A stretch of 64,000 nucleotides of DNA from Candidatus Omnitrophota bacterium (GTDB taxonomy: Bacteria > Omnitrophota > Gorgyraeia > Duberdicusellales > 4484-171), in NCBI GenBank assembly GCA_037146775.1, contig JBAWWL010000009.1:4575-68574 (forward strand), read 5' to 3'. The notes under the pieces are model-generated. The model made no database searches and had not been told where the DNA came from. It saw nothing but the letters and a program-made list of their open reading frames with translations. The first letter of the stretch is position 1. The number at the start of each line of letters is the position of its first letter. Positions 1-64,000 of this stretch are shown piece by piece. The translations under genes were made by a program, and so were the position numbers.

Positions 1-2350
1 ACCAACTTAGCCTTGCCGCCTTTAGATTGATATTCTTCAATATACTTCTTCGCAATATCTCGAGCCGCATTGGCAGCGCCTAAACTTATAAACAAACGCA
101 TCCAGCTATAGGCATCTCGGGCAGTAACGTGCGCGGGCCGGCCGTTTAAGTAATGCCAGATTTTCTCCATAGAACCATTTGCATCTTGTCCATCAAGCAT
201 AACCGGAACACATAATGGGTTCTCATATTCGGTCATGACACGAACCCAGCTCTCAACGGTTTGTTTTGCATTCTGCACAGTTAAATCACCTAAATACTTT
301 AAGTTAAAATCTAAATAACCGCCTGACTGCCGGACAAATTGCACAAGAGGAACAAAAAATTGCTCATCTTGCATTTGAGCTACCGTAAGCCCACTTTTCA
401 CTAAATTAGCCGTAACATGTAATCCTCGGTATTCTTCTAATGGTTGACAAGCCTGTAGTAATTTTTTGTTAAAGGCCTCAAGTTGAACTTGAGCCTGTTG
501 TAAACTTTCCAAAACTGTTGCCGGGTTTAAGGCAGCAAATAGCCTAAAGGCTCGAATCATACTGTTGCAGCTCAAAGAATCTAAACCTCTAATATTTGTT
601 AGCGCTTCTTGCAATAACAAATTCGCTTCTTCTCTGCGGCCGACCTGGACTAACGTTTCGGCGATATGAACAAAAGCCTGCGCTCTATATCCATCAACTT
701 CGCTCCTGCCTACGCTTCTTGTTAAGTTAAGCAATCTGTCCAAAGCACCAGCATTTATCATTTCTTGGCTGATTAATTGAATAACTCTTCCTTGCAACAT
801 ACCATCATTTAACTCTGTAATAACTCTTGCCTCGTTTGTTCTGCGAAATTCAGCAGCCACTACCTGAGCCACTACCAAATATGCCTGGCTATACATATCC
901 CTATAGCTAACCTGCCTGGCCTCCTGTACTGCTTCATCAAATCTTCCTCCCTTAGCTAATTCCCGCGCTAAAGCCATATGCGCTATGGCTCTACCCTGAG
1001 AGCCGCCGGTATTATTAGGAGTCCAGCCTCGATTACTGTAATCTTGATAACCCTCTACTTTGTTTGCCGCTACTGCCAGCCGGGCAATAGCATCCAAAGC
1101 TTTACCTCTTGTTTCATCCTTAAGCTGATTGATAAATTGGAACGTTTCGTTCCATAACCCTAATTGACTTAAAATATTGGCTACCAGGATACAAAAATCT
1201 TCATCGACATGAGAAGATTCTGCTTCCCGAATAGCAGCATCAACATACTGTTTCGCTTGAGTATTGCGTCCTAATAAAATTTCTAATTCTGCTATCAACG
1301 CAAAGACTTCGCTTCTTTTATATTTCAAAGAACTGCCTATGTTCGAAAGCACATCGCGATCAAGTATTCGCCCAGCCTGTGCCTTATCGCCGGATAAGGC
1401 CAACTTCTTGGCTATATATAATAAAGTAGATAGCCGTAAATCAGTTCTCATAATACGACCTGCGCTCCCTAAAGCTTCTTGCATTTTATTTTGATCAGCG
1501 TAAGCTTCACTTAAAGAAATTAGGATAATCTCGTTAGCTTGCATTCTGGTAATCTCATCCGGCCTGTTCCTCGCGACTATCTGCCTGGCTATCAACTTTA
1601 AAACTTTTTCTTGATCATAATCATTTTTCAGAAGTTTAACAATTTTTAATACTGCTTCTGTATCTTTTTCTGCTAAACCTTCGGCTATTTTTATAAGCGT
1701 ATCTGTACGATCGTAATCCTTTGATATTTTTTGCGCTAATGCAATACCTTGATCAGCAGATATCTTTCCGGAAGTGACTAAATACACTAATAAATCTCGG
1801 TAAGAATAAATATCTTTCGCAGAATCAATACCTCTAAGTATAGCCAATGCCTCATCTGTTTTGTTTTGCTCAGCCAAACTAATTGCAAAATAAGCAAGAT
1901 AATGCCCTTTATTTTCTTTTAATCTTCTTGAGCCTGCGCTTTGAATTGCCTGCTGTACCTTTTCTATTCTATTTATAGTTATTGCTGCTCTGGCTATAAT
2001 TGCCGGGTCAGAATAAGGCTCTTCACTTTTCTCAATAGCGCTAAGCAGCATTTCCTCTGCTTCTTGGCTTTTAGCTAATTTTGCATATACCTCCGATATT
2101 CTTGCTCTTATCGGCGCCTCGTTATATCCGGAAATTCTACCCTTGGCTAGTTCTAACAAATCTTGCGCTTTCTGTAAATTTCCTAATTCAGCATACATAT
2201 CAGCCAATTCGACTAATTCATGCGATGCATTACCGTTATATCCGTCACCGCCCATTGTCACCAAAGCAAAAGCCGATAATGTTATTTTTTCTGCAATCTG
2301 GGCTCGAGCCTGAACATTATCTAAAACCGCTTGGCCTCTATCCGAAAAAG
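1..2350 (-). other. TPR/Sel1-like helical repeat region at the C-terminal part of giant gene 2 visible in the window. It continues beyond the window.
   Basis: Hand translation shows a degenerate ~34-40-aa helical repeat pattern (...EALAILRGIDSAKDIYSYRDLLVYLVTSG...). It ends DIAKKYIEEYQSKGGKAKLV at position 1. Confidence 0.45.
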
Positions 2351-5300
2351 ACAGCGCACTCGACGCCTTTCCTGACCTCAAACTCTCCTCTGCCGGGCTC
2401 TCAGTGTACTTTTCCGGATGCTGGTGAAAGTCTACATAGTTAGCATCCATAAAAGTTTTGAATTCTTCCCAAGATAAGGTGTAGCGGGAAAGATAACGCG
2501 GAAGTTCAGTTTGAGATATTTCTCGAGGTTGGGGTAAAAGATGAACACCGCGCTTTTTAGCATCATCAAGATAAATTCTTTGTTTGATTCTTACTGCTAA
2601 GAGATTTTTTCTATCATTATCTTTTTCTAAAATAATATTAAGATAATCTTCATGATAGACTCCTTCTAAAAATAAAGTTTCTTTATAGGGATACGTACGC
2701 GCTGTACCTTTACGTAAAACTAAACTCCAATTGATACTACCTAAAATAATCGGCCAGTCGTTCTGTGCGAGAGCCGCCTGTGCTTCAAAATATGCTGTTC
2801 TGAAAGCAGATGATCTTAAGTATGTCTGGCCAATTTCCTTAGCCATACTTGCCTCACCCTTCTCTACGAAGCGGAACATCCAAGAATAGACCAAAACAGA
2901 ATCTGAAAAATCACCTATTTCCGCAAATGCTTGAACGATATCAAAAGCCTTGTTAAATAATTTTCGTTCAAATAATTTTTCTGCTGCGGCTGAAGCTATA
3001 GACAGAAGCTCTGGATTACCTCTGGCGACACTTCCTAATGCAACGGCTAAATCACTAAGTAGAAAATAATCATTAGCCTTAGCAATGGCGGCGGCCAAGA
3101 AACCTGCCTGCTCCAAGTTAAACTTTGTCCGACTACTGGCTTTTTTGGCAATATGGCGCAAGGCAGACGCAAGCAATTTCATAGTTGCGTCGTCTTGAGA
3201 TTGATTTAAAATAGTAAAAATACCGTCTAGCCCCTGAGGGGTAGTTATTTCAATCCAATCAGTTTGTTGACACGCAGTAGCTAAAGCATCTGCCAGACGA
3301 TATTGTGTCGTTGGTTCTTTTTCTATTGCCAGTTTAGCGATAAGTTCTTGGTATGTTTCGCCTAACGCACTCGACGCTTTTCCTTTACCTCTTGGCCTCA
3401 AATTCTCCTCTGCCGGGCTCTCATTGTATGTTTCCGGGTGCTGGTGGAACTCTTGATAGTGAGTATCCATGAATGTTTTGAATTCTTCCCAAGATAAGGT
3501 GTAGCGGGAAAGATATTGATTGAGGTTTCTCCTGGTGATATCGCTAAAAGGTTGAGCAGGAAGCCCTGGAACTTTTCTCGCTCTGGCATCAGCGTGATAG
3601 ATTCTGTTTTTAAGTTGAACTGCCAGGAAAGATTGTTCCAAAGAATCTACTCCCACCACCACATTAATATATTCTTCAAGGTATGCTCGGTCTTTTAATA
3701 ACTGCCAATCAATACCGTCTAAGATAATCGGCCAGTCGGCTTCGGCCCTTTCAACATCACTGCTATGCAGGTTACCGGAAGAATCATGGAGATATCTTGA
3801 CGCCATATTAATAGCCGCCTGTGGTTCTCCCCAATGTATAAGCATCCGCATCCAAAATTTAAGCTCGTGCGGCTCTGAAGAATCACATGGAAGCATTTGT
3901 CGCAGATGATGTATATATACTGGGGTCGCCATTCGTTGGAATACTTCTTGCACACGAGAATAAACTTGCGGATTATTCGCCGCAATCTGGCCTAAAAGGA
4001 TCAAAATATATTCAGGAGCTAAATCTTTAGCGCGACTTAAAGCTTCAATAATTTCATCCAAATGTAAGTCCTTACTGGCTAATGAGCGATCATTGATTAA
4101 TGCTTCAATAAGTGCTTCTGCGTATTTTTCCCGCGTTTTATCGTCTTGAGTCTGTTTTAAGGCCTCAACTAAACTAAGCACCTGTGTGTGAGAAAGCTTA
4201 AGAGAACGATTTTTGCGTAATACTGCAAATACTAATAGAGAAAGAGAACGAGAAAAACTCTGGCTTTGACCAGGTTGGCTTACAAAAACAAGAAGCCGAT
4301 TCATTTGTCCTTGACTAAATGGTACTAAATGGTCTTCACCACCAAGAGCAGTATAGAGCGCATTAATAAAGCTTTCCCGTACTAACGGATCCTCGGCCTC
4401 TTCAGCGCCAACAAGAAGCCGTTCTAATTGTTCGGGATGGAAACGCGCTGAAGATCCCAAAACGCCGTCAAGACTATCACGCAAGCCAACCGCAGGACTA
4501 TTACGGAAAGTGTCAAATAAACTATCAAATTGTGCTTGCAAAAGTGGTAGTGAGTGATTTTCTCTTAAAACATCGGATAAAACAGAACAAAGGATTTGTC
4601 TTGAATGCATCGTGTTGCCTGATTCGTTGATATTTCTAACAATATGCTCAAGCAATATAGGATTCCTTGCAGCTTGACGAGAAAGCCTTTGGATACGCTT
4701 ATCACCAATCGTTGTTTTAACCATAGACATAAAATTTTTCACTGTTCTCTGAGCATTTTCTTCTTTACGTTGCCTCCACCACGATTGCACCGCAGCTACT
4801 CCCCTTTGTATCGCTTTTCTCAAACTCCAAGATCCCTGAGAGACGGGAGGCTCTTGCTGTAAAGCCGATGATGCACCAGAAGCTTTACCTTTCTTTGGCC
4901 TTAAACTTTCTTCTGTTGGGCTTTCAATATACTTTCCCGGATGCTGGTGAAAGTCTGCATAGTTAGCATCCATAAAAGTTTTGAATTCTTCCCAAGCCTC
5001 GGTGTAACGGGAAAGATAACGCGGAAGTTCTGTTTGGGATATTTCTCGAGGCTTAGGCATAGGCTGCACACCTCTGGTCTTAGCATCATCACAATAAATT
5101 CTTTGCTTGAGCCTTACTGCTAAAAGTTTTTGGACTTCTGAATCGCTATTTGTTACTACTGCGATATAGCCGTCACGATATTCTTTTCTCTCAAAAAGGC
5201 TTCTCTCAATATGATTTAGGATAATCGGCCAGTCAGATTGGCCCTTCGCGGCTTCCTTGCTTAAAAACTCAGGGTTATGAGCTAAATAAATTTCTATTGC

Positions 5301-8300
5301 TCCTTTTGCTGTCTCCTTTATGTGCTTTTCATAAACTGAAGAATTCATGATTGCCCCCAGAACAACCATAAGCTCTTCTATGGCATCAAAAGCGATTTGG
5401 TTACCCTTTACAGCTGCAGTCCTTAATGCCCAGATTGCTGAGTTTCTTATCCCTTCAGATGTTTTAACTTTAATGATTTCTTTAAAAATATCTATAAGCT
5501 CATTAATAGTAGCAATTGCGGCCTGATTTCCTCCTAAGGCTGCAGCTGCCAATCTTGTCATCACTTCCTCTTTTACTTTGTCCGAATATTGAGAGGTAAC
5601 GATTAATTTTAACGTAGCACGTATTTTTCCGCTAGGATCACCGTTGGATGAAGTAGTTATTAATTGGTTGATTGCGGCAATTCTGTCTGGATTTGTTTTG
5701 GCTTCAAAGAATTTACCTATCATTTCATCTAAGGTTATTCCTACAGCACTAGACGCTTTTCCTTTACCTCTTGGCCTCAAGCTTTCTTCTGCCGGGCTCA
5801 TCGTGAATCTTTCCGGATGCTGGTGAAAGTCTGCATAGTTAGCATCCATAAAAGTTTTGAATTCTTCCCAAGCCTCGGTGTAGTGGGAAAGACATAAAGG
5901 AAGTTGTGCTTGGGATATTTCATAAGGTTGAGGTAACGGATTAACGCCTCTGGTTTTAGCATCGTCGAGATAGATTCTTTGTTTGAGTCTTACGGCCAAG
6001 AGACTTTGTGTATTCGAATCCATATCAGCCACTACCAACAAATAATCATTAATATACTGTTGCCGAATGAGCAGTGCACCATCAATACCACTTAAAATAA
6101 TCGGCCAGTCGGCTTCAGCTCTTGCAACTTCCCTAGTTAGAAACTCTTGGTCATTGTTGTATAAAAGGGCTTTTATCGCACCTCTCGCTGTTTCTTTGAT
6201 TTTTTGAGATACTTGAGAGGCGATAATCTGCTTAAGAGCAATAATGGCAGGTAGGCTAGCCCGATGGGTAGCAAAACATAATGCCCAGATTGCTGCGTCT
6301 TTTATATGCTCAGAAGCCTGGGAAATAACAATATCTCTTAAGGTATCAGCAAGCTCCTCTATGGCAGCAATAACAGGTTGGTTGCCGTAGTAAGCAACAA
6401 CCCTTAATGCGGTAATTGCTGACACTCGCATATTTTCAGAAGCCTGGGAAATAACAATATCTCTTAAGGTATCAGCAAGCTCACCTATAGCAGCAATAGC
6501 TACAGGTTGACTGTCGCTGAAAGCAGTTTTACTTAACCCATCAATTGCCGTTTGCTTTATATATTCAGAAACTTCAGAATTAATAATTTCTTTAAGAGCA
6601 ATAATTACGGAATCGGCGCGCCTATGCCAAACGGGAGCAGACCTCACAATATCTCTCAATTGCCAGATTGCTACACTCCTCATATCTGCAGAAACCCGAG
6701 AAGTAATGATTTCCTTGAGGGCATTAATTGGGGATTGTCTATCTTTTGCAGCAGCAGCTCCTAATGCTTTAATTGCTTCTTCTTTAGTGTCTGGGGCAAC
6801 TTGAGAAAAAACAATCTCTTTTAAGGTATTAGAAAGTTCTTCTATGGCCACAATCGCGGGCTGACTGTCATGCAAAGCAGCAACTTTTAAGCCAGAAATT
6901 GCTATGTATTGAATATGGATACCTCCGGAAACTTGGGTAATAATAATCTCCTTAAGGGCATTACTGGCGGGCTGACTGCCATACCTAGCAGCAACATTCA
7001 ACGCTCGAAGTGCTGTTAATCTTATCCCCGCAGAAGCTTGGGAGATAATTATTTCTTTTAAATTATCGACAAGCTCTCCTATAGCAACAACAGAATATTG
7101 GCTCTCATACAAAACAGCATTCTCTAATGCTTCAATTGCTGCTCGTCGTATACCTTCAGGAACTTGCGAAGTAATTATTTCCTTAAGAACATCTATTGCG
7201 GGCTTTCTATCCTTGATAGCAGCGTTATACAACGCTTTAATTGCTTTAAGTTTTACTGATTCTGCATTAGTTCCTAAAACCTTATTCTTATTAATCTGCG
7301 CACTTAAAATTATTTGAACTTCCCTATGCGCTTTCCACTTCGCAATTAAACCCTTTACTATTGCTTTACCTTTTGCTAACAGCCGCTGTAAACCATTTTG
7401 CTTATCCGGTTGGGTTGTAAGCGGTGAGGAAGATGCTTTGGCCTGGCTGGTAGATAACGCGCTGGAAGCAGCTGCCTTAGATTTATCCATAGCGCTTACC
7501 ACATGCCCCACGTCACCTTCTAAGCCATGGCCCTCAACCTGTAATAATGCTATTTTTAGTAAGGTTTCTAGGTAAGCTTCTATTGACTGTTCTTCTAGAT
7601 TAATCCGGCAGGGATAATTTTTCCTTAATTTCTCGCCACCATCATCTAAGGCTACACCGGCAAACACAAAATCTATTTGCTGATGACTGGAAGCCTGTAT
7701 TTGAGGTTTACCTGTGGCAGTAACATATTTACCATGCTGAAATTGCTTAATTTTTTCTTGTAAGGCTTCACCCATCACCTGCGGCGATACAGCTTGAGCT
7801 TCATCTCCATCAGTTGCTACCACTACTAAATTTTTCACATCCTTATTACCTGCCGAAGGAAATTCAATGTCACTTAAACCATTCAAAAGTGCTTGGCCGT
7901 CAATACCGCCACCGTCAATGTTTTCTGTCCATATTCTATCCAGAGCATCAACGATAAGTTGGCGTTTAGCCTCATGGGAACGCGCGGCCTTCCATTGCTT
8001 AAAATCAAAAAGAGGGGTAAAACGCGTAGTAATCACCGCTACGGAGATATTAAGGTCGGGATTAATACGCGAAAGCTCAAGTAAGTTAGTAGCATATTCA
8101 TAAATCATATCTTCCAAGGCTCTTTGAAGTACGGGTTTGCTCGTAATACTGCCGCTGGCATCTATCACAAACATGATATTTTGTGCTAACAATTTTTCTT
8201 CGTCTTCAAATTGAGGAGCAATAAGTACCCGGTCATAATCTCCGGCAGCCAAAGCCTCAGGATCGATGTCGGTTCCTCCGTCAGACACATGTTCGTAGTC

Positions 8301-11300
8301 TGCCTCGTAATCATCATCCGTTGGCGCGATCAATTTCTTGTATCTCTCCAGCCACTTACGCGATGAAGCTGGAAGTTCCCTACGGGAAACTCTGGCCAAG
8401 CGTTCGCGCCGCTCTTGGCGCTCATCAACTACTTCTTTCTCTGGCGGTAAATCGCTCAAGTCAGTCTCAGCCACATCTATTTCTCCGATATTAATAACCT
8501 TGACATTTGGCGTAAAGAAAAGTTTTCCGCTACTCAAATCAAAATTATGGGTAGCGCCAGCCATATTCACCGATAATTGTTGTATATAATAAAACCCGCG
8601 CTGCACATCCGTGAAATATTCTGCTGGTTCATTTAAAAATAGCATACACAATTTGACAATTTCCGAATCAGACAACCCATCGATCAAGCGTACTGCTACC
8701 TGGATATTATCTTCTTCAAAATCTGTGCTGATACGGGCTTTAGCGTGCGCCTTTAAAAAAGCATTTAAAACATCCCTTGCCGCTAACGCATACGCATCAT
8801 CGTCAGCCCGGCGATTTCTGATAGCAGCAACCAAGACATCACGCACATAAGCTTTAGGATTTGGCACTAAAAGTAAAGGAAATAATGTTGACAACAATTC
8901 TCCATTTTTATGCAACCGCTCAGCCAACGCAGCGTTTTCAGGACCGATTTTTTCCGAAACTAAATGCCCAAGCTCATGCGCGGCAACTTCATATTCTTTC
9001 TCTGTATTGTTTAAAAACGATACTACTGCGTCACCTTCACTGTTGAAATACCCTAATGTTCCATCCTGCGGCCTAACCACAACAATTACCTGAGGATTGT
9101 CATTGTCGTTAAAAACCTGGCGGTATTTATCACCTAAAACATGACGCAACCGTTCGCTACCCATATTCAACATGCGTGCTATCGGTAAAGCGCTAAATCC
9201 TAAAATAGGCCGGCCGCGCCAACGAAGCACCTTGTCACGGCTGTTTTCTAGATACACTTTATTTTTTCGGGCATTGCTTTCCAGTTTGCCTAAACAAATA
9301 GCGAGCCCTTGGATGCTCGTGGTAGACTGACGATAATAATCATACAATTCGCCCACTATAGTGGCTAATTCCGAATCAACGCTCGCACAAAGCGCAACTA
9401 TTTCTCTTAAAAGCCCAGAATCAACTGCTTCTCTCGCCATTCCTACAAATGCCTTAATTAGAACTCTATTCACTAGCCCGGCATATTTTTGCTGCTGACT
9501 CAACGCAGGGCTTGCCAAAGAAAATTCTTGCATACGCGCACGTAAATCTGCTGGATCAAAAGAAACTTGTTCTCTAGCCTGTTTGGCTGCCTCTTGCCTT
9601 TCTTCTTCACTTACTGTTCGTTTTAACTTTTCTACTGGTTGTTGTGGGTAATGCTGCTGAATCTCTTGCGCTAAATCTGCCAGCGGTTTAGGCGTTATAT
9701 CCGGGACCCGTTCTACCGGAAATGCTTCATTTTCGACGGCAAAAAATCCACTGTCGGGAACTTCTTGAGTAAATTTTCCTGCCTGCTCTAATTCGCTCAT
9801 CCGCCGTGCTTCATTCTGGCGTTTAAAGTATGCTTCGCCACGGCGGTCTACTCCGTCCATGATTCCATAAGTTTCGGTTTCACTGTAACCGGTAGCGGTA
9901 ATATCAGTTTTGCTATAGCGGCTAAGCGGCTCGCTGGTATAAACTTTTAAGCATTTGCGGCTAAAAGGTGCTGGGAATGCATAACGGTTAGACCCCTTGC
10001 CGGTTCCGCCATAGCGTTCAGGAGGATTGTAGGTCAGGATAATGTCTAACTCTTTATCCAACACTACCTCTACGCTATCTCCGGCAGGAGTTATTAAATT
10101 GAATTTCCTTTCTCCGCGGGCAATCGCATCCAATATATACCATACATCACGGGTAACATTCGCCTCGTCATAAAGGATACGAATACGGTTTGAGGTCGGA
10201 TATGCGGTATTGATACGCTTACCATTGACTGTACCGCAAGAAAGCAAGAAATCAGCTACGCTCATCTTCACGGTTTGGCCAAAAGCAAGACTAACAGTAA
10301 TATGGCTATCGCGCATTTCCCGCCAGGGATTAGTGCGAACCAACGGTGTTCCTTCAGCCCTAGGAAGCATCCTGGCTAAAGTAGTTTTTCCACTGCCGGT
10401 TTCTCCGGCAACCAGAACAATACGGCTGGGGATAAATTTCCCGTTTGCGGCCACGACCGGAGTATGCGCCTGTAGTAATGCATTCAAGGCATCAAGCAAC
10501 GAATCCGCCGGATACATAAAATCATCAACGCTCATTTCTTCAAGAGGAACAGCGCGCCTTTTATTCTCTTCGTTACTGCTAAAACGATTAGCGCCTACAG
10601 CGCAAATAATATTGAGCCTTAGAGTGAGAGTATCGCCTTGACGAACAATACTCAAACCATCGGATAATTTCCTTTCTTCGTTATTGGATAGCTCCTGCCA
10701 GGAAACCTCATAGCTATCAGCATCAGTAAGAATATTTAAGCTATCGCCGCGCAAACACACTTTCATTCCATTAGCCAGTTTATAAACCCGTTCGGAAAAA
10801 TCTTCTAGATTCAGTGTTTTTGGATATACCTCTCTGGGAAGACCACGTTCCTGCTGTACGATTTCCCCCAGTAAACCGCGGCAATATTTGATAAGCTGGT
10901 TATTATCGAGCCCGCTTAAACGGCTGGCTAATATTGGCGCTAAAGCCTGTTCCAAGAAAACTTTGCGGTCTTCCGGACACATGGCTGCAAATAAAACATA
11001 ATACGTTGCTTTCATTGCATACCAGAACGGATCGTTGTGTACCGCACCACGGCCGTGGTCAATTTGTTTAAACATCTGCAATCTCAAAGCCATCTCGCTA
11101 AGATCGTGCATACTAAATTCATATCCCTGCTCAAATCGCCGCTGAGCACAAAATGCTGCAGCTTGCTGGTTAACTTCCACAAGAAACCTGGTTTCTTCCA
11201 AGGTAAGATTAGGATAAAGCTCCGACAAGACTGCGTGCGCCTCTTGGGCATTATTAAAATCAGGTAAACCGATTTTTCGCAGGCGGTTAGCAAAAGGAGA

Positions 11301-14300
11301 AGTAAGCTGCCTCATATCTGAAGTTATCGCAACAATAGTCACCCAAGAAGGAAGCACAAAGGTAGTTAAGTTCCCTGCATCGTCCTTAAGAATAATAGTG
11401 CGGCTCTGTAAGAGCTCGTTTAATTTTACCAGCTCATTTTTAGGTATGGATTCTACGTTAGTGATAGCTATAAGTACAGGAACCTGTCTCGCCGGAGGTA
11501 TACTGTCAAGCTCTTCCAGGGTCACGAGATGCCGGCGCAATGGCCCGTGTGCCGGGCGAAAACTATCTATACTAGCGGTGCGCTCGCCTTCATCATTAAA
11601 GTCTGCATCAAATGCGAAAGATTCTCCTACCAAAAGGCCTTTCGCGGTAGTAAAGGGGCTGCCTTCAACTACCTCCATTTTTCTTCCGGTTTTACGTGAA
11701 AATAATTTAAGGAATTCTACTCCTCCTACGCTAGGAGATTCATGAAGTAGAATTTGTTTTCTACCCAAAACCCTGCCCCTATAAGTTGCTTGGCCGCCGG
11801 TTAAAAGCATACACTCCATGGCTCTAACTTTACGCGCCAACGTGGGCGATTGTTCTAAATGCGTCACTTCTTCCTGGCTTACATCTGAATTACCACGATC
11901 TACAAGTTGCATCCTACTAAAATCAGGCATTCTAAAATCAGGAAAAACTTGTCGCACCAATTTTTCGGCAATTTCATATTCAACCTCGCTTAGTCCTTCC
12001 AGATAATTTACTGCTATAGCCTCATATATAGCTTCAAGCCTTTCGGCGTCTGCATTTACCCCGCGCTCTCTAACCATCTGCACCGCATCAATTAAATCGC
12101 GTGGGCTAATCATCCTGCGCTGAGGATGGCTACGACTAAGTAAGATGTGTAACCGCGCCATTTCAGTCTTTAGGCCATCGTCAAACTGGGCGTCCTCTAA
12201 GTAATAATTAATGAGCATAACCGCATCTTCCAAAGAAAGTACATTGTCAACTCTGATTTTACCTACGCTGAGATCAATTTCCCGCGGTAGCGGCTTACGG
12301 CTCCCAGTTTTAAAATGATAGTTCTGAGTGATAATAAAACAAAATCTGGGATCTCGTTTCACAATAATACCTTGTAACCCCGGATGATACGTACCTAAAT
12401 CTATTTCTTCCTGGCTGGCCGCAGAAACGATCCAACGTAATACCTGCCCTGCCCCTTTACTCACCATACCTTCATCGGCAACATATTGACCGCCTTCGGA
12501 ATACATGCGTAAAAACGGTAATATATATCGGCGGCCGGCATCTTTTTCTAAAGTATTAAGCACAATTTCTTTTCCACGCAAGGTTAAGCCGCCCAAAGCA
12601 GTACCTAAGGTAATGCGCCTAAACATTCCTTCTTCATAATAATCTTTGCCTTCGGCGTTAGCAGCATCGCGCGCACCGGAAGTCTTGCCTCCTCCCGGAT
12701 CGCCCTCAAGCACTACACTCATATTATCGTTACCAAAAAGCATTACACTGGCCTGCTGAGCTAGGCGGCTCTGTAGCGGTGCTTCCAATCTCACCGGTAT
12801 TATTGAATCTGCACGATAAAAATTATAACGGCCGAATTTATCTAATTCTTTAAAATCACTGTATTCTGTAGCTTGTCGAACCAAAACTACAGGTTTGCCG
12901 GAAACTTGTACAATAATTTCATAATAAACCACGCCTCCTTCTAAAGAAAAATTAGGGCTATAACGTAGTTGGCTAATATTGAGATGTGTTGCCGCTAAAT
13001 AAGCCTGACGGTAATCTTTGTGTTCCCGACTCTGATCAGCATCTTCCTCTTGCTCCACTAAGCCCATGGCTAATATATGATAACCCAATAATTTTATCGT
13101 AGTTTCATCAAGGGTTCCGGCCTGATGCCGGCTTAAGATTTCCTTTATAAAAAGATCTATTTCTGCCCGGCCTAAACGGTTATGCGGATAAAGCCCGTTT
13201 ACCTTTTGCTCTTCATGTAGCTGCCAAGCAGCCTGCACACACTCAAGCGCCGCCTTCCTTAAACCACTTTCCCTGATACTGGCCAATTGGCCATCTGCAT
13301 ATTGCGATACCCATCCTTTATTGAATTCGTGAGAAACATTAACCGTAAAAAAGCGGTCCACGTCAGCCGGATGTAAAGCAATAGGCTCCTCAGCCATACC
13401 TACCGCCCTAAAAGACAAATTCTTTGGTTTATAGCTAATAATGAATTTTGCGAGCATTCTTTTTTGCTCTGGAGATAAATCTTCAAATCTTTCTGGAAGC
13501 TCTGCGCTAGTTTTGCCTACATATTTCTCGCGGACACGATCAGATTTAATAGCTTCTAAAAATTCAGCGCGGATACGCGAGTAACTTTGATGATATTGTC
13601 CCAACAAAGCCATGACATCATTGACCACATTATCGTCAAACATTTCATCAACCGGTAACATATTGCTAGGGAAAAATTCGTTAAAAAGCGGGGTAACTTG
13701 CGGATTCATATTCAAATATCCCTTAAGCCAGCAAATACGCTCATTACCTTCCAGGTGTGCGCGCAGAATAGTCCAGGCTAAAATACCTAATTTATTTCTG
13801 GGAGCCCTATCCTCAGTAGTACGACTCATTCCTCCGATAAGGCTTCTTTTGGTATGAAAACGGCTGAGATTAACAATTGTATCTTTAATGGCAGTGCCAA
13901 GAATAACCGCATCGCGTATTTCTTTAAAAGTAACTGTTCCGTTGGAAAGAACTAATACCGGTGTTTCCAGCGGGAATTCACGGATAAATTTTAACAGTTC
14001 CTGCGGTGAAGGTGGCGGCGAAAGATCGGTTACTTGCGTCTTGATAATGTTTCTAGCAGTCTCCATATCTTGCGGGTTATCCCACATAAAAACAAATACA
14101 ATATGTAAAAGCATATTAAATGCTTTATCAATCGATTCTCCGCGCTCAATCGCTTTAAACATTAATTCATTAAAATATTCGCTAAGCCTGGGAGTAACGA
14201 GGCGCTTGGACGAAAAATTTCCTGCTAACACTTCTCGGCTAAACGCATTATATACCGCCGAAAGTGTATCGGCTTTGCTTTGTACCATGCTTTCAGTTAA

Positions 14301-17300
14301 CACCATGGGGCTGCTGGCGCTTGATCCAGCCGGCTTCATCCTGGCCATCCGAGCTAAAAACATTGCTCTAGTGATACTGATGATATCAGTCTCGGAACGC
14401 TCCATACAATATGTTGCGGGGATATTGGCGGCTAAAATCGCCGGCGCATCTCTGCGCACGTTTCCGGTAAGGATAGTTATCTGGCCCTGGCCAAAATCTT
14501 TACGATTAAAAGGATTGCTCTCGTCAGTAGAACCGTATTCTAAGCCTAGACGATATGCTCTCGCCATAATATTTGGCGACAGCCACTGCATAACTTTAAG
14601 CCGCGTATCAATTTCATTAATAATATCACCGACCTTGTCGATACTGCGATTCTGCCAATAAGGAGGTTCGCGCAGCTCCACTCCGCGTTTGGCCGCTGGG
14701 TTAATTCTTAAACTGCCGCGGAAAAGCGATAATTCCGTTTCATTATTCAAAGTATACTCCTCCTGCTGGCAGCCAATAATATCTAAAAACACTCTGGCGA
14801 TAGTGGTTTTTCCGCCGCCAGGTAAGCCTTGCAAATATATTACTTTGGAAGGTGAGTAGCGGTAAACTCTGGCTAAAAGACAAAACACTTTCTCCTCGGA
14901 ATTAGTTAGAAAATAATCTTTAGGAAGAACCGCTTTTAGGGCTTCACTAAACGCCGGAACTCTTCCGTCAGTGGCCAATCTCTCGGCGACATGTTTTCCG
15001 AAACGGCTTTCTGGATCAATATCTACTTTTATACCGGCAAATACACTTGTCTTTCCGTCAGCAGAAATCTCAACTGATCCCCGGGGCGCATCGCCAACGA
15101 CACTTCGTAGGGCATTAATAACTTCTGCTTCCTGTAAATCAGAAAATTTTGCCGCCAAATGCATTGCCGCTTCCTGCCTGGCTACCTCAAGTAGCGGCAC
15201 CGTAAAATTGTTATCATTCATCCTGCCGCGCACATAATAAGCAATCTGTACGACATCCTGCACGTTAACCTTATCACCAAATACACGCGACTCTTTAATT
15301 TTTGCGTAAACATTATTTACCAGAAAGTCAGCAACTTCTGCCGTTACGCCAACTCTTAGGGCTAAATATTGCTGTATCTCTTTAGCTTCTAATTCCGCTA
15401 AATAATACCCGGCAGTTCTATCCATGAATGACTCATCGCCGATATCTGCGCTACGCTCCATGGTCAGCACTACTTGCAGGTTATCCGGCAAATTTACTTC
15501 TACTTGCTTACGCCCGCTTACGCTTTCAGCGCGGCGAAGCATAACTTTACGCTCCAGTAACATTTGATGCAAAGAAATACGTACGTCTCCTGACCAAAAG
15601 TTAGGATTCTCTAACACGAAATATACTTGTTTATCAGAATGCGCCAAAGCAAAATCTATAGCCCGCGCTATGGCGCCATCCACAAAATCCATTTCTCCAT
15701 TTGCATCCGGTTGCTCCTTACCAAACAATTCATTGCGTTGGCTAAAACCGCTGATAGTAACCGGGATTACTTCGCTATTGGGCTTACCCGCGCTATCAGC
15801 TTCTTGAGAAAGAGCATCTACTACCACATCTGTAAAATGCCCGGCTGGCACAAAAACAAATAACGGCATATCGCAGGCGCGCGCACGTTCTGCTGCTGCG
15901 CTAAGTTTGCGGTAACTCGGCAGACCGGGTACACTTTTGACCTCTTCTGCTTCCGGACCTAACTTTTGTTCATCCATTTGGAACCTGCCATAATCAAACA
16001 GTTCCAACATCTTATAACGGTTAACTTCGCTGCCGCGCTCAACACCCGCCTCTAAAAACAAATCCTTAAATGCCGGCCTTCTAAAAACTCCCTCTAGCAC
16101 CTCAGCAAACTGTTGTCTGCTTTCCCAAGGAACAAACCGGCCATATATCCCAATCGCTACCATTGCGAAATAGTCAAATACACGGGATTTGGCCAAACGC
16201 ATATCGTGTAAATACCAGCGGCTAAATATTTTCCTAAAACGCATAGATTCGCGGTAACTTACTTCACCCACTGTCTGTAACCTGTGACTTTTTCTGGCTT
16301 CAATAATACTTTCGGTCAATTCCCGGCTTAAACGTTTAATCCTTATTGCCTCATCAGTAGTAAGTTTTGAGCGCTCGCCCATCAACCGCCGGATATAATT
16401 GCGCAAAAATGACTCATGCTTCAGCGTAAGTTCTGTTCTGGTTATTTCAGGATCAAAAAGTTTTGGAAATTCTGTCCTAAACTTAGTCGGAGACAATCCT
16501 TCCCGGGCGACAGGAAATCTTGCGGAAAGATTATGATATATGCCATCAACGAATTGAGGTTTTCTAACCTTTTCCATCAAAAGCTCTTTCTGCTTAAGAC
16601 GTAATATTGCGGTAATTTCTGAGGATAACAACTCCACAATCGCAATCCATTCTCCTCGATAACTCAAGTTTCCAAAAAGCCCGTCAAAGGCAGCCACAGA
16701 AATGCTTCGCACTGCATCAACCTGTCTGGCGGCGACTAAGTCTGTAAGCCAAATAGTAATATCTTCCGGCTTTGCTGTATCATTATCCATTGCTGCTTGA
16801 GCTAACTGAACAGCTCGCGACCAATCCTGTTCATGGATAGCTTCGCTTACGGTTGCAGTTTGGCTAAGCGCACTAGAAGCTTTACTTGGCCTTAAACTTT
16901 CCTCTACCGGACTTTCGATATACTTTCCTGGATGCCGGTGAAAATCTGCGTAGTTAGCATCCATGAATTGCTTGAATTCTTCCCAATCTAAAGTATAGTG
17001 ACTAAGATATTGCTGCAAGTTAGTACGGGTTAATTCGCTAAATGGGGCGGCAGGAAGCACAATACCTCGGGCTAAAGCATCGGCGTAATAGATTCTATTT
17101 TTAAGCCTTACTGCAAGCAGAGCTTGTTCAGCAGGATCAGTATTGACTACCACCGCCGCATAGTCGTCGCGGTATTGTTCCTGCATCAATAATTGTCTGT
17201 TAATACTGTTTAAGATTACCGGCCAGTCGAATTCATCTTTTTGGACTCCTACAGTAAAATCTGTCTCTGGATGTTTATTTAAATATTCTTTCACTATTGA

Positions 17301-20300
17301 CGCGGCCTCAACAAGAAAACCTTTATTGGAGAATGAACGTATCCAGGAATATACTTCAGAAGGAGACAACCATTGAGGATCTGCTTCCAATATTGGATTA
17401 ACTATTGAAACTATAGCGCTTCTGGCAAGTCCTCTATCTAATAAAAATTCTATAGCCTGCTTAGCATAAGACAAATTCTTCTGGCTACCGCGACTTGCCC
17501 GGCCTAAAATAAAAGCAAGCTCATGAGCCACACCAGCTGAACTTGTTTCCTTTAAAGCAGAGAGAGTTTCTTCTAAAATCGAGCTGTTTGTGTTTCTGGC
17601 CTTTTCTAATACATCACGAATATTCTGAAGAACACCAAGATCATTAACCCTTTCCATGGTAGCGACTAAATCTTTTATTTGCGTGCTAGTAAGCGCCATG
17701 GAACGTGTATTCTCTAATATCTGCTGCAATGCCCAGGCAAACGGCACGATAACATTCTGGTCGCTGGATTCTGTAATACCACTCACTAATTTATTAAAAA
17801 ATACATAATTATTGCTTGCTATCGCCCCTATTACTTTTGAAAATTCCCTCCGACTGCGAAAATCTAACTTTTTTTGCCTTAAAATATCAAGTATACGGTC
17901 TGCCTCACTCTCGCTAAGCTGTGAAGCCATACCACGAAATGCATCACTAAATGCATCAAAAAGTTTCATCCGCATAGGATCGTTATCTATTCCGACTCCT
18001 ACCTCACCTATGGCGCTGTATATTTTTTCTGCCAGCATAGGGTTATCAATCATCGCCCGCCTTAACGCGGTTATACTCGATTTATGCGTAGCGTCATCTT
18101 TTGCTGTCTTTATTGCATCCAAAAGCTGCTGAACTTGTTGTGTTATTCTCCAATCGTCACTCGTCGGGCTTGAAGCGCCTTGAGTTTTTATCGTAGATTC
18201 TGGCACTGCGCTCGATGCCTTCTCTGGTCTTAATTTTTCCTCTGCCGGGCTCATCATGAATCTTTCCGGATACTGGTGGAAGTCTGCATAGTTAGTATCC
18301 ATAAATTGTTTAAACTCTTTCCAACCCAAGGTATAGCGACTAAGATAATGCTGCAGGTTGGTTAGGGTTATTTCGCCAAAAGGAGTTACTGGAAGGCTAA
18401 CCCCCCTGACTAAAGCATCAGCATGATAGATTTTGTTTTTAAGTTGTACCGCGAGTAGAGTTTGTTCGGTAGAGTCAGCATTAGCTACTACTGCCGAATA
18501 AACTATTGCTGTATAGTCATGATAATACTGCCCTTGCGTGAGCAAGTTACGGTCAATACCAGATAAAACAATCGACCAATCATTTTCTTGTTTATCAGCT
18601 TCTTTGACTAAAAAGTTGCTATACGCTAAAAATACTTTTATCGCTTCAGTCGCTGCACGTTTAATAGCTTCAGAAGCCTGTGAAGTAATAATCCCTTTTA
18701 AAGTTTCAAGAAGTTCTTCTATGACAGTAACTGCAGCCTGGCTGCCTTTAGAAGCAGCATTACTTAATGCTGAAATTGCCGCTTTTTTTATCCTTTCCGA
18801 ACCATAATTAGTAATGATATTTTTTAGAATTACAGTAAGCTCTCCTATGGCACTAATCGCAGCTTGACCGTCATCATAAGCAACAGCATCCAAGCCTTCA
18901 ATTGCCGTTGCCCTCGTATTTTCTGCAATCGCGGAAGTGACAATCTCCTTAAGCGCGTCGACAGCAAAATTGCTACCACCAGAAACCGCGGCTCTTAAAG
19001 CGTTTATTGCTGGAACATTGATAGTTTCTGAGTTCTGAGAAATAGCTATATCTTTAAGCGCATTAACTGCAGATTGATTATTTCGGCTGGCAGCGATCTT
19101 TAATGCTTGCATTGCTGTCTCAACGAAATTTTGGTGTGAATTTTGCAAATTTAGAGACATAATCATGCCCTTTAATGTTGCGGAAACTTTTCCGATAACA
19201 GTAGCGGCAACCAACGATTGACTATTTTCAGCCACAGAGGCAGTACGTATTAATTCCACAATCACCTCAATCTTTTTTGCATCTGTATCAGCTTCATTGA
19301 ATTGTCTTTCCCACTCTGCTTGTGTTACTTCAACTGCACTGGAAACTTTACCTTTTGGTCTCAAGCTCTCTGTTTCCGGACTCTCGGTGTACTTTTGCGG
19401 ATGCTGGTGAAACTCTGTATAGTGAGCATCCATGAATTGTTTGAATTCTTCCCAAGATAAGGTATAGCGGCTGAGATACAAAGGAAGCTGTATCTTAGAT
19501 ATCTCTATAGGTTCAGGTACAGGATTAACACCTCTCATTTTCGCATCATCACAATAGACCCTTTGCTTAAGCTTAACGGCTAAAAGTTTTTGAGTTACTA
19601 AATCACTATTCGTTACCACTGCGAGATAGTCTTCAAGGTATTGTTGTTGCAAGAGAATACTTTTATCGATATGATTCAGGATAAGCGACCAGTCGGATTG
19701 GTCTTTAGCAGCTTCTTTAGCTAAGAAATCAGGGCTATGTTCTAAGAATATTTTTATCGCTTGAGTTGATATTTTTTTTATTTGCGCAGAAGCTTGAGAG
19801 GCAATAATACCTCTTAAAATATCGATAAGCTCACCCACAACGTCAGTAGCAGCCTGACTGCCCCCAGCAACAGCATTCCCTAAGTTATATATTGCTGATT
19901 GTTTGATATTTTCTGAAACTCTAGAAGTAATTATTTCTTTAAGAGTATTGGCAGCAGCTTGACTATTTCCAGCAGCACCAGCTCCTAATGCTTGAATCAC
20001 TGTTGACTTTAAATCTGCTGAAGCTTGACCAAAAATGATTTCTTTTAAATTTGTAACCAGTTCTCCTATAGCGCTAATGGTAGGCTGATTGCCTCGATGA
20101 GCAGCGGCTCCTAGTGTTTGGATTGCCGATTGCTTTAAAGCTTCAGAAAACTGGCCAGTGATGATTGCTTTTATATTTGTAGCCAGCTCTCCTACAGCAA
20201 CAACAGATGGTTGATTGCCCATAAAAGCAGCGACTCCTAGTGTTTGGATTACTGCTTGTTTTAAAGATTCAGAAGACTGGCCAGTGATGATTGCTTTCAG

Positions 20301-23300
20301 ATTTGTAGCCAACTCTCCTATAGCATCCATGGCAGGTTGACGGCCGCGAGCGGCAGCCATATTCAATGCTAAGATTGCTTCTTGCTTTACAATCTCGGAA
20401 GTTTCAGAGGTAATTATGTCCTTAAGCGCATCAATAGCAACCTGACCACCTCGATGGGCAGCGGCTGCTAATGCTCCGACTGCTGATTGTTTTATGGTCT
20501 CGGGAATTTGCGAGGCAACGATTTCTTTAAGTGCATCGACGGCAAGCTTACTACCTTCCGAAGCAGCAGCTGCTAATGTCAGGTTTGCTGCTTCTTTTAT
20601 GCCCGCTGAAGCTTGACCGGTAATGATATCTTTTAGCTTATTAGCCAGTTCTCCTACGGCGCCAATGGCGGTTTGACTGCCTTGAAGAGTAGCTTTTTTC
20701 AATCTATTAATTACCTCAATCTTCTTTATTTCTGTATCCGCTTCACCAAATTGTCTTTCCCACTCTGCTTGTGTTACTTCAATAGTGCTAGAAGCTTTTC
20801 CTCTTGGCCTCAAACTCTCATCCGCTGGACTTGCAGTATATTTTTCTGGATGCTGGTGAAAACCTAGATAGTAGGTATCCATGAATTCTTTAAATTCTTC
20901 CCAAGATAAGGTGTAGTGGCTAAGATAATACTGCAGGTTGGTTCTGGTTATTTCGCCAAAAGGAGTTGCTGGAAGTCTAACCCCCCTAGCTAAAGCATCG
21001 GTATGATAGATTCTATTTTTAAGTTGGACCGCTAGAAATGATTGTTCTAAAGAATCAACAGCTACCACCACGGCGACATAGCCATCACGGTATTGTTCTT
21101 GCATGAGCAAAGCTCTGTCGATGCTATTTAAAATTATCGGCCAGTCAACCTGCTGGTTGGCAATTTCATGGCTATGTAAATCACTTGCAGAATTTTTCTC
21201 AAGATATTCTTTAGCTAGTTTTTTAGCTTGATCAATAAAACCTCGCTCCATGAATAAACGTACCAGAGAATACATCTGAGAAGAATCAAAAGTTAGAGCT
21301 TTTGCTACGTTGACAAGGGCTGAAGCAAGTATATATAAAATATCGTTAGAAAGGTTCGCTAAGGCTTTTAAAAAATATATCGATAGTGCAGAATTATTAA
21401 CAAGCGCCTGGCTAACAGTTGCTGCAATAGTACCGCGAGTATCTTCAGAGTTATCCCCACGCTTGATAGCTGTAAGAAGAATATCAAGCTGTTCAGGCGT
21501 AAGCTGAAGAGTCCTTGCGTCACATAGTGCTAAATAAATTATCCCGGCTGCATCAATACGATTCTTATCATTAATATCATTGCGTTTTAATTCCTCAAGC
21601 GCCGACGGCAAAAGTTCGTGGTTATTAAACAGCGCCCTGCTAGCTGCTAGAGCGATATTGTTGTGCGCATCGTTACCGCGCTCCTCACTTTTCAAAGCAG
21701 CGACAAGAACACCAAACTGTATGGGCGTCAATTTGAGGCTTGAATTGTTATACAATGTGCGGTTGAGTAAACGAGCAATTTCTTGGTGCGTATTCTTTGA
21801 GTTATCTGGGCGTTGAAAGACTGCAAAGATACTACGCAAATGGTCATGGGTAGGCTTAATCATCCGAGCATCACATAACGCCAGATCTATCGCTTTTATA
21901 AAATCATAGCGGTTTTTATCAGTGATATCATCACGCTTTATTTCATCGAATGCCAAAGATAAAAGTCCTAGATTATTCACTAGTACCAAATGTATTGTTT
22001 CAGCAATTATCTCAATGGTCTTCTTAGAATTATTTGGTTGTTTTATGGCAGAAAAAATAATACTCAACTGCTCCGGTGTTGTCACAACAACGCTATGGCC
22101 ATTTAATATTTGACTGAGCGCCAAAGTAACTTGCGCCCGCTCAGTTTCATCTTGCGCCTGGCTAAGCTTATCAAAGTTAGTATCGAGTTCCCCCTGAGCA
22201 GTTAATGCCGACGATACCACCGGCCCCTTCACTTGGGCTATTGTTTCCTGGACTTTCTCTTCTAACCCCGAGCCCGTATCCAGCATCACCTCTAAATTAA
22301 AGCTCTTGCCTTTATTTGATGAGATTACCCTACTCGGATCATTGGTGATGGTAAGCGCGCTGGAAGCTTTGGTAAAATCACAGCCACCGGAGTAGTAGCG
22401 GCGGTTGATGTTCTGCTGGGTATTGGTATCGAATTCGTCTTTGATGTAGTTGTAGACGCCTTGTCTGTAGGCAGAGAGGTATTGTTTGTAGATCTTCTCT
22501 TTGATTTGTTTATCGGGGGTATCGATACCTTTAGTCTTTTTCCGGTTAACATAGATCTGACCGACTAAGCTTTCTTTGAGCTGCTTTTTAAACCATACGG
22601 AAAGAATTAAAGAGTTGTAGACCTGCCGTAAAGGAGCGAAGTTTTTGCCTTGATTGACTTCTTTTTCGATCTCAGGCAGGATGAGTTCTTTTAAGACTTC
22701 AGAGGAAACCTTGTTTAAGGCTTTTACTTTGTCTTCTTTGATCTTGGAGGTGCTATATTCCTGGTTATTGAGGTTGTTTTTGAGTGCCAGGTAGTCTTCT
22801 TCCAGCATGACTTTGAGCTTACTCTCTACCACAAAGGCGCTTGAATCTTCCTGATAGACCACCGCTTTATCCGGGACAATCCAGATCTTGTTGAAGGTAT
22901 TAATCGGTAGTTCAGTGGTACCATAGAGCTGGTAGACTTTCTTGTATACCTTCTCCCAGAACTGTTTACCTAGAGGACTCTCCGGATAAGTGATAGAAGC
23001 CATTAATTGTTTTAAGATGTAGTCTTCGGCAAGTAGGTCTTTACCCAGCTCCGTAATACCCAGTTCCTGGGGGATGACTCGTTCTTTTTCATAGGGTGAG
23101 AGGTTAACCCAGAGGTCTTCTTCCGGTATGGTTAAAGAGGCCAAGAAGTGCTTGATCAGTTTCTCTGAACTCTGTTTTAGTTCTTTTTGGCTAGAAGTGC
23201 TGTCTCCGCTATCCAGGATAAAGTCAAACTTGAAAGGCTCATCAGGATAGACTTTGATTCCTTTTAAAACCAGAGGGTTGAAAGCCGGGCTTACTTCCAA

Positions 23301-23456
23301 AAGCTGGGTGGGTGCAGGAAGAAACGAAGCGTAGGTTTTGGGAATAGCCTTATCGATATAACCGGCTAAAGCAGTGATAAAGATCGCTGCTGCCACAAAC
23401 AGAGCCACTGCCTTGAAGGGAATACTGGCGCGTTTTTGGTTAATATAGATTATCAT
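1..23456 (-). CDS. Giant protein 2 (partial; C-terminus lies beyond the window start). More than 7818 codons are in the window. Membrane-anchored, multi-AAA+/vWA/HEAT-like/TPR-like protein with an 8x repeated novel module.
   Basis: The ATG at 23456-23454 (minus) overlaps the TAA of giant gene 1 (TAATG). The first ~385 aa are near-identical to the N-terminus of the 6198-aa ORF (MIIYINQKRASIPFKAV...). My hand translation stays in one frame (codon first positions congruent to 2 mod 3) at 23456, 20360, 14813, 12689, 10418, 8978, 8168, 5060 and 5. The ORF track reports no complete minus-strand ORF longer than 88 aa anywhere in 1..23456, which is expected only if a single frame stays open to the window edge. 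All plus-strand ORFs here are short. Confidence 0.78.
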   Translation of the reverse strand, partial: MIIYINQKRASIPFKAVALFVAAAIFITALAGYIDKAIPKTYASFLPAPTQLLEVSPAFNPLVLKGIKVYPDEPFKFDFILDSGDSTSSQKELKQSSEKLIKHFLASLTIPEEDLWVNLSPYEKERVIPQELGITELGKDLLAEDYILKQLMASITYPESPLGKQFWEKVYKKVYQLYGTTELPINTFNKIWIVPDKAVVYQEDSSAFVVESKLKVMLEEDYLALKNNLNNQEYSTSKIKEDKVKALNKVSSEVLKELILPEIEKEVNQGKNFAPLRQVYNSLILSVWFKKQLKESLVGQIYVNRKKTKGIDTPDKQIKEKIYKQYLSAYRQGVYNYIKDEFDTNTQQNINRRYYSGGCDFTKASSALTITNDPSRVISSNKGKSFNLEVMLDTGSGLEEKVQETIAQVKGPVVSSALTAQGELDTNFDKLSQAQDETERAQVTLALSQILNGHSVVVTTPEQLSIIFSAIKQPNNSKKTIEIIAETIHLVLVNNLGLLSLAFDEIKRDDITDKNRYDFIKAIDLALCDARMIKPTHDHLRSIFAVFQRPDNSKNTHQEIARLLNRTLYNNSSLKLTPIQFGVLVAALKSEERGNDAHNNIALAASRALFNNHELLPSALEELKRNDINDKNRIDAAGIIYLALCDARTLQLTPEQLDILLTAIKRGDNSEDTRGTIAATVSQALVNNSALSIYFLKALANLSNDILYILASALVNVAKALTFDSSQMYSLVRLFMERGFIDQAKKLAKEYLEKNSASDLHSHEIANQQVDWPIILNSIDRALLMQEQYRDGYVAVVVAVDSLEQSFLAVQLKNRIYHTDALARGVRLPATPFGEITRTNLQYYLSHYTLSWEEFKEFMDTYYLGFHQHPEKYTASPADESLRPRGKASSTIEVTQAEWERQFGEADTEIKKIEVINRLKKATLQGSQTAIGAVGELANKLKDIITGQASAGIKEAANLTLAAAASEGSKLAVDALKEIVASQIPETIKQSAVGALAAAAHRGGQVAIDALKDIITSETSEIVKQEAILALNMAAARGRQPAMDAIGELATNLKAIITGQSSESLKQAVIQTLGVAAFMGNQPSVVAVGELATNIKAIITGQFSEALKQSAIQTLGAAAHRGNQPTISAIGELVTNLKEIIFGQASADLKSTVIQALGAGAAGNSQAAANTLKEIITSRVSENIKQSAIYNLGNAVAGGSQAATDVVGELIDILRGIIASQASAQIKKISTQAIKIFLEHSPDFLAKEAAKDQSDWSLILNHIDKSILLQQQYLEDYLAVVTNSDLVTQKLLAVKLKQRVYCDDAKMRGVNPVPEPIEISKIQLPLYLSRYTLSWEEFKQFMDAHYTEFHQHPQKYTESPETESLRPKGKVSSAVEVTQAEWERQFNEADTDAKKIEVIVELIRTASVAENSQSLVAATVIGKVSATLKGMIMSLNLQNSHQNFVETAMQALKIAASRNNQSAVNALKDIAISQNSETINVPAINALRAAVSGGSNFAVDALKEIVTSAIAENTRATAIEGLDAVAYDDGQAAISAIGELTVILKNIITNYGSERIKKAAISALSNAASKGSQAAVTVIEELLETLKGIITSQASEAIKRAATEAIKVFLAYSNFLVKEADKQENDWSIVLSGIDRNLLTQGQYYHDYTAIVYSAVVANADSTEQTLLAVQLKNKIYHADALVRGVSLPVTPFGEITLTNLQHYLSRYTLGWKEFKQFMDTNYADFHQYPERFMMSPAEEKLRPEKASSAVPESTIKTQGASSPTSDDWRITQQVQQLLDAIKTAKDDATHKSSITALRRAMIDNPMLAEKIYSAIGEVGVGIDNDPMRMKLFDAFSDAFRGMASQLSESEADRILDILRQKKLDFRSRREFSKVIGAIASNNYVFFNKLVSGITESSDQNVIVPFAWALQQILENTRSMALTSTQIKDLVATMERVNDLGVLQNIRDVLEKARNTNSSILEETLSALKETSSAGVAHELAFILGRASRGSQKNLSYAKQAIEFLLDRGLARSAIVSIVNPILEADPQWLSPSEVYSWIRSFSNKGFLVEAASIVKEYLNKHPETDFTVGVQKDEFDWPVILNSINRQLLMQEQYRDDYAAVVVNTDPAEQALLAVRLKNRIYYADALARGIVLPAAPFSELTRTNLQQYLSHYTLDWEEFKQFMDANYADFHRHPGKYIESPVEESLRPSKASSALSQTATVSEAIHEQDWSRAVQLAQAAMDNDTAKPEDITIWLTDLVAARQVDAVRSISVAAFDGLFGNLSYRGEWIAIVELLSSEITAILRLKQKELLMEKVRKPQFVDGIYHNLSARFPVAREGLSPTKFRTEFPKLFDPEITRTELTLKHESFLRNYIRRLMGERSKLTTDEAIRIKRLSRELTESIIEARKSHRLQTVGEVSYRESMRFRKIFSRWYLHDMRLAKSRVFDYFAMVAIGIYGRFVPWESRQQFAEVLEGVFRRPAFKDLFLEAGVERGSEVNRYKMLELFDYGRFQMDEQKLGPEAEEVKSVPGLPSYRKLSAAAERARACDMPLFVFVPAGHFTDVVVDALSQEADSAGKPNSEVIPVTISGFSQRNELFGKEQPDANGEMDFVDGAIARAIDFALAHSDKQVYFVLENPNFWSGDVRISLHQMLLERKVMLRRAESVSGRKQVEVNLPDNLQVVLTMERSADIGDESFMDRTAGYYLAELEAKEIQQYLALRVGVTAEVADFLVNNVYAKIKESRVFGDKVNVQDVVQIAYYVRGRMNDNNFTVPLLEVARQEAAMHLAAKFSDLQEAEVINALRSVVGDAPRGSVEISADGKTSVFAGIKVDIDPESRFGKHVAERLATDGRVPAFSEALKAVLPKDYFLTNSEEKVFCLLARVYRYSPSKVIYLQGLPGGGKTTIARVFLDIIGCQQEEYTLNNETELSLFRGSLRINPAAKRGVELREPPYWQNRSIDKVGDIINEIDTRLKVMQWLSPNIMARAYRLGLEYGSTDESNPFNRKDFGQGQITILTGNVRRDAPAILAANIPATYCMERSETDIISITRAMFLARMARMKPAGSSASSPMVLTESMVQSKADTLSAVYNAFSREVLAGNFSSKRLVTPRLSEYFNELMFKAIERGESIDKAFNMLLHIVFVFMWDNPQDMETARNIIKTQVTDLSPPPSPQELLKFIREFPLETPVLVLSNGTVTFKEIRDAVILGTAIKDTIVNLSRFHTKRSLIGGMSRTTEDRAPRNKLGILAWTILRAHLEGNERICWLKGYLNMNPQVTPLFNEFFPSNMLPVDEMFDDNVVNDVMALLGQYHQSYSRIRAEFLEAIKSDRVREKYVGKTSAELPERFEDLSPEQKRMLAKFIISYKPKNLSFRAVGMAEEPIALHPADVDRFFTVNVSHEFNKGWVSQYADGQLASIRESGLRKAALECVQAAWQLHEEQKVNGLYPHNRLGRAEIDLFIKEILSRHQAGTLDETTIKLLGYHILAMGLVEQEEDADQSREHKDYRQAYLAATHLNISQLRYSPNFSLEGGVVYYEIIVQVSGKPVVLVRQATEYSDFKELDKFGRYNFYRADSIIPVRLEAPLQSRLAQQASVMLFGNDNMSVVLEGDPGGGKTSGARDAANAEGKDYYEEGMFRRITLGTALGGLTLRGKEIVLNTLEKDAGRRYILPFLRMYSEGGQYVADEGMVSKGAGQVLRWIVSAASQEEIDLGTYHPGLQGIIVKRDPRFCFIITQNYHFKTGSRKPLPREIDLSVGKIRVDNVLSLEDAVMLINYYLEDAQFDDGLKTEMARLHILLSRSHPQRRMISPRDLIDAVQMVRERGVNADAERLEAIYEAIAVNYLEGLSEVEYEIAEKLVRQVFPDFRMPDFSRMQLVDRGNSDVSQEEVTHLEQSPTLARKVRAMECMLLTGGQATYRGRVLGRKQILLHESPSVGGVEFLKLFSRKTGRKMEVVEGSPFTTAKGLLVGESFAFDADFNDEGERTASIDSFRPAHGPLRRHLVTLEELDSIPPARQVPVLIAITNVESIPKNELVKLNELLQSRTIILKDDAGNLTTFVLPSWVTIVAITSDMRQLTSPFANRLRKIGLPDFNNAQEAHAVLSELYPNLTLEETRFLVEVNQQAAAFCAQRRFEQGYEFSMHDLSEMALRLQMFKQIDHGRGAVHNDPFWYAMKATYYVLFAAMCPEDRKVFLEQALAPILASRLSGLDNNQLIKYCRGLLGEIVQQERGLPREVYPKTLNLEDFSERVYKLANGMKVCLRGDSLNILTDADSYEVSWQELSNNEERKLSDGLSIVRQGDTLTLRLNIICAVGANRFSSNEENKRRAVPLEEMSVDDFMYPADSLLDALNALLQAHTPVVAANGKFIPSRIVLVAGETGSGKTTLARMLPRAEGTPLVRTNPWREMRDSHITVSLAFGQTVKMSVADFLLSCGTVNGKRINTAYPTSNRIRILYDEANVTRDVWYILDAIARGERKFNLITPAGDSVEVVLDKELDIILTYNPPERYGGTGKGSNRYAFPAPFSRKCLKVYTSEPLSRYSKTDITATGYSETETYGIMDGVDRRGEAYFKRQNEARRMSELEQAGKFTQEVPDSGFFAVENEAFPVERVPDITPKPLADLAQEIQQHYPQQPVEKLKRTVSEEERQEAAKQAREQVSFDPADLRARMQEFSLASPALSQQQKYAGLVNRVLIKAFVGMAREAVDSGLLREIVALCASVDSELATIVGELYDYYRQSTTSIQGLAICLGKLESNARKNKVYLENSRDKVLRWRGRPILGFSALPIARMLNMGSERLRHVLGDKYRQVFNDNDNPQVIVVVRPQDGTLGYFNSEGDAVVSFLNNTEKEYEVAAHELGHLVSEKIGPENAALAERLHKNGELLSTLFPLLLVPNPKAYVRDVLVAAIRNRRADDDAYALAARDVLNAFLKAHAKARISTDFEEDNIQVAVRLIDGLSDSEIVKLCMLFLNEPAEYFTDVQRGFYYIQQLSVNMAGATHNFDLSSGKLFFTPNVKVINIGEIDVAETDLSDLPPEKEVVDERQERRERLARVSRRELPASSRKWLERYKKLIAPTDDDYEADYEHVSDGGTDIDPEALAAGDYDRVLIAPQFEDEEKLLAQNIMFVIDASGSITSKPVLQRALEDMIYEYATNLLELSRINPDLNISVAVITTRFTPLFDFKQWKAARSHEAKRQLIVDALDRIWTENIDGGGIDGQALLNGLSDIEFPSAGNKDVKNLVVVATDGDEAQAVSPQVMGEALQEKIKQFQHGKYVTATGKPQIQASSHQQIDFVFAGVALDDGGEKLRKNYPCRINLEEQSIEAYLETLLKIALLQVEGHGLEGDVGHVVSAMDKSKAAASSALSTSQAKASSSPLTTQPDKQNGLQRLLAKGKAIVKGLIAKWKAHREVQIILSAQINKNKVLGTNAESVKLKAIKALYNAAIKDRKPAIDVLKEIITSQVPEGIRRAAIEALENAVLYESQYSVVAIGELVDNLKEIIISQASAGIRLTALRALNVAARYGSQPASNALKEIIITQVSGGIHIQYIAISGLKVAALHDSQPAIVAIEELSNTLKEIVFSQVAPDTKEEAIKALGAAAAKDRQSPINALKEIITSRVSADMRSVAIWQLRDIVRSAPVWHRRADSVIIALKEIINSEVSEYIKQTAIDGLSKTAFSDSQPVAIAAIGELADTLRDIVISQASENMRVSAITALRVVAYYGNQPVIAAIEELADTLRDIVISQASEHIKDAAIWALCFATHRASLPAIIALKQIIASQVSQKIKETARGAIKALLYNNDQEFLTREVARAEADWPIILSGIDGALLIRQQYINDYLLVVADMDSNTQSLLAVRLKQRIYLDDAKTRGVNPLPQPYEISQAQLPLCLSHYTEAWEEFKTFMDANYADFHQHPERFTMSPAEESLRPRGKGKASSAVGITLDEMIGKFFEAKTNPDRIAAINQLITTSSNGDPSGKIRATLKLIVTSQYSDKVKEEVMTRLAAAALGGNQAAIATINELIDIFKEIIKVKTSEGIRNSAIWALRTAAVKGNQIAFDAIEELMVVLGAIMNSSVYEKHIKETAKGAIEIYLAHNPEFLSKEAAKGQSDWPIILNHIERSLFERKEYRDGYIAVVTNSDSEVQKLLAVRLKQRIYCDDAKTRGVQPMPKPREISQTELPRYLSRYTEAWEEFKTFMDANYADFHQHPGKYIESPTEESLRPKKGKASGASSALQQEPPVSQGSWSLRKAIQRGVAAVQSWWRQRKEENAQRTVKNFMSMVKTTIGDKRIQRLSRQAARNPILLEHIVRNINESGNTMHSRQILCSVLSDVLRENHSLPLLQAQFDSLFDTFRNSPAVGLRDSLDGVLGSSARFHPEQLERLLVGAEEAEDPLVRESFINALYTALGGEDHLVPFSQGQMNRLLVFVSQPGQSQSFSRSLSLLVFAVLRKNRSLKLSHTQVLSLVEALKQTQDDKTREKYAEALIEALINDRSLASKDLHLDEIIEALSRAKDLAPEYILILLGQIAANNPQVYSRVQEVFQRMATPVYIHHLRQMLPCDSSEPHELKFWMRMLIHWGEPQAAINMASRYLHDSSGNLHSSDVERAEADWPIILDGIDWQLLKDRAYLEEYINVVVGVDSLEQSFLAVQLKNRIYHADARARKVPGLPAQPFSDITRRNLNQYLSRYTLSWEEFKTFMDTHYQEFHQHPETYNESPAEENLRPRGKGKASSALGETYQELIAKLAIEKEPTTQYRLADALATACQQTDWIEITTPQGLDGIFTILNQSQDDATMKLLASALRHIAKKASSRTKFNLEQAGFLAAAIAKANDYFLLSDLAVALGSVARGNPELLSIASAAAEKLFERKLFNKAFDIVQAFAEIGDFSDSVLVYSWMFRFVEKGEASMAKEIGQTYLRSSAFRTAYFEAQAALAQNDWPIILGSINWSLVLRKGTARTYPYKETLFLEGVYHEDYLNIILEKDNDRKNLLAVRIKQRIYLDDAKKRGVHLLPQPREISQTELPRYLSRYTLSWEEFKTFMDANYVDFHQHPEKYTESPAEESLRSGKASSALSFSDRGQAVLDNVQARAQIAEKITLSAFALVTMGGDGYNGNASHELVELADMYAELGNLQKAQDLLELAKGRISGYNEAPIRARISEVYAKLAKSQEAEEMLLSAIEKSEEPYSDPAIIARAAITINRIEKVQQAIQSAGSRRLKENKGHYLAYFAISLAEQNKTDEALAILRGIDSAKDIYSYRDLLVYLVTSGKISADQGIALAQKISKDYDRTDTLIKIAEGLAEKDTEAVLKIVKLLKNDYDQEKVLKLIARQIVARNRPDEITRMQANEIILISLSEAYADQNKMQEALGSAGRIMRTDLRLSTLLYIAKKLALSGDKAQAGRILDRDVLSNIGSSLKYKRSEVFALIAELEILLGRNTQAKQYVDAAIREAESSHVDEDFCILVANILSQLGLWNETFQFINQLKDETRGKALDAIARLAVAANKVEGYQDYSNRGWTPNNTGGSQGRAIAHMALARELAKGGRFDEAVQEARQVSYRDMYSQAYLVVAQVVAAEFRRTNEARVITELNDGMLQGRVIQLISQEMINAGALDRLLNLTRSVGRSEVDGYRAQAFVHIAETLVQVGRREEANLLLQEALTNIRGLDSLSCNSMIRAFRLFAALNPATVLESLQQAQVQLEAFNKKLLQACQPLEEYRGLHVTANLVKSGLTVAQMQDEQFFVPLVQFVRQSGGYLDFNLKYLGDLTVQNAKQTVESWVRVMTEYENPLCVPVMLDGQDANGSMEKIWHYLNGRPAHVTARDAYSWMRLFISLGAANAARDIAKKYIEEYQSKGGKAKL
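2350..2770 (-). repeat. Module copy 8. Translated by hand: LLPQPREISQTELPRYLSRYTLSWEEF.
   Basis: ataatcggccagtcgttctgtgcgag (LAQNDWPIIL) near 2751; ttcttcccaagataaggtgtagcgggaaagataacgcggaagttcagt at 2461-2510. Confidence 0.75.
3365..3740 (-). repeat. Module copy 7.
   Basis: gataatcggccagtcggcttcggccc (AEADWPIIL) near 3721; ttcttcccaagataaggtgtagcgggaaagatat at 3481-3515. Confidence 0.7.
4865..5240 (-). repeat. Module copy 6. Translated by hand: ...MPKPREISQTELPRYLSRYTEAWEEFKTFMDANYADFHQHPGKYIESPTEESLRPKKGKASGASSA.
   Basis: Reverse-complement translation from 5060 downward, in frame with the 23456 start. gataatcggccagtcagattgg near 5221. Confidence 0.8.
5745..6120 (-). repeat. Module copy 5.
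   Basis: aataatcggccagtcggcttc near 6101; ttcttcccaagcctcggtgtagtgggaaagacat at 5866-5900; tail gcactagacgcttttcctttacctcttggcctcaagc at 5746-5785. Confidence 0.7.
6200..7300 (-). repeat. Third HEAT-like repeat array in giant gene 2. It contains exact 50-nt nucleotide repeats 120 nt apart.
   Basis: gaagcctgggaaataacaatatctcttaaggtatcagcaagctc occurs at 6311-6360 and again at 6431-6480. Confidence 0.7.
7600..8170 (-). other. vWA domain with a MIDAS motif (NIMFVIDASGSITSKP ... VVVATDGDEAQ) in giant gene 2, C-terminal to the AAA+ region.
   Basis: Reverse complement of 8141-8180: tta gca caa aat atc atg ttt gtg ata gat gcc agc ggc agt att acg. The codon starting at 8168 is in frame with the ORF. 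Confidence 0.6.
8964..8978 (-). other. HExxH zinc-metallopeptidase motif in giant gene 2 (KEYEVAAHELGHLVSEKIGP).
   Basis: Reverse complement of 8941-8999, in frame with the giant gene 2 ORF. Confidence 0.55.
9900..15600 (-). other. Multi-AAA+ ATPase region of giant gene 2, with at least three canonical Walker A P-loops about 2.1 kb apart. The arrangement is midasin/dynein/MoxR-like.
   Basis: In-frame reverse-complement translations: QGLPGGGKTTIARVF (GGA at 14813), VVLEGDPGGGKTSGARDAA (GGC at 12689), VLVAGETGSGKTTLARML (10418-10380), followed by Walker-B-like RIRILYDEANV (~10150-10200). Confidence 0.65.
16870..17240 (-). repeat. Module copy 4.
   Basis: accggccagtcgaattc (DEFDWPVIL) near 17221; ttcttcccaatctaaagtatagtgactaagatattgctgcaagttagt at 16981-17030. 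Confidence 0.65.
18205..18590 (-). repeat. Module copy 3.
   Basis: aatcgaccaatc (DWS) near 18571; ctttccaacccaaggtatagcgactaagataatgctgcaggttggt at 18311-18360. Confidence 0.65.
18620..19250 (-). repeat. Second HEAT-like 42-aa repeat array in giant gene 2.
   Basis: The same nucleotide periodicity and the AIxALxxAAxxG / LKxIITSQ pattern read on the reverse complement. Confidence 0.5.
19340..19710 (-). repeat. Module copy 2.
   Basis: ataagcgaccagtcggattgg (DQSDWSLIL) near 19691; ttcttcccaagataaggtatagcggctgagatac at 19441-19475; GK-rich tail at 19341-19370. Confidence 0.7.
19780..20700 (-). repeat. Array of 42-aa (126-nt) HEAT/ARM-like alpha-solenoid repeats in giant gene 2.
   Basis: 126-nt period, for example ctggccagtg at 20151 and again at 20277. 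Hand translation: ...AIGELATNLKAIITGQSSESLKQAVIQTLGVAAFMGNQPSVVAVGELATNIKAIITGQFSEALKQSAIQTLGAAAHRGNQP.... Confidence 0.7.
20781..21160 (-). repeat. Module copy 1 of a novel ~130-aa repeated domain in giant gene 2 (DWPIIL ... YLSRYTLSWEEFKxFMD ... HQHPEKY ... RPxGKASSA).
   Basis: Plus-strand landmarks: cggccagtc (DWP) near 21135; ttcttcccaagataaggtgtagtggctaagata (LSHYTLSWEEF) at 20881-20915; Lys/Gly/Ser-rich tail at 20781-20815. Confidence 0.7.
22278..23456 (-). repeat. Copy B of a ~1.18 kb near-identical direct repeat. It is the 5' coding end of giant gene 2 and matches the 5' end of giant gene 1.
   Basis: Pairwise reading of 22278-23456 against 40869-42052. The outer ~100 nt are diverged. 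From ~22385/40976 to the start codons the copies are almost identical, with scattered SNPs (for example atccaggataaagtc versus atctaagataaagtc). Similarity stops exactly at the start codons. Confidence 0.9.
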
Positions 23457-26400
23457 TATTTATAAAGATTAGATTCAAATCTATCTTCTTTTTTTCTTGC
23501 TATATATTTTTCGTGAGAAACCAAAGCTAAATCAACTTTATCCGATTGCGTTTGAGCTTCATCCCGGTTAACTGGATAAGTCTTGAGAATACTGCTTAAA
23601 TTATGTATGGCTTTTATATTTATGATTCGGAAACTAAAACCTTCGAATTTCTTAATATCAAAAGGAATATTGAAACGGCCGAATTTTACACTAGAACCTT
23701 TAACTTCTAATTCAAGATACTTAGGATTAAAATCGATACCACCCGGTTTCGATTCAGAAGAGTTGACCCTGAGCAGAGTCGAAGGATCTATGCCACCAGT
23801 TTTATTATCTTTCGTAGTCTCTTCACCAACATCTCCTCCAATAGTTTGCGTTGCGACAGAACGTAAATTTTGCAAAACTTCCTGCGACGGACTATTTTTG
23901 TCAAAAATAAAACCCCGGCCACTATCTAAAGCATAAACAAAGTCTACACCTTTGGAACTTTTCCTATCTAATTTTGATGGTCCCTCAGGATACTTTGAAC
24001 CTTTAAAATGCGAATGGTATGGCATACTTATTAACCCAGGCTTACCTCTTGCAACACTTTCAAAACTTAAAATTTCCTGATCTACTAAATTTATTCCATA
24101 TCTTTGCATTAATATTTGGCCCCTTTCTCCACCGGGGAAGAATGTACCGATACCACTCGTATTTACCTGCTCTATATCTGAATCGTCTTTATCATAATTA
24201 TCAATCCGCGGGCTCATTACTATCGATCCCACAGGAATAAAATCAACTATTTCAATAATATCTCCTTGGCTACGCGCAATAAAATAACCTTTTCTTTCAA
24301 AATCCGGGGAACGCCCTGACCAAGCAACCATTTTCTCCCATGCCTTTAGCGGAAAATTATATGTCTTGCCTTGATAATCTTGTGCGTAATAGCCTTGGCT
24401 GGAAGATTGCCACTTTTGATGAAAATCTAGCGCTTCTGCAGGCGTCACAATGCGTGTCCATTCAGTTTCTCGAGAAATAGGTTGCGATAGCCTTAAATCA
24501 AAGATTTTTGCTACTGGATCATTTTCTATATTTAGCGCTGAACTTACTTTTTCCTCATGAAAAGCTTCTTTTGCCGGTTCCATAAGCGACAGCACACTTG
24601 AAGCTTGCGTTCCCTTGTCACCTACAGTGTTATGCTCCGCTGGTTTTTTAACGGCTGATTCTTTTGGGGTTATAACGGCGAGAGTCTTAAATCCCTGGAT
24701 AGTTTCATCAATAACTTTGCCGATAAATATCTGATAACGCACAATATTTTGAATGACCGTTGTCCCAGTGGTAGCTCCAGCTAAATCAATATCTTTCTCA
24801 TGAGCAAGGGATACATCTACCATTAATGGTTTCGGCACAACGTTGGTATCGTATACCTCAACCTTGCTGCATTTTCCAGAATCATTTAATTCTATTGATA
24901 AACCAATTGGTAACGACAAATTAAAATGGTTACCCCAGAAGAAAGCATTTTTAAGCATTTCGCGCAATGGATGACGGATATCCCGGCCAAAAATGTTTCC
25001 AGACGGACGCAACCACGGCAATTCATGAACAAAATTTTCAATTCGTGCTTTTACTTTCTTAAACCATGTTCTTTTTATTTCCTTATTCGCGCTGTTTAAA
25101 TCTGGCGCATCCGCTGTCTTTAAATTAAGTACTACTACTCGACCATCCCTAAAAGCTTCTATAACTTTTTCTGCAGCATCTTGAGCAAAGAACGAAACCT
25201 CAACTGTTTCACGGTTAAAAATAGGCGAAGATACAATACTTTTATCTGTTAGGGAAGTTTTCTCTGATATTACTGAACTACTTACCGTTTCTAGTTTCTC
25301 TGGTGGCAAGATATCGCCTGGAATTGCTCTAAGATCTTCAAAATTCCATCCTGGCTGAGTAAAACTATTATAAAAAACTCTTGGGCCAAATCGAACAACT
25401 CTATAAACAGCATAAGTAGGTTGTCGACTAAAATTGCCGGTAGAAACCGGAACTACCATCATTCCGCTACCTTGGCTAAGACGATTGAATAAGCTTTTAG
25501 AAATACCTCCGGGTAAACTTCCATCAACTATAATTCTGTCGAATTTTATCCCATCGATACCGTCTAGCTCGCTAAAAGCATCTCCACGGATAAATTCAAC
25601 GTTCTGATACTTTGGTGAAATTAGTGCTTGCCGATCTCTAGATATTGCAGGGTCTATCTCCACGGTGTATATCTTGCCGTTGCCACTGTTTTTCCCGCCA
25701 TTAAGTAAGTCTGCCAAGACTGCCACCATCCAGCCTGAACCAGTACCAACATGTAATATCTTCTCATCGCCTTTAAGATTGAGTAAAGAAGCTACAAAAC
25801 CAAGATACGGCCCTGACGGCAAAGCTCTTTCGCGATAACCTGCTGGTAGTCTTAAACTATAAGCGTCTTGTATATCAGGCATATCAATAAAGTCTGCCCG
25901 TGGATTAGCTTGCATCGCTCTTAATATTGATTGAATTTGCTCTAGCCTAACTTTTTTACTACTTAAAAAATCTTCTACGTTTTTATAAAATATGTCTTGA
26001 GAAGATGTTGCGGTGACCGCACTTGATGCAGATTGAGAAATGTCGTTCGATTTTTTAGATAACTCTACTTGCGCCAGCGGCGACGATACCGCAGATTCTG
26101 TGGTTTCTGCCATCTGCCTAAAATCCTGAATCGTTTCTGAGTAAGTCTCTTCGTGCCGGCCAATCCATTCCTCCGGCTTAAATTGCTCAACATGTTGCGT
26201 GGCTCTCCTGCCCCAGGCTAATCTGTCTTGAGGAGCTAAACTCATAAATCGTGATAACCCATCTTTTAGAGCATCAGCACGCTGCTCAAAATCAGCATAC
26301 CAAGGAACCAAAAGTCCGCTTTCGCGATCAACTATTGACTCTCTTACTCCAGGAATATCTGAACCAATAACCGGAACACCCATGCTCGCCGCCTCCAGCG

Positions 26401-29400
26401 GAACAAGAGCAAACCCTTCCCGCCTACTATAAAGCAAAACTCCATTGGCTCTGCCGTATAAAAAGCGCAGCATTTCCTGAGGAACAGCTCCGGCTACATA
26501 AGCAATACCAGTTAAATCTCTACGCCTTATTTCCTGCTCAATATCATGTATTCGTTGTTCTGAACCTAAACCGACAAAAAGAACCTTAACTCCGCTTAAA
26601 AATTCTTTCTTCGATCTAAAATGTTCAAACTGTAAACCCTCTAATGCATCAAGAATCTCTGGTAAACCTTTTCTACTATCTAAAGAGTTCGGCACGAGTA
26701 TGAATACATCGTCATCTCGCATAAAATACTGCTCGCGCAAATACCTAGAAACCGCCTCGCGTTCAAGATCAGTCAAAGAATTAAAGTTATTATCTTCAAA
26801 TAAAGGCCCTATCCAGTCCACTCTTGCGTTAGGAAATCTCTGGCGGATATCTTCCGGCGAAGCTGGATTAACGGTTAAAATACGCACCAAAGGATTATTC
26901 ACCAGTTTTTCGAATATGTAGGGTTGAAGATATTTTTCAGCGGCATCCCAAACCTCACTGGAATTAAAACCAGTAGCATTGTGTAAATAAGCTAAAAATG
27001 GAAGATTCCTTTTGGTAACAATATCAGAAACTCCATAATGATATTCCTGTAAATGTGAAACCACTAACTCTACATTGCTGTCTTGCGCAACATAGGCACT
27101 TATTTTATTCTCAAGATCATCTAATTCGTGGCCTTCTTCTATTGCAAAAGGAATAAACAATATTTTGCTGGTACCAATTTCTAAAGTTTTTGTTTCCTGG
27201 GTCTTATTGCTGTCCGGATAAAATACCACTTGCGTCAGCCCGGGATTACGCGCAGCAAGCATACCGATAAGCTTAATCGCATAGCGGCTGATACCGTCTG
27301 CTTTTAAATCCGGCGCTAACTGAATAATGGTGCGGTTAGCCAAAAGCGAATTTTCTATTGGCGTAGGCGTCAGAGAAAATTGTTCAAGATATGTTTTCGT
27401 ACCGCTAGTTGGCCTGCTTTGTAAAGATTTTAAATGCGCAACTAACTCTGCGATGCGCGCTTCCTTAACTTGCCCATCATTGCCCAATAATGTTCCTGCA
27501 GTGCCAACGCTAAAATCTTTGTCTAGTCCAGGTGTCTGTGACAAAGAAGAATCCACGGCTGATGACGCTACAAAGCTGGGAGCTTTTTTTGACTGAGGAG
27601 TTTCCTCTAATTTCGCTGAATTATCAGTAAGCGCTGAGGATGCAAAACCAGGAGAGACGACCACCTCTATCCTTCCCAATCCTTGTCCACGCAACAATTC
27701 TTTTAATTCCTCCTTACGAGCTCCATCAGAAATCACTAAACGCCTTGCGTATTCTAATGGAATTTCTCCAATAATAATACGCTGGTCCCTAAACTCACTC
27801 TGAGGAATGTCGAATTCAAAGTACGCTTCTCTACCATAGTAACCCTGGACCGCCTGTTCACTCTCAAATACCCATATACAGTAATTGCGTAATACATCAT
27901 CAATATTTAACATGCCATATGTTTCCATACGTGTAAGAGAAGCGTCTCCCAAAAGGTGTCTTGCCCTAGGATCGGTATTAGCCTCTATAGAAGTTTTATT
28001 GAGCAAAATATAATTTCGTAAATCAAAATTGCTTTGCTCTAACGTAATCAGATCCGCTGGCCTCATACTACGTAAAATACCTTCATAGAAAAAAACCATA
28101 AGCTTTCGGATACCTGAATCTTGACTATCTATCAAATCAACGCGCTTAAGCGACATTATTGCTTTTTGCCGAATAATACTTTTAACCTTATCGATTGCAT
28201 CGCCCCCCACGCGGCTGGCACCACGAACACCATGATATACTCTTGCACGCTCTGTACTCACATTCATTGGCATCCCGCGCTCATTGAAAGATAAAGAATT
28301 TTCCTCAAGCGGCGAAGACGCAAAGTCATGGCCGGATTCATTAGCGAGAGAACGACGAAACGCATCGTCGACCCCGTAGAGTCTTACCTCAAAATCAGTA
28401 GATTCTAATCTTGTGCGCTGGGAAATCACCTCTTTTGCGCTCTTAATTAATGCTTCAATTAAACTTTCGCCATCGCGGTCTAAAACAAATTCTTCATTTT
28501 TTGAAAAATCTTTGAAAACATTTCTTGCGGCCTCATAAAGACATGCCGTTAATTGCTCACTTAGTTCTTCGGCTTTTTTACTTTTTGGGACAATATCTGT
28601 TTGCTTAACCAACCTCATAAGCTTTAACACGATAGGCAAAAGCCTGGATATCTGCCCCGGATTTATACCCGCGGCAAACATTCTTAATGCCTGTTGGTGT
28701 TCATAAGGCGCATCCCGTTCTGGTATCGTTAATAATTCCACCGCAATCCGTATCGCCAAATCCCAGCTATCTGCAAATAAAGTTTTCATGGGCGACTCAT
28801 CGCCTTGTACCAGGAATCGTTTAACCACCTGTTCATAACCATCCGACCAATTTTCATACAGTTTCATTAAAGCATGTAATAATACCCGTTCATTACGATA
28901 CACATTACGGATTTTCCCGGCAGCAGCCGCAACTTTTGCCTCAGCTGTTCCGTATATGGCACTGTTCAGCATGGCTTCCGCCAAATCTTCGCTTACTTGC
29001 TCAGCGCCTACACCAAGTATTTCCCTTAGCTCTTTATTCCTTAAAGCAATTCTTAGCATAACATCTCTAGCCAACTCTTCAGTTACTGCCTCTAGGAGCA
29101 AATGATAGAAAGCCCATAGCTGACGGCTTTTAGCAAAAACGGTCAACACTCCTTCAGTAAAATTGGTATGAATTATTTCATGGATAATCAGTTTTGTGAT
29201 ATTTGGTACTCCCACAATCCGATCATTCACCAGGATAACATCTATGTGGGCGTTGCCGTCGCTCAGGCGTATATTCATGCCTGACTCTCTCCTCAAGCCA
29301 AGTAATTTCGTAAGCCATGAGTTCTGCGGTATAAACAAAACTCCTTCTTCATTAAAAACACGCTGCAAGCTTTCGTTCTGAGCCGCTTCTGCTTTTATTG

Positions 29401-32400
29401 CGTGCAAAGCAAACACCTGGTCATCGCGCGGTAATTGTGCGGCGGGAATATTTTTTCCGGTTATTTTCGCACCTCCCTCAACCATAGAGAGAGCTCTCAC
29501 AAATACACCAAGCCTGTCGGGAGAACTATCTTCTGCCATTAAGGCTTTCAATGTTGAAATTCTAGCTCGAGCACGATCAAGCTCCTCTCTAGACTGCTGT
29601 TCGGCTGAGACGGATGACGTTTCTTTTCCAGAAACAGGCTTACCGGTACTACTCGGCAAAAACTTTCTTACCATTGCCGCGATATCTAAGCCTGTCTCTT
29701 GTTTAAACTGATCGTTTCTTACGACTCTCTCTGCGTTTTCTTCATAAACACGAAGATATTCATCCATTATCTGGTATATATTCACTACTGCCGCAATATC
29801 TCTGCTGGGCTGGGCTAATGGCGAAGAAGCTATCGCAGAATCTTCTTTTGGCGATGAAACTAAACTATCCTTTATTTGAAGAGAAGATGAGGCTGTGGCT
29901 GGCTGGGTTTCTTGTCCTACTTGTAGTGTCGGATAACGATAAGAATATGTATTAGCCTGACGGATATCGCGTAGTAATGCGATAGGGGCAAAAGCATCAC
30001 GAACAGCCTGAACATTAAACCCAGCGCTTTCTTGTCTCTGGGTAAACTCTGCTTCTGCCATCATTGCGGCAGTATGAGCATGAATGCGGGTGTTGCCGGT
30101 TCTTAAAGCATAACACTCTGTAAATTCGTGGATAAGTATGTGGGAAACAAGAACGTTTTGTTCTTCCCTACTTAAGGGTGGTGCCTGGTTAAAATGCGCC
30201 TTGATACGGCCCAGTGAAACACGCTGATCTCCAGTGAGATTAGGAATAGTAGAGAAGAGTTTATTAATATAATTCTCCCGCTCACTACGAGTACCATGAT
30301 TCAGAACAAAGAGCATCTCGCTAAAAGCTTGAGTGTTAACCAAAAGCATAGCGCCGTTATCGGCAGGACGAACAAGGCCATTAATCGTTCTTGGGCCTAC
30401 AGGTTTGACGGTAATTGTAGTACCAGCGATACCAATAGTTTGTTCACTCAAGTCAAAAGTAGTGCTGCCTAAAATGCTAAAAGCTATAGGGTTTACTCCA
30501 TTAGTTTCCTTAAGTATGGTATCAGCAGGTGAGGCTAATACTTCCATATCACCAGTTGATACCTGGCCCGGCTGGCCGGTAAGGCCGACATTAACCGGCA
30601 ATTGTCTGTAAGACTCATCCGCAGCTGTTCTTTTTTCAAACGGGTCTTGAACACCCGCTTCAATAAGACGCCAACGTGGACAAAAAATATTTGCCACCTG
30701 ATGGATAAAGACATCCGAGCGACGCATGGCTCGCATTGCCTGACCAATGGTAAAAGGCTGACCCGCACTATGATAGCGCTCTATACTCCGCAATGATCCG
30801 CCAACGGCCTGCTTATTTTTATGAGCAATCGCAAGTGTAGTAATATCGACAGATACGCCCAAATTATGCAAAGTACGATTGAGATTGTCAACAAAATCAT
30901 GGGCATAACACGCATCAAACACAATATTTACATTATTCAAATTGCCACGTTCAATAAGCCAGACAGCTAATTCTTCAACCGATATGATCTGCGACGGTGA
31001 CAGCGCAAATCCTTCTCGATTTGCGTGACCGGAAAAAGTTATGGTTAAGGGCCCTTTATGTGTAATTATGGCATCTTTGACATCAGTAATGACGTCTGCC
31101 GTGGCGGGCACAGTGCTTCCTCCGACATATGAATGAATCTGTCCACTGCTCATATCACTTGAGGTCTGTAACGCTTCATAGCGGGTTTGTTCCGCACGCA
31201 TCTCTTCATGAAAAATGTTTACTGCCGTGCGTCTGGAAGAATATAGCTCATTTTGCGACTGCCGGTCATCCGGCAAGGTTTCTTGTACTACCCTACGACC
31301 TGCGATGATAAAATCAAACGCTTGTACGATTTCAGCTTCGGATGCTTCTTCGGGAATAATGCCCGAGGCTCTCAGATGATAATATACCGCAAGACCTACT
31401 TCATAACGCTCTTCATCTTCCATATGACTAGTACGCGTCTTAAAGCCCTGGCTCTGGTAAACAATGTGGTGGATAAAGGTATGACCGTAAAAACGGAAAG
31501 GCAGTTGCAGAAGCAACTCAGCCAAGCTATCCGTTTTAATCATTTGCCTATTATAATTTCTTATCGCGGTTAAAGCCGCTACTGCTGTTGCATAGTCGTC
31601 GTTTGCAAGATCGTCTCTTTTCATAATGCCCTCAAGCGTTGCAACTGTTGCGGGCTCTGCCCAATCGGGATGTTGAGAAAACAACACGTTATATACACCG
31701 GCAATTTCTCCAAAAAATGCTGCCGGTCTTTGCCTAGATGCTGCTGCATGTTCAAGAGCTTGTCTACGCGTCGGTGATGCAAACAGTCCTGAACGCTTCC
31801 GAGCAAATTCCTGCGCCGCGACCGCGGCCGCCACCACAACAGGCACCACAGTAAAGTCTCCTTCAATATTTAGAACACGCAAAATTTCATCAATGCACTC
31901 ATCTGCATATTGCCCAGTATATTGATTACCACCGATGGCAGCCAAAGCTCTCATAGCATCACCGTTTTTTTCTGAATGCAGTTTAACCGCATCAACTGTC
32001 GACCGCGCAATCAAATCTGAACGTTCCTGCGAAAGATCAACAATAGCTCTCAACGAATATGAGTGAGTGGTTATACCTCTATCGCTTGCATTCAAATTGC
32101 GCTCAAAAGCCTCAATTGTGGAAGCGCGTGCTCTATCCGATTTTTTTCTCACAATCCTTAATAATGCATTTGTCGCTATAGAATAACTATGGGCTTCAAG
32201 CCTATTTTCATTTAAAACTCTTTCGAAGGTGTCAAAACACATATCAATAAGGTTGGTATTATTTGAATAAATAGCTATTTCAGTTAAAGTCCTAGCAACC
32301 TGGGAATAAACCTGGGAGGCAATTTCTTCGCTATCATAACTAGTACGATCTAGCGCAGCCGTATTTAAAGCATCGAGCAAAACCTTTGTTGCTTTGCGGG

Positions 32401-35400
32401 AAACTACGCTTTCAACGCCTGAAGTCACAATAACAGACAACGTTTCGCAAACAAAACTGATGGCTTGCGGAGTAACATTGGGCTTTCGAAGTATTACCTC
32501 AAGAATTCCAACTGTACCTTCGTTAATAAGTCCTGGTTTATTTCTAGCAATATTCTTAAGATCGCTGACCCCATCTATATAGCCGTCCTGTAAAAGATTT
32601 TCAATTGCTTGCAGCGCTTCTTGAGCCCTAGCGCCATCTTCTCTGATAGCAATTGTGGCTAACTGATATGTACTTTTCTCTCTACGCAGCTCTTCTATAG
32701 ATTTCGATGGGATTTCTTGATTAAGCGGTGAAGAAACCGCAGAAGAAACTCTTACTTCACCAATCTTTCTTTCTAATCCTGCTAATTCTTGAGATATCTG
32801 GTTAATCTCTCTTCGTAAAATTTCCTCTTTTAGCCCAGGATCTTCGCCTTTAGTTAAATCGGCCTGTAATATTTCTAATCGTTCACTTAACCTCTGCCGG
32901 TCACGGGCAAGTATTGTCCTTATTGTTTCAGGAAATGCCGCGGGAGCCAGCATTTCTTCTGTAATACGTATATATTTACCTTCGCCAAGCCACCAAATCT
33001 TTTCTGCGGGAAGATTTTCTGAATAGCTACTTATCACTACGCGGCCGGCTAAACTTCTGCCAAGAAATTGTTTTATCTGCGCCTGCTCCTGGTTATTAAA
33101 AGAACGCGTATAGATAACTGCAACCTTTTTAACTCCTAATTCACTAAGCGGCTGGGTGTATCTCGTGAGGCTGGCTGTTTCCATCTCTACAAGAGGCAAG
33201 CGTGAAACTACATATCCAAAAAGATATTGACCGTCAGCCCAAATCTCCACATACGACCAGTTTTCGGTTGGTGAGTCAGTGTATTCTATTTTTGCAGCTG
33301 GTATTTGCGCTTGCGGATAACCCAATAACCATCCTTGCTGACTATCAATAAACGCCTTTTTGATGGTTGTGATAATATCTCCGTCTTGCACACGGTAAAC
33401 TTCCGGATGGTTTGAAATTTCTGTCTTAATAGCCTGTGGGTTATAAAATAATAATTTTTGGCTAGCATGGCCATCAGATTCTTGTAGCGTAACTTCTATT
33501 TCTTGAACATTTCCTCCAGGCAAATGCGCAAGCAGCTGTCTAGCTTGCTGCGCATTCGCGGGACTAGAGTCATCAAGCAAATATGACGGCTTTGCTCCAA
33601 GTGCAACTAAAGTAATGGGTAAAGTGAGTGGATTATTTCTATTATCAGCAACAAACTTTTTCATTCCTTGAGAGGCAATCGCTGACGAAGCAGTGCTCTT
33701 CACTGTAATATCTTCAGCCTGTTTTGCTGCCGGCGATGATGCTGAACCATCAGGACCAACTACTAATTTTTTTAACTCATCAAGCTGCGAATATTTACCT
33801 TCGGGAATAATCGGCCGGCCCTGCCAAAAATTAATTCTTCTTTCTTCACCAACACCAAAAACATGTCTACCAAATCTCCCCAAACCTATATCAGCGCAAT
33901 AAAAAGATATAGCCAATTCAAATAATTGTCCTTTAGGTATACCTAAAGAAACTACTCCAGCAGTTAGCAAACCATCTGCTTCTGCCGGCGAGATAGCTTT
34001 TGAGATTGTTCTACCAACAATATCTTCGCCAACAAGATAACAAATAAGATTAATTTCAAATTCTGAAAACTGGGAACTTAAAGTTTCTCTGATATATCTT
34101 ACCGAAGCCTGTTCGTGCTCTGAGTGACTACGAATAAGCGCTTTACCGATATCATGCAGCAAAGCTGCTATTACCATCAGCCGTTTTATCGGTATAGCGG
34201 CACCACTGCTATCCCGTAAAGACATCGCATCGATTGTCCTATCTTCATAAACACTATTCATCGTATACAAAGTATGATCTAATAAATTTCCTCCGCCCCT
34301 GGGAGTAGCTATAGGCGCTAGTTGCGGAGCTACTTGCACAAGAAGCTGCATCACTCTCGTGTCACCATCAAGAAGAATACGCCTACTTAATTCATCTTTA
34401 TACTCCTGGGATAAGCCAGAATTATTTATTGCTGCAATGGCTTGCTGTTCAGGCTTGACTGTTTCTTGCGCATTTGCCACAGCTAATTCTGCCGCAGAAG
34501 GAGATACTTGACCAAAATCTTCTAATTTCACCGTACTCACATCGTGTTCGCTATATACATAAGTTGTTGGATCACGGTCAAGATATCCTACTTCGGCTTT
34601 TAAATAATCAAAAAGAGTTATTTTTCTTCCAATCCAAGGATGAGCCATCATTTTTATAGGAGTCGCATTGTAAGCAGTTGCTTTTACAACTTCCCTGTCA
34701 ACCAATACCTCTGCCAATAAGCCTTGCAATAATCCTTGATTATCCTGTCCTGGTTGATAATCAGCTTCGAGACGCGCCTGGAACCTATCTAAAAACTGCG
34801 CATCCAGATAACCAAATAGAGTTTGGAAATATGCAGGCCGCAAGCCGCAGATACCGCCTTCATCATTAGGCCTTAAGTTATTAACTTCTCTTTCTAAAGC
34901 TGCTCGCGCTTGAGCGATTGCCGATTTTGACAGTCTGCCCTGGGCTATCCATTGAAGAATTTTATAAATATTCTGTTTTGCACGTTTCTCGGCTAACTCC
35001 CATACCATGACCTTTTGAACACTATTGGCGATAGTATCCTGGTCTATGCGTTGTGTCCTTTTTCTCGCGCACTCAGGAAGGGGGACAGCATTATCTCTAT
35101 TCGCGCGATCTGCTTCGGGACTGTTAACATAACAAAAAGCTAAGGTCACGGCTGTATCAACCGCTCTATATTTATGGCCAATCAATTCTAAAAATAACAA
35201 ATCAAACTCATGAAAGGCTTTTGCTCCATGAGAATCTTTTATTTCCCCACCTCTAAGTGCGTAATGTACGATTGCCGTGGATAAAGCGTGAGTCACATAA
35301 TTAGCCTCTGCATTATCATGTTCGGAACTTCCTCTGAAAACATTGTTCATATTGTCAAAAATTACTGGCACAATCAGCCGTTGCCCTCTATGCGCATATA

Positions 35401-38400
35401 GTCTGAATCCGCCTTGAGCATTGAGCAGGGCCATCGTGCCTGCCTCACTAGTAACTACTCCAGCGTCTAGTAAAGTATTGTGCAATTCTGTGAATGTACA
35501 TGTAGGAAGGGTGATCTTCTGCGCTATGGGAGTCATCTCTGCTAAGACCCCTCTCTCTCCGGCAAAAGACTGCGCCATATCGCTTGTTTGAGAAATAATA
35601 TTGTTTTGTTTATTCCATAAAAATGCTTCTAGTATTTGGTCGGGAGATACCTCGCCACGCGCTACAAGCTGACGCAGCTCTTCGTACGCTCCACGCATAA
35701 GCAGGCAACGAGCATGTAAAATGGGCGATTCCCCTAAATACGGCGCGAGCATTCCATCATTTATGTCTTCGGCCATACGCCAATATCCTTCGACAGCATA
35801 TTCATCATCGAGAAAAACCATTAACAAGCTCCAGGAAGATCCGTATGCGGCTTTTTTAATCAATTTTTCCACTAAAGCATCATATCCGGGAAAACAAAGT
35901 AAATTATCCAGTCTAGTAAAAAACGCGTCTAACCCTTGCGGTCCGGCAACACGCAATATTTCCTTAAATGCCCCTATCGCATACTCTCTATCAATTTGTA
36001 ACAACATAGTAAATGATCCTGCGATCTGGCGTAAAAATCTCTCAATATCAATTCTTTGATTACTAGGCACCTCTTCGTTCCTACGCACTAGTAATTCAAC
36101 CAATTCATTATCAAATGCTACACGCGCCATAGCAAGGTTTCCGCCTGCAATCTCATGAATTACCATACGCTCATTAAAAAGGTTGTCACGAGAAGCGGAA
36201 TATTTAACAGCCTGGACCACAGTATGTAATTGCTCTCGAGTTAAACTTAAGTTCTCATGCGCCTCCAGGAATCTTGGCACAAGATATGCCAATCGTCTAC
36301 ACACTGGATTACCGCTAGTATCCCTTATAGCATTAACAACAAAAGGAAGCTGTGCGGGATTATCATGAAGTGCTCTACCTATAGCTGTGAGAAGCGGATC
36401 GTAGTCATCCCGGGATGGCTCTCGAGTTTTTCTGGCATTTACTAAAAGTGGTATAAGCGTAAGATCTCCCGCGGGTGCATCTTCAAGCACGCCTGCTAAA
36501 TCATGATCATACGACAATCCTTTTTCACCGCATAATACTGTGAGCAAACCTGGGTTATGAGAAAAAGCTTTTTGCAATACCCTAACTAGGGCTTCTCTGC
36601 GTTCTCTTTGATGGACAGTTGTTTCATTAAGCATATCAACAAACACTTGAGTATCAGCTAAAGTAAATGCCTGAGGAGAACGTGAAATCAAATCTTCTAA
36701 GGCTGCTACTAGAAAATTAAATGTCTCCCCTGTTCGGACTTCATTAATTGCAAAAACTAAAGGCCCTGTTTCATCCATAAGCAGCGTAACATCATAGTTA
36801 TTATTCCTGATCGCTCCTAGAGCACCAGAAAGAACGGATTGCCTTACTTTGTCATCTTGCGTTCGATGGGCAGCTTTAAGCAAATACACAATTTGTGCTG
36901 CGCTTGGTTTTATACGAGTGTTATGCACCAAGCTAAGATTTAAGACATCCGCATAGGCTGCTTCCGTCGGACTAGAAACCGTGCCTTGGACTGTTTGATC
37001 ATGCACGGCTCTAAATTTTTCAAACACTAGATCAAATAATTCCGGGTTATGTGCGATAGCGCGGCTATAAGCATGAGAAAGATCAATTCCTCTGGTAATA
37101 GCTTTGTCAAAAGCTTGTGTTTGTTCCGAAGTAATCGTAATGTGCGACCTGTCAAATCCCTTGATAAATATAAATTCTAAAAAACTAATAAATTGTTTAT
37201 TACTACCATCGCGTAGATTATCAAGCGCATTTAATACTTCCGACAGCAACTCATGGTTTCTCGCTAAGGCCTCTCCGATAACTTCCCATGCAAGCTTATA
37301 TCCCAAATCCCGGTCCTTTATTGTTTCTAAAACCTTCATTGTTCCTGATAAAACATCTGGATTATTTACAAGAGCATACTGCAAAACATGAAAATATAAA
37401 TCTCTATGCGCTGCTTCTACGTTTCCGTCACAAAGAGGTTTAATCACTAAAGTTTCAGCTTCTTGTGCGGAAAGCTTAACCTCTCTACTATTTGAAAGGG
37501 CATTATTTACGGCTGCCAATAATCGTAGCTGCACATCCGTTCGCGATTCACTCGCTAAAGCAGAAATTAAGCGTGTGGTGAGATTGGGATATCTTGAAAC
37601 GTGTACTCCTAAACGCCTCGAAGATAACGACTCACCAGCCACAACACCCTCCATGTACATATCAAAAAATCGATTAATGCTCTCATCCTGGTTAGCGTCA
37701 GTCGTAACCGCCGACGACACTACTGATTTAGTTTCCCCTTCTTTACGCTCTGCATCTTGCGCCTTGCGCTGCCCTACATACGCTGCAACTGCATCTATCT
37801 TTTGTTGGCCCGAAGGATGCGTGTTTGTCGCGGTTTCTGATAAAGGAAATGCTTTCTGTAACTCGTTAACAGCAGCTACTGGCGCATTCCAACCGTAAAT
37901 TGACACAACAATGTCTGTGGCAACTCTATCTACCTGCAACTCGATTTCGGGAGTACTTGGCCCATAAAAACGGTGTCCCACTTCATGAGCGATAAGAAAA
38001 GTAAGGGCCTGATCACTTAAAGCACGTACGGCCTCTGGAGTAACAAGCACAATCCAAAGCCGTTCATTTCCAACATACTCAGCGCTCTCCGGCAACCGGG
38101 GTAAAGAAACTTTTATTCCGTCTCCAAGCTCAATGGTTACACTCTTTACATGCTCTTCAAGTGCACCAGGAGAAGTCGATATATAATCGGTATCAATTCC
38201 AATTGCATGTGGCAACGGTGAAAAATGCAATCTTTCGGCTGCCTGAGTAACAGCCTGGAATCTTCCCTCAAGTCTACGATGCCACTCAGCAAACTGCTCA
38301 CGGGATATATATGTGTAAGCCGCTGCGTATCTTTCGCTAAAATATTCTTCGAGACGTTCTGAAACTGTTGACCTAGTCTGCAAACTCTCTCGCACCTCCG

Positions 38401-41400
38401 AACCCATCTTCTTCTCTATAACAGCCTCTTCTTTTTTTTCTACCGCCGATGACACCGCTGGCCTATCTACTTTCACGTCAATACTACCCTGTTTATTTTC
38501 TGGCATAGTCAACGGCGATGCGGCAGTACCCGGTTTAACATCACCCTTTTTATCAAGAGCAACATTTTGAGGAGACCCTACCTTGGAAGTAACTACATTG
38601 GTGACAGTTGATCCTTCTACTCTTTGACTTGTTTGCTGTAAAATATTAGGAGTAGAATCAATTCCCCCGCCAGGAGGAGTTACGCCAAGATAAGGGCTAT
38701 AGGCATTATATTCGAGAGCAAAAAGCTCTGATTCAGCATAGTGAGCTTGCGGCGAATAGTCAGATCCGATAGTATTACCAAATATATCAACCTGATCAAA
38801 ATTTCCTCTAAGAAAAGCTTTGAAAACCTCAGGGCTCATATTGCGTAATGTATCAATTGCAAGCTGTATTTCTTCGGGAATTCCTGAAGAAAATTCTATA
38901 TAAGTTCCGCCATTTGAATTAATCACTCTAAACACGCCTTCGTCATAAGACCACACCTCAAAAGCGTAAGCGACCATCGCCAAGATATCCAATAAATTCG
39001 ATACATCGGATGCTTGCTTACGAATCGTAGCCTTGCTAATTGTGTCGGGATCAAAAGAAAAGAGCGGATTGGAATTTTGCTGCCCAACAATAGTTCCGTA
39101 ACGGCTAGTGGCAGTATATCCTTCTTTCCAAAGTATTCTTAGCAAAGCAAGATTACGTAGCACCATTTCTTTCAACAATCTTCTGCGGTCAGATGAAGAA
39201 CCAATATCAAGGCCTTGATATTGGAAGAATTCACGGTAACGATATGCCTCTTTTTTCCATTGTCTTTTTCTCCCGCGCCGGTATTCTGGATCAAGACTTA
39301 ACTCTTCAATTCTTTCGGGTATGCCGATTTGATATAGCAAAATTTCCATCTCGTTAACAAGATTATCGGGTATTCCTGATCCTTTAAGAACTTTATCAGC
39401 TTCCACGAGACAAAGTTCTCGATCAACAGTAAGCCCCTCCGCTACACCAGGCCATAATCCTTCTGTTTCTTTTCTTCCCACGAGCGCCACCGGAAGCATA
39501 AGCGGTTGAAATTGCGCTCCAGGTTCCAAAAACATCTCAGCGGCTTCCCGGCTTAAGCCTTGATTTTTTAATTCAGCAAATACCGGGTCATCACCGTCAA
39601 AATATTCGTAGAACTTACTTCTCAACCACCCAGCTGCCCCCACATAAGCCAAATTCTCCTGGATTAAATTACCTCCACGCAGCACGCTCGGAGGATTGCC
39701 CTTGCGGAAAGGCGCTCTGATTCCCATACCTCTGGCAAATTCTTGTTCATCAGCCAACCCTGTACCTTTGAAAACAAACGCACAAGGCTTGCCGTTTCTT
39801 GTAAACTTTGTTGCTATAGCGCGATTATGCATAATATTTCTACTGGGCGCGCATCTGACAGGAATAAGATAAATATTGGCATCGTTGCTATCAACACCAT
39901 AGACATTAAGAATTTCTCTGGCAGTGGCCGACAAACTCCTAACTGGTAAAATGAACCTGCGGCTGATTGCGTCGCGGATAAATTCTTGGCTACTGAAAGA
40001 AGACATTTTAGCCGGCACATAGGTAACGGCCTCTCCGGGAAATGCCTCTTGTAATTGGTTGTTATCGTTATGCAGTTCCCCTAAAGCTCGATAAAGCTCG
40101 CGGGCTATCTCTTTAGGCCTTTGGCCTTGTTTAAATTTACCAAGCGCAAAGTCGCCTAGCGCCGAGGAATTGCGATAGAACTGGCCTATCTCCATAAGTT
40201 CGTTAATCGGCACGCCAGCATCTACCATCGCACTGAAACCTTCGGGAGATAATTCATAGGCTTCAACTGCGGACTCTAAAATATCGCTATCATAAATATT
40301 TCGTTGAAATGCAATTTCACAGATATTGACTATCGCATCATGAGTGGCAATAGTACGCCTGCCTACGATACCATTACGCTTCAACGCCTCGTGTAACCGG
40401 ATAACCGCTGCTTCAAAATCGTTGAAACCAATCACCACCCTAGAGTTAGTAGATATACGATTCCTGATCGCGGCTTGAATCAAACCAAAAAAGAACCCGT
40501 CGGAGTACCGTTCATCAATAACTCTTCTGGTGCGTTCAGTAATTTCTATGGTATCAATTCCTTCTGTGCGGCTAAGTTCTTCCAACCACACACCAGCCAC
40601 AATATATGCTCGGTATCGTTCCCTCACGGGAATACTCAAGAAATCTTGAGAAAATCTTGCAAATCTCTTTTGTAGCTGATCTTTGGCTAAACGTATTCTT
40701 TCTTCCTGTTGAACTCTTTCCTCGTGCGCTCGTTTTTTCTTACCCCCGGTTAATCGATCAAACAAGCTAGAGAGAAAAGACTCTGGTTTTACTTCATCTG
40801 CGCTCAAAGGAGAAGAAATACTCTTACCGTCTGATAGATTTTCAACCTTCTCTTCAAAACCATCCACGCCCGTCTCCAGCATCACCTCTAAGTTAAAGCT
40901 CTTGCCTCGGTTGGAAGAGATTACTCGGCTGGGGTCATTGGTGATGGTAAGAGCGCTAGAAGCTTTAGTAAAGTCACAGCCTCCGGAGTAGTAGCGGCGG
41001 TTGATGTTCTGCTGGGTATTGGTATCGAATTCGTCTTTGATGTAGTTGTAGACGCCTTGTCTGTAGGCAGAGAGGTATTGTTTGTAGATCTTCTCTTTGA
41101 TTTGTTTATCGGGGGTATCGATACCTTTAGTCTTTTTCCGGTTAACATAGATCTGACCGACTAAGCTTTCTTTGAGCTGCTTTTTAAACCATACGGAAAG
41201 AATTAAAGAGTTGTAGACCTGCCGTAAAGGAGCGAAGTTTTTGCCTTGATTGACTTCTTTTTCGATCTCAGGCAGGATGAGTTCTTTTAAGACTTCAGAG
41301 GAAACCTTGTTTAAGGCTTTTACTTTGTCTTCTTTGATCTTGGAGGTGCTATATTCCTGGTTATTGAGGTTGTTTTTGAGTGCCAGGTAGTCTTCTTCCA

Positions 41401-42052
41401 GCATGACTTTGAGCTTACTCTCTACCACAAAGGCGCTTGAATCTTCCTGATAGACCACCGCTTTATCCGGGACAATCCAGATCTTGTTGAAGGTATTAAT
41501 CGGTAGTTCAGTGGTACCATAGAGCTGGTAGACTTTCTTGTATACCTTCTCCCAGAACTGTTTACCTAGAGGACTCTCCGGATAAGTGATAGAAGCCATT
41601 AATTGTTTTAAGATGTAGTCTTCGGCAAGTAGGTCTTTACCCAGCTCCGTAATACCCAGTTCCTGGGGGATGACTCGTTCTTTTTCATAGGGTGAGAGGT
41701 TAACCCAGAGGTCTTCTTCCGGTATGGTTAAAGAGGCCAAGAAGTGCTTGATCAGTTTCTCTGAACTCTGTTTTAGTTCTTTTTGGCTAGAAGTACTGTC
41801 TCCGCTATCTAAGATAAAGTCAAACTTGAAAGGCTCATCAGGATAGACCTTGATTCCTTTTAAGACCAGAGGGTTAAAAGCCGGGCTTACTTCCAAAAGC
41901 TGGGTGGGTGCAGGAAGAAAAGAAGCGTAGGTTTTGGGGATAGCCTTATCGATATAACCGGCTAAAGCAGTGATAAAGATCGCTGCTGCCACAAACAGAG
42001 CCACTGCCTTGAAGGGAATACTGGCGCGTTTTTGGTTAATATAGATTATCAT
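23456..42052 (-). CDS. Giant protein 1 (6198 aa). N-terminal signal-anchor, then a multi-enzyme architecture: HEVGH zincin, HD domain, caspase/CHAT-like, HEIIH zincin, GT4 glycosyltransferase, class I SAM methyltransferase, JAB/MPN-like.
   Basis: Complete ORF from the six-frame track. Hydrophobic N-terminus (AVALFVAAAIFITALAGYI). Motifs located on the nucleotide sequence: FLIAHEVGHRF (~37970-37985), AALLHDIGKAL (~34140-34165), ITFSGHA...IVFDACYAHDF (~30890-31050), LIIHEIIHTNF (~29170-29190), REGFALVPLEAASMGVPVIGSDIPG (~26350-26425), ILHVGTGSGWMVAVLADLL (~25702-25765), YHSHFKGSKYPEGPSKLD (~23967-24025). Confidence 0.9.
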   Translation of the reverse strand: MIIYINQKRASIPFKAVALFVAAAIFITALAGYIDKAIPKTYASFLPAPTQLLEVSPAFNPLVLKGIKVYPDEPFKFDFILDSGDSTSSQKELKQSSEKLIKHFLASLTIPEEDLWVNLSPYEKERVIPQELGITELGKDLLAEDYILKQLMASITYPESPLGKQFWEKVYKKVYQLYGTTELPINTFNKIWIVPDKAVVYQEDSSAFVVESKLKVMLEEDYLALKNNLNNQEYSTSKIKEDKVKALNKVSSEVLKELILPEIEKEVNQGKNFAPLRQVYNSLILSVWFKKQLKESLVGQIYVNRKKTKGIDTPDKQIKEKIYKQYLSAYRQGVYNYIKDEFDTNTQQNINRRYYSGGCDFTKASSALTITNDPSRVISSNRGKSFNLEVMLETGVDGFEEKVENLSDGKSISSPLSADEVKPESFLSSLFDRLTGGKKKRAHEERVQQEERIRLAKDQLQKRFARFSQDFLSIPVRERYRAYIVAGVWLEELSRTEGIDTIEITERTRRVIDERYSDGFFFGLIQAAIRNRISTNSRVVIGFNDFEAAVIRLHEALKRNGIVGRRTIATHDAIVNICEIAFQRNIYDSDILESAVEAYELSPEGFSAMVDAGVPINELMEIGQFYRNSSALGDFALGKFKQGQRPKEIARELYRALGELHNDNNQLQEAFPGEAVTYVPAKMSSFSSQEFIRDAISRRFILPVRSLSATAREILNVYGVDSNDANIYLIPVRCAPSRNIMHNRAIATKFTRNGKPCAFVFKGTGLADEQEFARGMGIRAPFRKGNPPSVLRGGNLIQENLAYVGAAGWLRSKFYEYFDGDDPVFAELKNQGLSREAAEMFLEPGAQFQPLMLPVALVGRKETEGLWPGVAEGLTVDRELCLVEADKVLKGSGIPDNLVNEMEILLYQIGIPERIEELSLDPEYRRGRKRQWKKEAYRYREFFQYQGLDIGSSSDRRRLLKEMVLRNLALLRILWKEGYTATSRYGTIVGQQNSNPLFSFDPDTISKATIRKQASDVSNLLDILAMVAYAFEVWSYDEGVFRVINSNGGTYIEFSSGIPEEIQLAIDTLRNMSPEVFKAFLRGNFDQVDIFGNTIGSDYSPQAHYAESELFALEYNAYSPYLGVTPPGGGIDSTPNILQQTSQRVEGSTVTNVVTSKVGSPQNVALDKKGDVKPGTAASPLTMPENKQGSIDVKVDRPAVSSAVEKKEEAVIEKKMGSEVRESLQTRSTVSERLEEYFSERYAAAYTYISREQFAEWHRRLEGRFQAVTQAAERLHFSPLPHAIGIDTDYISTSPGALEEHVKSVTIELGDGIKVSLPRLPESAEYVGNERLWIVLVTPEAVRALSDQALTFLIAHEVGHRFYGPSTPEIELQVDRVATDIVVSIYGWNAPVAAVNELQKAFPLSETATNTHPSGQQKIDAVAAYVGQRKAQDAERKEGETKSVVSSAVTTDANQDESINRFFDMYMEGVVAGESLSSRRLGVHVSRYPNLTTRLISALASESRTDVQLRLLAAVNNALSNSREVKLSAQEAETLVIKPLCDGNVEAAHRDLYFHVLQYALVNNPDVLSGTMKVLETIKDRDLGYKLAWEVIGEALARNHELLSEVLNALDNLRDGSNKQFISFLEFIFIKGFDRSHITITSEQTQAFDKAITRGIDLSHAYSRAIAHNPELFDLVFEKFRAVHDQTVQGTVSSPTEAAYADVLNLSLVHNTRIKPSAAQIVYLLKAAHRTQDDKVRQSVLSGALGAIRNNNYDVTLLMDETGPLVFAINEVRTGETFNFLVAALEDLISRSPQAFTLADTQVFVDMLNETTVHQRERREALVRVLQKAFSHNPGLLTVLCGEKGLSYDHDLAGVLEDAPAGDLTLIPLLVNARKTREPSRDDYDPLLTAIGRALHDNPAQLPFVVNAIRDTSGNPVCRRLAYLVPRFLEAHENLSLTREQLHTVVQAVKYSASRDNLFNERMVIHEIAGGNLAMARVAFDNELVELLVRRNEEVPSNQRIDIERFLRQIAGSFTMLLQIDREYAIGAFKEILRVAGPQGLDAFFTRLDNLLCFPGYDALVEKLIKKAAYGSSWSLLMVFLDDEYAVEGYWRMAEDINDGMLAPYLGESPILHARCLLMRGAYEELRQLVARGEVSPDQILEAFLWNKQNNIISQTSDMAQSFAGERGVLAEMTPIAQKITLPTCTFTELHNTLLDAGVVTSEAGTMALLNAQGGFRLYAHRGQRLIVPVIFDNMNNVFRGSSEHDNAEANYVTHALSTAIVHYALRGGEIKDSHGAKAFHEFDLLFLELIGHKYRAVDTAVTLAFCYVNSPEADRANRDNAVPLPECARKRTQRIDQDTIANSVQKVMVWELAEKRAKQNIYKILQWIAQGRLSKSAIAQARAALEREVNNLRPNDEGGICGLRPAYFQTLFGYLDAQFLDRFQARLEADYQPGQDNQGLLQGLLAEVLVDREVVKATAYNATPIKMMAHPWIGRKITLFDYLKAEVGYLDRDPTTYVYSEHDVSTVKLEDFGQVSPSAAELAVANAQETVKPEQQAIAAINNSGLSQEYKDELSRRILLDGDTRVMQLLVQVAPQLAPIATPRGGGNLLDHTLYTMNSVYEDRTIDAMSLRDSSGAAIPIKRLMVIAALLHDIGKALIRSHSEHEQASVRYIRETLSSQFSEFEINLICYLVGEDIVGRTISKAISPAEADGLLTAGVVSLGIPKGQLFELAISFYCADIGLGRFGRHVFGVGEERRINFWQGRPIIPEGKYSQLDELKKLVVGPDGSASSPAAKQAEDITVKSTASSAIASQGMKKFVADNRNNPLTLPITLVALGAKPSYLLDDSSPANAQQARQLLAHLPGGNVQEIEVTLQESDGHASQKLLFYNPQAIKTEISNHPEVYRVQDGDIITTIKKAFIDSQQGWLLGYPQAQIPAAKIEYTDSPTENWSYVEIWADGQYLFGYVVSRLPLVEMETASLTRYTQPLSELGVKKVAVIYTRSFNNQEQAQIKQFLGRSLAGRVVISSYSENLPAEKIWWLGEGKYIRITEEMLAPAAFPETIRTILARDRQRLSERLEILQADLTKGEDPGLKEEILRREINQISQELAGLERKIGEVRVSSAVSSPLNQEIPSKSIEELRREKSTYQLATIAIREDGARAQEALQAIENLLQDGYIDGVSDLKNIARNKPGLINEGTVGILEVILRKPNVTPQAISFVCETLSVIVTSGVESVVSRKATKVLLDALNTAALDRTSYDSEEIASQVYSQVARTLTEIAIYSNNTNLIDMCFDTFERVLNENRLEAHSYSIATNALLRIVRKKSDRARASTIEAFERNLNASDRGITTHSYSLRAIVDLSQERSDLIARSTVDAVKLHSEKNGDAMRALAAIGGNQYTGQYADECIDEILRVLNIEGDFTVVPVVVAAAVAAQEFARKRSGLFASPTRRQALEHAAASRQRPAAFFGEIAGVYNVLFSQHPDWAEPATVATLEGIMKRDDLANDDYATAVAALTAIRNYNRQMIKTDSLAELLLQLPFRFYGHTFIHHIVYQSQGFKTRTSHMEDEERYEVGLAVYYHLRASGIIPEEASEAEIVQAFDFIIAGRRVVQETLPDDRQSQNELYSSRRTAVNIFHEEMRAEQTRYEALQTSSDMSSGQIHSYVGGSTVPATADVITDVKDAIITHKGPLTITFSGHANREGFALSPSQIISVEELAVWLIERGNLNNVNIVFDACYAHDFVDNLNRTLHNLGVSVDITTLAIAHKNKQAVGGSLRSIERYHSAGQPFTIGQAMRAMRRSDVFIHQVANIFCPRWRLIEAGVQDPFEKRTAADESYRQLPVNVGLTGQPGQVSTGDMEVLASPADTILKETNGVNPIAFSILGSTTFDLSEQTIGIAGTTITVKPVGPRTINGLVRPADNGAMLLVNTQAFSEMLFVLNHGTRSERENYINKLFSTIPNLTGDQRVSLGRIKAHFNQAPPLSREEQNVLVSHILIHEFTECYALRTGNTRIHAHTAAMMAEAEFTQRQESAGFNVQAVRDAFAPIALLRDIRQANTYSYRYPTLQVGQETQPATASSSLQIKDSLVSSPKEDSAIASSPLAQPSRDIAAVVNIYQIMDEYLRVYEENAERVVRNDQFKQETGLDIAAMVRKFLPSSTGKPVSGKETSSVSAEQQSREELDRARARISTLKALMAEDSSPDRLGVFVRALSMVEGGAKITGKNIPAAQLPRDDQVFALHAIKAEAAQNESLQRVFNEEGVLFIPQNSWLTKLLGLRRESGMNIRLSDGNAHIDVILVNDRIVGVPNITKLIIHEIIHTNFTEGVLTVFAKSRQLWAFYHLLLEAVTEELARDVMLRIALRNKELREILGVGAEQVSEDLAEAMLNSAIYGTAEAKVAAAAGKIRNVYRNERVLLHALMKLYENWSDGYEQVVKRFLVQGDESPMKTLFADSWDLAIRIAVELLTIPERDAPYEHQQALRMFAAGINPGQISRLLPIVLKLMRLVKQTDIVPKSKKAEELSEQLTACLYEAARNVFKDFSKNEEFVLDRDGESLIEALIKSAKEVISQRTRLESTDFEVRLYGVDDAFRRSLANESGHDFASSPLEENSLSFNERGMPMNVSTERARVYHGVRGASRVGGDAIDKVKSIIRQKAIMSLKRVDLIDSQDSGIRKLMVFFYEGILRSMRPADLITLEQSNFDLRNYILLNKTSIEANTDPRARHLLGDASLTRMETYGMLNIDDVLRNYCIWVFESEQAVQGYYGREAYFEFDIPQSEFRDQRIIIGEIPLEYARRLVISDGARKEELKELLRGQGLGRIEVVVSPGFASSALTDNSAKLEETPQSKKAPSFVASSAVDSSLSQTPGLDKDFSVGTAGTLLGNDGQVKEARIAELVAHLKSLQSRPTSGTKTYLEQFSLTPTPIENSLLANRTIIQLAPDLKADGISRYAIKLIGMLAARNPGLTQVVFYPDSNKTQETKTLEIGTSKILFIPFAIEEGHELDDLENKISAYVAQDSNVELVVSHLQEYHYGVSDIVTKRNLPFLAYLHNATGFNSSEVWDAAEKYLQPYIFEKLVNNPLVRILTVNPASPEDIRQRFPNARVDWIGPLFEDNNFNSLTDLEREAVSRYLREQYFMRDDDVFILVPNSLDSRKGLPEILDALEGLQFEHFRSKKEFLSGVKVLFVGLGSEQRIHDIEQEIRRRDLTGIAYVAGAVPQEMLRFLYGRANGVLLYSRREGFALVPLEAASMGVPVIGSDIPGVRESIVDRESGLLVPWYADFEQRADALKDGLSRFMSLAPQDRLAWGRRATQHVEQFKPEEWIGRHEETYSETIQDFRQMAETTESAVSSPLAQVELSKKSNDISQSASSAVTATSSQDIFYKNVEDFLSSKKVRLEQIQSILRAMQANPRADFIDMPDIQDAYSLRLPAGYRERALPSGPYLGFVASLLNLKGDEKILHVGTGSGWMVAVLADLLNGGKNSGNGKIYTVEIDPAISRDRQALISPKYQNVEFIRGDAFSELDGIDGIKFDRIIVDGSLPGGISKSLFNRLSQGSGMMVVPVSTGNFSRQPTYAVYRVVRFGPRVFYNSFTQPGWNFEDLRAIPGDILPPEKLETVSSSVISEKTSLTDKSIVSSPIFNRETVEVSFFAQDAAEKVIEAFRDGRVVVLNLKTADAPDLNSANKEIKRTWFKKVKARIENFVHELPWLRPSGNIFGRDIRHPLREMLKNAFFWGNHFNLSLPIGLSIELNDSGKCSKVEVYDTNVVPKPLMVDVSLAHEKDIDLAGATTGTTVIQNIVRYQIFIGKVIDETIQGFKTLAVITPKESAVKKPAEHNTVGDKGTQASSVLSLMEPAKEAFHEEKVSSALNIENDPVAKIFDLRLSQPISRETEWTRIVTPAEALDFHQKWQSSSQGYYAQDYQGKTYNFPLKAWEKMVAWSGRSPDFERKGYFIARSQGDIIEIVDFIPVGSIVMSPRIDNYDKDDSDIEQVNTSGIGTFFPGGERGQILMQRYGINLVDQEILSFESVARGKPGLISMPYHSHFKGSKYPEGPSKLDRKSSKGVDFVYALDSGRGFIFDKNSPSQEVLQNLRSVATQTIGGDVGEETTKDNKTGGIDPSTLLRVNSSESKPGGIDFNPKYLELEVKGSSVKFGRFNIPFDIKKFEGFSFRIINIKAIHNLSSILKTYPVNRDEAQTQSDKVDLALVSHEKYIARKKEDRFESNLYK
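40869..42052 (-). repeat. Copy A of the ~1.18 kb direct repeat (5' coding end of giant gene 1).
   Basis: Same as above. The spurious out-of-frame ORFs 22325..22552 and 40921..41148 in the track are near-identical, which independently marks the duplication. Confidence 0.9.
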
Positions 42053-42678
42053 TTACTGATATAAATACATAATATATAGAAAAAAATAAGAGTAGATTCT
42101 ATAACTGTGCCCATAATTTAAAATATATATAATATATTTAGAAGATATACCATATAGTGATACCATTTTTTTGTTTTTTAAGACCATAGAATTTGCCCAA
42201 AAATAAGGATTTTTTGTAAACGATTACAAACTCTTATTTCGCAGTAAACGTAAAGACTTCCGTATTTTTATGTATCTAAAAAATGGGAAAAAATTGTAAG
42301 AGTGATTTTAGAAAATACTCGATGGCGTTTTTTTGCCCAAAAAGCTCTAAATACCGGCGATAATGGCTGCAATTTGAACGCACAGGAAAGAAAAGGGTAT
42401 TTTTTAGCGGAATAAAAACCATAAATTATGAATGGCTAAAAACTTCAAGAAAAGTTACGTAAAGAGAAGCGGGTTTTTCCTAAAAAAAGCGGAGATATCC
42501 TGAAAAAAATATACCGAGATATAACATGAAAGCAGTTTATAACTATATATAGATTAAGCAGTTACGAGATGTATTGTCCGCTATATGTAATACGCATTTT
42601 ATACGGTATAAAGAATCCTACGTATTACGGCTTTGACAGAAACTAAATGAGGCATGTAAGCGATGTTGGGTAAGAAAA
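42053..42678 (-). promoter_or_regulatory. A 625-bp AT-rich non-coding region upstream of the giant-gene operon. This is the presumed promoter and leader. No canonical Shine-Dalgarno sequence precedes the ATG.
   Basis: No ORF is present. The region is very AT-rich (tatatataatatattt and similar), with a long run of TA-rich sequence immediately 5' of the 42052 start. ruvB ends at 42679 on the same strand. Confidence 0.4.
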
Positions 42679-43710
42679 TCAGAAAAGCTTATCTGAGGCT
42701 TCTTTGGGGTAGGATATTTGTAAATGCTGGTAGGACAACTCTGCGGCGACTCTACCTCTAGGGGTACGGATGATAAATCCCTTTTTTAAAAGATACGGCT
42801 CTACCACATCTTCAAGCGTTCCTCTGTCTTCACCCAGTGATGCCGCAATAGCTTCAATACCGGCAGGACCACCCTGGTATAATTCGATGATCGCCTTAAG
42901 ATACTTCCTATCCAATTCATCTAAACCATTCTCGTCAATACGTATTTGGATTAGGGCTTTGCGGGTAATTTCAAGGTTAACAACACCGTCAGCGATCACC
43001 TGTGCATAATCCCTCACTCGTTTCAGCAGGCGGTTACAAAGCCTTGGCGAACCGCGGGAACGCAAGGCAATTTCCGCACAACTATCTTTATCGACAACAA
43101 TGCCCAAAAGCTCCGCGCTTCGTTGCACCACAAGCGATAGCTCTTCGGGCGCGTAAAAATCAAAGTCAAAAAAAAGGCCAAAACGGCCGCGCAAGGGGCC
43201 GCTCAATAACCCCTTTCGGGTGGTAGCGCCTATAAGCGTAAAAGGTTTAAGATTAAATTTTACGCTCTTTGCGTACGGCCCTTTATCGATTATAAAATCT
43301 ATCTGAAAGTTTTCCATGGCCGGATAAAGAAATTCTTCTACAATCTTGGAGAGCCGATGTATTTCGTCAATAAAAAGAACGTCTCCTTTTTCCAAATTGG
43401 TAAGAATGCCGACCAAATCCCCGGCCCGCTCAATCGCCGGACCGCTGGTTGACGTAAGTTTACCGCCCATTTCTTTGGCAATGCAATACGCAAGACTTGT
43501 TTTTCCTAAACCCGGAGGGCCTGACAGAAGTACATGCTCAAGCGGCTCGTCTCTTTTCTTTGCCGCAGAAATAGCAATTTCCAGAGAAGAAATAACGTTT
43601 CGCTGGCCGATGAAGTCTTTAAGACTACGGGGCCGCAGAGAAAGGTTAATAACCTTTTCCTCTTCGTTTTCCTTGAAATAGTCTACCAGTCTTTCTTCTT
43701 CTTGGCTCAT
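42679..43710 (-). CDS. ruvB: Holliday junction branch migration ATPase RuvB.
   Basis: Walker A GPPGLGKTSLA, Walker B LFIDEIHRL and the RuvB C-terminal winged helix. The track ORF extends to 43788, but the start is probably at MSQEEERLVDYF (43710), giving an ATGA overlap with the upstream scpA. Confidence 0.9.
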   Translation of the reverse strand: MSQEEERLVDYFKENEEEKVINLSLRPRSLKDFIGQRNVISSLEIAISAAKKRDEPLEHVLLSGPPGLGKTSLAYCIAKEMGGKLTSTSGPAIERAGDLVGILTNLEKGDVLFIDEIHRLSKIVEEFLYPAMENFQIDFIIDKGPYAKSVKFNLKPFTLIGATTRKGLLSGPLRGRFGLFFDFDFYAPEELSLVVQRSAELLGIVVDKDSCAEIALRSRGSPRLCNRLLKRVRDYAQVIADGVVNLEITRKALIQIRIDENGLDELDRKYLKAIIELYQGGPAGIEAIAASLGEDRGTLEDVVEPYLLKKGFIIRTPRGRVAAELSYQHLQISYPKEASDKLF

Positions 43711-44417
43711 GAGCACGTGAGAACGTTTTGTCTGCGGGCAATAAGAATAGGGCCAAAGAGTACTTTTTGAACCGCCACAATCTCGCAAAGCTTAATTAAT
43801 TCAAGAATTGCCAAGAAAATTACTACAATTTCCATCTTACTCTTGGCTGAAGAAAAAAGCTCATCGATAGCAACGGTCTCTTTGACTAAGAAAAGATGAA
43901 GTAAATCATGGATCTTCTGTTCAACGGTAAACTCATCCTTAATAATCTCAAAAAATATATCTCGCGGAACATCTTTGAGGGCAGTCTTAAATGCACTGAT
44001 GAGATCGAATATGGAGGCTTCCAGATATACCTCTTTTTCTTGAGACTGCGGCGAAGCGGAACGAGTGATATATTTAAGCCGTTCATGCTCTTTTTCTTTC
44101 AGGAATTCAGCCGCTTCTTTAAATTTCTCATATTCGAGGAGACGTCTTACTAACTCTTCTCTGGGGTCAAGTTCCGGCTCTTGCGGCTCCTCAGGCCGAG
44201 GAAGCAGCATTTTTGACTTTATGTTGATTAAAGTAGCAGCCATCACCATATATTCTGAGGCAATGTTAATATCAAGAAATTTCATTAATTCCAAAAATTG
44301 AAGGTATTGCCCAACCACCTGTGTAATCGGGATGTCGTAAACATTCAAATGTTCTTTTTTGATAAGATACAAAAGCAAATCGAGCGGGCCTTCAAATATA
44401 TCTAACCGTATTTTCAT
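43707..44417 (-). CDS. scpA: Segregation and condensation protein A (ScpA).
   Basis: MKIRLDIFEGPLDLLLYLIKKEHLNVYDIPI is a classic ScpA N-terminus. Length is 236 aa. Confidence 0.85.
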   Translation of the reverse strand: MKIRLDIFEGPLDLLLYLIKKEHLNVYDIPITQVVGQYLQFLELMKFLDINIASEYMVMAATLINIKSKMLLPRPEEPQEPELDPREELVRRLLEYEKFKEAAEFLKEKEHERLKYITRSASPQSQEKEVYLEASIFDLISAFKTALKDVPRDIFFEIIKDEFTVEQKIHDLLHLFLVKETVAIDELFSSAKSKMEIVVIFLAILELIKLCEIVAVQKVLFGPILIARRQNVLTCS

Positions 44418-44418
44418 A

Positions 44419-45405
44419 TTAATTTAGACTCATCGCCTCTTTTACTTGTTTTAAAGTTTGCGCGGCAACTCCTTTAGCCTTAGCGCAACCATCTTTTAGT
44501 ATATCATAGATGTAATCTTTTTTCTTCAAAAATTCTTTCTTTTTTTCACGCCGCGGAGATACAAACGCTATGATGTTATCAGCTAAAATCTTCTTACATT
44601 CAACGCAACCCCGCTTGGCATGGGTACACCAATCATACACCTCATTCTTTAATTCTGGGTTAAATACGCTGTAATAGCTAAATACATTACATACGCCAGG
44701 ATGTCCTATATCGTCTTTCTTTATCCGCTCTGGGTCTGTAATCATGGTAGATATTTTTTCACGTATTGCTTTGTCTTCCTCATCCAAGGCAATGTAGTTA
44801 TTATAACTTTTACTCATTTTTCTGCCGTCCAAACCTAACAGCCGAGGCGTAGAAGTAAGCAAGGCCTGTGGTTCAACTAAAGCTTCTTTATTATAGATAA
44901 AATTAAACCGCCGGACAATTTCACGGCATAGTTCTAAGTGAGGCAACTGGTCTTCCCCCACCGGAACGCAGTTAGCTTTATATAAAAGAATATCAGCTGC
45001 CTGTAGCACCGGGTAGCCTAGAAAAGCGTAAGTATTAATTTCCTTGTCTTTAAGCTGGACGAGTTGCTCCTTAAATGTCGGGCAACGAAAAAGCCAGCCT
45101 AGAGGAGCAAGAAAAGAAAGGGTCATAAAAAGCGACAGGTGTTCATCAACATCGGATTGGACAAAAATAATTGACCTGGTATGATCTATTCCGTAAGCCA
45201 GCCAATCACACACGTTATCAAAAGCATTAGTCTTCATCATAGAAGGATTCTTATATTCGCTCATTAACGCATGCCAGTCAGCAACCATAAAGAAACATTG
45301 ATAATCATCCTGCAGTTTTGTCCAGTTAGCCAATGCGCCAACCCAGTGGCCAAGATGCAGTTTTCCGGTTGGCCGCATTCCGCTTAGTATTATTTTTTTA
45401 TTCAT
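44419..45405 (-). CDS. trpS: Tryptophanyl-tRNA synthetase.
   Basis: HLGH-type motif (GKLHLGHW) and KMSKS. Length is 328 aa. Confidence 0.9.
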   Translation of the reverse strand: MNKKIILSGMRPTGKLHLGHWVGALANWTKLQDDYQCFFMVADWHALMSEYKNPSMMKTNAFDNVCDWLAYGIDHTRSIIFVQSDVDEHLSLFMTLSFLAPLGWLFRCPTFKEQLVQLKDKEINTYAFLGYPVLQAADILLYKANCVPVGEDQLPHLELCREIVRRFNFIYNKEALVEPQALLTSTPRLLGLDGRKMSKSYNNYIALDEEDKAIREKISTMITDPERIKKDDIGHPGVCNVFSYYSVFNPELKNEVYDWCTHAKRGCVECKKILADNIIAFVSPRREKKKEFLKKKDYIYDILKDGCAKAKGVAAQTLKQVKEAMSLN

Positions 45406-45470
45406 GCGTGTAAATTGGGATAGATATGTGAGGATAGCAACGTTCTTCCCGTATTCAGTGGCTACCCGCT

Positions 45471-47381
45471 TTATTCCTTGAGGCGGCGTGTAATCATTTC
45501 CTCGCTATACACATCAATAATATCGCCTTCTTTAAAATCGTCATAACCTACACCGATGCCGCACTCAACACCTTCGGCAACCTCGCGCACGTCGTCCTTA
45601 AACCGCTTTAGCGACTGCACTTTTCCCTCAAAAATGATTTTACTCTCGCGAGAAAGCTGGCAGGCTGAATTACGCACGATTTTACCCTTTTCAACAACGC
45701 AGCCGGCGATAATGCCCGATTTGGAAAGCTTAAATACAGTTTTTACCCTGGCCCTGCCCACAAAAATTCTTTTTACGTGTGGGGTAAGCATTCCTTCGAA
45801 GGCCGCCCTGATATCGTCTATCAACTCATACACTATCTGATAAACGCGCACTTCAATACCTTTCTGTTTTGCTAAATCTCTTGCCTGACTGTCGATTGTA
45901 ACTTTGAACCCTACCACGATAGCGTCGGTTACTTCCGCGAGAAGAATGTCCGAAGCGTTGATGGCGCCTACGCCTTTATGAGTCAAAATAAGTTCTACCT
46001 CTGCGTGAGAAATTTTCTTTAACGCCTCATCCACAGCTTCGAGAGTTCCCCCTACGTCTGCCTTTAGAATAACTTTGAGCTGCTTTACCTTTTCTTCTTT
46101 CATTTTCTTATAGAGATCTTCTAATTTAAAATGTACCGGGGCACTGAATCTTTTTTTATCATCTTCTTCGCGCCTTTTATCCACTATTTCCCTGGCACTT
46201 TTTTCATCCGGGACGACAAAAAACTGGTCTCCAGGGTTCGATACACCGTTTAACCCTACCATTTCTGCCGGAAAAGACGGAAACGCCTCTTGCACCGGAC
46301 GGCCATGGTCATCTTGCAGTGCGCGGATCCTACCCCAATAGTGGCCGCACACACACCAATCGCCGACCGTAAATGTTCCTTCTTTGACCAATACCGAAGC
46401 TAATGGGCCCTTTCCTTTTGACAATTTTGCTTCTATCACTATGCCTAGCGCCGGACGGGTGTAATCTGCTTTTAAATCCATAAGTTCTGCTTGTAATAAA
46501 ATCAGATCAAGCAGTTCATCAACCCCTGCTCCAGTTTTTGCGGAAACTCCGACCATGGTAGTTTTGCCGCCCCAATCTTCGCTTAATAAATTTAATTTAG
46601 AAAGCTGCTGTTTCACCATATCTACGTTCGCATTCGGTTTATCGACCTTAGTAATCGCAACAATGATCGGCACCCCGGCAACCCTGGCATGATCAAGCGC
46701 TTCTTCTGTCTGCGGCTTGACGCCCTCGTCCGATGCAACGATCAAAATAACGATATCGGTGGTAGTTGCCCCACGCGCACGCATAGCAGTAAAAGTTTCG
46801 TGGCCGGGAGTATCCAAAAAAGTAATCTTACCCTTGGGCAATTCTACCTGATACGCGCCAATATGCTGAGTAATACCACCGCTTTCTTTTTCGGCTATTT
46901 TACTTTTGCGTATATAGTCGAGAAGGCTGGTTTTCCCGTGATCAATATGTCCCATGAGAGTTACGATGGGTGCGCGTTTTTTCAGATTCTTCGGTTTTAC
47001 CTGCAAAATGACTTCTTCCGCGGTGGGTTTTTTCTTTAAATTAGTCTTGTATCTGTACGCAATCGCATGCGCAGCCTGTTCGTCAAGATTTTGATTGATA
47101 TTTATGAACTTTCCCTCTTTAAATAAATCGGAAAGAATCTCTGACGGCTTCTTATTTAATTTAACCGCCAAATCTTTCACGGAAATAGGAAAGTTCACCT
47201 CAATAACATTGTCCGTAATTTCTTTTTCCTTCAAACCTTTCACTTCGTGTTTGATAATTTCGGCTGTTTCCTTATCAACCGTCGACATGTGGCTTTTGAC
47301 AGGGAAATTGAGATTCTTTAATTTCACCATTAGCTCTTTACTGTCTATTCCCAATTCTTTTGCCAGTTCATGGATTCTCAT
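45471..47381 (-). CDS. infB: Translation initiation factor IF-2 (a short 636-aa form).
   Basis: G domain motifs [18 protein letters not shown] and ITKVDK. The C-terminal beta-barrel domains are present. N-terminus is [17 protein letters not shown]. Confidence 0.9.
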
Positions 47382-47414
47382 AATTTGCCACCGCCTTTGT
47401 GTTGATAGAACTTA

Positions 47415-48599
47415 TTATTCCTCTTTTTTAATTTGTGCGCGATTTGCCTGTAACGCCGCGATTTTACCTTCCACTACTTTTTTAGCTTCTTCTATAATCT
47501 TGGCTGCTTTTTTATCGCCGATACCTTTGAGCTTAGAAAGTTCACTCGCGCTGGACTTGATAATCTTGTCTAAGCTGGCATAGCCGGCATCCACCAACAC
47601 GGCCGCTATTTTTTTGCCAATATTTTTTAGCTTGAGTATTTCATGTACGTCTTCTTCAATGGCTTCTTTCGAACGTACATCTATTTCCCAGCCAACAAGT
47701 TTCGAAGCAAGACGCACATTCTGCCCGTGCTTGCCGATTGCAAGCGACAACTGATCATTTGCCACCAGTACTTTTGCCCGCTTCGTCTCGCGATCCAACT
47801 CTATACGGGAAACTACCGCCGGCTGCAATGATGCTTTAATAAACTCTTTTATATCTTCGCTCCAACGCACGATATCGATTTTTTCTCCGCGTAACTCTTC
47901 TATAATATTCTTCACGCGTGAACCCCGTATCCCCACGCACGCACCCACACAATCAACTTTATCGTCTTTTGAGAATACGGCAACCTTGGTGCGCTCCCCG
48001 GCTTCGCGGGCGATAGAACGTATCTCCACCACGCCCTCAAAAATTTCCGGAACTTCTATTTCAAACAACTTCTTGACGAGCCCCTCATGCTTGCGGGAAA
48101 GAATAATCTGAGTACCCTTATCCTTCTTTACTTCATAAATCAGCGTTTTGGTCCTTTCTCCTAACCGGAATCTATCTAGCGGGGAAAGGAAAGAAAAAGG
48201 AATGATACCTTCGGTTTTCCCCATTAAATCAAGTATCACTGCTTTCTTCTCAATACGATACACTACCCCTCCGATAATATCGCCTTCTTTTTTCTTAAAT
48301 TCATTATAAATATTCTCTTTCTCTGCTTCTCGTATTTTCTGGATAATTACCTGGCGAGCAGTCTGCGCTGCGATTCGTCCAAATTCCTTGGAAACGACCT
48401 CTCTCGCGCCGATAAAAACGCTGATATCCCCCTGTTCCGGATCAATTTCAACCTTCACTTCTTCTTCGACTGACGTAATTTTAGCGATTTTTTTTGCTGC
48501 CACAATTAATGCATGCTTGACCGCTTCGATCAAAACACTCTTATCCAAGCCTTTTTCTCTCTCCAACTGTTCTAAAACGGTCAAAAATTCTTTATTCAT
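47415..48599 (-). CDS. nusA: Transcription termination/antitermination factor NusA.
   Basis: NusA N-terminal domain, S1 domain and two KH domains (GKHGQNVRLASKLVGWEIDV). Conserved rimP-nusA-infB order. Confidence 0.9.
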   Translation of the reverse strand: MNKEFLTVLEQLEREKGLDKSVLIEAVKHALIVAAKKIAKITSVEEEVKVEIDPEQGDISVFIGAREVVSKEFGRIAAQTARQVIIQKIREAEKENIYNEFKKKEGDIIGGVVYRIEKKAVILDLMGKTEGIIPFSFLSPLDRFRLGERTKTLIYEVKKDKGTQIILSRKHEGLVKKLFEIEVPEIFEGVVEIRSIAREAGERTKVAVFSKDDKVDCVGACVGIRGSRVKNIIEELRGEKIDIVRWSEDIKEFIKASLQPAVVSRIELDRETKRAKVLVANDQLSLAIGKHGQNVRLASKLVGWEIDVRSKEAIEEDVHEILKLKNIGKKIAAVLVDAGYASLDKIIKSSASELSKLKGIGDKKAAKIIEEAKKVVEGKIAALQANRAQIKKEE

Positions 48600-49057
48600 A
48601 ATTCTACCCTCTCTTTAGCTGTTTTGATTGTATTAATATCTATCCGGTAAAACTCCTCCATATTACGTAACGTCAACTCTTCTTTACTGACCGAACATAG
48701 CTCCCCCTCAACGTAAGACTTTCCCCCAACGGGCTCATGCAGCCATAAACAAATCGTCCTACCGATAACCCGTAAAAAATCTTTGTGCGTCCTCAGAGGC
48801 CTGTCTATTCCGGGAGAATTCACCTCAACGATAAAATCATCTCCCAAAATCTTGCTTTCATCAAGAAAAGAAAATATTTTTCTATTAAGCGCGGTACACT
48901 CTTGCACGGTAACTCCGCCCTGGCCATGGTCGACCAGACAACGCACCATGCATCTGCCTGTACACTTGTTTATTGTTAACTCAATAAGCTCAAGGCCGCA
49001 CGAAACAATAATCGGCTCAATTTTATCTTGCAGCTCTATAAAGTTACTATCGAGCAT
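48596..49057 (-). CDS. rimP: Ribosome maturation factor RimP.
   Basis: 153 aa, immediately upstream of nusA with a 4-nt overlap. RimP-like sequence (VEVNSPGIDRPL). Confidence 0.8.
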   Translation of the reverse strand: MLDSNFIELQDKIEPIIVSCGLELIELTINKCTGRCMVRCLVDHGQGGVTVQECTALNRKIFSFLDESKILGDDFIVEVNSPGIDRPLRTHKDFLRVIGRTICLWLHEPVGGKSYVEGELCSVSKEELTLRNMEEFYRIDINTIKTAKERVEL

Positions 49058-50276
49058 ATTCGTGTTTTAAAAAATTAAGAAATTCTTCTTTACTTAAATT
49101 CAATTTTTCTCTTGTCTTGCGTATTTCTACGTCTATTTTTTGCGATTGAAGATATTTCTTCCCCATAATTAGAATATAAGGATTACCGATAAGATAGGCG
49201 TCGTTAAACTTGACACCCGCAGCTTCATCGCGTTCATCCACTAGAACCGCAAAACCCTGTTTTTCCATAATCTCAGCAAAGCCCAAAGCATCCTGGGTTA
49301 ATGTGTTATCTAAGAGTACGATATTAACATCAAACGGACTGACATTTTTTGGCCAAATAATACCTTTCTCGTCATAACTCGTTTCTGCAATGGCGGGAAG
49401 AAGACGGCTCACGCCGATGCCGTAGCAACCCATAATAACCGGTTTTCGCTGGCCGGTTTTATCAAGGAACAACGCTTCTTGCGCTATAGAATACTTTGTT
49501 CCAAGCTGAAAAGTATGCCCCATCTCAATCATCCTTTTCTCCTGCAGAGAATCGCCACACTGCGGACATGTTTTTACATCTTTATGGTATGTGGCGCACC
49601 GGACACAATGATAAAGGGTATCTTCACCGATAGGACTATGCACCATGAATTCATGAGAGATGCTGCCGCCCATCGCTCCCGAATCAGCCTCAGTCATAAT
49701 AAACTGCAAACCACACTCTTTAAAAATATCCTGATAAGCAGTACGCATCTTTTCGTAATTTTCATGTAAGCCTTCTTCGGTTGTATCAAAGCTGTATGCG
49801 TCTTTCATAATGAATTCGCAGCTTCGCATCAAACCAAAACGAGGCCGGGCTTCATCACGAAATTTAGTCTGTATCTGATACAAAATGCAGGGAAGCTGTT
49901 TGTGAGAAAAAATGAACTTACGCACAATTTCCGTGATTTCCTCTTCATGCGTAGGCCCAAGGCAAAGCATTCTATCTTTTCTATCTTTAAATTTAAACAT
50001 TACTTCCTCTAAAACCTTATCCCGCCCGGTTTTTTCCCATATTTCAATCGGCTGTAAAGCGCTCATAAACAATTCCTGCGCTCCTTGAGCTTGCATGTGT
50101 TTCCTGATAATAGCGCTGATACGGGAAAGCACGCGCCATCCCAGAGGCAAATACGCGTAGATACCGGAAGAAACCATATACAGAAATGTACCTTTCAAAA
50201 GCAGCTTCTGGCTCGTACATTCAGCCACCTTAGGATCTTCCCGTAATGTGAAAATAAAACTTTTTGAGTATAACAT
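49047..50276 (-). CDS. proS: Prolyl-tRNA synthetase (a compact 409-aa form lacking the INS editing insertion).
   Basis: The class II aaRS motifs and ProRS N-terminus (SGIYAYLPLGWRVL) are present. A zinc-binding CxxC...CxxC motif lies near the anticodon-binding domain. Confidence 0.85.
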   Translation of the reverse strand: MLYSKSFIFTLREDPKVAECTSQKLLLKGTFLYMVSSGIYAYLPLGWRVLSRISAIIRKHMQAQGAQELFMSALQPIEIWEKTGRDKVLEEVMFKFKDRKDRMLCLGPTHEEEITEIVRKFIFSHKQLPCILYQIQTKFRDEARPRFGLMRSCEFIMKDAYSFDTTEEGLHENYEKMRTAYQDIFKECGLQFIMTEADSGAMGGSISHEFMVHSPIGEDTLYHCVRCATYHKDVKTCPQCGDSLQEKRMIEMGHTFQLGTKYSIAQEALFLDKTGQRKPVIMGCYGIGVSRLLPAIAETSYDEKGIIWPKNVSPFDVNIVLLDNTLTQDALGFAEIMEKQGFAVLVDERDEAAGVKFNDAYLIGNPYILIMGKKYLQSQKIDVEIRKTREKLNLSKEEFLNFLKHEYAR

Positions 50277-50289
50277 ATCTTCTAAAAAC

Positions 50290-50400
50290 TCTAAGCACTA
50301 AACTCTAAACCCTAAATAAATCTAAAACTCAAAACCTAAAGATGTTTTGGGTTTAGAGAATTTTGATTTTGAGTTTGTTTAGAGTTTAGGATTTCGGATT
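50290..50400. repeat. About 110 bp of imperfect palindrome built from ctaaa/tttag units, in the spacer between the ATPase gene and proS.
   Basis: Left arm actaaactctaaaccctaaataaatctaaaactcaaaacctaaag. The right arm reverse complement is cctaaactctaaacaaactcaaaatcaaaattctctaaacccaaaac. The 14-nt core ctaaactctaaac / gtttagagtttag matches exactly. Confidence 0.6.
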
Positions 50401-50421
50401 TATGGTTTATCATAATAAATA

Positions 50422-51672
50422 CTATTTCTCCTTAAATATATCTTCGCTCAACGCTACACCTTTTTTCTTAAATGTCGGGAAGAAATTGGGTATATTCTTT
50501 GCCCTGAAAGTCCCTTGTACCTTACCTTCCTCATCCATTCTATCGATTTCATACCGGAAAATATCGCGCAGGATAATTTCTTCGCCCGTCATGCGGTCTT
50601 CGACTTCCGTAAGATAGGTAATTTTTCGCGAACCATCGGTAAGCTGGTCATGCTGAACAATTAAGTCAACACCGGAAGCTATCTGTTTACGGATTGCCCA
50701 CACCGGCATATAAAGGCCTGCGTAAAGAGCGGTTGTCTCAAGACGGGTAAGCGCATCAAAAGGAGTCGCGGCATGTATAACCGCAAGGCAGCCTCGATGG
50801 CCGCTGTTTAATGCCTGCAGGTAATCCATTGATTCGGCGCCGCGTATTTCACCTAAAATAATCCTGGTAGGACGCATACGCAACGTATTAATGAATAAAT
50901 CACGTATTGAGATCTCCCCCTTACCTTCAATATTGGGCGGTCTGGTCAAGATTCTCACTACATGCTCCTGGCGCAGGGTAAGCTCCAACGTGTCTTCGAT
51001 AACGATGATTCTCTCCTGAGGGTTAATGTAAGAAGAAAGCACTTCCAGGGTGGTTGTTTTTCCGCTTCCGGTAGCTCCTGAAAAAAGAATATTCACTTTT
51101 GCTTTAATGCAGGCTACCAAAAACTTTGCTATTCGCGCATCTATAGTGCCTAAATCAGCTAAATCTTCTATCTGGTTAATGCTGCGTAGAAATTTTCGTA
51201 TGGTAACCGTAGCGCCTCCGACTGACAAAGGAGGAATAATAACGTTAACCCGTGAGCCATCGGTGAGTGAAAAATCGACATAAGGATAAGATTCATCGAC
51301 GCGCCTGCCGGCAGGCATAAGCATTTTTTCTACCATGTGCCGCAGGTGCCCTTCATCATCGAAATGTATGTCGGTAATAATTTTTTTTCCATCTCGCTCG
51401 ATATACACTTTATGGGGACCATTTATCATTATCTCGGTAACATAAGGATCTTCCATGAGGGGCTGTAAAGGCCCCCATCCCATAAATTCGTCGCACAATT
51501 CTTTGATAACTTGTTCCTGAGATGTTTTATCTATAGCGCGGCCTTTTTCTTTTTCCCAATAATCAAAAATCTTAGTGACGCGCTCACGGACAAACCCCGG
51601 GGACAATTTCTCGTCTCCGCCCAAGAAGCTTAGCTCTTTCCGCAAATCTCTTTTAATCACTTTTATATCCAT
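50422..51672 (-). CDS. CpaF/TadA/VirB11-family secretion ATPase, an orphan within a housekeeping operon.
   Basis: Walker A LFSGATGSGKTTTLEVL, Walker B IIVIEDTLEL, His box ALNSGHRGCLAVIHA. Length is 416 aa. Confidence 0.85.
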   Translation of the reverse strand: MDIKVIKRDLRKELSFLGGDEKLSPGFVRERVTKIFDYWEKEKGRAIDKTSQEQVIKELCDEFMGWGPLQPLMEDPYVTEIMINGPHKVYIERDGKKIITDIHFDDEGHLRHMVEKMLMPAGRRVDESYPYVDFSLTDGSRVNVIIPPLSVGGATVTIRKFLRSINQIEDLADLGTIDARIAKFLVACIKAKVNILFSGATGSGKTTTLEVLSSYINPQERIIVIEDTLELTLRQEHVVRILTRPPNIEGKGEISIRDLFINTLRMRPTRIILGEIRGAESMDYLQALNSGHRGCLAVIHAATPFDALTRLETTALYAGLYMPVWAIRKQIASGVDLIVQHDQLTDGSRKITYLTEVEDRMTGEEIILRDIFRYEIDRMDEEGKVQGTFRAKNIPNFFPTFKKKGVALSEDIFKEK

Positions 51673-52712
51673 AACTTCCTCGCTTCTTTACATAAATCGT
51701 TCAATATATTTTTTTCATCACTCCTTCCTATAATCTTATCTTTTCGGAAAATAACCGCCTTGCGTTGGCCAAACGCTGCTCCGATATCAGCTTGACGCGC
51801 CTCACCGGGGCCATTCACCACGCAACCCATAAGCGCAACACGTATCGGTTTGGCATCAGAAACCTTATCCAGCTTCTCCTGAAGTTTCTCAACCATCTGG
51901 ATAAGATTAACCTCACAACGCGAACAAGTCGGACAAGATATGATCTGCGGGCCAAATGCCCGAAGGTTTAACGCCTGCAAAATATATTTGGCTACTTGTA
52001 TCTCTGTAAACGAAGGTGCAGTAAGCGAGACTCTGATCACGCTGCCTATTCCCTGAGAAAGCAGCTGGCCCAAGCCGATAGACGACTTGACGACACCGGA
52101 CAAAAACGAACCGGTCGCGGTAACTCCTAGATGCAAAGGGTAATCAAAATCTTTCGCAAAGAGTTCATTTGCCATAATCGTAGAAAGTGGATCTGAGCCT
52201 TTTAAGGAAACCATGATATCGAAAAAACGTTCCCGCTCCAGTATCCGAATATAATTAGCTACCACCTTAACCATCTGTTTGGCAAGCGCCTGCGATGAAG
52301 CAAAATCCTTCTTAAATCCGCCGGAATTAATACCAATACGTATTGCAATATTGGCCTTTTTAGCTTCTCGGGCTACTTCTTTGACTTCACTTTCTTTCTC
52401 AATATTTAAAGGATTTAGCCGTATCGCATCAAAACCATTTTCGATTGCCGCCAAGGCAAAACGGTATTGGAAATGTATATCGGCAACCAAAGGAACGTTG
52501 ATATGTTTTTTTAAAATGCGCGCAAGAGCAGCATCTTTTTCTTCTTTAATGGCAAGGCGTATCGCCTCCGCCCCCTCTTTCTCAAGCTGCCTCGCCTCAG
52601 CCAAAACAGCATCTCTGTTTGAGAAAGGACTTTTTATCATCCCCTTAATCCGCACCGGATGCTTACCGCCGATAGATAGATTGCCGATTTTCACTACTCT
52701 TGTCATCTTCAT
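51663..52712 (-). CDS. ispG: 4-hydroxy-3-methylbut-2-enyl diphosphate synthase IspG (GcpE).
   Basis: 349 aa. TIM-barrel N-domain and C-terminal CPTCSRC...GCVVNGPGE Fe-S motif. Confidence 0.9.
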   Translation of the reverse strand: MKMTRVVKIGNLSIGGKHPVRIKGMIKSPFSNRDAVLAEARQLEKEGAEAIRLAIKEEKDAALARILKKHINVPLVADIHFQYRFALAAIENGFDAIRLNPLNIEKESEVKEVAREAKKANIAIRIGINSGGFKKDFASSQALAKQMVKVVANYIRILERERFFDIMVSLKGSDPLSTIMANELFAKDFDYPLHLGVTATGSFLSGVVKSSIGLGQLLSQGIGSVIRVSLTAPSFTEIQVAKYILQALNLRAFGPQIISCPTCSRCEVNLIQMVEKLQEKLDKVSDAKPIRVALMGCVVNGPGEARQADIGAAFGQRKAVIFRKDKIIGRSDEKNILNDLCKEARKLWI

Positions 52713-52745
52713 TTGATCTTTCTAAAAGTAAAAAATATTACCGTA

Positions 52746-53810
52746 TCACTTGCCCCATATTCTTGAACCAAATTTCAAAATATCGTTGTAGAAAACAAAA
52801 AGAACTATTAAGCCGATAATAGCAAACCCTACCCGAGTAAGCACCGCATCGACCTTCTCGCTTAACTGTTTATTCCTGATTTTTTCTATAAGAAAAATTA
52901 AAATATGGCCTCCGTCAAAAAGTGGCAACGGTATAAGGTTAACTACAGTTAAGCTTACATTGAGAATAGCCATAAGATGAAAAACGGCTACAATACCAAG
53001 TTTGATCGTCTCGGCAGTAATATAGTATATTCCTAAAGGCCCTGTAATCGCTTCTTTCGCCGGCACGATTCCCAAAATAAGCAGCAGAAATCCTTTTATG
53101 GTAAGAAACGTAAGGTTAAAAAGTGACTCTCCCGCCTTAAGAAACCCTTGCCAAAATCCATACTTAATTATTTTTATCTTCGGTGACGCCTCGATACCAA
53201 TCACCGACATATTACGCCGCCGGCCGAATTCATCCCCTATTTCACTTTTTGTCAAAGGAACATCTACTGCAAACACATCGTTCCCCCGCTGGATACGAAG
53301 CGAAGCTTTTTCCTTGTTCGCACGTATAAGACTCGTCATATCCGTCCAATTATCAACTGCCTTGCCGTTGACCGCCAAAATTCTGTCACCGTCTTTCAGG
53401 CCTGCCTGCATTGCAGGATATCCTTCTTTCACCTTTCCAATCACACTATCAAGATAAGGAAACCCCAATAACGCAATAAGCCAAAAAAGAATAAACGCAA
53501 AAAAATAATTGAAAAGCGGGCCGGCCAACACTATTTCTATTTTTGCTTTGATCGGCTTCGTAAAGAACTCGTAATCAAAACCGTGAGAATCATTTCGTGA
53601 TTCTCCGGCCAATTTCACATAGCCACCCAAAGGACAAAGACAGATAAGAAAATCGGTCTCTTTACCTTTTATCTTAAACAACGCTGGCCCAAAACCAAGC
53701 GCAAAACGTTCAACTCTTACTCCATTGCGCCGGGCTGCCAAAAAATGGCCAAATTCGTGGGCAATAATTAAAACACTTAAGATTGCAATAAAAATCAGAA
53801 AGTTTAGCAT
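52746..53810 (-). CDS. rseP: RIP zinc metalloprotease RseP (site-2 protease).
   Basis: IAHEFGHFLAARR HExxH motif in TM1, PDZ domain, C-terminal LDGG motif. The track ORF runs to 53861, but the start is probably MLNFLIFIAIL (53810). Confidence 0.85.
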   Translation of the reverse strand: MLNFLIFIAILSVLIIAHEFGHFLAARRNGVRVERFALGFGPALFKIKGKETDFLICLCPLGGYVKLAGESRNDSHGFDYEFFTKPIKAKIEIVLAGPLFNYFFAFILFWLIALLGFPYLDSVIGKVKEGYPAMQAGLKDGDRILAVNGKAVDNWTDMTSLIRANKEKASLRIQRGNDVFAVDVPLTKSEIGDEFGRRRNMSVIGIEASPKIKIIKYGFWQGFLKAGESLFNLTFLTIKGFLLLILGIVPAKEAITGPLGIYYITAETIKLGIVAVFHLMAILNVSLTVVNLIPLPLFDGGHILIFLIEKIRNKQLSEKVDAVLTRVGFAIIGLIVLFVFYNDILKFGSRIWGK

Positions 53811-54946
53811 AGTTTTTCTAAATACTCCTTTGTGCGCTGACGCGCCCAGGTATCCCACCAAAATACATCTTCGATACGTTCAACGGTTTTTTTAGGATAA
53901 TGCTGAAAGATATATTCCATCACCTTATAGATATCGGTAAACTTTATTTTCTTTTGTAAAAAATACGATATCGCCACCTCATCGCAGGCATTGAGTACTA
54001 TTAACGCATTATCTTTACGCCTGGCCGCCTCAAGAATAATCTTTAAAAGCGGGAAATCGTTATAGCGTAGCGGTGCAAATGAAAGCGAAAAATTTTTTAC
54101 CTGGCCCCTGTCGGTAGCTATTGGCCAGCGTGTAGGATAATTAAGCGCAAAAGCGATAGGAATGCGCATGTCCGGCGGATAAAGGCAAGCAAAAAGCATT
54201 CCGTCATGACATTCCACCAATGCGTGGATGGTTGACTCTCGATGCAGCATAATACCGATTCTTTCATAAGGAAGATTAAAGAAATAGTGGGTTTCTATCA
54301 CTTCAAACCCCTTGTTCACCAGCGTCGCGCTATCGACGGTAATACGCTGGCCCATCTTCCAGGTAGGATGAGACAAAACCGTTTTAACATTCACCTTATG
54401 CAAATCTTTCTTCTTATAATTGAAAAGCGCCCCGCCGGAAGCAGTGAGATATACTTTTCCAAAATCATGCCGAGGGCCACAAAGTTGGAAAAGCGCATTG
54501 ATTTCGCTATCAACCGGAATAATTTCCGTGTTGTTTCGTTTAGCCTGAGCGAATATGAAATTACCGGCAGTTACCACCGACTCTTTATTCGCCAGCGCAA
54601 TGCGTTTTGTATGTTTCATATTAATGAGAAGGGGCTTCAGACATGAAATACCCGCTATCGCCATCAAAGAAATATCACTCGAAACCGAAGAAAACTCTTC
54701 TAAACCTGTTTTCCCTGCAAATAAAGTAATCGTACCATTTAAGCTGCCACGCAGCTTTTCTGCCTCTTTCTCATCAACCACACAAACATGCGAAGGAGAA
54801 AATGCCTTAATCTGCGCCCGCAATGATTGCGTATCTCGATGAACACAGAGGCCTTTCACCTTGAAACCATTAGGATTTTGTGCTATCACATCAAGCGCAT
54901 TTTTTCCTACCGAACCGGTTGAACCGAAAATAACGATTTCTTTCAT
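53804..54946 (-). CDS. dxr: 1-deoxy-D-xylulose 5-phosphate reductoisomerase.
   Basis: MKEIVIFGSTGSVGKNALDV is a classic Dxr NADPH-binding N-terminus. The track ORF starts 10 codons upstream at 54976. Confidence 0.9.
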   Translation of the reverse strand: MKEIVIFGSTGSVGKNALDVIAQNPNGFKVKGLCVHRDTQSLRAQIKAFSPSHVCVVDEKEAEKLRGSLNGTITLFAGKTGLEEFSSVSSDISLMAIAGISCLKPLLINMKHTKRIALANKESVVTAGNFIFAQAKRNNTEIIPVDSEINALFQLCGPRHDFGKVYLTASGGALFNYKKKDLHKVNVKTVLSHPTWKMGQRITVDSATLVNKGFEVIETHYFFNLPYERIGIMLHRESTIHALVECHDGMLFACLYPPDMRIPIAFALNYPTRWPIATDRGQVKNFSLSFAPLRYNDFPLLKIILEAARRKDNALIVLNACDEVAISYFLQKKIKFTDIYKVMEYIFQHYPKKTVERIEDVFWWDTWARQRTKEYLEKLC

Positions 54947-54972
54947 CTGTCTTGTGCTACTTCCATGCGTTG

Positions 54973-55830
54973 TCACGGTATGGGCAAATCTAAGCTGCCC
55001 CGCATCATAGTGACATATAAATAAAAAGTGGGTGCGGTAAAAATTATACTATCGACAACATCAAGCACGCCACCCATACCCGGGAAAATTTTTCCTGAAT
55101 CTTTTACCTGACAATCACGCTTAATCAACGATTCAAAAAGATCGCCCAGCTGCGAGATAATAGCCAAAATAATGATTAAAAAGAATTTTTCCCAAAAACT
55201 TAATGTCGTAACAAAAAGAGAGAAAATAAGCCCGACAAATAGGCTTGTGAAGAATCCCCCCACCGCCCCCTCCAAGGATTTCTTTGGACTCACACGTTCC
55301 AAGAGCGGAGTTTTACCATAGGCTTTTCCCCACAGATATGCTCCGATATCACACGATTTTGTCACCACAACTAAAAATGCAACCAGTAGCGCGCCTTCCG
55401 GAAGCTGTCTTATCCTAATCAAAAAACTAAGACACCAGGAAATATAAATAATACCGAATACGGTCGCAGAAAGAGAAAGGATCGCCTGGTGGGTTTCTTT
55501 ACGGGTCAACTCAAGCAAAAATAGCATAAAAAGGCCAATCACGGCAAATAAAAATTGCCCGCCCTCTTTTACGGAAAAATGAAAATAAATCGTTATCGGT
55601 ATAAACAGGCCAACGGCAATACCGAAAAATTTAAATAAGCGCACCCCTTTTTTCTCTACCATGTAGAAAAATTCATACAATCCTATTACAATAAGTGCAG
55701 TAGTGACTATACCGCACACGGGGTAATATGTCGAAGCGATCACGACAACACACCCCAACAGAAGCGACGATAGTATCCTCTTACCCATAAATTTGGCCAA
55801 ACCTTCTTTCTCTGTCTGAGTATACTTCAA
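54973..55830 (-). CDS. cdsA: Phosphatidate cytidylyltransferase CdsA.
   Basis: Polytopic membrane protein with the CdsA C-terminal signature (KRDCQVKDSGKIFPGMGGVLDVVDS). The true start may be the internal MGKRIL (~55788), which would remove the 50-nt overlap with uppS. Confidence 0.8.
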   Translation of the reverse strand: MKYTQTEKEGLAKFMGKRILSSLLLGCVVVIASTYYPVCGIVTTALIVIGLYEFFYMVEKKGVRLFKFFGIAVGLFIPITIYFHFSVKEGGQFLFAVIGLFMLFLLELTRKETHQAILSLSATVFGIIYISWCLSFLIRIRQLPEGALLVAFLVVVTKSCDIGAYLWGKAYGKTPLLERVSPKKSLEGAVGGFFTSLFVGLIFSLFVTTLSFWEKFFLIIILAIISQLGDLFESLIKRDCQVKDSGKIFPGMGGVLDVVDSIIFTAPTFYLYVTMMRGSLDLPIP

Positions 55831-56485
55831 CGGCTTTTTTCAGCTCTTCCTTGTTGAAATCAGGCCAATACACTTGAGTAAAATACAACTCAGCATACGC
55901 AAGATTCCAGAGTAAAAAATTACTGATGCGTTCTTCACCGGAAGTACGTATGAGCAAATCGGGATCCGGAAGACCATTGATGGCAAGATAATTCTTAAAA
56001 ATATCTTCGTTAATAGCTTCAACAGAGATCTTGCCGGATTGACAGTCACCAAGCAGCTTTTGCGCCGCCTGTAGGATATCCCACCGGCCGCCATAATCCA
56101 AGGCAATATTAAAAACGAAGGCGCCGTTAGAACAAGTAACAGCTTCTAATTCCTGCATCTTTGCAATAATCGACGTCTTAATCCTATCGCGGCGGCCAAT
56201 AAAATTTACTTTTATTTCTTCGCGCATCAACTCGTCACGATAATTTTTTATAAAATCCTCCAAATATTTAAAAAGAAAATCAATTTCTTTTTTTGGCCTA
56301 TCCCAATTTTCCGTAGAAAATGCAAAAATCGTCAGCACCTTGATACCTAATGCCTTTGACTCCCTGACGATCTCCTTGATTCTTTTCGCTCCTTCATGAT
56401 GCCCGGCAATGCGAGGCAACCCTCTTCTTTCTGCCCACCTTCCATTACCATCCATAATGACAGCGACATGACACGGAATTTTCAT
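55781..56485 (-). CDS. uppS: Undecaprenyl (isoprenyl) diphosphate synthase UppS.
   Basis: HVAVIMDGNGRWA ... FSTENWDRP ... ERRFG cis-prenyltransferase motifs. Confidence 0.9.
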   Translation of the reverse strand: MKIPCHVAVIMDGNGRWAERRGLPRIAGHHEGAKRIKEIVRESKALGIKVLTIFAFSTENWDRPKKEIDFLFKYLEDFIKNYRDELMREEIKVNFIGRRDRIKTSIIAKMQELEAVTCSNGAFVFNIALDYGGRWDILQAAQKLLGDCQSGKISVEAINEDIFKNYLAINGLPDPDLLIRTSGEERISNFLLWNLAYAELYFTQVYWPDFNKEELKKAVEVYSDRERRFGQIYG

Positions 56486-56550
56486 ATTTTTTTAGCAAAT
56501 ATCTTTTTTACGCATTTTTAGTATACTTATAATACTTTTTTATCGTCTCT

Positions 56551-56582
56551 ACCAAAAATGAAGGGGGCATTCTGCCCCCTTC
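56551..56582 (-). terminator. Rho-independent terminator after the OmpA / coiled-coil operon.
   Basis: GC-rich hairpin gaagggggcattctgcccccttc (56560-56582). On the minus strand it is followed by a TTTTT run (complement of 56554-56558). Confidence 0.6.
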
Positions 56583-56615
56583 GTAAAAAACTTGGCTATT
56601 GGCTGCGTAAGCCTA

Positions 56616-56960
56616 CTACTTTTTTTCCTTCACATCTTCCTTTACTTTCATTAGTTCGTCTTTAAGGTTGTCTTCCAGTTTATCTTTCAGCTTTTCCAAC
56701 CTTGCTATTTCTATCTTGAGTTCGTCCATTTTTACCTTAGTGCTGCCAAGCTCGTCAGACACACCCTTATTTTTCTCGAGCAAAGAAACATTTTCTGCCT
56801 TCAATTCTTCTACTTTCTTCTCTAAAACCATATTCTTTTTAGCCAAATCATCACGATGCCCCGACAACGAATTAATTTGCACTAAAAAAGACACCGCGGC
56901 GATAACCAATACCATAATGAGACCGACAAGCAAACTTAAGATTAACGGCTTATCTTTCAT
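56616..56960 (-). CDS. Membrane-anchored coiled-coil protein (114 aa).
   Basis: N-terminal TM helix LILSLLVGLIMVLVIAAVSFL, then heptad-rich KEDLK coiled coil. It overlaps the start of the upstream OmpA-like gene by 4 nt. Confidence 0.6.
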   Translation of the reverse strand: MKDKPLILSLLVGLIMVLVIAAVSFLVQINSLSGHRDDLAKKNMVLEKKVEELKAENVSLLEKNKGVSDELGSTKVKMDELKIEIARLEKLKDKLEDNLKDELMKVKEDVKEKK

Positions 56961-57613
56961 TTCAGCTCCTCCTCTTTTTCAACCGTTTCTTGGACACCTT
57001 CGTCAGCTATACTTTTTTTATCGACTTTCTTGACAGTTTTAGGCAAAATGACGATCTCGACCCTACGATTAAGCCGTCTTCCTTGTACAGTATCATTGGA
57101 AGAAACCGGATGAAACTCTCCATAACCGCTTGCTGAAAGCCTTTGGGAATGGACGCCTTTCGATTCTAAATATCGAAGAACGCTCAATGCTCGATGAGAG
57201 GATAATTCCCAGTTTGATGTCCACTTAGAATGCCTTATCGGCTCGTTATCCGTGTGGCCTTCTATGCCTATATTATTCTCTGGAGCATTCTCTACAAGTA
57301 TCTTTGCTACTTTCGCTAAACTCGATAGACTTTCTGATTTCAGATCAGCTTTACCGGAATCAAAAAGCACTTCGGAAACAAAGGTAATTACCAAACCTTT
57401 ATCTTCCATGCTCAATCTTACCTGTTTATCCTGTATCTCCCGAGCCAATGCTGTTTCTAACACGCCTTTGGTATTACGCAATGCTTCCAGCTCTTTTTCC
57501 AAAGACTGTATCTTCTCGATATCCGAACGCCTACCTGACTGGAAAATAATAGAACAGCCGCTTGCCAACAATAAAGAAAAAACCAGAAAAAATACTGTCC
57601 ATAACCTTTTCAT
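56957..57613 (-). CDS. OmpA/MotB C-terminal domain lipoprotein (peptidoglycan-associated).
   Basis: Lipobox LLASGC. OmpA-like domain NIGIEGHTDNEPI ... LSSHRALSVLRYL ... NRRVEIVI. Confidence 0.85.
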   Translation of the reverse strand: MKRLWTVFFLVFSLLLASGCSIIFQSGRRSDIEKIQSLEKELEALRNTKGVLETALAREIQDKQVRLSMEDKGLVITFVSEVLFDSGKADLKSESLSSLAKVAKILVENAPENNIGIEGHTDNEPIRHSKWTSNWELSSHRALSVLRYLESKGVHSQRLSASGYGEFHPVSSNDTVQGRRLNRRVEIVILPKTVKKVDKKSIADEGVQETVEKEEELK

Positions 57614-57916
57614 GTGACCCTCCTTTTAGATAATTAGATTTAAGGTATCATAATTAAACGGTAAAGTCAAGTGCTTTGATAGTTCGAAAACTAACGGTAA
57701 TTGTTAGCGTTTTCTATATCTGCACCTTACACAATAGGTGACTATCCGCATCAATAATGGCCTATAAAAAGAATGTAAATATGCGGGCGGAATGATTCGT
57801 ATGTAATCTTCGAAACGAGTCGAAGTCTTACCGCAGTCAAATCATTACATCCGAATATTCGCCTTTGCCACTGCCTAACCTTCAAAAGCCTGAAACCTAT
57901 GTATTAGAGAATATAA

Positions 57917-57962
57917 CGGAGAGGGTGAGATTTGAACTCACGGTGGACACAAGGCCCACACC
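57917..57962 (-). ncRNA. tRNA 3'-half-like fragment: class II variable-arm hairpin, then T-arm (GTGAG TTCAAAT CTCAC), then acceptor 3' strand CCTCTCC and discriminator G.
   Basis: Plus strand cggagagggtgagatttgaactcacggtggacacaaggcccacacc. The T-loop matches TTCRANYC. No matching 5' half lies within 100 nt upstream. Confidence 0.55.
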
Positions 57963-57971
57963 GGTTTTTCC

Positions 57972-58043
57972 GCCAAAATTTATCGAGTAAATTTTGGCGC
58001 GACCTCGCCTCATCAAATATTAAAGTGGCGGGCAAGACCGCCA
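57972..58043. other. Two strong hairpins inside the tRNA spacer. One is a perfect 11-12 bp stem (gccaaaatttatcgagtaaattttggc). The other is a GC stem tggcgg-gcaaga-ccgcca followed on the plus strand by a T-rich run, which is terminator-like.
   Basis: Direct inspection of complementarity at 57971-57999 and 58026-58043. The strand of function is ambiguous. Confidence 0.4.
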
Positions 58044-58069
58044 AATTATAAATTATTTTTTAAAAATCA

Positions 58070-58156
58070 CGGAGGCGGAAGGATTCGAACCCTCGATGCC
58101 CTTACGGGCATAACGGTTTTCAAGACCGCCGCATTCAACCACTCTGCCACGCCTCC
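58070..58156 (-). tRNA. tRNA-Ser (anticodon TGA), class II with a long variable arm.
   Basis: Reverse complement: GGAGGCG TG GCAGAGTGGTTGAATGC G GCGGT CTTGAAA ACCGT TATGCCCGTAAGGGCATC GAGGG TTCGAAT CCTTC CGCCTCC G. Acceptor, anticodon and T stems all pair. The CCA is not encoded. Confidence 0.85.
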
Positions 58157-58246
58157 GAATCAACCAAAACCGAAGTTTTGATCTCGTTTTGTTGTTTACT
58201 GCTTTATCCAAAAAATGGTTGGATGTATACTTTAAACCATTTACAC

Positions 58247-58293
58247 CTTCGCTTACAGCGAAGCATACATACAACCACTCAGCCACCTCTCCT
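58247..58293 (-). ncRNA. tRNA 5'-half-like fragment with a Tyr (GTA) anticodon arm. Its acceptor 5' strand GGAGAGG is complementary to the 3' fragment at 57917-57962.
   Basis: Reverse complement: GGAGAGG TG GCTGAGTGGTTGTATGTATG CTTCG CTGTAAG CGAAG. The D-arm is poorly paired. No T-arm follows it. Confidence 0.5.
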
Positions 58294-58492
58294 TAGTGTT
58301 TCTTAGGTTTTTGGAGTCTACCGCAGGTAGCGAATAAAAACATTAGAAACACTTGTCTCGACGCATTCTCGGGAAATTTCGTAGAAATTTACTGAGTATA
58401 TAGATGCGTCGAGGTTATGTCAAAATAGCATCTACCTTAGCATTTCTTAAGTTTTTCGATTCCAATAGAACAAACAAATACCTAATAGCCGC

Positions 58493-58918
58493 TTACCGTT
58501 TCGCCTTAAAAAAATCTTTCAAGAGCTGGCTGCAATCTTTTTCCAAAATACCTTTTTTAACTTTAATTTTATGGTTTAATTTTAGCCTATTAATATCTAT
58601 TTTTGACCCAAAAGCGCCAGTCTTAGGATCAGAGGCAGCAAACACCACCTTCTCTATCCGCGAAAGGATAAGTGCACCCGCACACATTGCACACGGCTCC
58701 ATTGTAGCATATAAGGTACAGTTGTGAAGCCATTTTGACTTCAAGGCAGCGGTGGCTTGTGTAATTGCAAGCATTTCTGCGTGGGCAGTCGGATCTCTCA
58801 ATCGTTCCACCTGATTATGAGCTTGAGCAATAATTTTATTTCGGTAAACAACAACCGCGCCCACCGGAACTTCATCTTCCTCAAAGGCACATTGCGCCTG
58901 AAGCAGAGCTTTTTGCAT
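58493..58918 (-). CDS. tadA: tRNA-specific adenosine deaminase TadA.
   Basis: CDA-fold zinc motifs HAEMLAI and PCAMCAGAL. The start is probably MQKALLQAQCAFEEDEVPVGAVVV (58918). The track ORF extends to 58999. Confidence 0.85.
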   Translation of the reverse strand: MQKALLQAQCAFEEDEVPVGAVVVYRNKIIAQAHNQVERLRDPTAHAEMLAITQATAALKSKWLHNCTLYATMEPCAMCAGALILSRIEKVVFAASDPKTGAFGSKIDINRLKLNHKIKVKKGILEKDCSQLLKDFFKAKR

Positions 58919-59044
58919 ATAAAATGTGTGGCGGAAAGACTTATGCAGATAGTGCAGGGCATTCACGCTATTGTTATGACTTGCTATTTCTGAAGCCATG
59001 CGTATTTTATTTTCGATTATAATTGTATACTCTGGTCAGGCAGG

Positions 59045-60589
59045 TTACATAACCTTTTTGATGACCTTAAAGAATACCTGCGCAACGCCCGGGTCAAAAT
59101 GTTGTCCTGTTTCTTGCCGAATGATACTTAATGCTTTTTGTTTGTTGTACGCTTTGCGGTACGGCCTATCGGAAACAAGAGCTTGATATACATCGGCGAT
59201 AGCGACAATACGGGCACCGAGAGGAATTTCTTCTCCCTTAAGGCCCAACGGATAACCTTTACCGTCAAAGCGTTCATGGTGATACAAAATCGCCGGTATA
59301 GCGCCGCGTAACGAGTGAATTTCTCTCAAAATTTCCGCGGCTGTCCACGGATGCAAATTTATAATCTCGCGCTCTTTGGCCGTGAGCGGCCCTCTCTTGG
59401 AAAGAATGCGTTCATCAATGCCAACCTTACCTAAATCATGAAGCACTGCCGCATGCTTAATGTTCTGGATCTCCGGCTCAGGTAAATGCAACTCTCGAGC
59501 AATTTTCTCAGCGATTAAAGATGTATACTCTACGTGCTTTCCTGTATATGAATCTTTCGCTTCGATCGCACGGGCGAAACCATAAATCATTTCCACGAAA
59601 TCGCGGGTAAGAAGGCTGTTTAGCTTGTCTATTTTGTCTTTAAATATTTCTACACCAACTTTCTGTTTCTGCTTTTCCAAACGTTTCTGCTGAGGCTGCG
59701 AATAAAAAACTATACTGTTCCCACCCTTCTTTTTCGCGGCGACCAAACAAGTATGAAGCGCATTAATAACGTCCTTGACGTTAGCCACATTCTCGCCGGG
59801 AGAAGATACCACGCCTAAGCTTACCTTAATGCTTAGCTTTAAGCCTTTATGGCCAAAACGATGGTTTGTTATCCTTTCTTTCAATCTTTTAACCATAGAA
59901 ACAGCATGTTCCCGGGAAAGATAAGGTAATATCATGAAAAATTGGTCCTCTCTCCAACGGGTAAGAACGTCTTCCTTCCTCAGATTTCTTTTTAAAAGCT
60001 GCGCCAGTTCCTTAATGACATTATCGGCGATAGAGACACCGTACACTTCATTGATTTGGCGAAAATAATCTATATCCACCACGATAAACGAAATAGTATG
60101 CATATGCCTGCGGGCTCTGCTCAACTCCTGGTGAGCTCGATGTAAAAAATAACGCCAGTTATACGAATCAGTGAGAGGATCAGTAAGAACAACAGCTTTT
60201 ATTTTTTTGTTTTTGTAAGAAAGTTCCCGTTCCAAATTATAAATCCTCTCGTGAAGAGTTAATAATGTTTCTGCCCGCCTTAACTTGAAAGCTATATCTT
60301 CTTTACTGTCGGCATCGGTAATACAGTCAAAACAATTATATTTTTTTGCTAACATAACGGCATCGTTACCTAAAGAGGTACGCAGCAGGCACACTTTTGA
60401 ACCAAGCCGGTCAACATCAAGCTTACGTTTTCTCAAAAATCGCTCATCAAAAATAATAAGAGAGAATTGTTCTTTATAGCAGTCGCTTATACTGGAAGTT
60501 TTAGAGAAAGGCCGAGGTAAGTAAATTTTGTTCTTTAGAATACCATCGGCGCAGTAAAGAATATGTTTCATGGTGTACGATTCTATCAT
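59045..60589 (-). CDS. Signalling protein with an N-terminal receiver-like region, a degenerate GGDEF domain (RWREDQF in place of GGDEF) and a C-terminal HD-GYP phosphodiesterase domain.
   Basis: GGDEF-fold context (LTDPLTDSYNWRYF ... VVDIDYFRQINEVYG ... RWREDQFFMIL) and the HD-GYP motifs AAVLHDLGKV ... HHERFDGKGYPLGL. Confidence 0.8.
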   Translation of the reverse strand: MIESYTMKHILYCADGILKNKIYLPRPFSKTSSISDCYKEQFSLIIFDERFLRKRKLDVDRLGSKVCLLRTSLGNDAVMLAKKYNCFDCITDADSKEDIAFKLRRAETLLTLHERIYNLERELSYKNKKIKAVVLTDPLTDSYNWRYFLHRAHQELSRARRHMHTISFIVVDIDYFRQINEVYGVSIADNVIKELAQLLKRNLRKEDVLTRWREDQFFMILPYLSREHAVSMVKRLKERITNHRFGHKGLKLSIKVSLGVVSSPGENVANVKDVINALHTCLVAAKKKGGNSIVFYSQPQQKRLEKQKQKVGVEIFKDKIDKLNSLLTRDFVEMIYGFARAIEAKDSYTGKHVEYTSLIAEKIARELHLPEPEIQNIKHAAVLHDLGKVGIDERILSKRGPLTAKEREIINLHPWTAAEILREIHSLRGAIPAILYHHERFDGKGYPLGLKGEEIPLGARIVAIADVYQALVSDRPYRKAYNKQKALSIIRQETGQHFDPGVAQVFFKVIKKVM

Positions 60590-60654
60590 ACTTATATCTG
60601 CCTTTCAAGCGTTATGCCCGCTCGGTAACGCAAAATTAGCTTTATATACCTGCA

Positions 60655-61992
60655 TTACTGCGCTTTAAGATAAAAGAAACGCAGGATAAACAATATTGAT
60701 AAAAGATATACCAGCCAGCTTACCTGCCGACCCTTGCCGGTAAAGAATTTTAGAGCCGCATAGCTGATGAAACCAAAAGCGAGACCGGTAGCGATACTAA
60801 ACGTTAGCGGCATTACAAGAATAACCAAGAATGCGGGGATAGACTCGCTATAATCGTGCCAATCAATCTTGGTAATGGATTGTAGCATCATACTCCCCAC
60901 CACAAGTAAAGCCGGAGCAGTCACCGGATGTAGCAACGCGCCGCCGGTTACTTGATAACCACCGCCAATCATCTTCACTAGCGGCGTAAAAAATAAGGTT
61001 ACCAAAAACAATATGCCGGTAACAACGCTGGTCAATCCCGAACGCCCGCCAGAGGCAATACCGGCAGCACTTTCAATGTAGCTGGTCACCGTAGGGGTTC
61101 CGCACGCGGCACCCACGCAAGTCCCCACGGCATCCACAAACATTGCCTTACCGGCTTTGGGCAGTTTTCCCTGACGCATAAACCCACCCAACTCTCCCAC
61201 GCCCGCAAGCGTACCGACGGTATCAAATATATCCATAAATAAAAACACAAAAATTATTGCCGCAAGCCCCAGGTTCAGCGCGCCGGCAATGTCCATTTTT
61301 AAAAATGTTGGCGCCATTGAGGGGGGAGCTGAAACAAATCCCTGGTATTTGACAATTCCAAGCGGTATACCAATCATAGCCGTGATGAGAATCCCCCAAA
61401 GTATCGCGCCTCTTCTCTTCTTTATCAGCAAAACACTCGTGATAACTAAACCAACGATAGACAGAACTGCCGCTGGTTTTAATACATCACCCAAGCCTAC
61501 GAGTGTAGCCGGATGGGCCACAATAAAACCGGCATCAATAAGGCCAATAAAAGCGATCAGAAAACCAATACCACAGGCGGTGGCATATTTAAGAGAAGTG
61601 GGTATGGCGTCTATGAGCGCCTGCCTGACTTTAAACAACGTCAGAATAATAAAGATAAGCCCTTCAATAAAAACACAACCTAGCGCTACCTGCCAGGAAA
61701 TACCCATCGTAAGACACACTGCATAGGTAAAAAATGCGTTTTCGCCCATTCCTGCCGCCAAAGCTATTGGGTAATTAACCCATATGCCCATCATGATAGT
61801 CGCGACAGCCGCTGAAATACACGTAGCCACTAAACTTGAGCCAAAATCCATGCCGGTTTGCGAAATCATCGCCGGATTAACAAAAATAATATACGCCATA
61901 GCCATAAAAGTAGTAGTACCGGCTATTATTTCGGTACGGATATTGGTGCTTAGCTCTCTTAGATGAAAAAACTTCTCAATTATTTTATACAT
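60655..61992 (-). CDS. NCS2-family purine permease (AzgA/PbuG-like adenine/guanine/hypoxanthine transporter).
   Basis: 445 aa, about 13 TM segments. N-terminus FHLRELSTNIRTEIIAGTTTFMAMAYIIFVNP is typical of AzgA-type permeases. Confidence 0.8.
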   Translation of the reverse strand: MYKIIEKFFHLRELSTNIRTEIIAGTTTFMAMAYIIFVNPAMISQTGMDFGSSLVATCISAAVATIMMGIWVNYPIALAAGMGENAFFTYAVCLTMGISWQVALGCVFIEGLIFIILTLFKVRQALIDAIPTSLKYATACGIGFLIAFIGLIDAGFIVAHPATLVGLGDVLKPAAVLSIVGLVITSVLLIKKRRGAILWGILITAMIGIPLGIVKYQGFVSAPPSMAPTFLKMDIAGALNLGLAAIIFVFLFMDIFDTVGTLAGVGELGGFMRQGKLPKAGKAMFVDAVGTCVGAACGTPTVTSYIESAAGIASGGRSGLTSVVTGILFLVTLFFTPLVKMIGGGYQVTGGALLHPVTAPALLVVGSMMLQSITKIDWHDYSESIPAFLVILVMPLTFSIATGLAFGFISYAALKFFTGKGRQVSWLVYLLSILFILRFFYLKAQ

Positions 61993-62159
61993 CTGCCACC
62001 CCTAAAATAAATAATCGTACATAGTATATCGCACATAGTACATAGTCGGCGAGTGTATAGTGTTGAGTACATAGTAGTATGTAATGAAATATTGAAAAGT
62101 TAGGCCTAGCAATGCCCCCTATTCAATCTCTGAAGCACACACAAAACAATGTTCATCAA
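61993..62159. promoter_or_regulatory. Spacer upstream of the permease gene carrying four copies of the direct repeat tacatagt.
   Basis: gtacatagtatatcgcacatagtacatagtcggcgagtgtatagtgttgagtacatagtag (62015-62075). Confidence 0.35.
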
Positions 62160-62528
62160 TCATGTTCCAAGGAACTCTGCTATTTTGGCTAGAAGCTTTT
62201 CTGGATCAAAAGGCTTGTTAAGATAGGCGTTCGCGCCGACTTCCTGGCTTAGTTTCTTGTCAGATTCCTGCGCGCGGGCGGTGAGTATAATAATAGGGAT
62301 TTTTTTATATTTTTCATCAAACTTTAAGAAACGACATACCTTATATCCGTCAAGTTTGGGAAGCATAAGATCCAAAATAATTAAATCCGGCGCTTCTTTG
62401 CGCGCCTTGTCAAGGGCCTGCTGGCCGTCAATAGCCTCGAAAACAGCATACCCTGCGGCCTCAACCGTCTGCTTGATAATTTCAAGAATCGTCGCGCTAT
62501 CTTCCGCAATAAGAATTCGCTTTTGCAT
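62160..62528 (-). CDS. cheY: Single-domain response regulator (CheY-like receiver).
   Basis: 122 aa. Receiver motifs ILIAEDS, DLIILDLMLP, ILTA and the K of NAYLNKP. Confidence 0.8.
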   Translation of the reverse strand: MQKRILIAEDSATILEIIKQTVEAAGYAVFEAIDGQQALDKARKEAPDLIILDLMLPKLDGYKVCRFLKFDEKYKKIPIIILTARAQESDKKLSQEVGANAYLNKPFDPEKLLAKIAEFLGT

Positions 62529-62529
62529 A

Positions 62530-63540
62530 CTACACCAACCTTTCTAATTCTGCCGCAATTTCATGCAGAGGAAGTACCTTATCGATAAAACCCGCATCAA
62601 TAACCATCTTGTTCATACCAAAAACAACCGAGGTCGCCTCATCTTGAGCTATGGTTGTGCCTCCTGCCGCTTTTATCTGCTTAATCCCTTCAAACCCGTC
62701 TTTACCCATGCCAGTCATAAGCACTCCTATCGAATCTTTTCCATATGCTTGAGCTACGGATTGCATCATAAGATCAATGGAAGGAACATGCAATAAATGT
62801 TTTGTAACGTCTTCTCTTAAAACTATTTCTCCGCTTTCATTGACGGTCATATTATAATTATCCGGAGCAAACAAAACGCTGCCAGGCTTGATAGTATCCC
62901 CTGCCTTGGCCACTTGCATCTGTAGCGGTGAGTTTCCTTTCAACCACTCGGCAAGGCCATTTATAAAACCAACCGAAATATGCTGCACCACAAGAATCCC
63001 CGCTGGAAAATGCGCTGGTAACCTGGCAAATAATTCATTCAACGCCTGTGGCCCGCCGGTAGAAATACCTAAGGCCACCACCTTGGCCTCCTTACCGGTC
63101 TTCCTCGAGACGATAGCCCCGGAGGGACTCGGCCTCATCTTCATCCTGCGTAACGGCTTTACCCGGGAAGCAATCTTTACTTTTTCGATTAAATCTTTAG
63201 CGATCGCGTCAATATCCTGCGCTACTGCCACAAAATCCATAGCGCCGATACCAAGGGCCTTAACAATCACGCTGACGTCCATCGTACTCACTACAATAAT
63301 AGATATGGGGCTTTCTTCCATGATCGCCTCAATAGTTTCCAGACCAGACATAATCGGCATTCTTAAATCCATCGTAATCACATCCGGCTTTAATGCTAAA
63401 GCCTTTTCTACGCCTTCCCGGCCGTCTCGAGCCATACCCACCACCTCTAAGCCGGGGTCTGAGCTTAAGATAGCCCGAAGCGCCTCGCGCATGAGGACAC
63501 TGTCGTCAACGATTAAAACGCGAACTTTTTTCTCTACCAT
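62530..63540 (-). CDS. cheB: Chemotaxis response regulator protein-glutamate methylesterase CheB.
   Basis: N-terminal receiver (VLIVDDS ... DVITMDLRMP) plus the methylesterase domain (GISTGGPQAL, His in VVQHISV, GMGKDG). Confidence 0.88.
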   Translation of the reverse strand: MVEKKVRVLIVDDSVLMREALRAILSSDPGLEVVGMARDGREGVEKALALKPDVITMDLRMPIMSGLETIEAIMEESPISIIVVSTMDVSVIVKALGIGAMDFVAVAQDIDAIAKDLIEKVKIASRVKPLRRMKMRPSPSGAIVSRKTGKEAKVVALGISTGGPQALNELFARLPAHFPAGILVVQHISVGFINGLAEWLKGNSPLQMQVAKAGDTIKPGSVLFAPDNYNMTVNESGEIVLREDVTKHLLHVPSIDLMMQSVAQAYGKDSIGVLMTGMGKDGFEGIKQIKAAGGTTIAQDEATSVVFGMNKMVIDAGFIDKVLPLHEIAAELERLV

Positions 63541-63548
63541 AGCAATAT

Positions 63549-64000
63549 TTAACCAACCAGCCTTTCAATTGTTTCAAGTAAACCATCGGAAGTAAACTCA
63601 CTTTTTAGGATATACGCGTCCGCCCCCGCTTCCAAACCGCGGCGCTTATCCGCGTCATTTTCGCGGGTAGTGACAATAACGATCGGTACCTTCTTATATA
63701 TATTGTCTTTTCGCAGCGCCGTAACTAGCTCAAAACCGTCGAGGCGCGGCATGAGGACATCGGTAATAACCAAATCAAATGTCTCCTGTTTTATTTTTTC
63801 TAGCGCCTCCTGCCCGTCGCGTGCTATTACTACCGAATAACCCACTGATTCCAGAATATTTTTTTCAAGCATCGCAGTGCTTAGAACGTCCTCAGCTAAA
63901 AGAATAGTCTTTTTCTTCTTTGCCGCAGAAACCCGAGGTTTTATTGCTTCACGCCGGACGACAAACCCCTCTGCCTCTTCGATGATGGAAGGTATATCAA
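63549..64000 (-). CDS. Receiver-domain protein, partial. The ORF continues past the window end. It is likely the C-terminal receiver of a CheA/CheV-type chemotaxis protein.
   Basis: Receiver motifs KKTILLAEDV ... DLVITDVLMPRLDG ... IVTTREN. The frame stays open upstream of the track's Met (reverse complement of 63873-64000 reads ...EAEGFVVRREAIKPRVSAAKKKKTILLAEDVLSTAMLEK). Confidence 0.7.
   Translation of the reverse strand, partial: DIPSIIEEAEGFVVRREAIKPRVSAAKKKKTILLAEDVLSTAMLEKNILESVGYSVVIARDGQEALEKIKQETFDLVITDVLMPRLDGFELVTALRKDNIYKKVPIVIVTTRENDADKRRGLEAGADAYILKSEFTSDGLLETIERLVG

Follow-up and report, generated by a model that had tools for sequence, protein, structure and literature searches.

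Two tandem giant genes share their 5' ends

The window examined here is a stretch of 64,000 nucleotides from a Candidatus Omnitrophota bacterium (assembly GCA_037146775.1, contig JBAWWL010000009.1, positions 4,575 to 68,574). Two very large open reading frames, genes A and B, lie in tandem on its minus strand, and the 5' end of each is formed by a copy of the same module, referred to below as the header. The module is made up of a Sec-type leader, a domain of ~320 residues and an extension of ~45 residues, and it is followed in each gene by long sequence of a different kind, referred to as cargo (Table 1). Pfam searches of the cargo of gene B found a weak HD match (aa 2624-2663), a GT4 glycosyltransferase (aa 5106-5284; window 26201-26737) and a PCMT-like methyltransferase (aa 5366-5539; window 25436-25957). 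The visible cargo of gene A gave HEAT repeats (aa 941-1032 and 5393-5445), two P-loop/AAA regions (aa 2875-2923 and 4343-4369), a VWA domain (aa 5093-5232) and TPR matches. Upstream of gene B there are housekeeping genes only, and an Rfam scan over the window returned a single tRNA and nothing else. The spacer between ruvB and gene B has nothing in common with the sequence upstream of A, and promoter-like or terminator-like sites in this spacer did not exceed shuffled expectation.

Table 1. Positions in the window of the two genes, their header copies and associated features
Feature	Position	Strand	Description
Gene B	23456..42052	minus	ORF of 6198 aa: header, unrelated cargo and C-terminal tail; TAA stop at 23458-23456
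Gene A, 5' part	1..23456	minus	Open frame from 23459 to 3, >7818 aa visible, leaving the window on the left; header and unrelated cargo
Header copy of B, aa 1-403	40844..42052	minus	Leader helix, ~320-aa conserved domain and ~45-aa extension
Header copy of A, aa 1-403	22248..23456	minus	Located by alignment and tblastn
TAATG junction	23454..23458	minus	TAA stop of B overlaps ATG of A by 1 base
Spacer between ruvB and gene B	42053..42678	minus	626 nt, AT-rich
Leader hydrophobic helix of B, aa 12-34	41951..42019 (A counterpart 23355-23423)	minus	IPFKAVALFVAAAIFITALAGYI; Kyte-Doolittle scan
Tail motif of B, aa 6102-6165	23558..23749	minus	KPGGIDFNPKYLELEVKGSSVKFGRFNIPFDIKKFEGFSFRIINIKAIHNL; motif and tail HMM
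Difference-free run of the header pair	40983..41794 (A counterpart 22387-23198)	minus	812 nt (ORF nt 259-1070); difference positions and permutation test
Patch of codons 38-86	41795..41941 (A counterpart 23199-23345)	minus	8 differences, all synonymous; dN 0
Patch of codons 357-381	40910..40984 (A counterpart 22314-22388)	minus	12 of 25 codons differ, amino acids unchanged

The two headers are direct repeats that lie 18.6 kb apart. By blastn, window positions 22252-23457 and 40845-42053 (minus strand) align over 1209 columns with 97.35% identity, 29 mismatches and 3 gap openings, and the same pair was recovered independently by a repeat finder as family D6. The translated headers of A and B are 98.5% identical over 404 aa in tblastn, a search in which no third header copy was found within the window. 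Identity begins 1 nt 5' of the ATG in both copies, and in the 150 nt upstream of the two start codons only 24-30 matches per 60 columns were seen, with many gaps, which is the level of unrelated sequence. Over the first 381 codons (1143 nt) the copies differ at 21 sites, an identity of 98.2%, and residues 1-381 of the two proteins are the same throughout. Likeness between the proteins then tapers off across residues 382 to ~403, and outside the module BLASTP detected no similarity between A and B at E < 1e-3. A preliminary description of the locus had reported near-identity of ~98% between positions 22278-23456 and 40869-42052, ending at the start codons and already giving way in the distal ~100 nt, and each of these features was found again. 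It had also named similarity extending upstream of the genes as the mark of a segmental duplication; with unrelated DNA in front of the two headers, a simple segmental duplication that included upstream sequence was rejected.

Differences between the headers form a mosaic

None of the 21 differences within codons 1-381 alters an amino acid, and their placement is uneven and clustered. Codons 1-37 and 87-356 are free of differences, and the run of 812 nt that covers the latter contrasts with a dS of 0.29 in codons 38-86 and a pS of 0.71 in codons 357-381. None of 200,000 permutations reached the observed length of the difference-free run. At both ends of the tract high identity stops together with homology, and the flanks are unrelated. 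Such a mosaic points to repeated gene conversion combined with strong purifying selection, and not to one recent duplication. Concerted evolution by conversion, as in tufA/tufB or the rRNA operons, is known to leave near-identical intragenomic tracts that end where homology ends and differ from one another in a mosaic fashion. Genes A and B depart from these cases in that homogenisation appears limited to a single module, the two giant genes being otherwise unrelated, and in that paralog pairs of the family to which they belong are mostly not homogenised: other tandem header pairs usually share ~60% of their residues (median ~60%), with at least 85% in 3 of 33 pairs.

Judged from this pattern, the near-identity of the A and B headers very probably reflects recent gene conversion between paralogs. 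Recent conversion had been put forward in the preliminary description, and the clustering of differences sharpens the proposal to conversion that was patchy or repeated and acted on headers of pre-existing homology. Under this scheme, the headers of A and B would have been related before conversion, and recent non-reciprocal homologous recombination between the direct repeats would have homogenised them, in more than one event or with patchy heteroduplex repair. Conversion would have halted at the ATG and at approximately codon 400 because homology ends at both, and strong purifying selection would hold the two headers at one amino acid sequence wherever conversion left differences. For codons 357-381, the combination of near-saturated synonymous sites and 25 of 25 identical amino acids means that this selection would have to be unusually strong and lineage-specific. 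The same stretch is variable across the rest of the family, an observation that counts against simple conversion with ordinary selection.

A single recent event, followed by mutation only, was considered as another origin, either as the copying of a ready-made header onto the second gene or as a tandem duplication with replacement of the cargo. The family plainly shuffles cargoes behind a constant header, and the very low overall divergence (98.2% over codons 1-381) and the sharp upstream edge at the ATG are what such an event would leave behind. Clock-like mutation predicts an even spread of differences, however, whereas the observed differences cluster more strongly than in any permutation. 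The 3' edge is also graded, with synonymous sites near saturation while amino acids are identical, which indicates that older homology reaches past the freshly identical tract. Neither gene resembles a fresh fusion, since B has the family tail motif and A a full header, and a single event is on balance improbable.

The perfect 812-nt repeat exceeds short-read length, which is a reason to consider an assembly or polishing artefact, through homogenisation of two more divergent repeats or through a contig threaded through a repeat of different strains. This is highly improbable, as the 21 differing sites, being all synonymous, bear the mark of selection acting on a pair of genuine genes and not that of errors in sequencing or consensus building. 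The two junctions are in frame and resemble those of the family, in that the tail of B meets the ATG of A and each header enters its own cargo, and equally tight tail-to-header junctions are found in 34 other tandem arrays. Comparable header similarity is also present in independent assemblies (loci L064, L089 and L155). At L064 the two headers share 88% identity over 1199 nt, and pS along the module ranges from 0.04 to 0.54 before unrelated cargo begins; sequence past the header is available at this locus, and similarity is confined to the header. At L089, identity of the pair begins at the ATG.

A header/tail family of the Omnitrophota

Sequence comparison places A and B, as a tandem pair, in a large multigene family that is almost confined to the Omnitrophota. 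The header family comprises 8389 clusters at 50% identity, 6815 of them at E <= 1e-30, and the domain started at residue 1-64 in all 150 of the matches listed by the profile search. A word-indexed search gave 1187 header matches among proteins that apparently measure up to ~1.75 times the query length, a range that the giant members exceed. Species-representative genomes hold at least 585 header loci, nearly all labelled Omnitrophota and often several per genome, with header-bearing ORFs of 400 to >3700 aa at these loci. Within the family as a whole, proteins range from 438 aa to >7800 aa. Where two headers occur at the same locus they are on the same strand in 33 of 33 pairs, and in other tandem arrays the distance from a tail to the next header is 5-1182 nt, in many cases <50 nt. 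The nearest relative of the window copies in the collections searched, including a metagenome scan, is at most 60% identical. Clustering of the neighbours of 80 header loci revealed no conserved partner gene, the best neighbour family being a generic one present at 13 of the 80.

Most complete members of the family also end in a common sequence. The family tail is a stretch of ~60 residues with the pattern GGIDLNP…GFxPVIINIxP, of which gene B carries a variant form, GFSFRIINIKA; B is matched at aa 6102-6157 (i-E 6.4e-6) by an HMM derived from 178 tails of the family. In this pair the tail is documented for B, as the C-terminus of A lies outside the window. It is present in ~60 of 74 complete ORFs in addition to B, and all 142 matches to the tail HMM lie within 37 aa of the end of an ORF. 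In 121 of these 142 cases the ORF also has a header, and the remaining 21 matches come from genes that are truncated or split. Header and tail appear to vary together: the header subtype of the window is paired with the variant tail, and header and tail identities are correlated across the family (Spearman 0.32, a value reached in 0 of 500 Mantel permutations). Between the two ends lie from zero to >5700 residues of unrelated cargo, of hundreds of unrelated kinds, among them HEAT repeats, ATPases, glycosyltransferases, methyltransferases, kinases and glycolytic enzymes.

Sequence conservation and predicted fold of the header

The family alignment (A1) contains the invariant motifs DLWVNLSPYE, NTFNKxWIVP, EIEKEVNxGKNF..LRQ and YxSGG, and every invariant column of alignments A1, A2 and A3 is present in both window headers. 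Approximately 50 header positions are invariant, many of them polar (e.g. N118, E123, R126, D145, K149, Q150, E266, N268, R277 and Q278). Scans of header and tail against Pfam, NCBIfam and PADLOC gave nothing above noise, with no Pfam match to the header at E < 0.1, and the header profile found no match among PDB sequences. In AlphaFold2 models of moderate confidence (pLDDT 69-71), the header is helix-rich with three beta-hairpins. In a Foldseek search of this fold against the PDB, the best hit had an E value of 0.026 and a probability of 0.30, and hhalign detected no internal duplication among the three thirds of the header. A BPI/TULIP-like lipid-binding fold, in which a long helix is wrapped by a curved antiparallel sheet, was pursued as a weak lead and set aside, as the structural match was not significant.

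For a plain anchor, conservation of ~50 positions, many of them polar, is exceptional, and header and tail strictly co-occur with covarying subtypes. These features would suit an enzyme or a self-processing domain, for instance one acting jointly with the tail to cleave, modify or circularise the polypeptide to which it belongs, as opposed to a passive targeting or anchoring module. No catalytic family was matched by sequence or fold, however, and the many invariant aromatic residues are suited equally well to binding of a ligand or partner; a catalytic header is accordingly regarded as quite unlikely.

Leader sequence and predicted location

The leader helix is the sole strong hydrophobic segment in the visible sequence of both A and B by Kyte-Doolittle analysis, and AlphaFold2 places it at residues 12-37. 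Across the family, K/R counts around the hydrophobic core are 3.0 before and 1.3 after it, and net charge is higher on the N-terminal side in 210 of 229 sequences and lower in 5. Positive charge N-terminal of the helix predicts an N-in orientation, with everything past the helix outside. In 322 of 379 members (85%), the core is followed by an A|Q site with A, V, S or G at position -3, ~6 residues before a conserved LPxPG, and most family leaders therefore look like cleavable signal peptides of the [AVSG]-x-A|Q type. The window leaders possess n- and h-regions and no A|Q, with ALA|G or TYA|S as candidate sites after the charged stretch. Because the canonical site is missing and charged residues follow the helix, processing of these leaders is uncertain, and in the window subtype the leader more likely stays in place as an N-in signal anchor. 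The helix that the preliminary description called a signal anchor has, in most members of the family, the look of a cleavable signal peptide.

Header-bearing proteins are predicted, with reasonable likelihood, to be located outside the cytoplasm. Many cargoes are enzymes of a classic cytoplasmic type that depend on ATP, SAM or nucleotide sugars, namely AAA ATPases, GT4, PCMT, phosphoglycerate kinase and glutamate dehydrogenase, an observation that runs against export. Such enzymes would be out of place beyond the cytoplasm unless the interior of another cell is their site of action. They would be at home if the helix instead served as a tether on the inner side of the cytoplasmic membrane, with header, cargo and tail all in the cytoplasm and large enzyme complexes scaffolded or assembled close to the membrane by the header. 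The single hydrophobic segment in each of A and B and the absence of a canonical cleavage motif in the window subtype agree with a tether of this kind, and a 2026 preprint (10.64898/2026.06.07.730766) takes many long Omnitrophota proteins with a helix only as membrane-anchored with cytoplasmic domains. The charge bias of 210 sequences to 5 is opposed to it, and a (-3,-1) signal-peptidase site of textbook form, which 85% of members have immediately behind the core, would be senseless in front of a cytoplasmic domain. Cytoplasmic tethering is therefore rather unlikely, and the extracytoplasmic location is retained.

Comparison with known systems

Several systems place conserved sequence at the end of large variable proteins. 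The TPS domain of TpsA proteins (FHA, CdiA) resembles the header in that a Sec leader and a conserved N-terminal module, of ~250-300 aa in TPS, head very large variable passengers and can be multi-copy. The header differs in lacking a Haemagg_act Pfam match, in its helix-rich model with three beta-hairpins in place of a beta-helix, and in lacking a conserved TpsB-like neighbour, and TpsA proteins, unlike the header/tail family, have no obligatory conserved C-terminal tail. A TPS domain was rejected on the first three counts, with the Pfam threshold at E < 0.1.

Polymorphic toxins (Rhs/YD, CdiA-CT, LXG) combine a constant trafficking end with variable enzymatic cargo, occur in multi-copy arrays and reshuffle their cargo by recombination between the constant parts. 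In these toxins known variation is limited to the C-terminal tip and an immunity gene follows, whereas members of the header/tail family vary over thousands of residues in between their two constant ends and have no conserved immunity-like small gene beside them.

MARTX toxins, as outlined in PMC4453568 and PMC5218395, are likewise giant secreted proteins with conserved N- and C-terminal regions around interchangeable enzymatic domains, the set of which is altered by recombination. Their own features in these accounts are long glycine-rich repeat flanks, type I secretion and a cysteine protease domain that releases the effectors. In the header/tail family the flanks are instead one globular header on one side and a tail of 60 aa on the other, and the leader is of the Sec type. 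With none of the MARTX hallmarks found by Pfam in A or B and only housekeeping genes upstream, a MARTX/RTX toxin was rejected.

Giant genes are already documented for the Omnitrophota (10.1101/2023.11.21.568195; 10.64898/2026.06.07.730766) as very long ORFs with HEAT repeats, AAA ATPases, methyltransferases, glycosyltransferases, metabolic enzymes and frequent signal peptides, joined above 10-30 kaa by many transmembrane helices and SecA-DEAD domains; the N-terminal regions of these giants are said there to 'generally lack identifiable domains'. The class defined by West-Roberts et al. 2023 (10.1101/2023.11.21.568195) has numerous transmembrane regions and a divergent SecA-DEAD domain and is usually >30,000 aa. 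Genes A and B, with one hydrophobic segment each, no SecA/DEAD match and lengths of >7818 and 6198 aa, respectively, were rejected as members of this multi-transmembrane class. Term searches through West-Roberts et al. 2023 and the 2026 preprint (10.64898/2026.06.07.730766) brought up neither a conserved header nor a conserved tail. What the present comparison contributes is that the same header at the N-terminus and the same tail at the C-terminus enclose arbitrary cargo in thousands of large Omnitrophota proteins, and that the two together form a simple sequence signature by which the family can be catalogued.

Proposed role of header and tail

The preliminary description had suggested a common targeting, anchoring or secretion-recognition module. 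The suggestion gains from the position of the header at the N-terminus of a huge family, with a Sec-type leader and unrelated cargoes behind it, and is held back by the lack of a fold match and of a conserved partner. In the scheme preferred here, the leader would send the protein into the Sec pathway, and the header, probably together with the tail, would dock, anchor or hand over the cargo at the cell envelope. If the task at the envelope is a shared one, it becomes understandable that hundreds of unrelated cargoes are served by one header design, which is kept ~50-60% identical across the phylum. As a whole, the explanation by a header/tail family, gene conversion and an envelope module is considered probable, and the specific docking or anchoring role of the header is put forward tentatively. 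Set against docking or targeting are the neighbour genes, none of which is conserved, the lack of a fold or sequence relative with a known function and the only moderate confidence of the AlphaFold2 models.

Omnitrophota are tiny, uncultured and probably predatory or parasitic bacteria, with very large genes of obscure function and cell biology. In this setting it is conceivable, if somewhat doubtful, that header and tail are the two ends of an unrecognised Omnitrophota-specific sorting or display system, docking jointly or head-to-tail at the envelope. Such a system would expose or deliver enzymes of cytoplasmic type and giant scaffolds outside the cell, possibly into or onto prey or host. 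Near-identical neighbouring headers would then reflect selection for one shared receptor, and the two ends would double as recombination handles for cargo swaps. The conversion tract suggests that, as DNA, the header can be exchanged as a unit, a plausible route for reshuffling of cargo.

The architecture thus leads to a testable hypothesis on how these proteins exit the cytoplasm and where they finally reside. Header and tail, being short and conserved, can be expressed, localised and solved without the 6000-residue protein, and the minimal member of the family, P0096 (438 aa), consists of a header and a tail with zero cargo.

Extent of the shared module

Genes A and B, both on the minus strand of the window, are giant ORFs in tandem; the TAA stop codon of gene B and the ATG of gene A share one base (TAATG). 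The ATG of gene B likewise lies directly 3' of a TAA (TAAATG), and no obvious Shine-Dalgarno sequence was seen upstream of either gene. A preliminary description had called 22278-23456 and 40869-42052 near-identical, with identity ending at the start codons and the distal ~100 nt already diverging, and it was right throughout. A repeat finder recovered the same pair as blastn. By column-by-column alignment, identity sets in 1 base before each ATG, the DNA upstream of the two ATGs is unrelated, identity is complete over ORF nt 330-1050, and similarity fades past ~nt 1110. The proteins are identical over residues 1-381 and unrelated beyond ~residue 403. Outside this N-terminal module (the header: a leader, a ~320-aa domain, and a ~45-aa extension), no similarity between genes A and B was detected at E<1e-3, and no third header copy was found in the window. 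The shared repeat is a real feature and was accurately described.

Coordinates of features in the window
Feature	Position	Strand	Remarks
Gene B	42052->23456	-	6198 aa (ORF list)
Gene A	start 23456	-	7818 codons before exit from the window
TAATG overlap	23454-23458		genes B/A
Header copies	22252-23457; 40845-42053		97.35% identity, 1209 columns (blastn)
Codons 357-381	40910-40984; 22314-22388		
Gene B tail	23558-23749	-	residues 6102-6165; tail HMM; variant form
Gene A repeat arrays	5412-7188; 18627-20637	-	diverged 105/126-nt units (35/42 aa)
Four further gene A repeat families	2313-6350; 16885-21102		184-300 nt, 61-78%
Antisense ORF inside gene A	13888-14661	+	257 aa; most likely spurious
PilT/T2SSE-type secretion ATPase	50422-51672	-	
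tRNA gene	58070-58156	-	

Pattern of differences and probable gene conversion

Over codons 1-381, genes A and B differ at 19 codons and 21 nucleotides, all 21 synonymous. That the differences are synonymous only shows both header copies to be real genes under strong purifying selection; this pattern, together with junctions typical of the family, contradicts the reading of the near-identity as an assembly artefact. Constraint is much stronger than expected over codons 357-381, an odd case: this stretch is variable across the family, yet between the copies 12 of 25 codons differ and all 25 amino acids are the same.

Divergence between the header copies of genes A and B (Nei-Gojobori counts)
Codons	Synonymous	Non-synonymous
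1-37	none	none
38-86	dS 0.29	dN 0
87-356	none (812-nt identical run)	none
357-381	pS 0.71, near saturation	dN 0
382-395	pS 0.17	pN 0.075

When 21 differences were placed randomly on third codon positions, none of 200,000 permutations matched the length of the 812-nt identical run. A single recent copying of the module between the two genes is contradicted by this mosaic, and one duplication followed by clock-like mutation could not yield such clustering; patchy or repeated gene conversion between already homologous headers could. Gene conversion among paralogs is in itself well known. The best-supported reading, and a likely one, is the recent gene conversion that the preliminary description proposed: confined to the homologous header, it homogenised these tandem family members, and purifying selection keeps the amino-acid sequence of the header.

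Among genome loci holding header genes, all 33 header pairs within one locus lie on the same strand. Spacers from one conserved C-terminal segment (tail) to the next header measure 5-1182 nt (many <50 nt); this operon-like layout is common, and the TAATG overlap is its extreme. Headers of the same locus share a median identity of 60%, and three pairs reach 95% (L089), 92% (L064), and 85% (L155). DNA similarity in the L089 pair begins exactly at the ATG, and that in L064 extends over 1199 nt at 88%, with pS ranging from 0.04 to 0.54 along the module before unrelated cargo (the variable region between header and tail). Header-limited similarity of tandem neighbours is therefore recurrent, and the window pair is the most recent among those seen.

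The header, cargo and tail architecture

A word-indexed search returned 1187 header relatives, the best 57-60% identical, and an exhaustive profile search with the header gave 8389 clusters at 50% identity (6815 at E<=1e-30). Among the matches listed, the header match starts at residue 1-64 in 150 of 150, with lengths up to 5312 aa. At least 585 header loci were found in species-representative genomes, where several per genome are common; nearly all bear the label Omnitrophota, and an automatic label 'Planctomycetales' is attached to some. The domain lies 30-60 residues from the ORF start in all 80 genome loci, in ORFs of 400 to >3700 aa, and its alignment has ~50 invariant positions, with motifs DLWVNLSPYE, NTFNKxWIVP, EIEKEVNxGKNF..LRQ, and YxSGG.

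In nearly all complete members the header is accompanied by a tail of ~60 residues (consensus GGIDLNPanLnLqIkrdGnGv.lPld.q.len..ieGFvPVIINItPvtNLPlLLG), which matches no Pfam or NCBIfam entry. An HMM built from 178 tails and searched in 160 loci and the window found 142 tails, each <=37 residues from the ORF end; 121 share an ORF with a header, and the other 21 are in ORFs cut by a locus edge or split by a stop. Since one 438-aa member (P0096) consists of header and tail with nothing between, cargoes behave like inserts placed between constant ends. The header subtype of the window, marked by charged residues following the helix and by the absence of an A|Q site, goes together with a variant tail (GF[ST]FxI[IM]). 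Across 105 proteins the identities of header and tail are correlated (Spearman 0.32; 0 of 500 Mantel permutations reach this value), which co-inheritance alone could explain. Split genes, with header and tail in separate ORFs, were seen in public MAGs (L064 6218-9785; L061 2520-7235) and are either pseudogenes or assembly frameshifts. Many family proteins carry a short ...(Q/E)(L/V)S(L)LN motif at their very C-terminus.

Cargo spans 338-3298 aa in 105 locus ORFs and ~5700 aa in gene B. Gene A carries HEAT repeats, two P-loop/AAA regions, VWA, and TPR, and gene B a weak HD, a GT4 glycosyltransferase, and a PCMT-like methyltransferase. Searches of other members identified phosphoglycerate kinase (E 3e-107), glutamate and alanine dehydrogenases, transketolase, PPDK, UDPGP, CofD, SNF2, receiver domains, methyltransferases, and HAD; zeta-toxin, protein kinase, HATPase, GNAT, and sugar transferase come from precomputed annotations. 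The gene A arrays (units 61-74% identical) match HEAT-type repeats, and its internal repeats indicate that the gene grew partly by internal duplication.

The header family is part of the 'giant gene' phenomenon of Omnitrophota, outside its multi-transmembrane SecA-DEAD class (10.1101/2023.11.21.568195); according to that work, the N-termini of giant genes mostly have no recognisable domain. Term searches turned up a conserved header or tail neither in that work nor in 10.64898/2026.06.07.730766 nor in the 2023 Nature Microbiology survey, and gene conversion goes unmentioned in 10.64898/2026.06.07.730766. Within the literature searched the architecture appears undescribed, and recognition of this phylum-wide design is the chief gain of the analysis.

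Predicted export and function

K/R residues flanking the hydrophobic core of the leader number 3.0 before against 1.3 after (229 members); the N-terminal side has the higher net charge in 210 of these sequences and the lower in 5. Behind the core, 322 of 379 members show A|Q, with A, V, S, or G at -3; this canonical signal-peptidase I site lies ~6 residues ahead of the conserved LPxPG that opens the domain. In genes A and B, the leader is the sole hydrophobic segment. Taken together, these features predict that header, cargo, and tail lie beyond the cytoplasmic membrane, and the leader probably drives Sec export. The signal-anchor helix of the preliminary description may hold for the window copies, whose leader lacks the A|Q site and may remain as an anchor, but most members carry the cleavage site.

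Predicted export clashes with the cytoplasmic character of many cargoes, a conflict also pointed out for signal-peptide-bearing long proteins in complete Omnitrophota genomes (10.64898/2026.06.07.730766). In the loci of one family alignment (A2), full-length housekeeping-type enzymes (phosphoglycerate kinase, glutamate dehydrogenase, transketolase, PPDK) are flanked by an apparent signal peptide with the header on one side and by the tail on the other, which is puzzling if they are exported. A cytoplasmic membrane tether would suit such cargo types but is contradicted by the charge bias across the helix and by the cleavage motif. With Sec export as the preferred reading, it is possible, though less likely than not, that the header, probably with the tail, would serve as a common module to dock, anchor, or hand over arbitrary cargo at the envelope; a putative enzyme or self-processing domain is a rival reading. 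The targeting, anchoring, or secretion module proposed in the preliminary description is plausible, given diverse cargoes behind the header family-wide and a leader of Sec type by sequence, but unproven. In its working, the header may most resemble the two-partner-secretion TPS domain or the conserved flanks of MARTX toxins (PMC4453568, PMC5218395). Both identities were ruled out, the first for want of a profile match, beta-helix, or partner gene and the second for want of RTX repeats or a protease domain.

Genomic context

No conserved neighbour family was found beside header genes, the best being generic and present in 13 of 80 loci. Upstream of gene B lie ordinary chromosomal genes (ruvB, scpA, trpS, infB, nusA, rimP, proS, the PilT-like ATPase, ispG, rseP, dxr, cdsA, uppS, cheB, and genes for an OmpA-family protein, a deaminase, a GGDEF-HD protein, and a permease). 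The ATPase is isolated amid translation and isoprenoid genes (proS, ispG), with no other pilus or secretion genes in the window. Against Rfam, the tRNA gene alone gave a match in the window.

Follow-up and report, generated by a model that had tools for sequence, protein, structure and literature searches.

Giant proteins have been described from Omnitrophota as an 'Archaeovorin-type' (West-Roberts et al. 2023, 10.1101/2023.11.21.568195) and under the class name 'multi-enzyme metabolic cluster' (Nielsen & Lui 2026, 10.64898/2026.06.07.730766). Archaeovorins are >30,000 aa in length and contain numerous TM helices and a SecA-DEAD domain (West-Roberts et al. 2023), and 46% of the larger giants were placed in a TM-only class with a cytoplasmic bulk (Nielsen & Lui 2026).

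The window analysed here, the whole 64,000 nt stretch of Omnitrophota DNA, includes two adjacent giant genes, giant 1 and giant 2. Features are given below from the 5′-end of giant 1, with short motifs located by a string scan of the 6198 aa protein.

23456–42052, minus strand: giant 1, an 18.6 kb open reading frame of 6198 aa
41921–42052, minus strand: Sec signal peptide or signal anchor (aa 1–44), with a basic n-region and a hydrophobic segment at aa 16–34
40973–41920, minus strand: conserved, family-defining N-module (aa ~45–360), ending in an invariant Y-x-S-G-G
37835–38050, minus strand: possible M48/M56-like zincin (aa 1335–1406) with sub-threshold metalloprotease matches; HEVGH at aa 1356, nt 37987
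34472–35824, minus strand: conserved module (aa 2077–2527) shared with one metagenomic relative, L081 (34% identity)
33953–34285, minus strand: HD(IG) phosphohydrolase/nuclease-superfamily domain (aa ~2590–2700), H2593...H2632-D2633; LLHDIGK at aa 2631, nt 34162
30623–31678, minus strand: Module A (aa ~3459–3810), a putative clan CD cysteine peptidase resembling C13 (legumain/GPI8), predicted catalytic His3676 and Cys3715; FSGHA and FDACYA at aa 3673 and 3712, nt 31036 and 30919
29951–30223, minus strand: small block ILIHEFTECYAL...AHTAAMMAE (aa 3944–4034), conserved in relatives (P0164)
28415–29608, minus strand: Module B, putative gluzincin-like metallopeptidase of an unmodelled family (aa ~4149–4546); HEIIH at aa 4291, nt 29182
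26165–26749, minus strand: C-terminal (donor-binding) Rossmann half of a GT4 glycosyltransferase (aa ~5102–5296), EX7E at E5212...E5220; GT4 motif at aa 5211, nt 26422
25433–25981, minus strand: PIMT-like SAM-dependent methyltransferase (aa ~5358–5540); motif I ILHVGTGSGW at aa 5432, nt 25759
23948–24310, minus strand: JAB/MPN-like pattern E5919...H6013-x-H6015-x10-S6026-x2-D6029, not supported as a JAB domain; motif HSHFKGSKYPEGPSKLD at aa 6013, nt 24016
23582–23749, minus strand: conserved C-terminal module of ~60 aa (aa 6102–6157), GGIDFNPKYLELEVKG...FEGFSFRIINIKAIHNLSSIL
3–23456, minus strand: giant 2, at least 7818 aa, which runs off the window

Giant 1 appears to be a smaller relative, with a single hydrophobic segment, of the published 'Archaeovorin / multi-enzyme' giants. 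The likeness lies in the shared phylum, in the combination of group 1 glycosyltransferase, methyltransferase, HD, peptidase, HEAT and TPR on one polypeptide, and in an architecture that is conserved despite extreme sequence divergence; relatives sharing the N-module also carry the same glycolytic enzymes as Archaeovorins (TIM, PPDK, PGM, FBPase and hexokinase). However, giant 1 falls under the 10 kAA and 30 kAA cut-offs of those catalogues, and has one hydrophobic segment where the published giants have tens to hundreds of TM helices. Although its Omnitrophota origin and mix of glycosyltransferase, methyltransferase and peptidase fit, giant 1 was not classed as an Archaeovorin proper because of its length and single hydrophobic segment and because no SecA-DEAD or C39 domain was detected in it. 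The N- and C-modules, the C13-like module and the Module B zincin are unmentioned in either study (West-Roberts et al. 2023; Nielsen & Lui 2026). Multi-enzyme giants of this phylum are already published; the modules that bracket the cargo, and both peptidase families, seem not to have been described before. The original prediction mentioned neither the family-defining terminal modules, nor the Omnitrophota origin, nor this literature.

That prediction had read seven catalytic signatures in giant 1, and all seven strings were recovered where it had placed them, each occurring once. In 2000 shuffles of the protein, the mean count was 0.14 for HExxH (2 observed; present in 13% of shuffles) and 0.03 for a relaxed JAMM pattern (1 observed; present in 3%); HD[IV]G and the GH..[AS]C dyad, each observed once, had means of 0.05 and 0.09. 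The short motifs alone are thus mildly improbable and no more, and the deciding evidence for the enzyme readings is conservation in homologues together with profile or fold matches, which is in hand for five of the seven. Approximately 60% of giant 1 has no detectable homologue or family.

The glycosyltransferase and the methyltransferase have significant profile matches. PF00534 (Glycos_transf_1) and PF13692 match at 8.1e-19 and 2e-15 with the EX7E motif intact, and GlgA, WbaZ, TreT and BshA are matched in the PDB. However, all Pfam, NCBIfam and PDB matches are confined to aa ~5102–5296, and the N-terminal (acceptor-binding) Rossmann half was not detected; what is recognised of the GT4 enzyme is the C-terminal half of a GT-B fold. 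The next domain matches PF01135 (PCMT) at 2.5e-12 and PIMTs in the PDB at 3.5e-9 over ~165 residues; its NCBIfam match (2.1e-17) scores 63.4 bits against an equivalog cutoff of 188, and it is best described as PIMT-like and not as a PIMT equivalog. The predicted HD hydrolase has the H...HD motif and exceeds the Pfam HD cutoff (25.0 bits against 22, E 2.4e-5), and cas3_HD, GlnD and HDIG models in NCBIfam match the same residues weakly; the Cas10 and Cas3 HD models in PADLOC match them at 3.7e-5 and 1.5e-4.

The FSGHA/FDACYA pair had been called a caspase-like dyad. This holds at the level of clan CD, but the family assignment does not, and Module A is probably a clan CD peptidase nearest to C13 and not to the caspases. 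H3676 is present in 38 of 38 ungapped sequences in the alignment of relatives and C3715 in 39 of 39, and they form the sole invariant columns in the A3 alignment of 25 relatives. Searched against the PDB, the Module A profile matches GPI8/PIGK (E 3e-4 and 2e-3) and legumains (0.02–0.9), aligned on HG...C, and places the invariant His and Cys onto the catalytic H164 and C206 of human PIGK (GPI transamidase). Pfam Peptidase_C13 is matched by 9 of the 25 relatives (best 1.6e-5), which as a set also match C11, C25, C14 and, at trace level in 2 of 25, C80. The sequence of giant 1 itself is below every Pfam threshold, and its catalytic His is followed by Ala (GHA), a position occupied by Gly (GHG) in 37 of 39 relatives. 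Module A shares with the C13 enzymes (legumain, GPI8/PIGK) a hydrophobic strand-His-Gly...hydrophobic strand-(Ala/Ser)-Cys dyad spaced by ~38 residues, though identity is very low and Module A sits within a giant bacterial polyprotein. The conserved block ILIHEFTECYAL...AHTAAMMAE has no family match and is not an HExxH motif.

MARTX and the large clostridial toxins TcdA and TcdB are multifunctional autoprocessing toxins. Giant 1 resembles them as a very large, putatively exported chain in which a clan CD cysteine peptidase is combined with cofactor-dependent enzymes, such as a glycosyltransferase needing the target-cell cytoplasm. In contrast, its peptidase is C13-like and not C80, its glycosyltransferase is a GT-B GT4 where the toxins have a GT-A type, neither RTX repeats nor a translocation domain were detected in it, and autoprocessing is here a proposal.

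Among the metallopeptidase candidates, the second HExxH (HEIIH) fared best. H4291, E4292, H4295, E4321 and E4325 are invariant in 20–21 sequences, and a confident AF2 model of Module B has a zincin fold with helices at 88–102 and 116–144, HExxH lying on a helix and the third-ligand Glu on the next. A sequence-profile search of the PDB found no match at E≤10, and, for named metallopeptidase families (M1, M48, M78 and others), Pfam gave only trace matches (0.01–0.1) in single members of the Module B set. Module B is therefore predicted to be a gluzincin-like metallopeptidase outside the named families, the nearest known enzymes being gluzincins (the thermolysin-like catalytic domain of M1 aminopeptidases, LTA4H, ArdC and MATCAP). 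The first HExxH, HEVGH, is possibly an M48-like zincin. Its matches are all sub-threshold (Pfam M48, which scores 16.3 bits where the cutoff is 20.3, E 0.0089; a PADLOC peptidase model, E 0.0012; a PHROG metallo-protease, E 0.0025), but metalloprotease models rank top or alone and all lie on the motif; no homologues of the region were found. The JAB/MPN reading is not supported. The spacing HxHx10SxxD differs from the canonical HxHx7Sx2D, which is absent from giant 1, and Pfam, PADLOC and PHROGs (E≤10), NCBIfam (E≤0.1) and the PDB gave no match. With five catalytic domains backed by profile, conservation or fold evidence, the description of giant 1 as a multi-enzyme chain more than a structural adhesin is borne out. 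The suggested self-processing 'polytoxin' would be compatible with the Sec signal peptide, the conserved terminal modules and the variable cargo described below.

The enzymes lie between two modules that appear to define a family with the layout signal peptide, N-module, hypervariable enzyme cargo and ~60 aa C-module. Giant 1 fits this definition, with a signal peptide, an N-module ending in YxSGG, and a C-module (GGID...PVIINI.P..NL) <80 aa from the C-terminus. A C-module HMM built without giant 1 finds it at E 1.2e-10, and the module ends ≤78 aa from the C-terminus in all 95 local matches. The N-module has no Pfam model, and its predicted fold has no PDB match. It was found only in Omnitrophota, in at least 1201 proteins and at least 436 metagenomic loci, in ORFs of 430 to >3700 aa, and 14 loci carry tandem co-oriented arrays. 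The cargo census includes HD, Zeta toxin, HAD, MTase and kinase, and further cargo in relatives comprises the glycolytic enzymes named above, HEAT, Ank and TPR; this range agrees with the repertoire published for Archaeovorin and multi-enzyme giants (West-Roberts et al. 2023; Nielsen & Lui 2026). No conserved transporter or partner gene adjoins the N-module genes, the best cluster being present at 9 of 79 loci. As to lineage, RuvB of the window is 81% identical to that of Omnitrophota MAGs; L027 and L031 have homologous N-modules, located downstream of ruvB.

The ATG of giant 2 overlaps the stop codon of giant 1 (TAATG). Giant 2 begins with the same signal peptide and N-module followed by unrelated cargo (HEAT, AAA/P-loop, VWA and TPR), and the 5′-ends of the two genes share 97.4% nucleotide identity over 1206 nt, a stretch sharply delimited by the ATG on one side and by ~nt 1200 on the other. 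This 1.2 kb has probably undergone gene conversion, suggesting that the N-module may also serve as a recombination handle by which cargo is swapped between tandem genes. A near-identical direct repeat could also mislead an assembler. However, it is highly improbable that the open reading frame is an artefact of this repeat, or that a long, mostly structural or disordered protein contains the motifs by chance: 14 independent loci have N-module genes in tandem, an 18.6 kb open frame is impossible by chance, and, against the shuffle frequencies (13% for HExxH, 3% for relaxed JAMM) and the ~60% of giant 1 lacking homologues, there are catalytic residues invariant over 20–39 divergent relatives, matches of significance in Pfam, NCBIfam and the PDB, and a zincin-fold model of good confidence. 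The chance reading is largely refuted for five motifs; only the JAB-like motif and, to a lesser extent, HEVGH leave it viable.

Polymorphic toxins and exoproteins of the TpsA-CdiA type combine a conserved N-terminal secretion domain with variable C-terminal cargo. The family resembles them in having a signal peptide and a conserved ~300 aa N-terminal domain on proteins of very different length and content, and in its tandem arrays with recombination or gene conversion limited to the conserved 5′ region. Giant 1 was not assigned to two-partner secretion, as the N-terminal TPS beta-helix domain and adjacent TpsB that characterise a TpsA were not found.

On balance, we favour reading giant 1 as a genuine modular protein that carries several enzymes, is exported through Sec and belongs to a family specific to Omnitrophota, acting as an effector with processing or cutting of host surfaces. 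The N-terminal signal would carry the chain over the inner membrane, and the conserved head and tail modules may provide onward targeting or anchoring. The resident peptidases would then split the polyprotein into separate enzymes or cleave host surface proteins. As GT4 enzymes need an NDP-sugar and the methyltransferase needs SAM, both would act where these cofactors are present, the likeliest site being within or upon the cell, host or prey, that sustains such episymbionts. As a counterpoint, the GT4, the SAM methyltransferase and the glycolytic enzymes of relatives are of cytoplasmic type, and the body could equally stay in the cytoplasm of the producer.

The hydrophobic segment bears on this point. 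Candidate cleavage sites in giant 1 are ALA↓G (aa 30–33) and TYA↓S (aa 42–44), and its signal peptide follows the canonical pattern less closely than the family consensus does, with a 19-residue hydrophobic core that could be a signal anchor. An uncleaved anchor, with the ~6100 aa body forming an enzyme scaffold on the cytoplasmic face whose targets are endogenous proteins or precursors of the envelope (through glycosylation, isoaspartate repair or proteolysis), would suit this long core, the cytosolic cofactors required by the GT4 and PIMT-like domains, the glycolytic enzymes of relatives and the TM-only, cytoplasmic-bulk class that holds 46% of the larger giants (Nielsen & Lui 2026). It is unlikely, since K8, R9 and K15 precede the segment and predict an N-in/C-out orientation, family members have canonical cleavable signal peptides (...(Y/F)-A↓Q or ...A-x-A↓Q), and aa 16–34 is the sole KD-hydrophobic segment in the protein, leaving no means of returning the chain to the cytoplasm.

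A surface-bound machine for degradation or adhesion, on the model put forward for Archaeovorins, would attack the prey envelope externally with its peptidases and glycan enzymes, without self-processing or injection. The signal peptide, the three peptidase-type domains, the published model for Omnitrophota giants and a nearby T2SSE/PilT-type ATPase (50422–51672) are consistent with this. However, no glycoside hydrolase, lytic transglycosylase, lectin, dockerin or adhesin repeat was found in giant 1 in Pfam or NCBIfam, and there would be no extracellular supply of cofactors for the GT4 and the SAM methyltransferase, which makes this alternative improbable to a similar degree.

Extending the favoured reading of giant 1 as an exported effector, the family could tentatively be seen as an unrecognised polymorphic effector-delivery system of episymbionts, in which enzymes of cytoplasmic type would leave the cell within polyproteins bracketed by Gly-Gly-containing head and tail modules, be released by built-in peptidases of C13-like (possibly transamidase) and gluzincin type, and act inside the host cell or on it, with the gene-converted N-module shuffling cargo between tandem genes; this wider proposal is speculative.

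The giants of Omnitrophota are a recognised puzzle, being huge enzyme-laden proteins of obscure purpose in host-dependent nanobacteria. At 6 kAA and with one hydrophobic segment, giant 1 is small enough for experiments. The handles it offers are a family-defining head module, putatively exported, a tail module at the C-terminus, two peptidase modules that recur in relatives and have predicted catalytic residues H3676/C3715 (C13-like) and H4291/E4292/H4295/E4321 (gluzincin), and evidence that cargo is exchanged behind a 5′ region that has been homogenised. With them, experiments can ask directly whether the giants are polyproteins that undergo processing and reach the host.

Giant 1 is an unbroken frame of 6198 codons in the window (23456..42052, minus strand). 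The original prediction read seven enzyme motifs in this protein, and the seven quoted strings are indeed present where claimed, each in a single copy (aa 1356, 2631, 3673/3712, 4291, 5211, 5432 and 6013). When giant 1 was shuffled (n=2000), at least one chance match arose in 13% of shuffles for HExxH, 3% for a relaxed JAMM pattern and 8.5% for a GH...[AS]C dyad. Short motifs are by themselves weak evidence, and each was therefore tested by profile, conservation or fold. Five of the seven enzyme readings are supported, one (HEVGH) is weak and one (JAB/MPN) is unsupported. A word-index homologue search returned no relatives for aa 1100-1700 or aa 3474-4400; the body of giant 1 is too divergent for such an index. 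A scan of genome contigs with aa 2400-3900 found zero relatives in 185,579 species genomes, and phmmer against the PDB gave nothing meaningful for the HEVGH, HD or JAB-like regions, nor for aa 1-5000. A PDB phmmer match to a designed repeat was discarded as a low-complexity artefact. Promoter, terminator, tRNA and Rfam scans near the gene were uninformative.

With aa 3450-4649 as the query, HMMER was run exhaustively against 1.84 billion representatives and recovered 58 relatives, which split into two modules: Module A, a C13-like cysteine peptidase, and Module B, a gluzincin-like metallopeptidase that includes HEIIH (aa ~4149-4546). The two never occur together on any of the 58 other proteins, 10 of which are headed by the N-module described below. 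Module A (aa ~3459-3810) is ~22-34% identical between giant 1 and its relatives, and the sole invariant columns among 25-39 sequences are His3676 and Cys3715, which line up with H164/C206 of human PIGK. The Module A profile matches GPI-anchor transamidase (E 3e-4) and legumains; Pfam Peptidase_C13 is matched individually by 9 of 25 relatives, and others match C11, C25, C80 or C14, all belonging to clan CD. The invariant dyad together with these profile and Pfam matches therefore identifies Module A as a clan CD cysteine peptidase, and its sequence relationships place it nearest to C13, not to caspases proper. Hence the dyad first read as caspase-like is a conserved clan CD dyad, but its nearest family is C13 instead of the caspases. 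The residue after the catalytic His is Ala in giant 1 (aa 3677, GHA) and Gly (GHG) in 37 of 39 relatives.

Three further predicted domains were borne out by profile matches. The GT4 glycosyltransferase matches Pfam Glycos_transf_1 (8e-19) and Glyco_trans_1_4 (2e-15), many NCBIfam GT4 families and GlgA, WbaZ, TreT and BshA in the PDB. Its EX7E motif is intact (E5212...E5220), and the matches cover the C-terminal Rossmann half only (aa ~5102-5296). The PIMT-like methyltransferase matches Pfam PCMT (2.5e-12), PIMT structures in the PDB (3.5e-9 across ~165 residues) and NCBIfam (2e-17, well under the equivalog cutoff). When searched as a short segment, the HD hydrolase scores 25 bits against the Pfam HD cutoff of 22 (E 2.4e-5), and Cas3-HD, Cas10-HD, GlnD and HDIG models all align on H2593...H2632-D2633.

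The context of HEVGH (aa 1356), IVLVTPEAVRALSDQALTFLIAHEVGH, is one that we take to resemble M48/M56 zincins. A metalloprotease model is the top or sole match on the motif in three independent libraries, all three below threshold (E 0.0089 for Pfam M48, 0.0012 for a peptidase model of PADLOC and 0.0025 for PHROG 'metallo-protease'), but no homologues of the region were found. As judged from these matches, a zincin is plausible here, with the balance tipping slightly in its favour. The proposed JAB/MPN-like motif is a HxHx10SxxD pattern with ERKGYFIA upstream that is missing the canonical 7-residue spacing, and the region has zero matches in Pfam, NCBIfam, PADLOC, PHROGs and the PDB. With non-canonical spacing and four HMM libraries giving no match, this reading was dropped as unsupported rather than as disproved.

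Two further segments of giant 1 are conserved elsewhere:

34472-35824, minus strand: module (aa 2077-2527) common to giant 1 and one metagenomic N-module protein (34% identity, L081:12710-13993).
29951-30223, minus strand: small block (aa 3944-4034), ILIHEFTECYAL...AHTAAMMAE, common to metagenomic locus L027 and database proteins P0142 and P0164.

The first, of 450 aa, has no family or PDB match. The second is HExxE-like, not HExxH.

Giant 1 belongs to a family defined by a head, the N-module (aa ~45-360), which was found in at least 436 metagenomic stretches and at least 1201 database proteins. Almost all of these proteins lack a name, and wherever they carry a label it is Omnitrophota. Family ORFs carrying it range from ~430 to >3700 aa and are often tandem and co-oriented (14 loci), with N-modules 85-95% identical in three within-locus pairs. 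Their N-termini are canonical Sec signal peptides with a ...(Y/F)-A|Q end, and the sole hydrophobic segment of giant 1 is aa 16-34. An invariant Y-x-S-G-G closes the N-module, beyond which model confidence collapses. At the other end, a ~60-aa C-module with the consensus GGIDL...GF.PVIINI.P..NL..LLG is conserved at the C-terminus of the family:

23582-23749, minus strand: C-module of giant 1 (aa 6102-6157), E 1.2e-10 with an HMM built without giant 1.

This HMM gave 95 local matches among the metagenomic loci and related database proteins, all ≤78 aa from the C-terminus, and of 71 complete family ORFs, 58 have GG[IVL]D in their final 110 aa. No Pfam model covers the C-module, which may serve in sorting or anchoring. 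As YxSGG ends the N-module and GGID lies in the C-module, Gly-Gly motifs flank the variable enzyme region, or cargo. Family cargo includes HD, Zeta-toxin kinase, HAD, methyltransferase, phosphoesterase and protein kinase domains, and that of larger members PPDK, TIM, hexokinase, PGM/PMM, FBPase, GAPDH, HATPase, ABC1, HEAT, Ank and TPR.

The next giant gene on the same strand, giant 2, starts at 23456, predicts at least 7818 aa and extends beyond the window edge. The giant 1 stop and giant 2 start overlap by one shared base in TAATG (23454-23458), an arrangement suggestive of co-transcription and perhaps of translational coupling. Giant 2 matches giant 1 at 92.6% identity over its first ~433 residues; its remainder, with HEAT, AAA/P-loop, VWA and TPR domains, is unrelated. 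The 5′ ends share 97.4% nucleotide identity over 1206 nt (22250-23456 and 40846-42052, minus strand), 100-nt windows being 100% identical from nt 300-1000, with sharp borders at the ATG and at ~nt 1200. This pattern points to either gene conversion or a recent duplication, restricted to the N-module. The 1.2-kb direct repeat could delete giant 1 or mislead assemblers. One ORF lies opposite giant 2 and is most likely a shadow ORF inside that gene:

13888-14661, plus strand: 257-aa ORF.

Upstream are housekeeping chromosomal genes (RuvB, ScpA, TrpRS, IF-2, NusA, RimP, ProRS, a T2SSE/PilT-type ATPase, IspG, RseP, Dxr, CdsA, UppS, OmpA, TadA, a GGDEF-HD protein, a permease and CheB). Two of these bear on the comparisons below:

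50422-51672, minus strand: lone T2SSE/PilT-type secretion ATPase, among the housekeeping genes, ~8 kb upstream from the giant pair.
62530-63540: CheB response regulator.

RuvB reaches 81% identity to those of Omnitrophota MAGs, and its best 80 loci are essentially all Omnitrophota; an N-module gene lies downstream of ruvB in just 2 of the 80, both in Omnitrophota MAGs. Next to N-module genes, the proteins that recur most often are CheB-CheR-PAS-histidine kinase fusions, in 8 loci, and tyrosine integrases, in 7, other top clusters being TPR, epimerase and PFK. No conserved transporter or immunity gene was found beside N-module genes in L081-L159. T2SS-like loci near giant genes have been described by West-Roberts et al. 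(10.1101/2023.11.21.568195).

Giant 1 is of a published kind, the multi-enzyme Omnitrophota giants. TIM, FBPase, PGM and PPDK domains are listed for such proteins (West-Roberts et al. 2023, 10.1101/2023.11.21.568195), and a 'multi-enzyme metabolic cluster' class has PF00534 in 127 proteins together with methyltransferase and HD modules, signal-peptide-only giants making up 8.6% (Nielsen & Lui 2026, 10.64898/2026.06.07.730766). However, giant 1 falls under the size cut-offs of both catalogues, has one hydrophobic segment and gave no match to SecA-DEAD or C39 domains. C13, legumain or caspase modules and conserved head or tail modules are unmentioned in West-Roberts et al. 2023 and Nielsen & Lui 2026. 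No relevant paper came up when the literature was searched for 'Omnitrophota' together with 'polymorphic toxin'. The head and tail modules that bracket the cargo, and both recurrent families of peptidase, are apparently undescribed.

MARTX and large clostridial toxins combine clan CD autoprocessing with a glycosyltransferase. Their likeness to giant 1, and that of TpsA/CdiA-type exoproteins, is functional only, and tests for membership of either group failed.

Direct support exists for what the domains are, for the conservation of catalytic residues, for the architecture and signal peptides of the family and for the 5′ homogenisation, and a mechanism can be proposed around these findings. The giant 1 chain would be exported by Sec, and its head and tail modules would direct onward targeting or anchoring. 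Because the GT4 and PIMT-like domains need NDP-sugar and SAM, they would be expected to work in a non-periplasmic cytoplasm. The same cofactor logic would suit a tethered scaffold facing the cytoplasm, the main rival, which is unlikely given the signal peptides and charge distribution. For an exported chain, the cytoplasm would most plausibly be that of a host, episymbionts being host-dependent, and the C13-like and zincin modules would cut the polyprotein or host proteins. The idea of a self-processing 'polytoxin' is plausible.

What the first reader, a model, noticed from the sequence alone, without database searches (positions are those of the whole stretch)
57917..58293. tRNA-Tyr-like gene apparently split by a ~284-nt insert that carries an intact tRNA-Ser
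On the minus strand a tRNA 5' half (GGAGAGG acceptor, GUA anticodon arm, 58293-58247) is followed 284 nt later by a class II variable arm, a perfect T-arm and the complementary acceptor strand CCTCTCC plus G (57962-57917). Joined together they would make a ~93-nt tRNA-Tyr. The intervening segment holds a complete tRNA-Ser(TGA) and two strong hairpins. Both junctions carry GGTGT (CGAAG|GTGTA... and ...AAACC|GGTGTG), resembling a short target duplication. Possible explanations are a disrupted tRNA with an inserted small element, an unusual intervening sequence, or fragments left over from an integration event.
Basis: seen in the sequence. Interest (0 to 1): 0.6.

Follow-up and report, generated by a model that had tools for sequence, protein, structure and literature searches.

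The report
tRNA-Ser fragments beside small inserted hairpin elements
The supposed split tRNA-Tyr is really leftover end-pieces of serine tRNA genes sitting next to two copies of a previously undescribed ~135-base hairpin element that inserts into serine tRNA genes of Omnitrophota bacteria while keeping the gene intact.

Summary
The sequences are there, but they are not a split tRNA-Tyr. The window is a Ca. Omnitrophota chromosome with the gene order tadA, tRNA-Ser(UGA), ompA. The "GTA anticodon arm" is the inner hairpin of a conserved forked-hairpin module, and GTA is its triloop (GAA in other copies). The "3' half" is nt 36-88 of the clade's native tRNA-Ser(UGA), 53/53 identical to the intact genes of relatives. 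I found six distinct module copies in five genomes. Each abuts an orphan 17-21-nt tRNA-Ser end fragment, and a second copy of that fragment lies 132-136 nt away inside an intact tRNA. Fourteen of 20 stem pairs covary. Two filled-versus-empty site pairs (L014/L019, L004/L091) show that the unit is an insertion flanked by 18-19-nt direct repeats of the tRNA 3' end. The window holds two copies facing each other around the intact, functional tRNA-Ser(UGA). Their repeats are crossed between two tRNA alleles. The best reading is a small non-autonomous integrative element family that targets TTG|AA in the T-loop or D-loop of tRNA-Ser genes. The recombinase and the exact history of the locus are unknown.

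The parts
58493..58999 (-). tadA (tRNA adenosine deaminase), the upstream anchor gene of the slot
   Evidence: Pfam MafB19-deam and dCMP_cyt_deam_1. A source names it TadA.
58395..58423 (-). Sigma-70-like promoter candidate (TTGACA-17-TATACT, 11/12). It lies about 100 nt upstream of the orphan fragment and about 235 nt upstream of the intact tRNA.
   Evidence: Consensus scan. This is a consensus match only; function is inferred.
58272..58292 (-). Orphan tRNA-Ser 5'-end fragment (nt 1-21, N-type: GGAGAGGTGGCTGAGTGGTTG).
   Evidence: It matches the native tRNA-Ser(UGA) of L004/L009/L025 at 20/21. It matches the closest relative L085, whose contig ends there, at 23/23 including the following TA. 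It matches the 5' end of the intact tRNA 136 nt downstream at 18/21 (D2, 111).
58214..58271 (-). The outer stem pairs with the last bases of the orphan fragment.
   Evidence: CM R2 scores it at 87 bits. Covariation is shown. The DNA fold z-score is -5.4.
58157..58213 (-). Spacer of element 1 (T-run, GGATAAAG, and a CAAAAC-TTCG-GTTTTG hairpin at 58180-58165)
   Evidence: It aligns with the L096 unit (GGATAAAG ... TTGATnn|GGAG).
58070..58156 (-). Intact tRNA-Ser(UGA), allele class 'A' (GGAGGCG acceptor). This is the functional gene, and its nt 1-21 are the inner repeat of element 1.
   Evidence: ARAGORN and Rfam at 59.3 bits. The same allele class occupies this slot in L091/L092.
57969..58069 (-). 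Segment Y between the intact tRNA and the truncated tRNA. It contains a terminator-like hairpin at 58043-58026 and a long hairpin at 57999-57971.
   Evidence: I8. Similarity to the upstream flank of the native tRNA in L094 is only suggestive.
57917..57968 (-). 5'-truncated native (N-type) tRNA-Ser(UGA), nt 36 to G73.
   Evidence: A 53/53 exact match (including one flank base) to the intact genes in L004 and L009, and 51/53 to L025.
57857..57916 (+). Spacer of element 2 (read on the + strand, antisense to the tRNAs)
   Evidence: The period from orphan start 57783 to inner-repeat start 57918 is 135 nt, as in the rest of the family.
57800..57856 (+). Forked-hairpin module of element 2 (TATG-TAAT-CTTCGA..TCGAAG ... 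ATTA-CAT-C-CGAAT). It is partly degenerate.
   Evidence: CM R2 scores it at 31.6 bits, E about 3e-4. It adopts the same fold, with a DNA z-score of -2.4.
57783..57799 (+). Orphan fragment GCGGGCGGAATGATTCG, the reverse complement of an A-type tRNA-Ser 3' end (T-loop to acceptor). It is the outer repeat of element 2.
   Evidence: It matches the reverse complement of the intact tRNA's 3' end at 14/17, against 9/17 for the N-type. It corresponds to repeat D5.
56957..57613 (-). OmpA-family gene, the downstream anchor of the slot
   Evidence: Pfam OmpA. Synteny is conserved in L004, L009, L025, L086, L091 and L094.

Best explanation
The locus is the conserved tadA, tRNA-Ser(UGA), ompA slot of an Omnitrophota chromosome. 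It has been remodelled by two copies of a ~135-nt non-coding insertion element that targets tRNA-Ser genes.

**Element layout.** Read in its own orientation, each element is:
- an outer tRNA-end fragment that starts GGAGAGG and ends ..TTG;
- TATG followed by a forked-hairpin module, whose outer helix pairs with the last bases of that fragment;
- a ~55-nt spacer;
- a second copy of the 17-21-nt tRNA end, which continues (|AA...) into the rest of an intact tRNA.

**Two insertion types.** The break is at TTG|AA. That is TT|CAA of the T-loop when the element lies antisense and downstream of the tRNA (3'-type). It is the look-alike GGTTG|AA of the D-loop when the element lies sense and upstream (5'-type). 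The tRNA stays intact, and the displaced tRNA end remains as an orphan beside the module.

**The window.**
- Element 1 is 5'-type (58271-58136, with its orphan at 58292-58272).
- Element 2 is 3'-type and lies on the other strand (57800-57934, with its orphan at 57783-57799).
- The two elements face each other around an intact tRNA-Ser(UGA) of allele class A (the working gene) and a 5'-truncated copy of the clade's native allele N.

**Shown:** the anatomy, the family, the structural covariation, the insertion polymorphism and the direct repeats.

**Inferred:**
- The elements are moved in trans by an unidentified site-specific recombinase.
- That recombinase possibly acts on folded single-stranded DNA, because the hairpins carry d(GNA) triloops and covary.
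- The crossed repeat types (N outside and A inside on the left; N inside and A outside on the right) arose by recombination between N-bearing and A-bearing versions of this locus through the elements or the tRNA sequences.
- The N copy then lost its 5' part by deletion.
For: **The native gene is tRNA-Ser(UGA).** Intact orthologues in L004, L009, L025 and L094 lie directly upstream of ompA. The window matches them at nt 1-21 (20/21) and at nt 36 to the end (53/53).

**Homologous units elsewhere.** Six metagenome contigs (L095-L100) carry the same start, GGAGAGGTG..GAGTGGTTG|TATG, then a hairpin of different sequence but the same shape, then ACATCCAACCATT and GGATAAAG. In L096 the unit is in tandem with a 135-nt period.

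**3'-type copies.** These lie next to tRNA-Ser(GCU) in L014 and L011 and next to tRNA-Ser(GGA) in L004. Each abuts a copy of that tRNA's own 3' end.

**Structure.** On 4 sequences, 96% of cells are paired and 11/20 pairs are compensatory. On 6 distinct sequences, 95% are paired and 14/20 are compensatory. In both cases 0/500 shuffles reach this, and slid controls give 25-38%. Every copy folds alone into the same forked hairpin, with DNA z-scores of -3.7 to -5.4 and -2.4 for the window's second copy.

**Constant period.** The periods are 136, 135, 135, 132 and 136 nt.

**Insertion shown twice.**
- L019 (empty) against L014 (filled, +132 nt, 18-nt direct repeat): the flank is about 92% identical over 200 nt.
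- L091/L092 (empty) against L004 (filled, +136 nt, 19-nt direct repeat).

**Other support.**
- The module is absent from the same slot in L004, L084, L086, L091 and L094.
- The window's second module and the A-type orphan (14/17) are shown.
- Allele class A is resident in this slot in L091/L092.
- The closest relative, L085, has the native promoter-like flank followed by GGAGAGGTGGCTGAGTGGTTG|TA at its contig end.
- Six of seven inner or secondary hairpin loops are GNA, and d(GNA) triloops are unusually stable in DNA (PMC3201870, PMC13037366).
- Orphan tRNA fragments are a known by-product of integration at tRNA genes (PMC9897764).
Against: - No recombinase gene is linked to any copy. Neighbouring genes are housekeeping, and no autonomous relative was found (viral scans gave nothing).
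- In the window the outer and inner repeats differ (18/21 and 9/17), unlike the clean copies in L014 and L004. A single simple integration into the present genes therefore cannot explain the locus, and extra recombination and deletion steps must be assumed.
- The N fragment starts at nt 36, not at the T-loop.
- For the 5'-type there is no complete filled-versus-empty pair, because all contigs break in or after the unit.
- Covariation alone cannot distinguish a DNA hairpin from an RNA hairpin. The only strand hint is two G.T pairs and no A.C pairs.
- There are only six distinct copies, all from loci fetched because they lie near tadA, so the copy number and target range of the family are unknown.
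Confidence: 0.68

Rival explanations
1. The module is primarily a functional RNA: a structured leader or trailer, a processing or termination signal, or a small RNA of tRNA-Ser operons. On this view the duplicated tRNA ends arise from recombination or gene conversion rather than from a mobile element.
For: Strong compensatory covariation is typical of structured RNAs. In the window and in L096 the hairpin is followed by a U-rich tract. A promoter-like site lies upstream of the window's copy. The 496-nt region folds better than shuffles, with z = -4.6.
Against: The module lies sense and upstream of some tRNAs and antisense and downstream of others, so no single transcript context is shared. The U-tract is not conserved in the 3'-type copies. 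The clean insertions with 18-19-nt direct repeats and empty sites in sister genomes need a DNA insertion mechanism in any case. No Rfam family matches. GNA triloops are a DNA-hairpin hallmark (PMC3201870).
Confidence: 0.12
2. There was a one-off accident and there is no element family. A single native tRNA-Ser(UGA) gene was interrupted when about 303 nt of foreign DNA carrying another tRNA-Ser(UGA) replaced nt 22-35. The two flanking pieces are decaying pseudogene relics.
For: The 5' and 3' pieces both match the native N allele and together lack only nt 22-35. The intact gene belongs to a different allele class, 73% identical. Orphan fragments are rare in the other fetched loci.
Against: The sequence right after nt 21 is a conserved, covarying module found in five other genomes with the same 132-136-nt period. 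The intact tRNA starts exactly one period (136 nt) after the orphan. A second module with an A-type orphan sits downstream of the N fragment. The left junction, TTG|TA, recurs in L085 and L095-L100.
Confidence: 0.07
3. This is the reader's reading: one tRNA gene (Tyr, GUA) carries a ~284-nt intervening sequence that is removed to give a mature tRNA, or the two halves are joined in trans.
For: ARAGORN accepts the in-silico joined halves as tRNA-Tyr. The acceptor strands are perfectly complementary and pair in the minimum-free-energy fold of the whole region.
Against: The orthologue is tRNA-Ser(UGA) and the 'anticodon arm' is not tRNA-derived. The discriminator is G73 and the variable arm is Ser-type. 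The Rfam tRNA model rejects the 5' piece. ARAGORN intron mode finds nothing. There is no group I intron signal and no bulge-helix-bulge motif. In L096 the same 5' unit is tandemly repeated with no 3' partner in between. All Ser isoacceptors share this acceptor stem.
Confidence: 0.02
4. The arrangement is a metagenome assembly chimera at tRNA repeats.
For: The source is a MAG. Contigs of several assemblies break in exactly this region. The stretch 57946-58120 is covered only by the MAG contig.
Against: An independent assembler reproduces element 1 with its left junction, and element 2 with both orphan junctions, base for base. The junctions lack the long shared k-mers needed for a de Bruijn mis-join. 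Homologous units occur in six other samples and in four other MAGs. Tandem repeats explain the contig breaks.
Confidence: 0.03

Closest known systems
Integrative elements and genomic islands that integrate into tRNA genes and are flanked by a direct repeat of the tRNA 3' end (the T-loop sublocation typical of P4-like tyrosine integrases). This rests on my own knowledge; partial tRNA genes as by-products are described in PMC9897764.
   Same: An intact tRNA plus an orphan copy of its 3'-terminal 17-19 nt. The orphan keeps the native downstream flank. Sister genomes have empty sites.
   Different: The inserted DNA is only about 115 nt plus the repeat, with no integrase or any ORF. Its size is constant and it has a conserved forked hairpin whose outer helix includes the repeat end. 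A mirror-image 5'-type sits upstream and duplicates the tRNA 5' end as far as the D-loop; I know of no description of that.
Non-autonomous derivatives of integrative elements (cis-mobilisable elements, CIMEs) and bacterial miniature elements such as MITEs and REPINs. CIMEs rest on my own knowledge; REPINs are described in PMC3116915.
   Same: Short, non-coding and hairpin-forming. Presence varies between close relatives. Tandem accretion occurs (L096). They would depend on a recombinase supplied in trans.
   Different: MITEs and REPINs have terminal inverted repeats and short fixed target duplications, and they do not restore a disrupted gene. Here the 17-21-nt repeat is defined by the tRNA end. 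No parent element is known.
Recombination substrates that act as folded single-stranded DNA: integron attC sites, CTX-phage attP(+) used by XerCD, and IS200/IS605 ends (my own knowledge).
   Same: An imperfect hairpin with conserved unpaired bases (the T.C mismatch), covarying stems and stable DNA-type triloops. The stem reproduces part of the target duplex.
   Different: The polarity of the GTT.../...AAC boxes is opposite to attC. No IntI, Xer-type or TnpA gene is linked. The long direct repeats are not produced by IS200/IS605 transposition. This is a resemblance only and was not tested.
Archaeal split or intron-containing tRNA genes, and the mobile-element model for their origin (Caldiarchaeum tRNA-Thr; PMC3293823).
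   Same: A tRNA 5' fragment lies upstream of a complete tRNA of the same isotype, with an inserted element between them.
   Different: The organism is bacterial. There is no splicing motif and no evidence that the fragments are used. The element is about 135 nt and has no recombinase gene.

Membership tests
Functional tRNA-Tyr (bacterial) | The covariance model or tRNA finder calls a tRNA in the native sequence. | tested here: not met
   ARAGORN (normal and intron modes) and Rfam (gathering, permissive and truncated modes) call only the tRNA-Ser. Only an artificial join is called Tyr.
Functional tRNA-Tyr (bacterial) | An A73 discriminator, and orthologues that are tRNA-Tyr. | tested here: not met
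   The discriminator is G73. The orthologous genes are tRNA-Ser(UGA).
Functional tRNA-Tyr (bacterial) | No other tRNA-Tyr(GUA) gene in the genome (which would make this one necessary). | not testable with these tools
   Only the 64-kb window is held. It contains no tRNA-Tyr, and the rest of GCA_964613555.1 could not be scanned.
tRNA interrupted by a group I intron | A group I ribozyme fold inserted in the anticodon loop. | tested here: not met
   There is no Intron_gpI match at E<=10. The real breakpoints are in the D-loop (nt 21/22) and at nt 35/36, and nt 22-35 are missing.
Archaeal-type spliced or split tRNA | A bulge-helix-bulge motif at the exon-intron junctions, or complementary leaders that bring the halves together. 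| tested here: not met
   Folding of the junctions shows no such helix. The genome is bacterial.
tRNA-targeting integrative element (att-site duplication) | A direct repeat of the tRNA end flanking the inserted DNA, with an intact tRNA at one end. | tested here: met
   L014 has an 18-nt repeat and L004 a 19-nt repeat. In the window the repeat is 21 nt (18/21) for element 1 and 17 nt (9/17 between outer and inner; 14/17 to the other allele) for element 2.
tRNA-targeting integrative element (att-site duplication) | An empty site in related genomes with the same flanks. | tested here: met
   L019 against L014, and L091/L092 against L004. This was not available for the 5'-type.
tRNA-targeting integrative element (att-site duplication) | An integrase or recombinase encoded in or next to the element. 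| tested here: not met
   The element has no ORF, and neighbouring genes are housekeeping. It can therefore be at most a non-autonomous member.
MITE | Terminal inverted repeats at both ends and a short target-site duplication of fixed length. | tested here: not met
   The inverted repeat is internal to one end (the module), not at both termini. The repeats are 17-21 nt and are bounded by the tRNA end.
Integron attC site | 5'-RYYYAAC ... GTTRRRY-3' boxes forming the outer stem, adjacent to gene cassettes and IntI. | tested here: not met
   By inspection of the sequences, the module reads GTTGTAT...ATCCAAC, which is the opposite polarity. There are no cassettes and no intI nearby.
Known RNA family (Rfam 15) | A match to a curated covariance model. 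| tested here: not met
   There is no meaningful match to the module region.

The most novel reading that the evidence does not exclude
The forked hairpin is the folded single-stranded attachment site of a new class of tRNA-Ser-targeting mini-elements. Its outer helix mimics the tRNA-gene target (T-loop, or the quasi-symmetric D-loop). A host or unlinked recombinase inserts it at TTG|AA while it supplies a replacement tRNA end. Because each insertion swaps in a foreign tRNA end, successive 5'-type and 3'-type insertions and recombination between copies drive replacement of whole tRNA-Ser alleles. That would explain the crossed N/A repeats in the window and the gene-body-only swap between L004 and L091.
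Probability: 0.2. Interest if true: 0.75.

Novelty: new variant of a known kind. Interest (0 to 1): 0.55.

Why it matters
- It removes a false lead: there is no bacterial split tRNA-Tyr here.
- It replaces that lead with a concrete, testable object. This is a ~135-nt structured insertion element that enters tRNA-Ser genes from either end without destroying them.
- The 5'-end (D-loop) version mirrors the textbook rule that integrating elements use the 3' part of tRNA genes.
- The hairpin that incorporates the target sequence suggests a recognition mechanism of the folded-DNA kind.
- These elements also matter practically. They leave tRNA fragments that confuse tRNA annotation, and they break metagenome assemblies at this locus (six contigs end in the tandem units).
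- They may contribute to turnover of tRNA alleles in a phylum known only from metagenomes.

Tried and rejected
- **Group I intron or other Rfam family in the insert:** none found.
- **Bulge-helix-bulge splice motif:** none found.
- **GGTGT as a target-site duplication:** rejected. It is not at the homology boundaries, and a 5-mer recurs by chance.
- **Homology of the 'anticodon arm' to any tRNA:** none above shuffles.
- **Rfam tRNA model in truncated mode on each half:** no tRNA hit.
- **Similar DNA in phage records:** only the tRNA-Ser matched. Viral contigs gave 0 hits for the alien tRNA, for the native 3' half and for three element junctions.
- **The spurious ORF across the 5' fragment/X/tRNA used as a probe of the protein databases:** only the tRNA-encoded part matched. 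The exhaustive HMMER search of the X-encoded part found only itself.
- **Metagenome scan for the 23-mer:** it found only L085 and an unrelated low-GC contig, L088.
- **Y segment as a homologue of the native upstream flank in L094,** implying a deletion between two AAAACCG repeats: it is the top hit of 148 flanks, but 21/150 shuffles reach its score without the AAAACCG. I kept it only as a possibility.
- **X and the 200 nt upstream of the orphan against the slot flanks of relatives:** nothing significant.
- **My own mid-session conclusion** (one native gene hit by a single 303-nt insert) was abandoned.
- **Several single-event models for the crossed repeats** (Campbell integration, unequal crossover, one integrase event) were worked through by hand. 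None reproduces the observed order.
Full report
**What is in the sequence.** On the minus strand, 58292-58247 reads GGAGAGGTGGCTGAGTGGTTGTATGTATGCTTCGCTGTAAGCGAAG. Positions 57962-57917 read GGTGTGGGCCTTGTGTCCACCGTGAGTTCAAATCTCACCCTCTCCG. A complete tRNA-Ser(TGA) lies between them at 58156-58070. ARAGORN calls the artificially joined halves tRNA-Tyr(gta) for 208 of 320 junction choices. On the native sequence, however, nothing calls a tRNA in either half. ARAGORN in intron mode finds nothing, and neither does Rfam at gathering, permissive or truncated settings. There is no group I intron signal and no bulge-helix-bulge motif.

**Genomic setting.** The neighbouring genes are tadA, a GGDEF/HD-GYP protein and cheB upstream, and ompA-family, uppS, cdsA and dxr downstream. 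The window comes from a Candidatus Omnitrophota MAG, GCA_964613555.1. Two independent Logan contigs of run SRR12676968 are identical to the window. One runs from tadA to 58121 and the other from 57945 past ompA. The middle 176 nt rest on the MAG contig only.

**It is tRNA-Ser, not tRNA-Tyr.**
- In relatives with the same gene order (L004, L009, L025, L094), the gene directly upstream of ompA is an intact tRNA-Ser(UGA): GGAGAGGTGGCTGAGCGGTTGAAAGCGCCGGTCTTGAAAACCGGTGTGGGCCTTGTGTCCACCGTGAGTTCAAATCTCACCCTCTCCG.
- The window matches it at nt 1-21 (20/21; 58292-58272) and from A36 to the end (53/53; 57968-57916). Only nt 22-35 are absent.
- It folds as a perfect 7-bp stem with a GTA triloop.
- All Ser isoacceptors of the clade share the GGAGAGG/CCTCTCC acceptor and G73. 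The complementarity of the two halves therefore does not show that they came from one gene.
- The GGTGT repeat is not at the true boundaries.

**The turning point.** Six contigs from six samples (L095-L100; TadA 77% identical) carry the following unit about 75 nt after tadA: GGAGAGGTGCGTGAGTGGTTG|TATGGGCG-CTCCGAT-GAA-ATCGGAG-...-CGCACATCCAACCATT...GGATAAAG. This has the same layout as window 58292-58158 but with compensatory differences in the stems. In L096 it is tandemly repeated with a 135-nt period, and every contig ends in or just after it.

A covariance model built from these sequences then found further copies:
- next to tRNA-Ser(GCU) in L014 and L011;
- next to tRNA-Ser(GGA) in L004;
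- a second copy in the window itself, at 57789-57863 on the plus strand.

In L014, L004 and L011 the module lies antisense and downstream of the tRNA. It abuts a copy of that tRNA's own 3' end (for example CAAATCCCTGCCTCTCCG).

**Common architecture, read in the element's orientation.**
- An outer tRNA-end fragment that begins GGAGAGG and ends ..TTG.
- TATG, a 3-4-bp middle stem, a 7-bp hairpin with a GNA triloop, about 17 nt (often a second small hairpin), the complementary 3-4 nt, then CAT, an unpaired C opposite an unpaired T, and CAA...
- The outer helix formed by CAA... pairs with the last bases of the tRNA fragment.
- A spacer of about 55 nt.
- A second copy of the tRNA fragment, continuing |AA... 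into the intact tRNA.

The period is 132-136 nt in every case. The structure is strongly supported. On six distinct copies, 95% of cells are paired and 14 of 20 pairs show compensatory change. No shuffle of 500 reaches this, and slid controls give 25-38% (four-sequence version). The six-sequence alignment was fitted to the model, which favours the structure. The four-sequence MAFFT alignment gives the same answer. Each copy also folds alone into the same forked hairpin.

**It is an insertion.**
- L019 has tRNA-Ser(GCU) followed directly by CCAGTCTTTTTATTAAGC.... L014 has the same tRNA, then 132 extra nt ending in a second CAAATCCCTGCCTCTCCG, then the same flank, about 92% identical over 200 nt.
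- L091/L092 have tRNA-Ser(GGA) followed by TGTTCTACCTTATCCG.... L004 has the same tRNA, then 136 extra nt ending in a second CAAATCTCTGCCTCTCCGT, then TGTTTTACCTTATACGG....
- The module is absent from the tadA-ompA slot of L004, L084, L086, L091 and L094.
- In both orientations the break is at TTG|AA in the element's frame. This is TT|CAA of the T-loop for the 3'-type and GGTTG|AA of the D-loop for the 5'-type.
- In the closest relative on the tadA side (L085, 81%), the native promoter-like flank shared with L004, L025 and L091 is followed by GGAGAGGTGGCTGAGTGGTTG|TA, and the contig ends there. That is what a 5'-type insertion predicts.

**Map of the window (minus strand, 5' to 3').**

| Coordinates | Feature |
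|---|---|
| 58423-58395 | promoter-like site |
| 58292-58272 | orphan N-type 5' end |
| 58271-58214 | module 1 |
| 58213-58157 | spacer |
| 58156-58070 | intact tRNA-Ser(UGA), allele class A; its first 21 nt are the inner repeat (18/21) |
| 58069-57969 | segment Y, with a terminator-like hairpin |
| 57968-57917 | N-type tRNA nt 36-88; its last 17-18 nt are the inner repeat of element 2 |
| 57916-57857 | spacer of element 2 |
| 57856-57800 | module 2, on the plus strand |
| 57799-57783 | orphan A-type 3' end: 14/17 to the intact tRNA, 9/17 to N |

The flank to ompA follows. The two elements face each other. Their repeats are crossed: N outside and A inside on the left, N inside and A outside on the right.

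Allele class A is not exotic. L091/L092, whose flanks are about 95% identical to those of L004, carry an A-class tRNA in this slot, while L004 carries N. The gene bodies are only 74% identical.

I could not derive the present order from a single event. The least strained account has three steps:
1. N-bearing and A-bearing versions of this locus recombined through the elements or through the shared tRNA segments. N and A share an exact 15-mer in the anticodon arm.
2. This left two tRNA-Ser(UGA) copies in the slot.
3. The redundant N copy then lost its 5' part. A deletion between two AAAACCG repeats is possible but only weakly supported.

**Mechanism: what is shown and what is inferred.**
- *Shown:* small structured units inserted at tRNA-Ser ends, with 17-21-nt direct repeats, intact tRNAs and empty sites in sister genomes.
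- *Inferred:* movement by a trans-acting site-specific recombinase. The direct repeats match the classic signature of integration at tRNA genes (PMC9897764, and my own knowledge of P4-type integrases), but no recombinase gene is linked and no parent element was found.
- *Further inference:* the substrate is folded single-stranded DNA. This rests on the covarying stems, the conserved T.C mismatch, the outer helix that reproduces the target sequence, the GNA triloops (stable in DNA; PMC3201870, PMC13037366), and the presence of two G.T pairs but no A.C pairs.
- *Not excluded:* an RNA role for the module.

**Novelty.** I found no description of such an element in Rfam or in the paper library. The nearest known things are tRNA-targeting integrative elements and their non-autonomous derivatives. 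The constant ~135-nt size, the hairpin that incorporates the repeat, and above all the mirror-image 5'-type make it a new variant of that kind.

Noticed in passing
window 3-23459 (-) and 23459-42052 (-): There are two adjacent giant open reading frames. One has at least 7,819 codons and runs off the window start; the other has 6,198 codons. Giant genes are a known Omnitrophota trait (my own knowledge).
   Followed up: partly
window 58291-58318 and 58435-58462 (direct repeat, 82%); 58295-58312 / 58336-58353 (18-bp inverted repeat): The motif AAAAACYTAAGAAAYRCT occurs three times around the promoter-like site upstream of the orphan fragment, twice direct and once inverted. One copy overlaps the first two bases of the fragment. 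It occurs nowhere else in the 64 kb. Its meaning is unknown.
   Followed up: partly
L004:4441-5075 versus L091:2585-3015: The tRNA-Ser(UGA) gene bodies are only 74% identical (alleles N and A'), while both flanks are about 95% identical right up to the gene boundaries. This is an allele swap confined to the tRNA body. A' looks mosaic: A-like ends with an N-like anticodon arm.
   Followed up: partly
L095-L100 (six JGI samples), e.g. L096:1641-1902: All six contigs carrying the same TadA end within or just after the tandemly repeated 135-nt unit, so this element systematically breaks short-read assemblies. The JGI contigs L085 and L087 and the Logan contigs also break inside this locus.
   Followed up: yes
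L088:1762-1843 (-), contig LUMI01001596.1: An unrelated low-GC contig, with neighbours that look like alr, prfA, rpmE and rpsI by eye, carries the identical 24-mer GGAGAGGTGGCTGAGTGGTTGTAT after a promoter-like sequence. It then continues into unrelated DNA with no module and no tRNA. It may be a decayed 5'-type junction in another lineage, or a coincidence.
   Followed up: partly
L090:2810-3011: In a high-GC genome, an intact tRNA-Ser(CGA) 91% identical to the window's intact tRNA is followed within about 110 nt by two orphan tRNA 3' fragments. One comes from a different tRNA-Ser and starts in the anticodon loop. The other is a T-loop-to-end copy of the first tRNA.
   Followed up: no
L084:3781-4419: A 212-aa ORF with no Pfam match sits between tadA and a third allele class of tRNA-Ser(UGA) (GGAGGAG acceptor). 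L086 has a 742-aa ORF with no Pfam match between that tRNA and ompA. The slot accumulates cargo.
   Followed up: partly
L091:134-460, L004:4704-4920 and L004:1665-1800, L094:2649-2800: A different repeat of about 100 nt recurs in tandem downstream of several tRNA-Ser genes: TTGTTTTACC..., the hairpin AAAATCATCnAACCAGAAATGGAGATGATTTT, then AACAACGGATTCTG and a further hairpin.
   Followed up: no
window 57966-57876 (-): At a lowered ARAGORN threshold (ps80) a spurious 'tRNA-Leu(caa)' is called starting inside the truncated tRNA fragment. This shows how such fragments can generate false tRNA calls.
   Followed up: yes
L004-L028 and L101 (loci around tadA): tRNA-Ser genes of all isoacceptors cluster around tadA across Omnitrophota, in varying order: GCU right after tadA in most, GGA or UGA before or after it in others.
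   Followed up: partly
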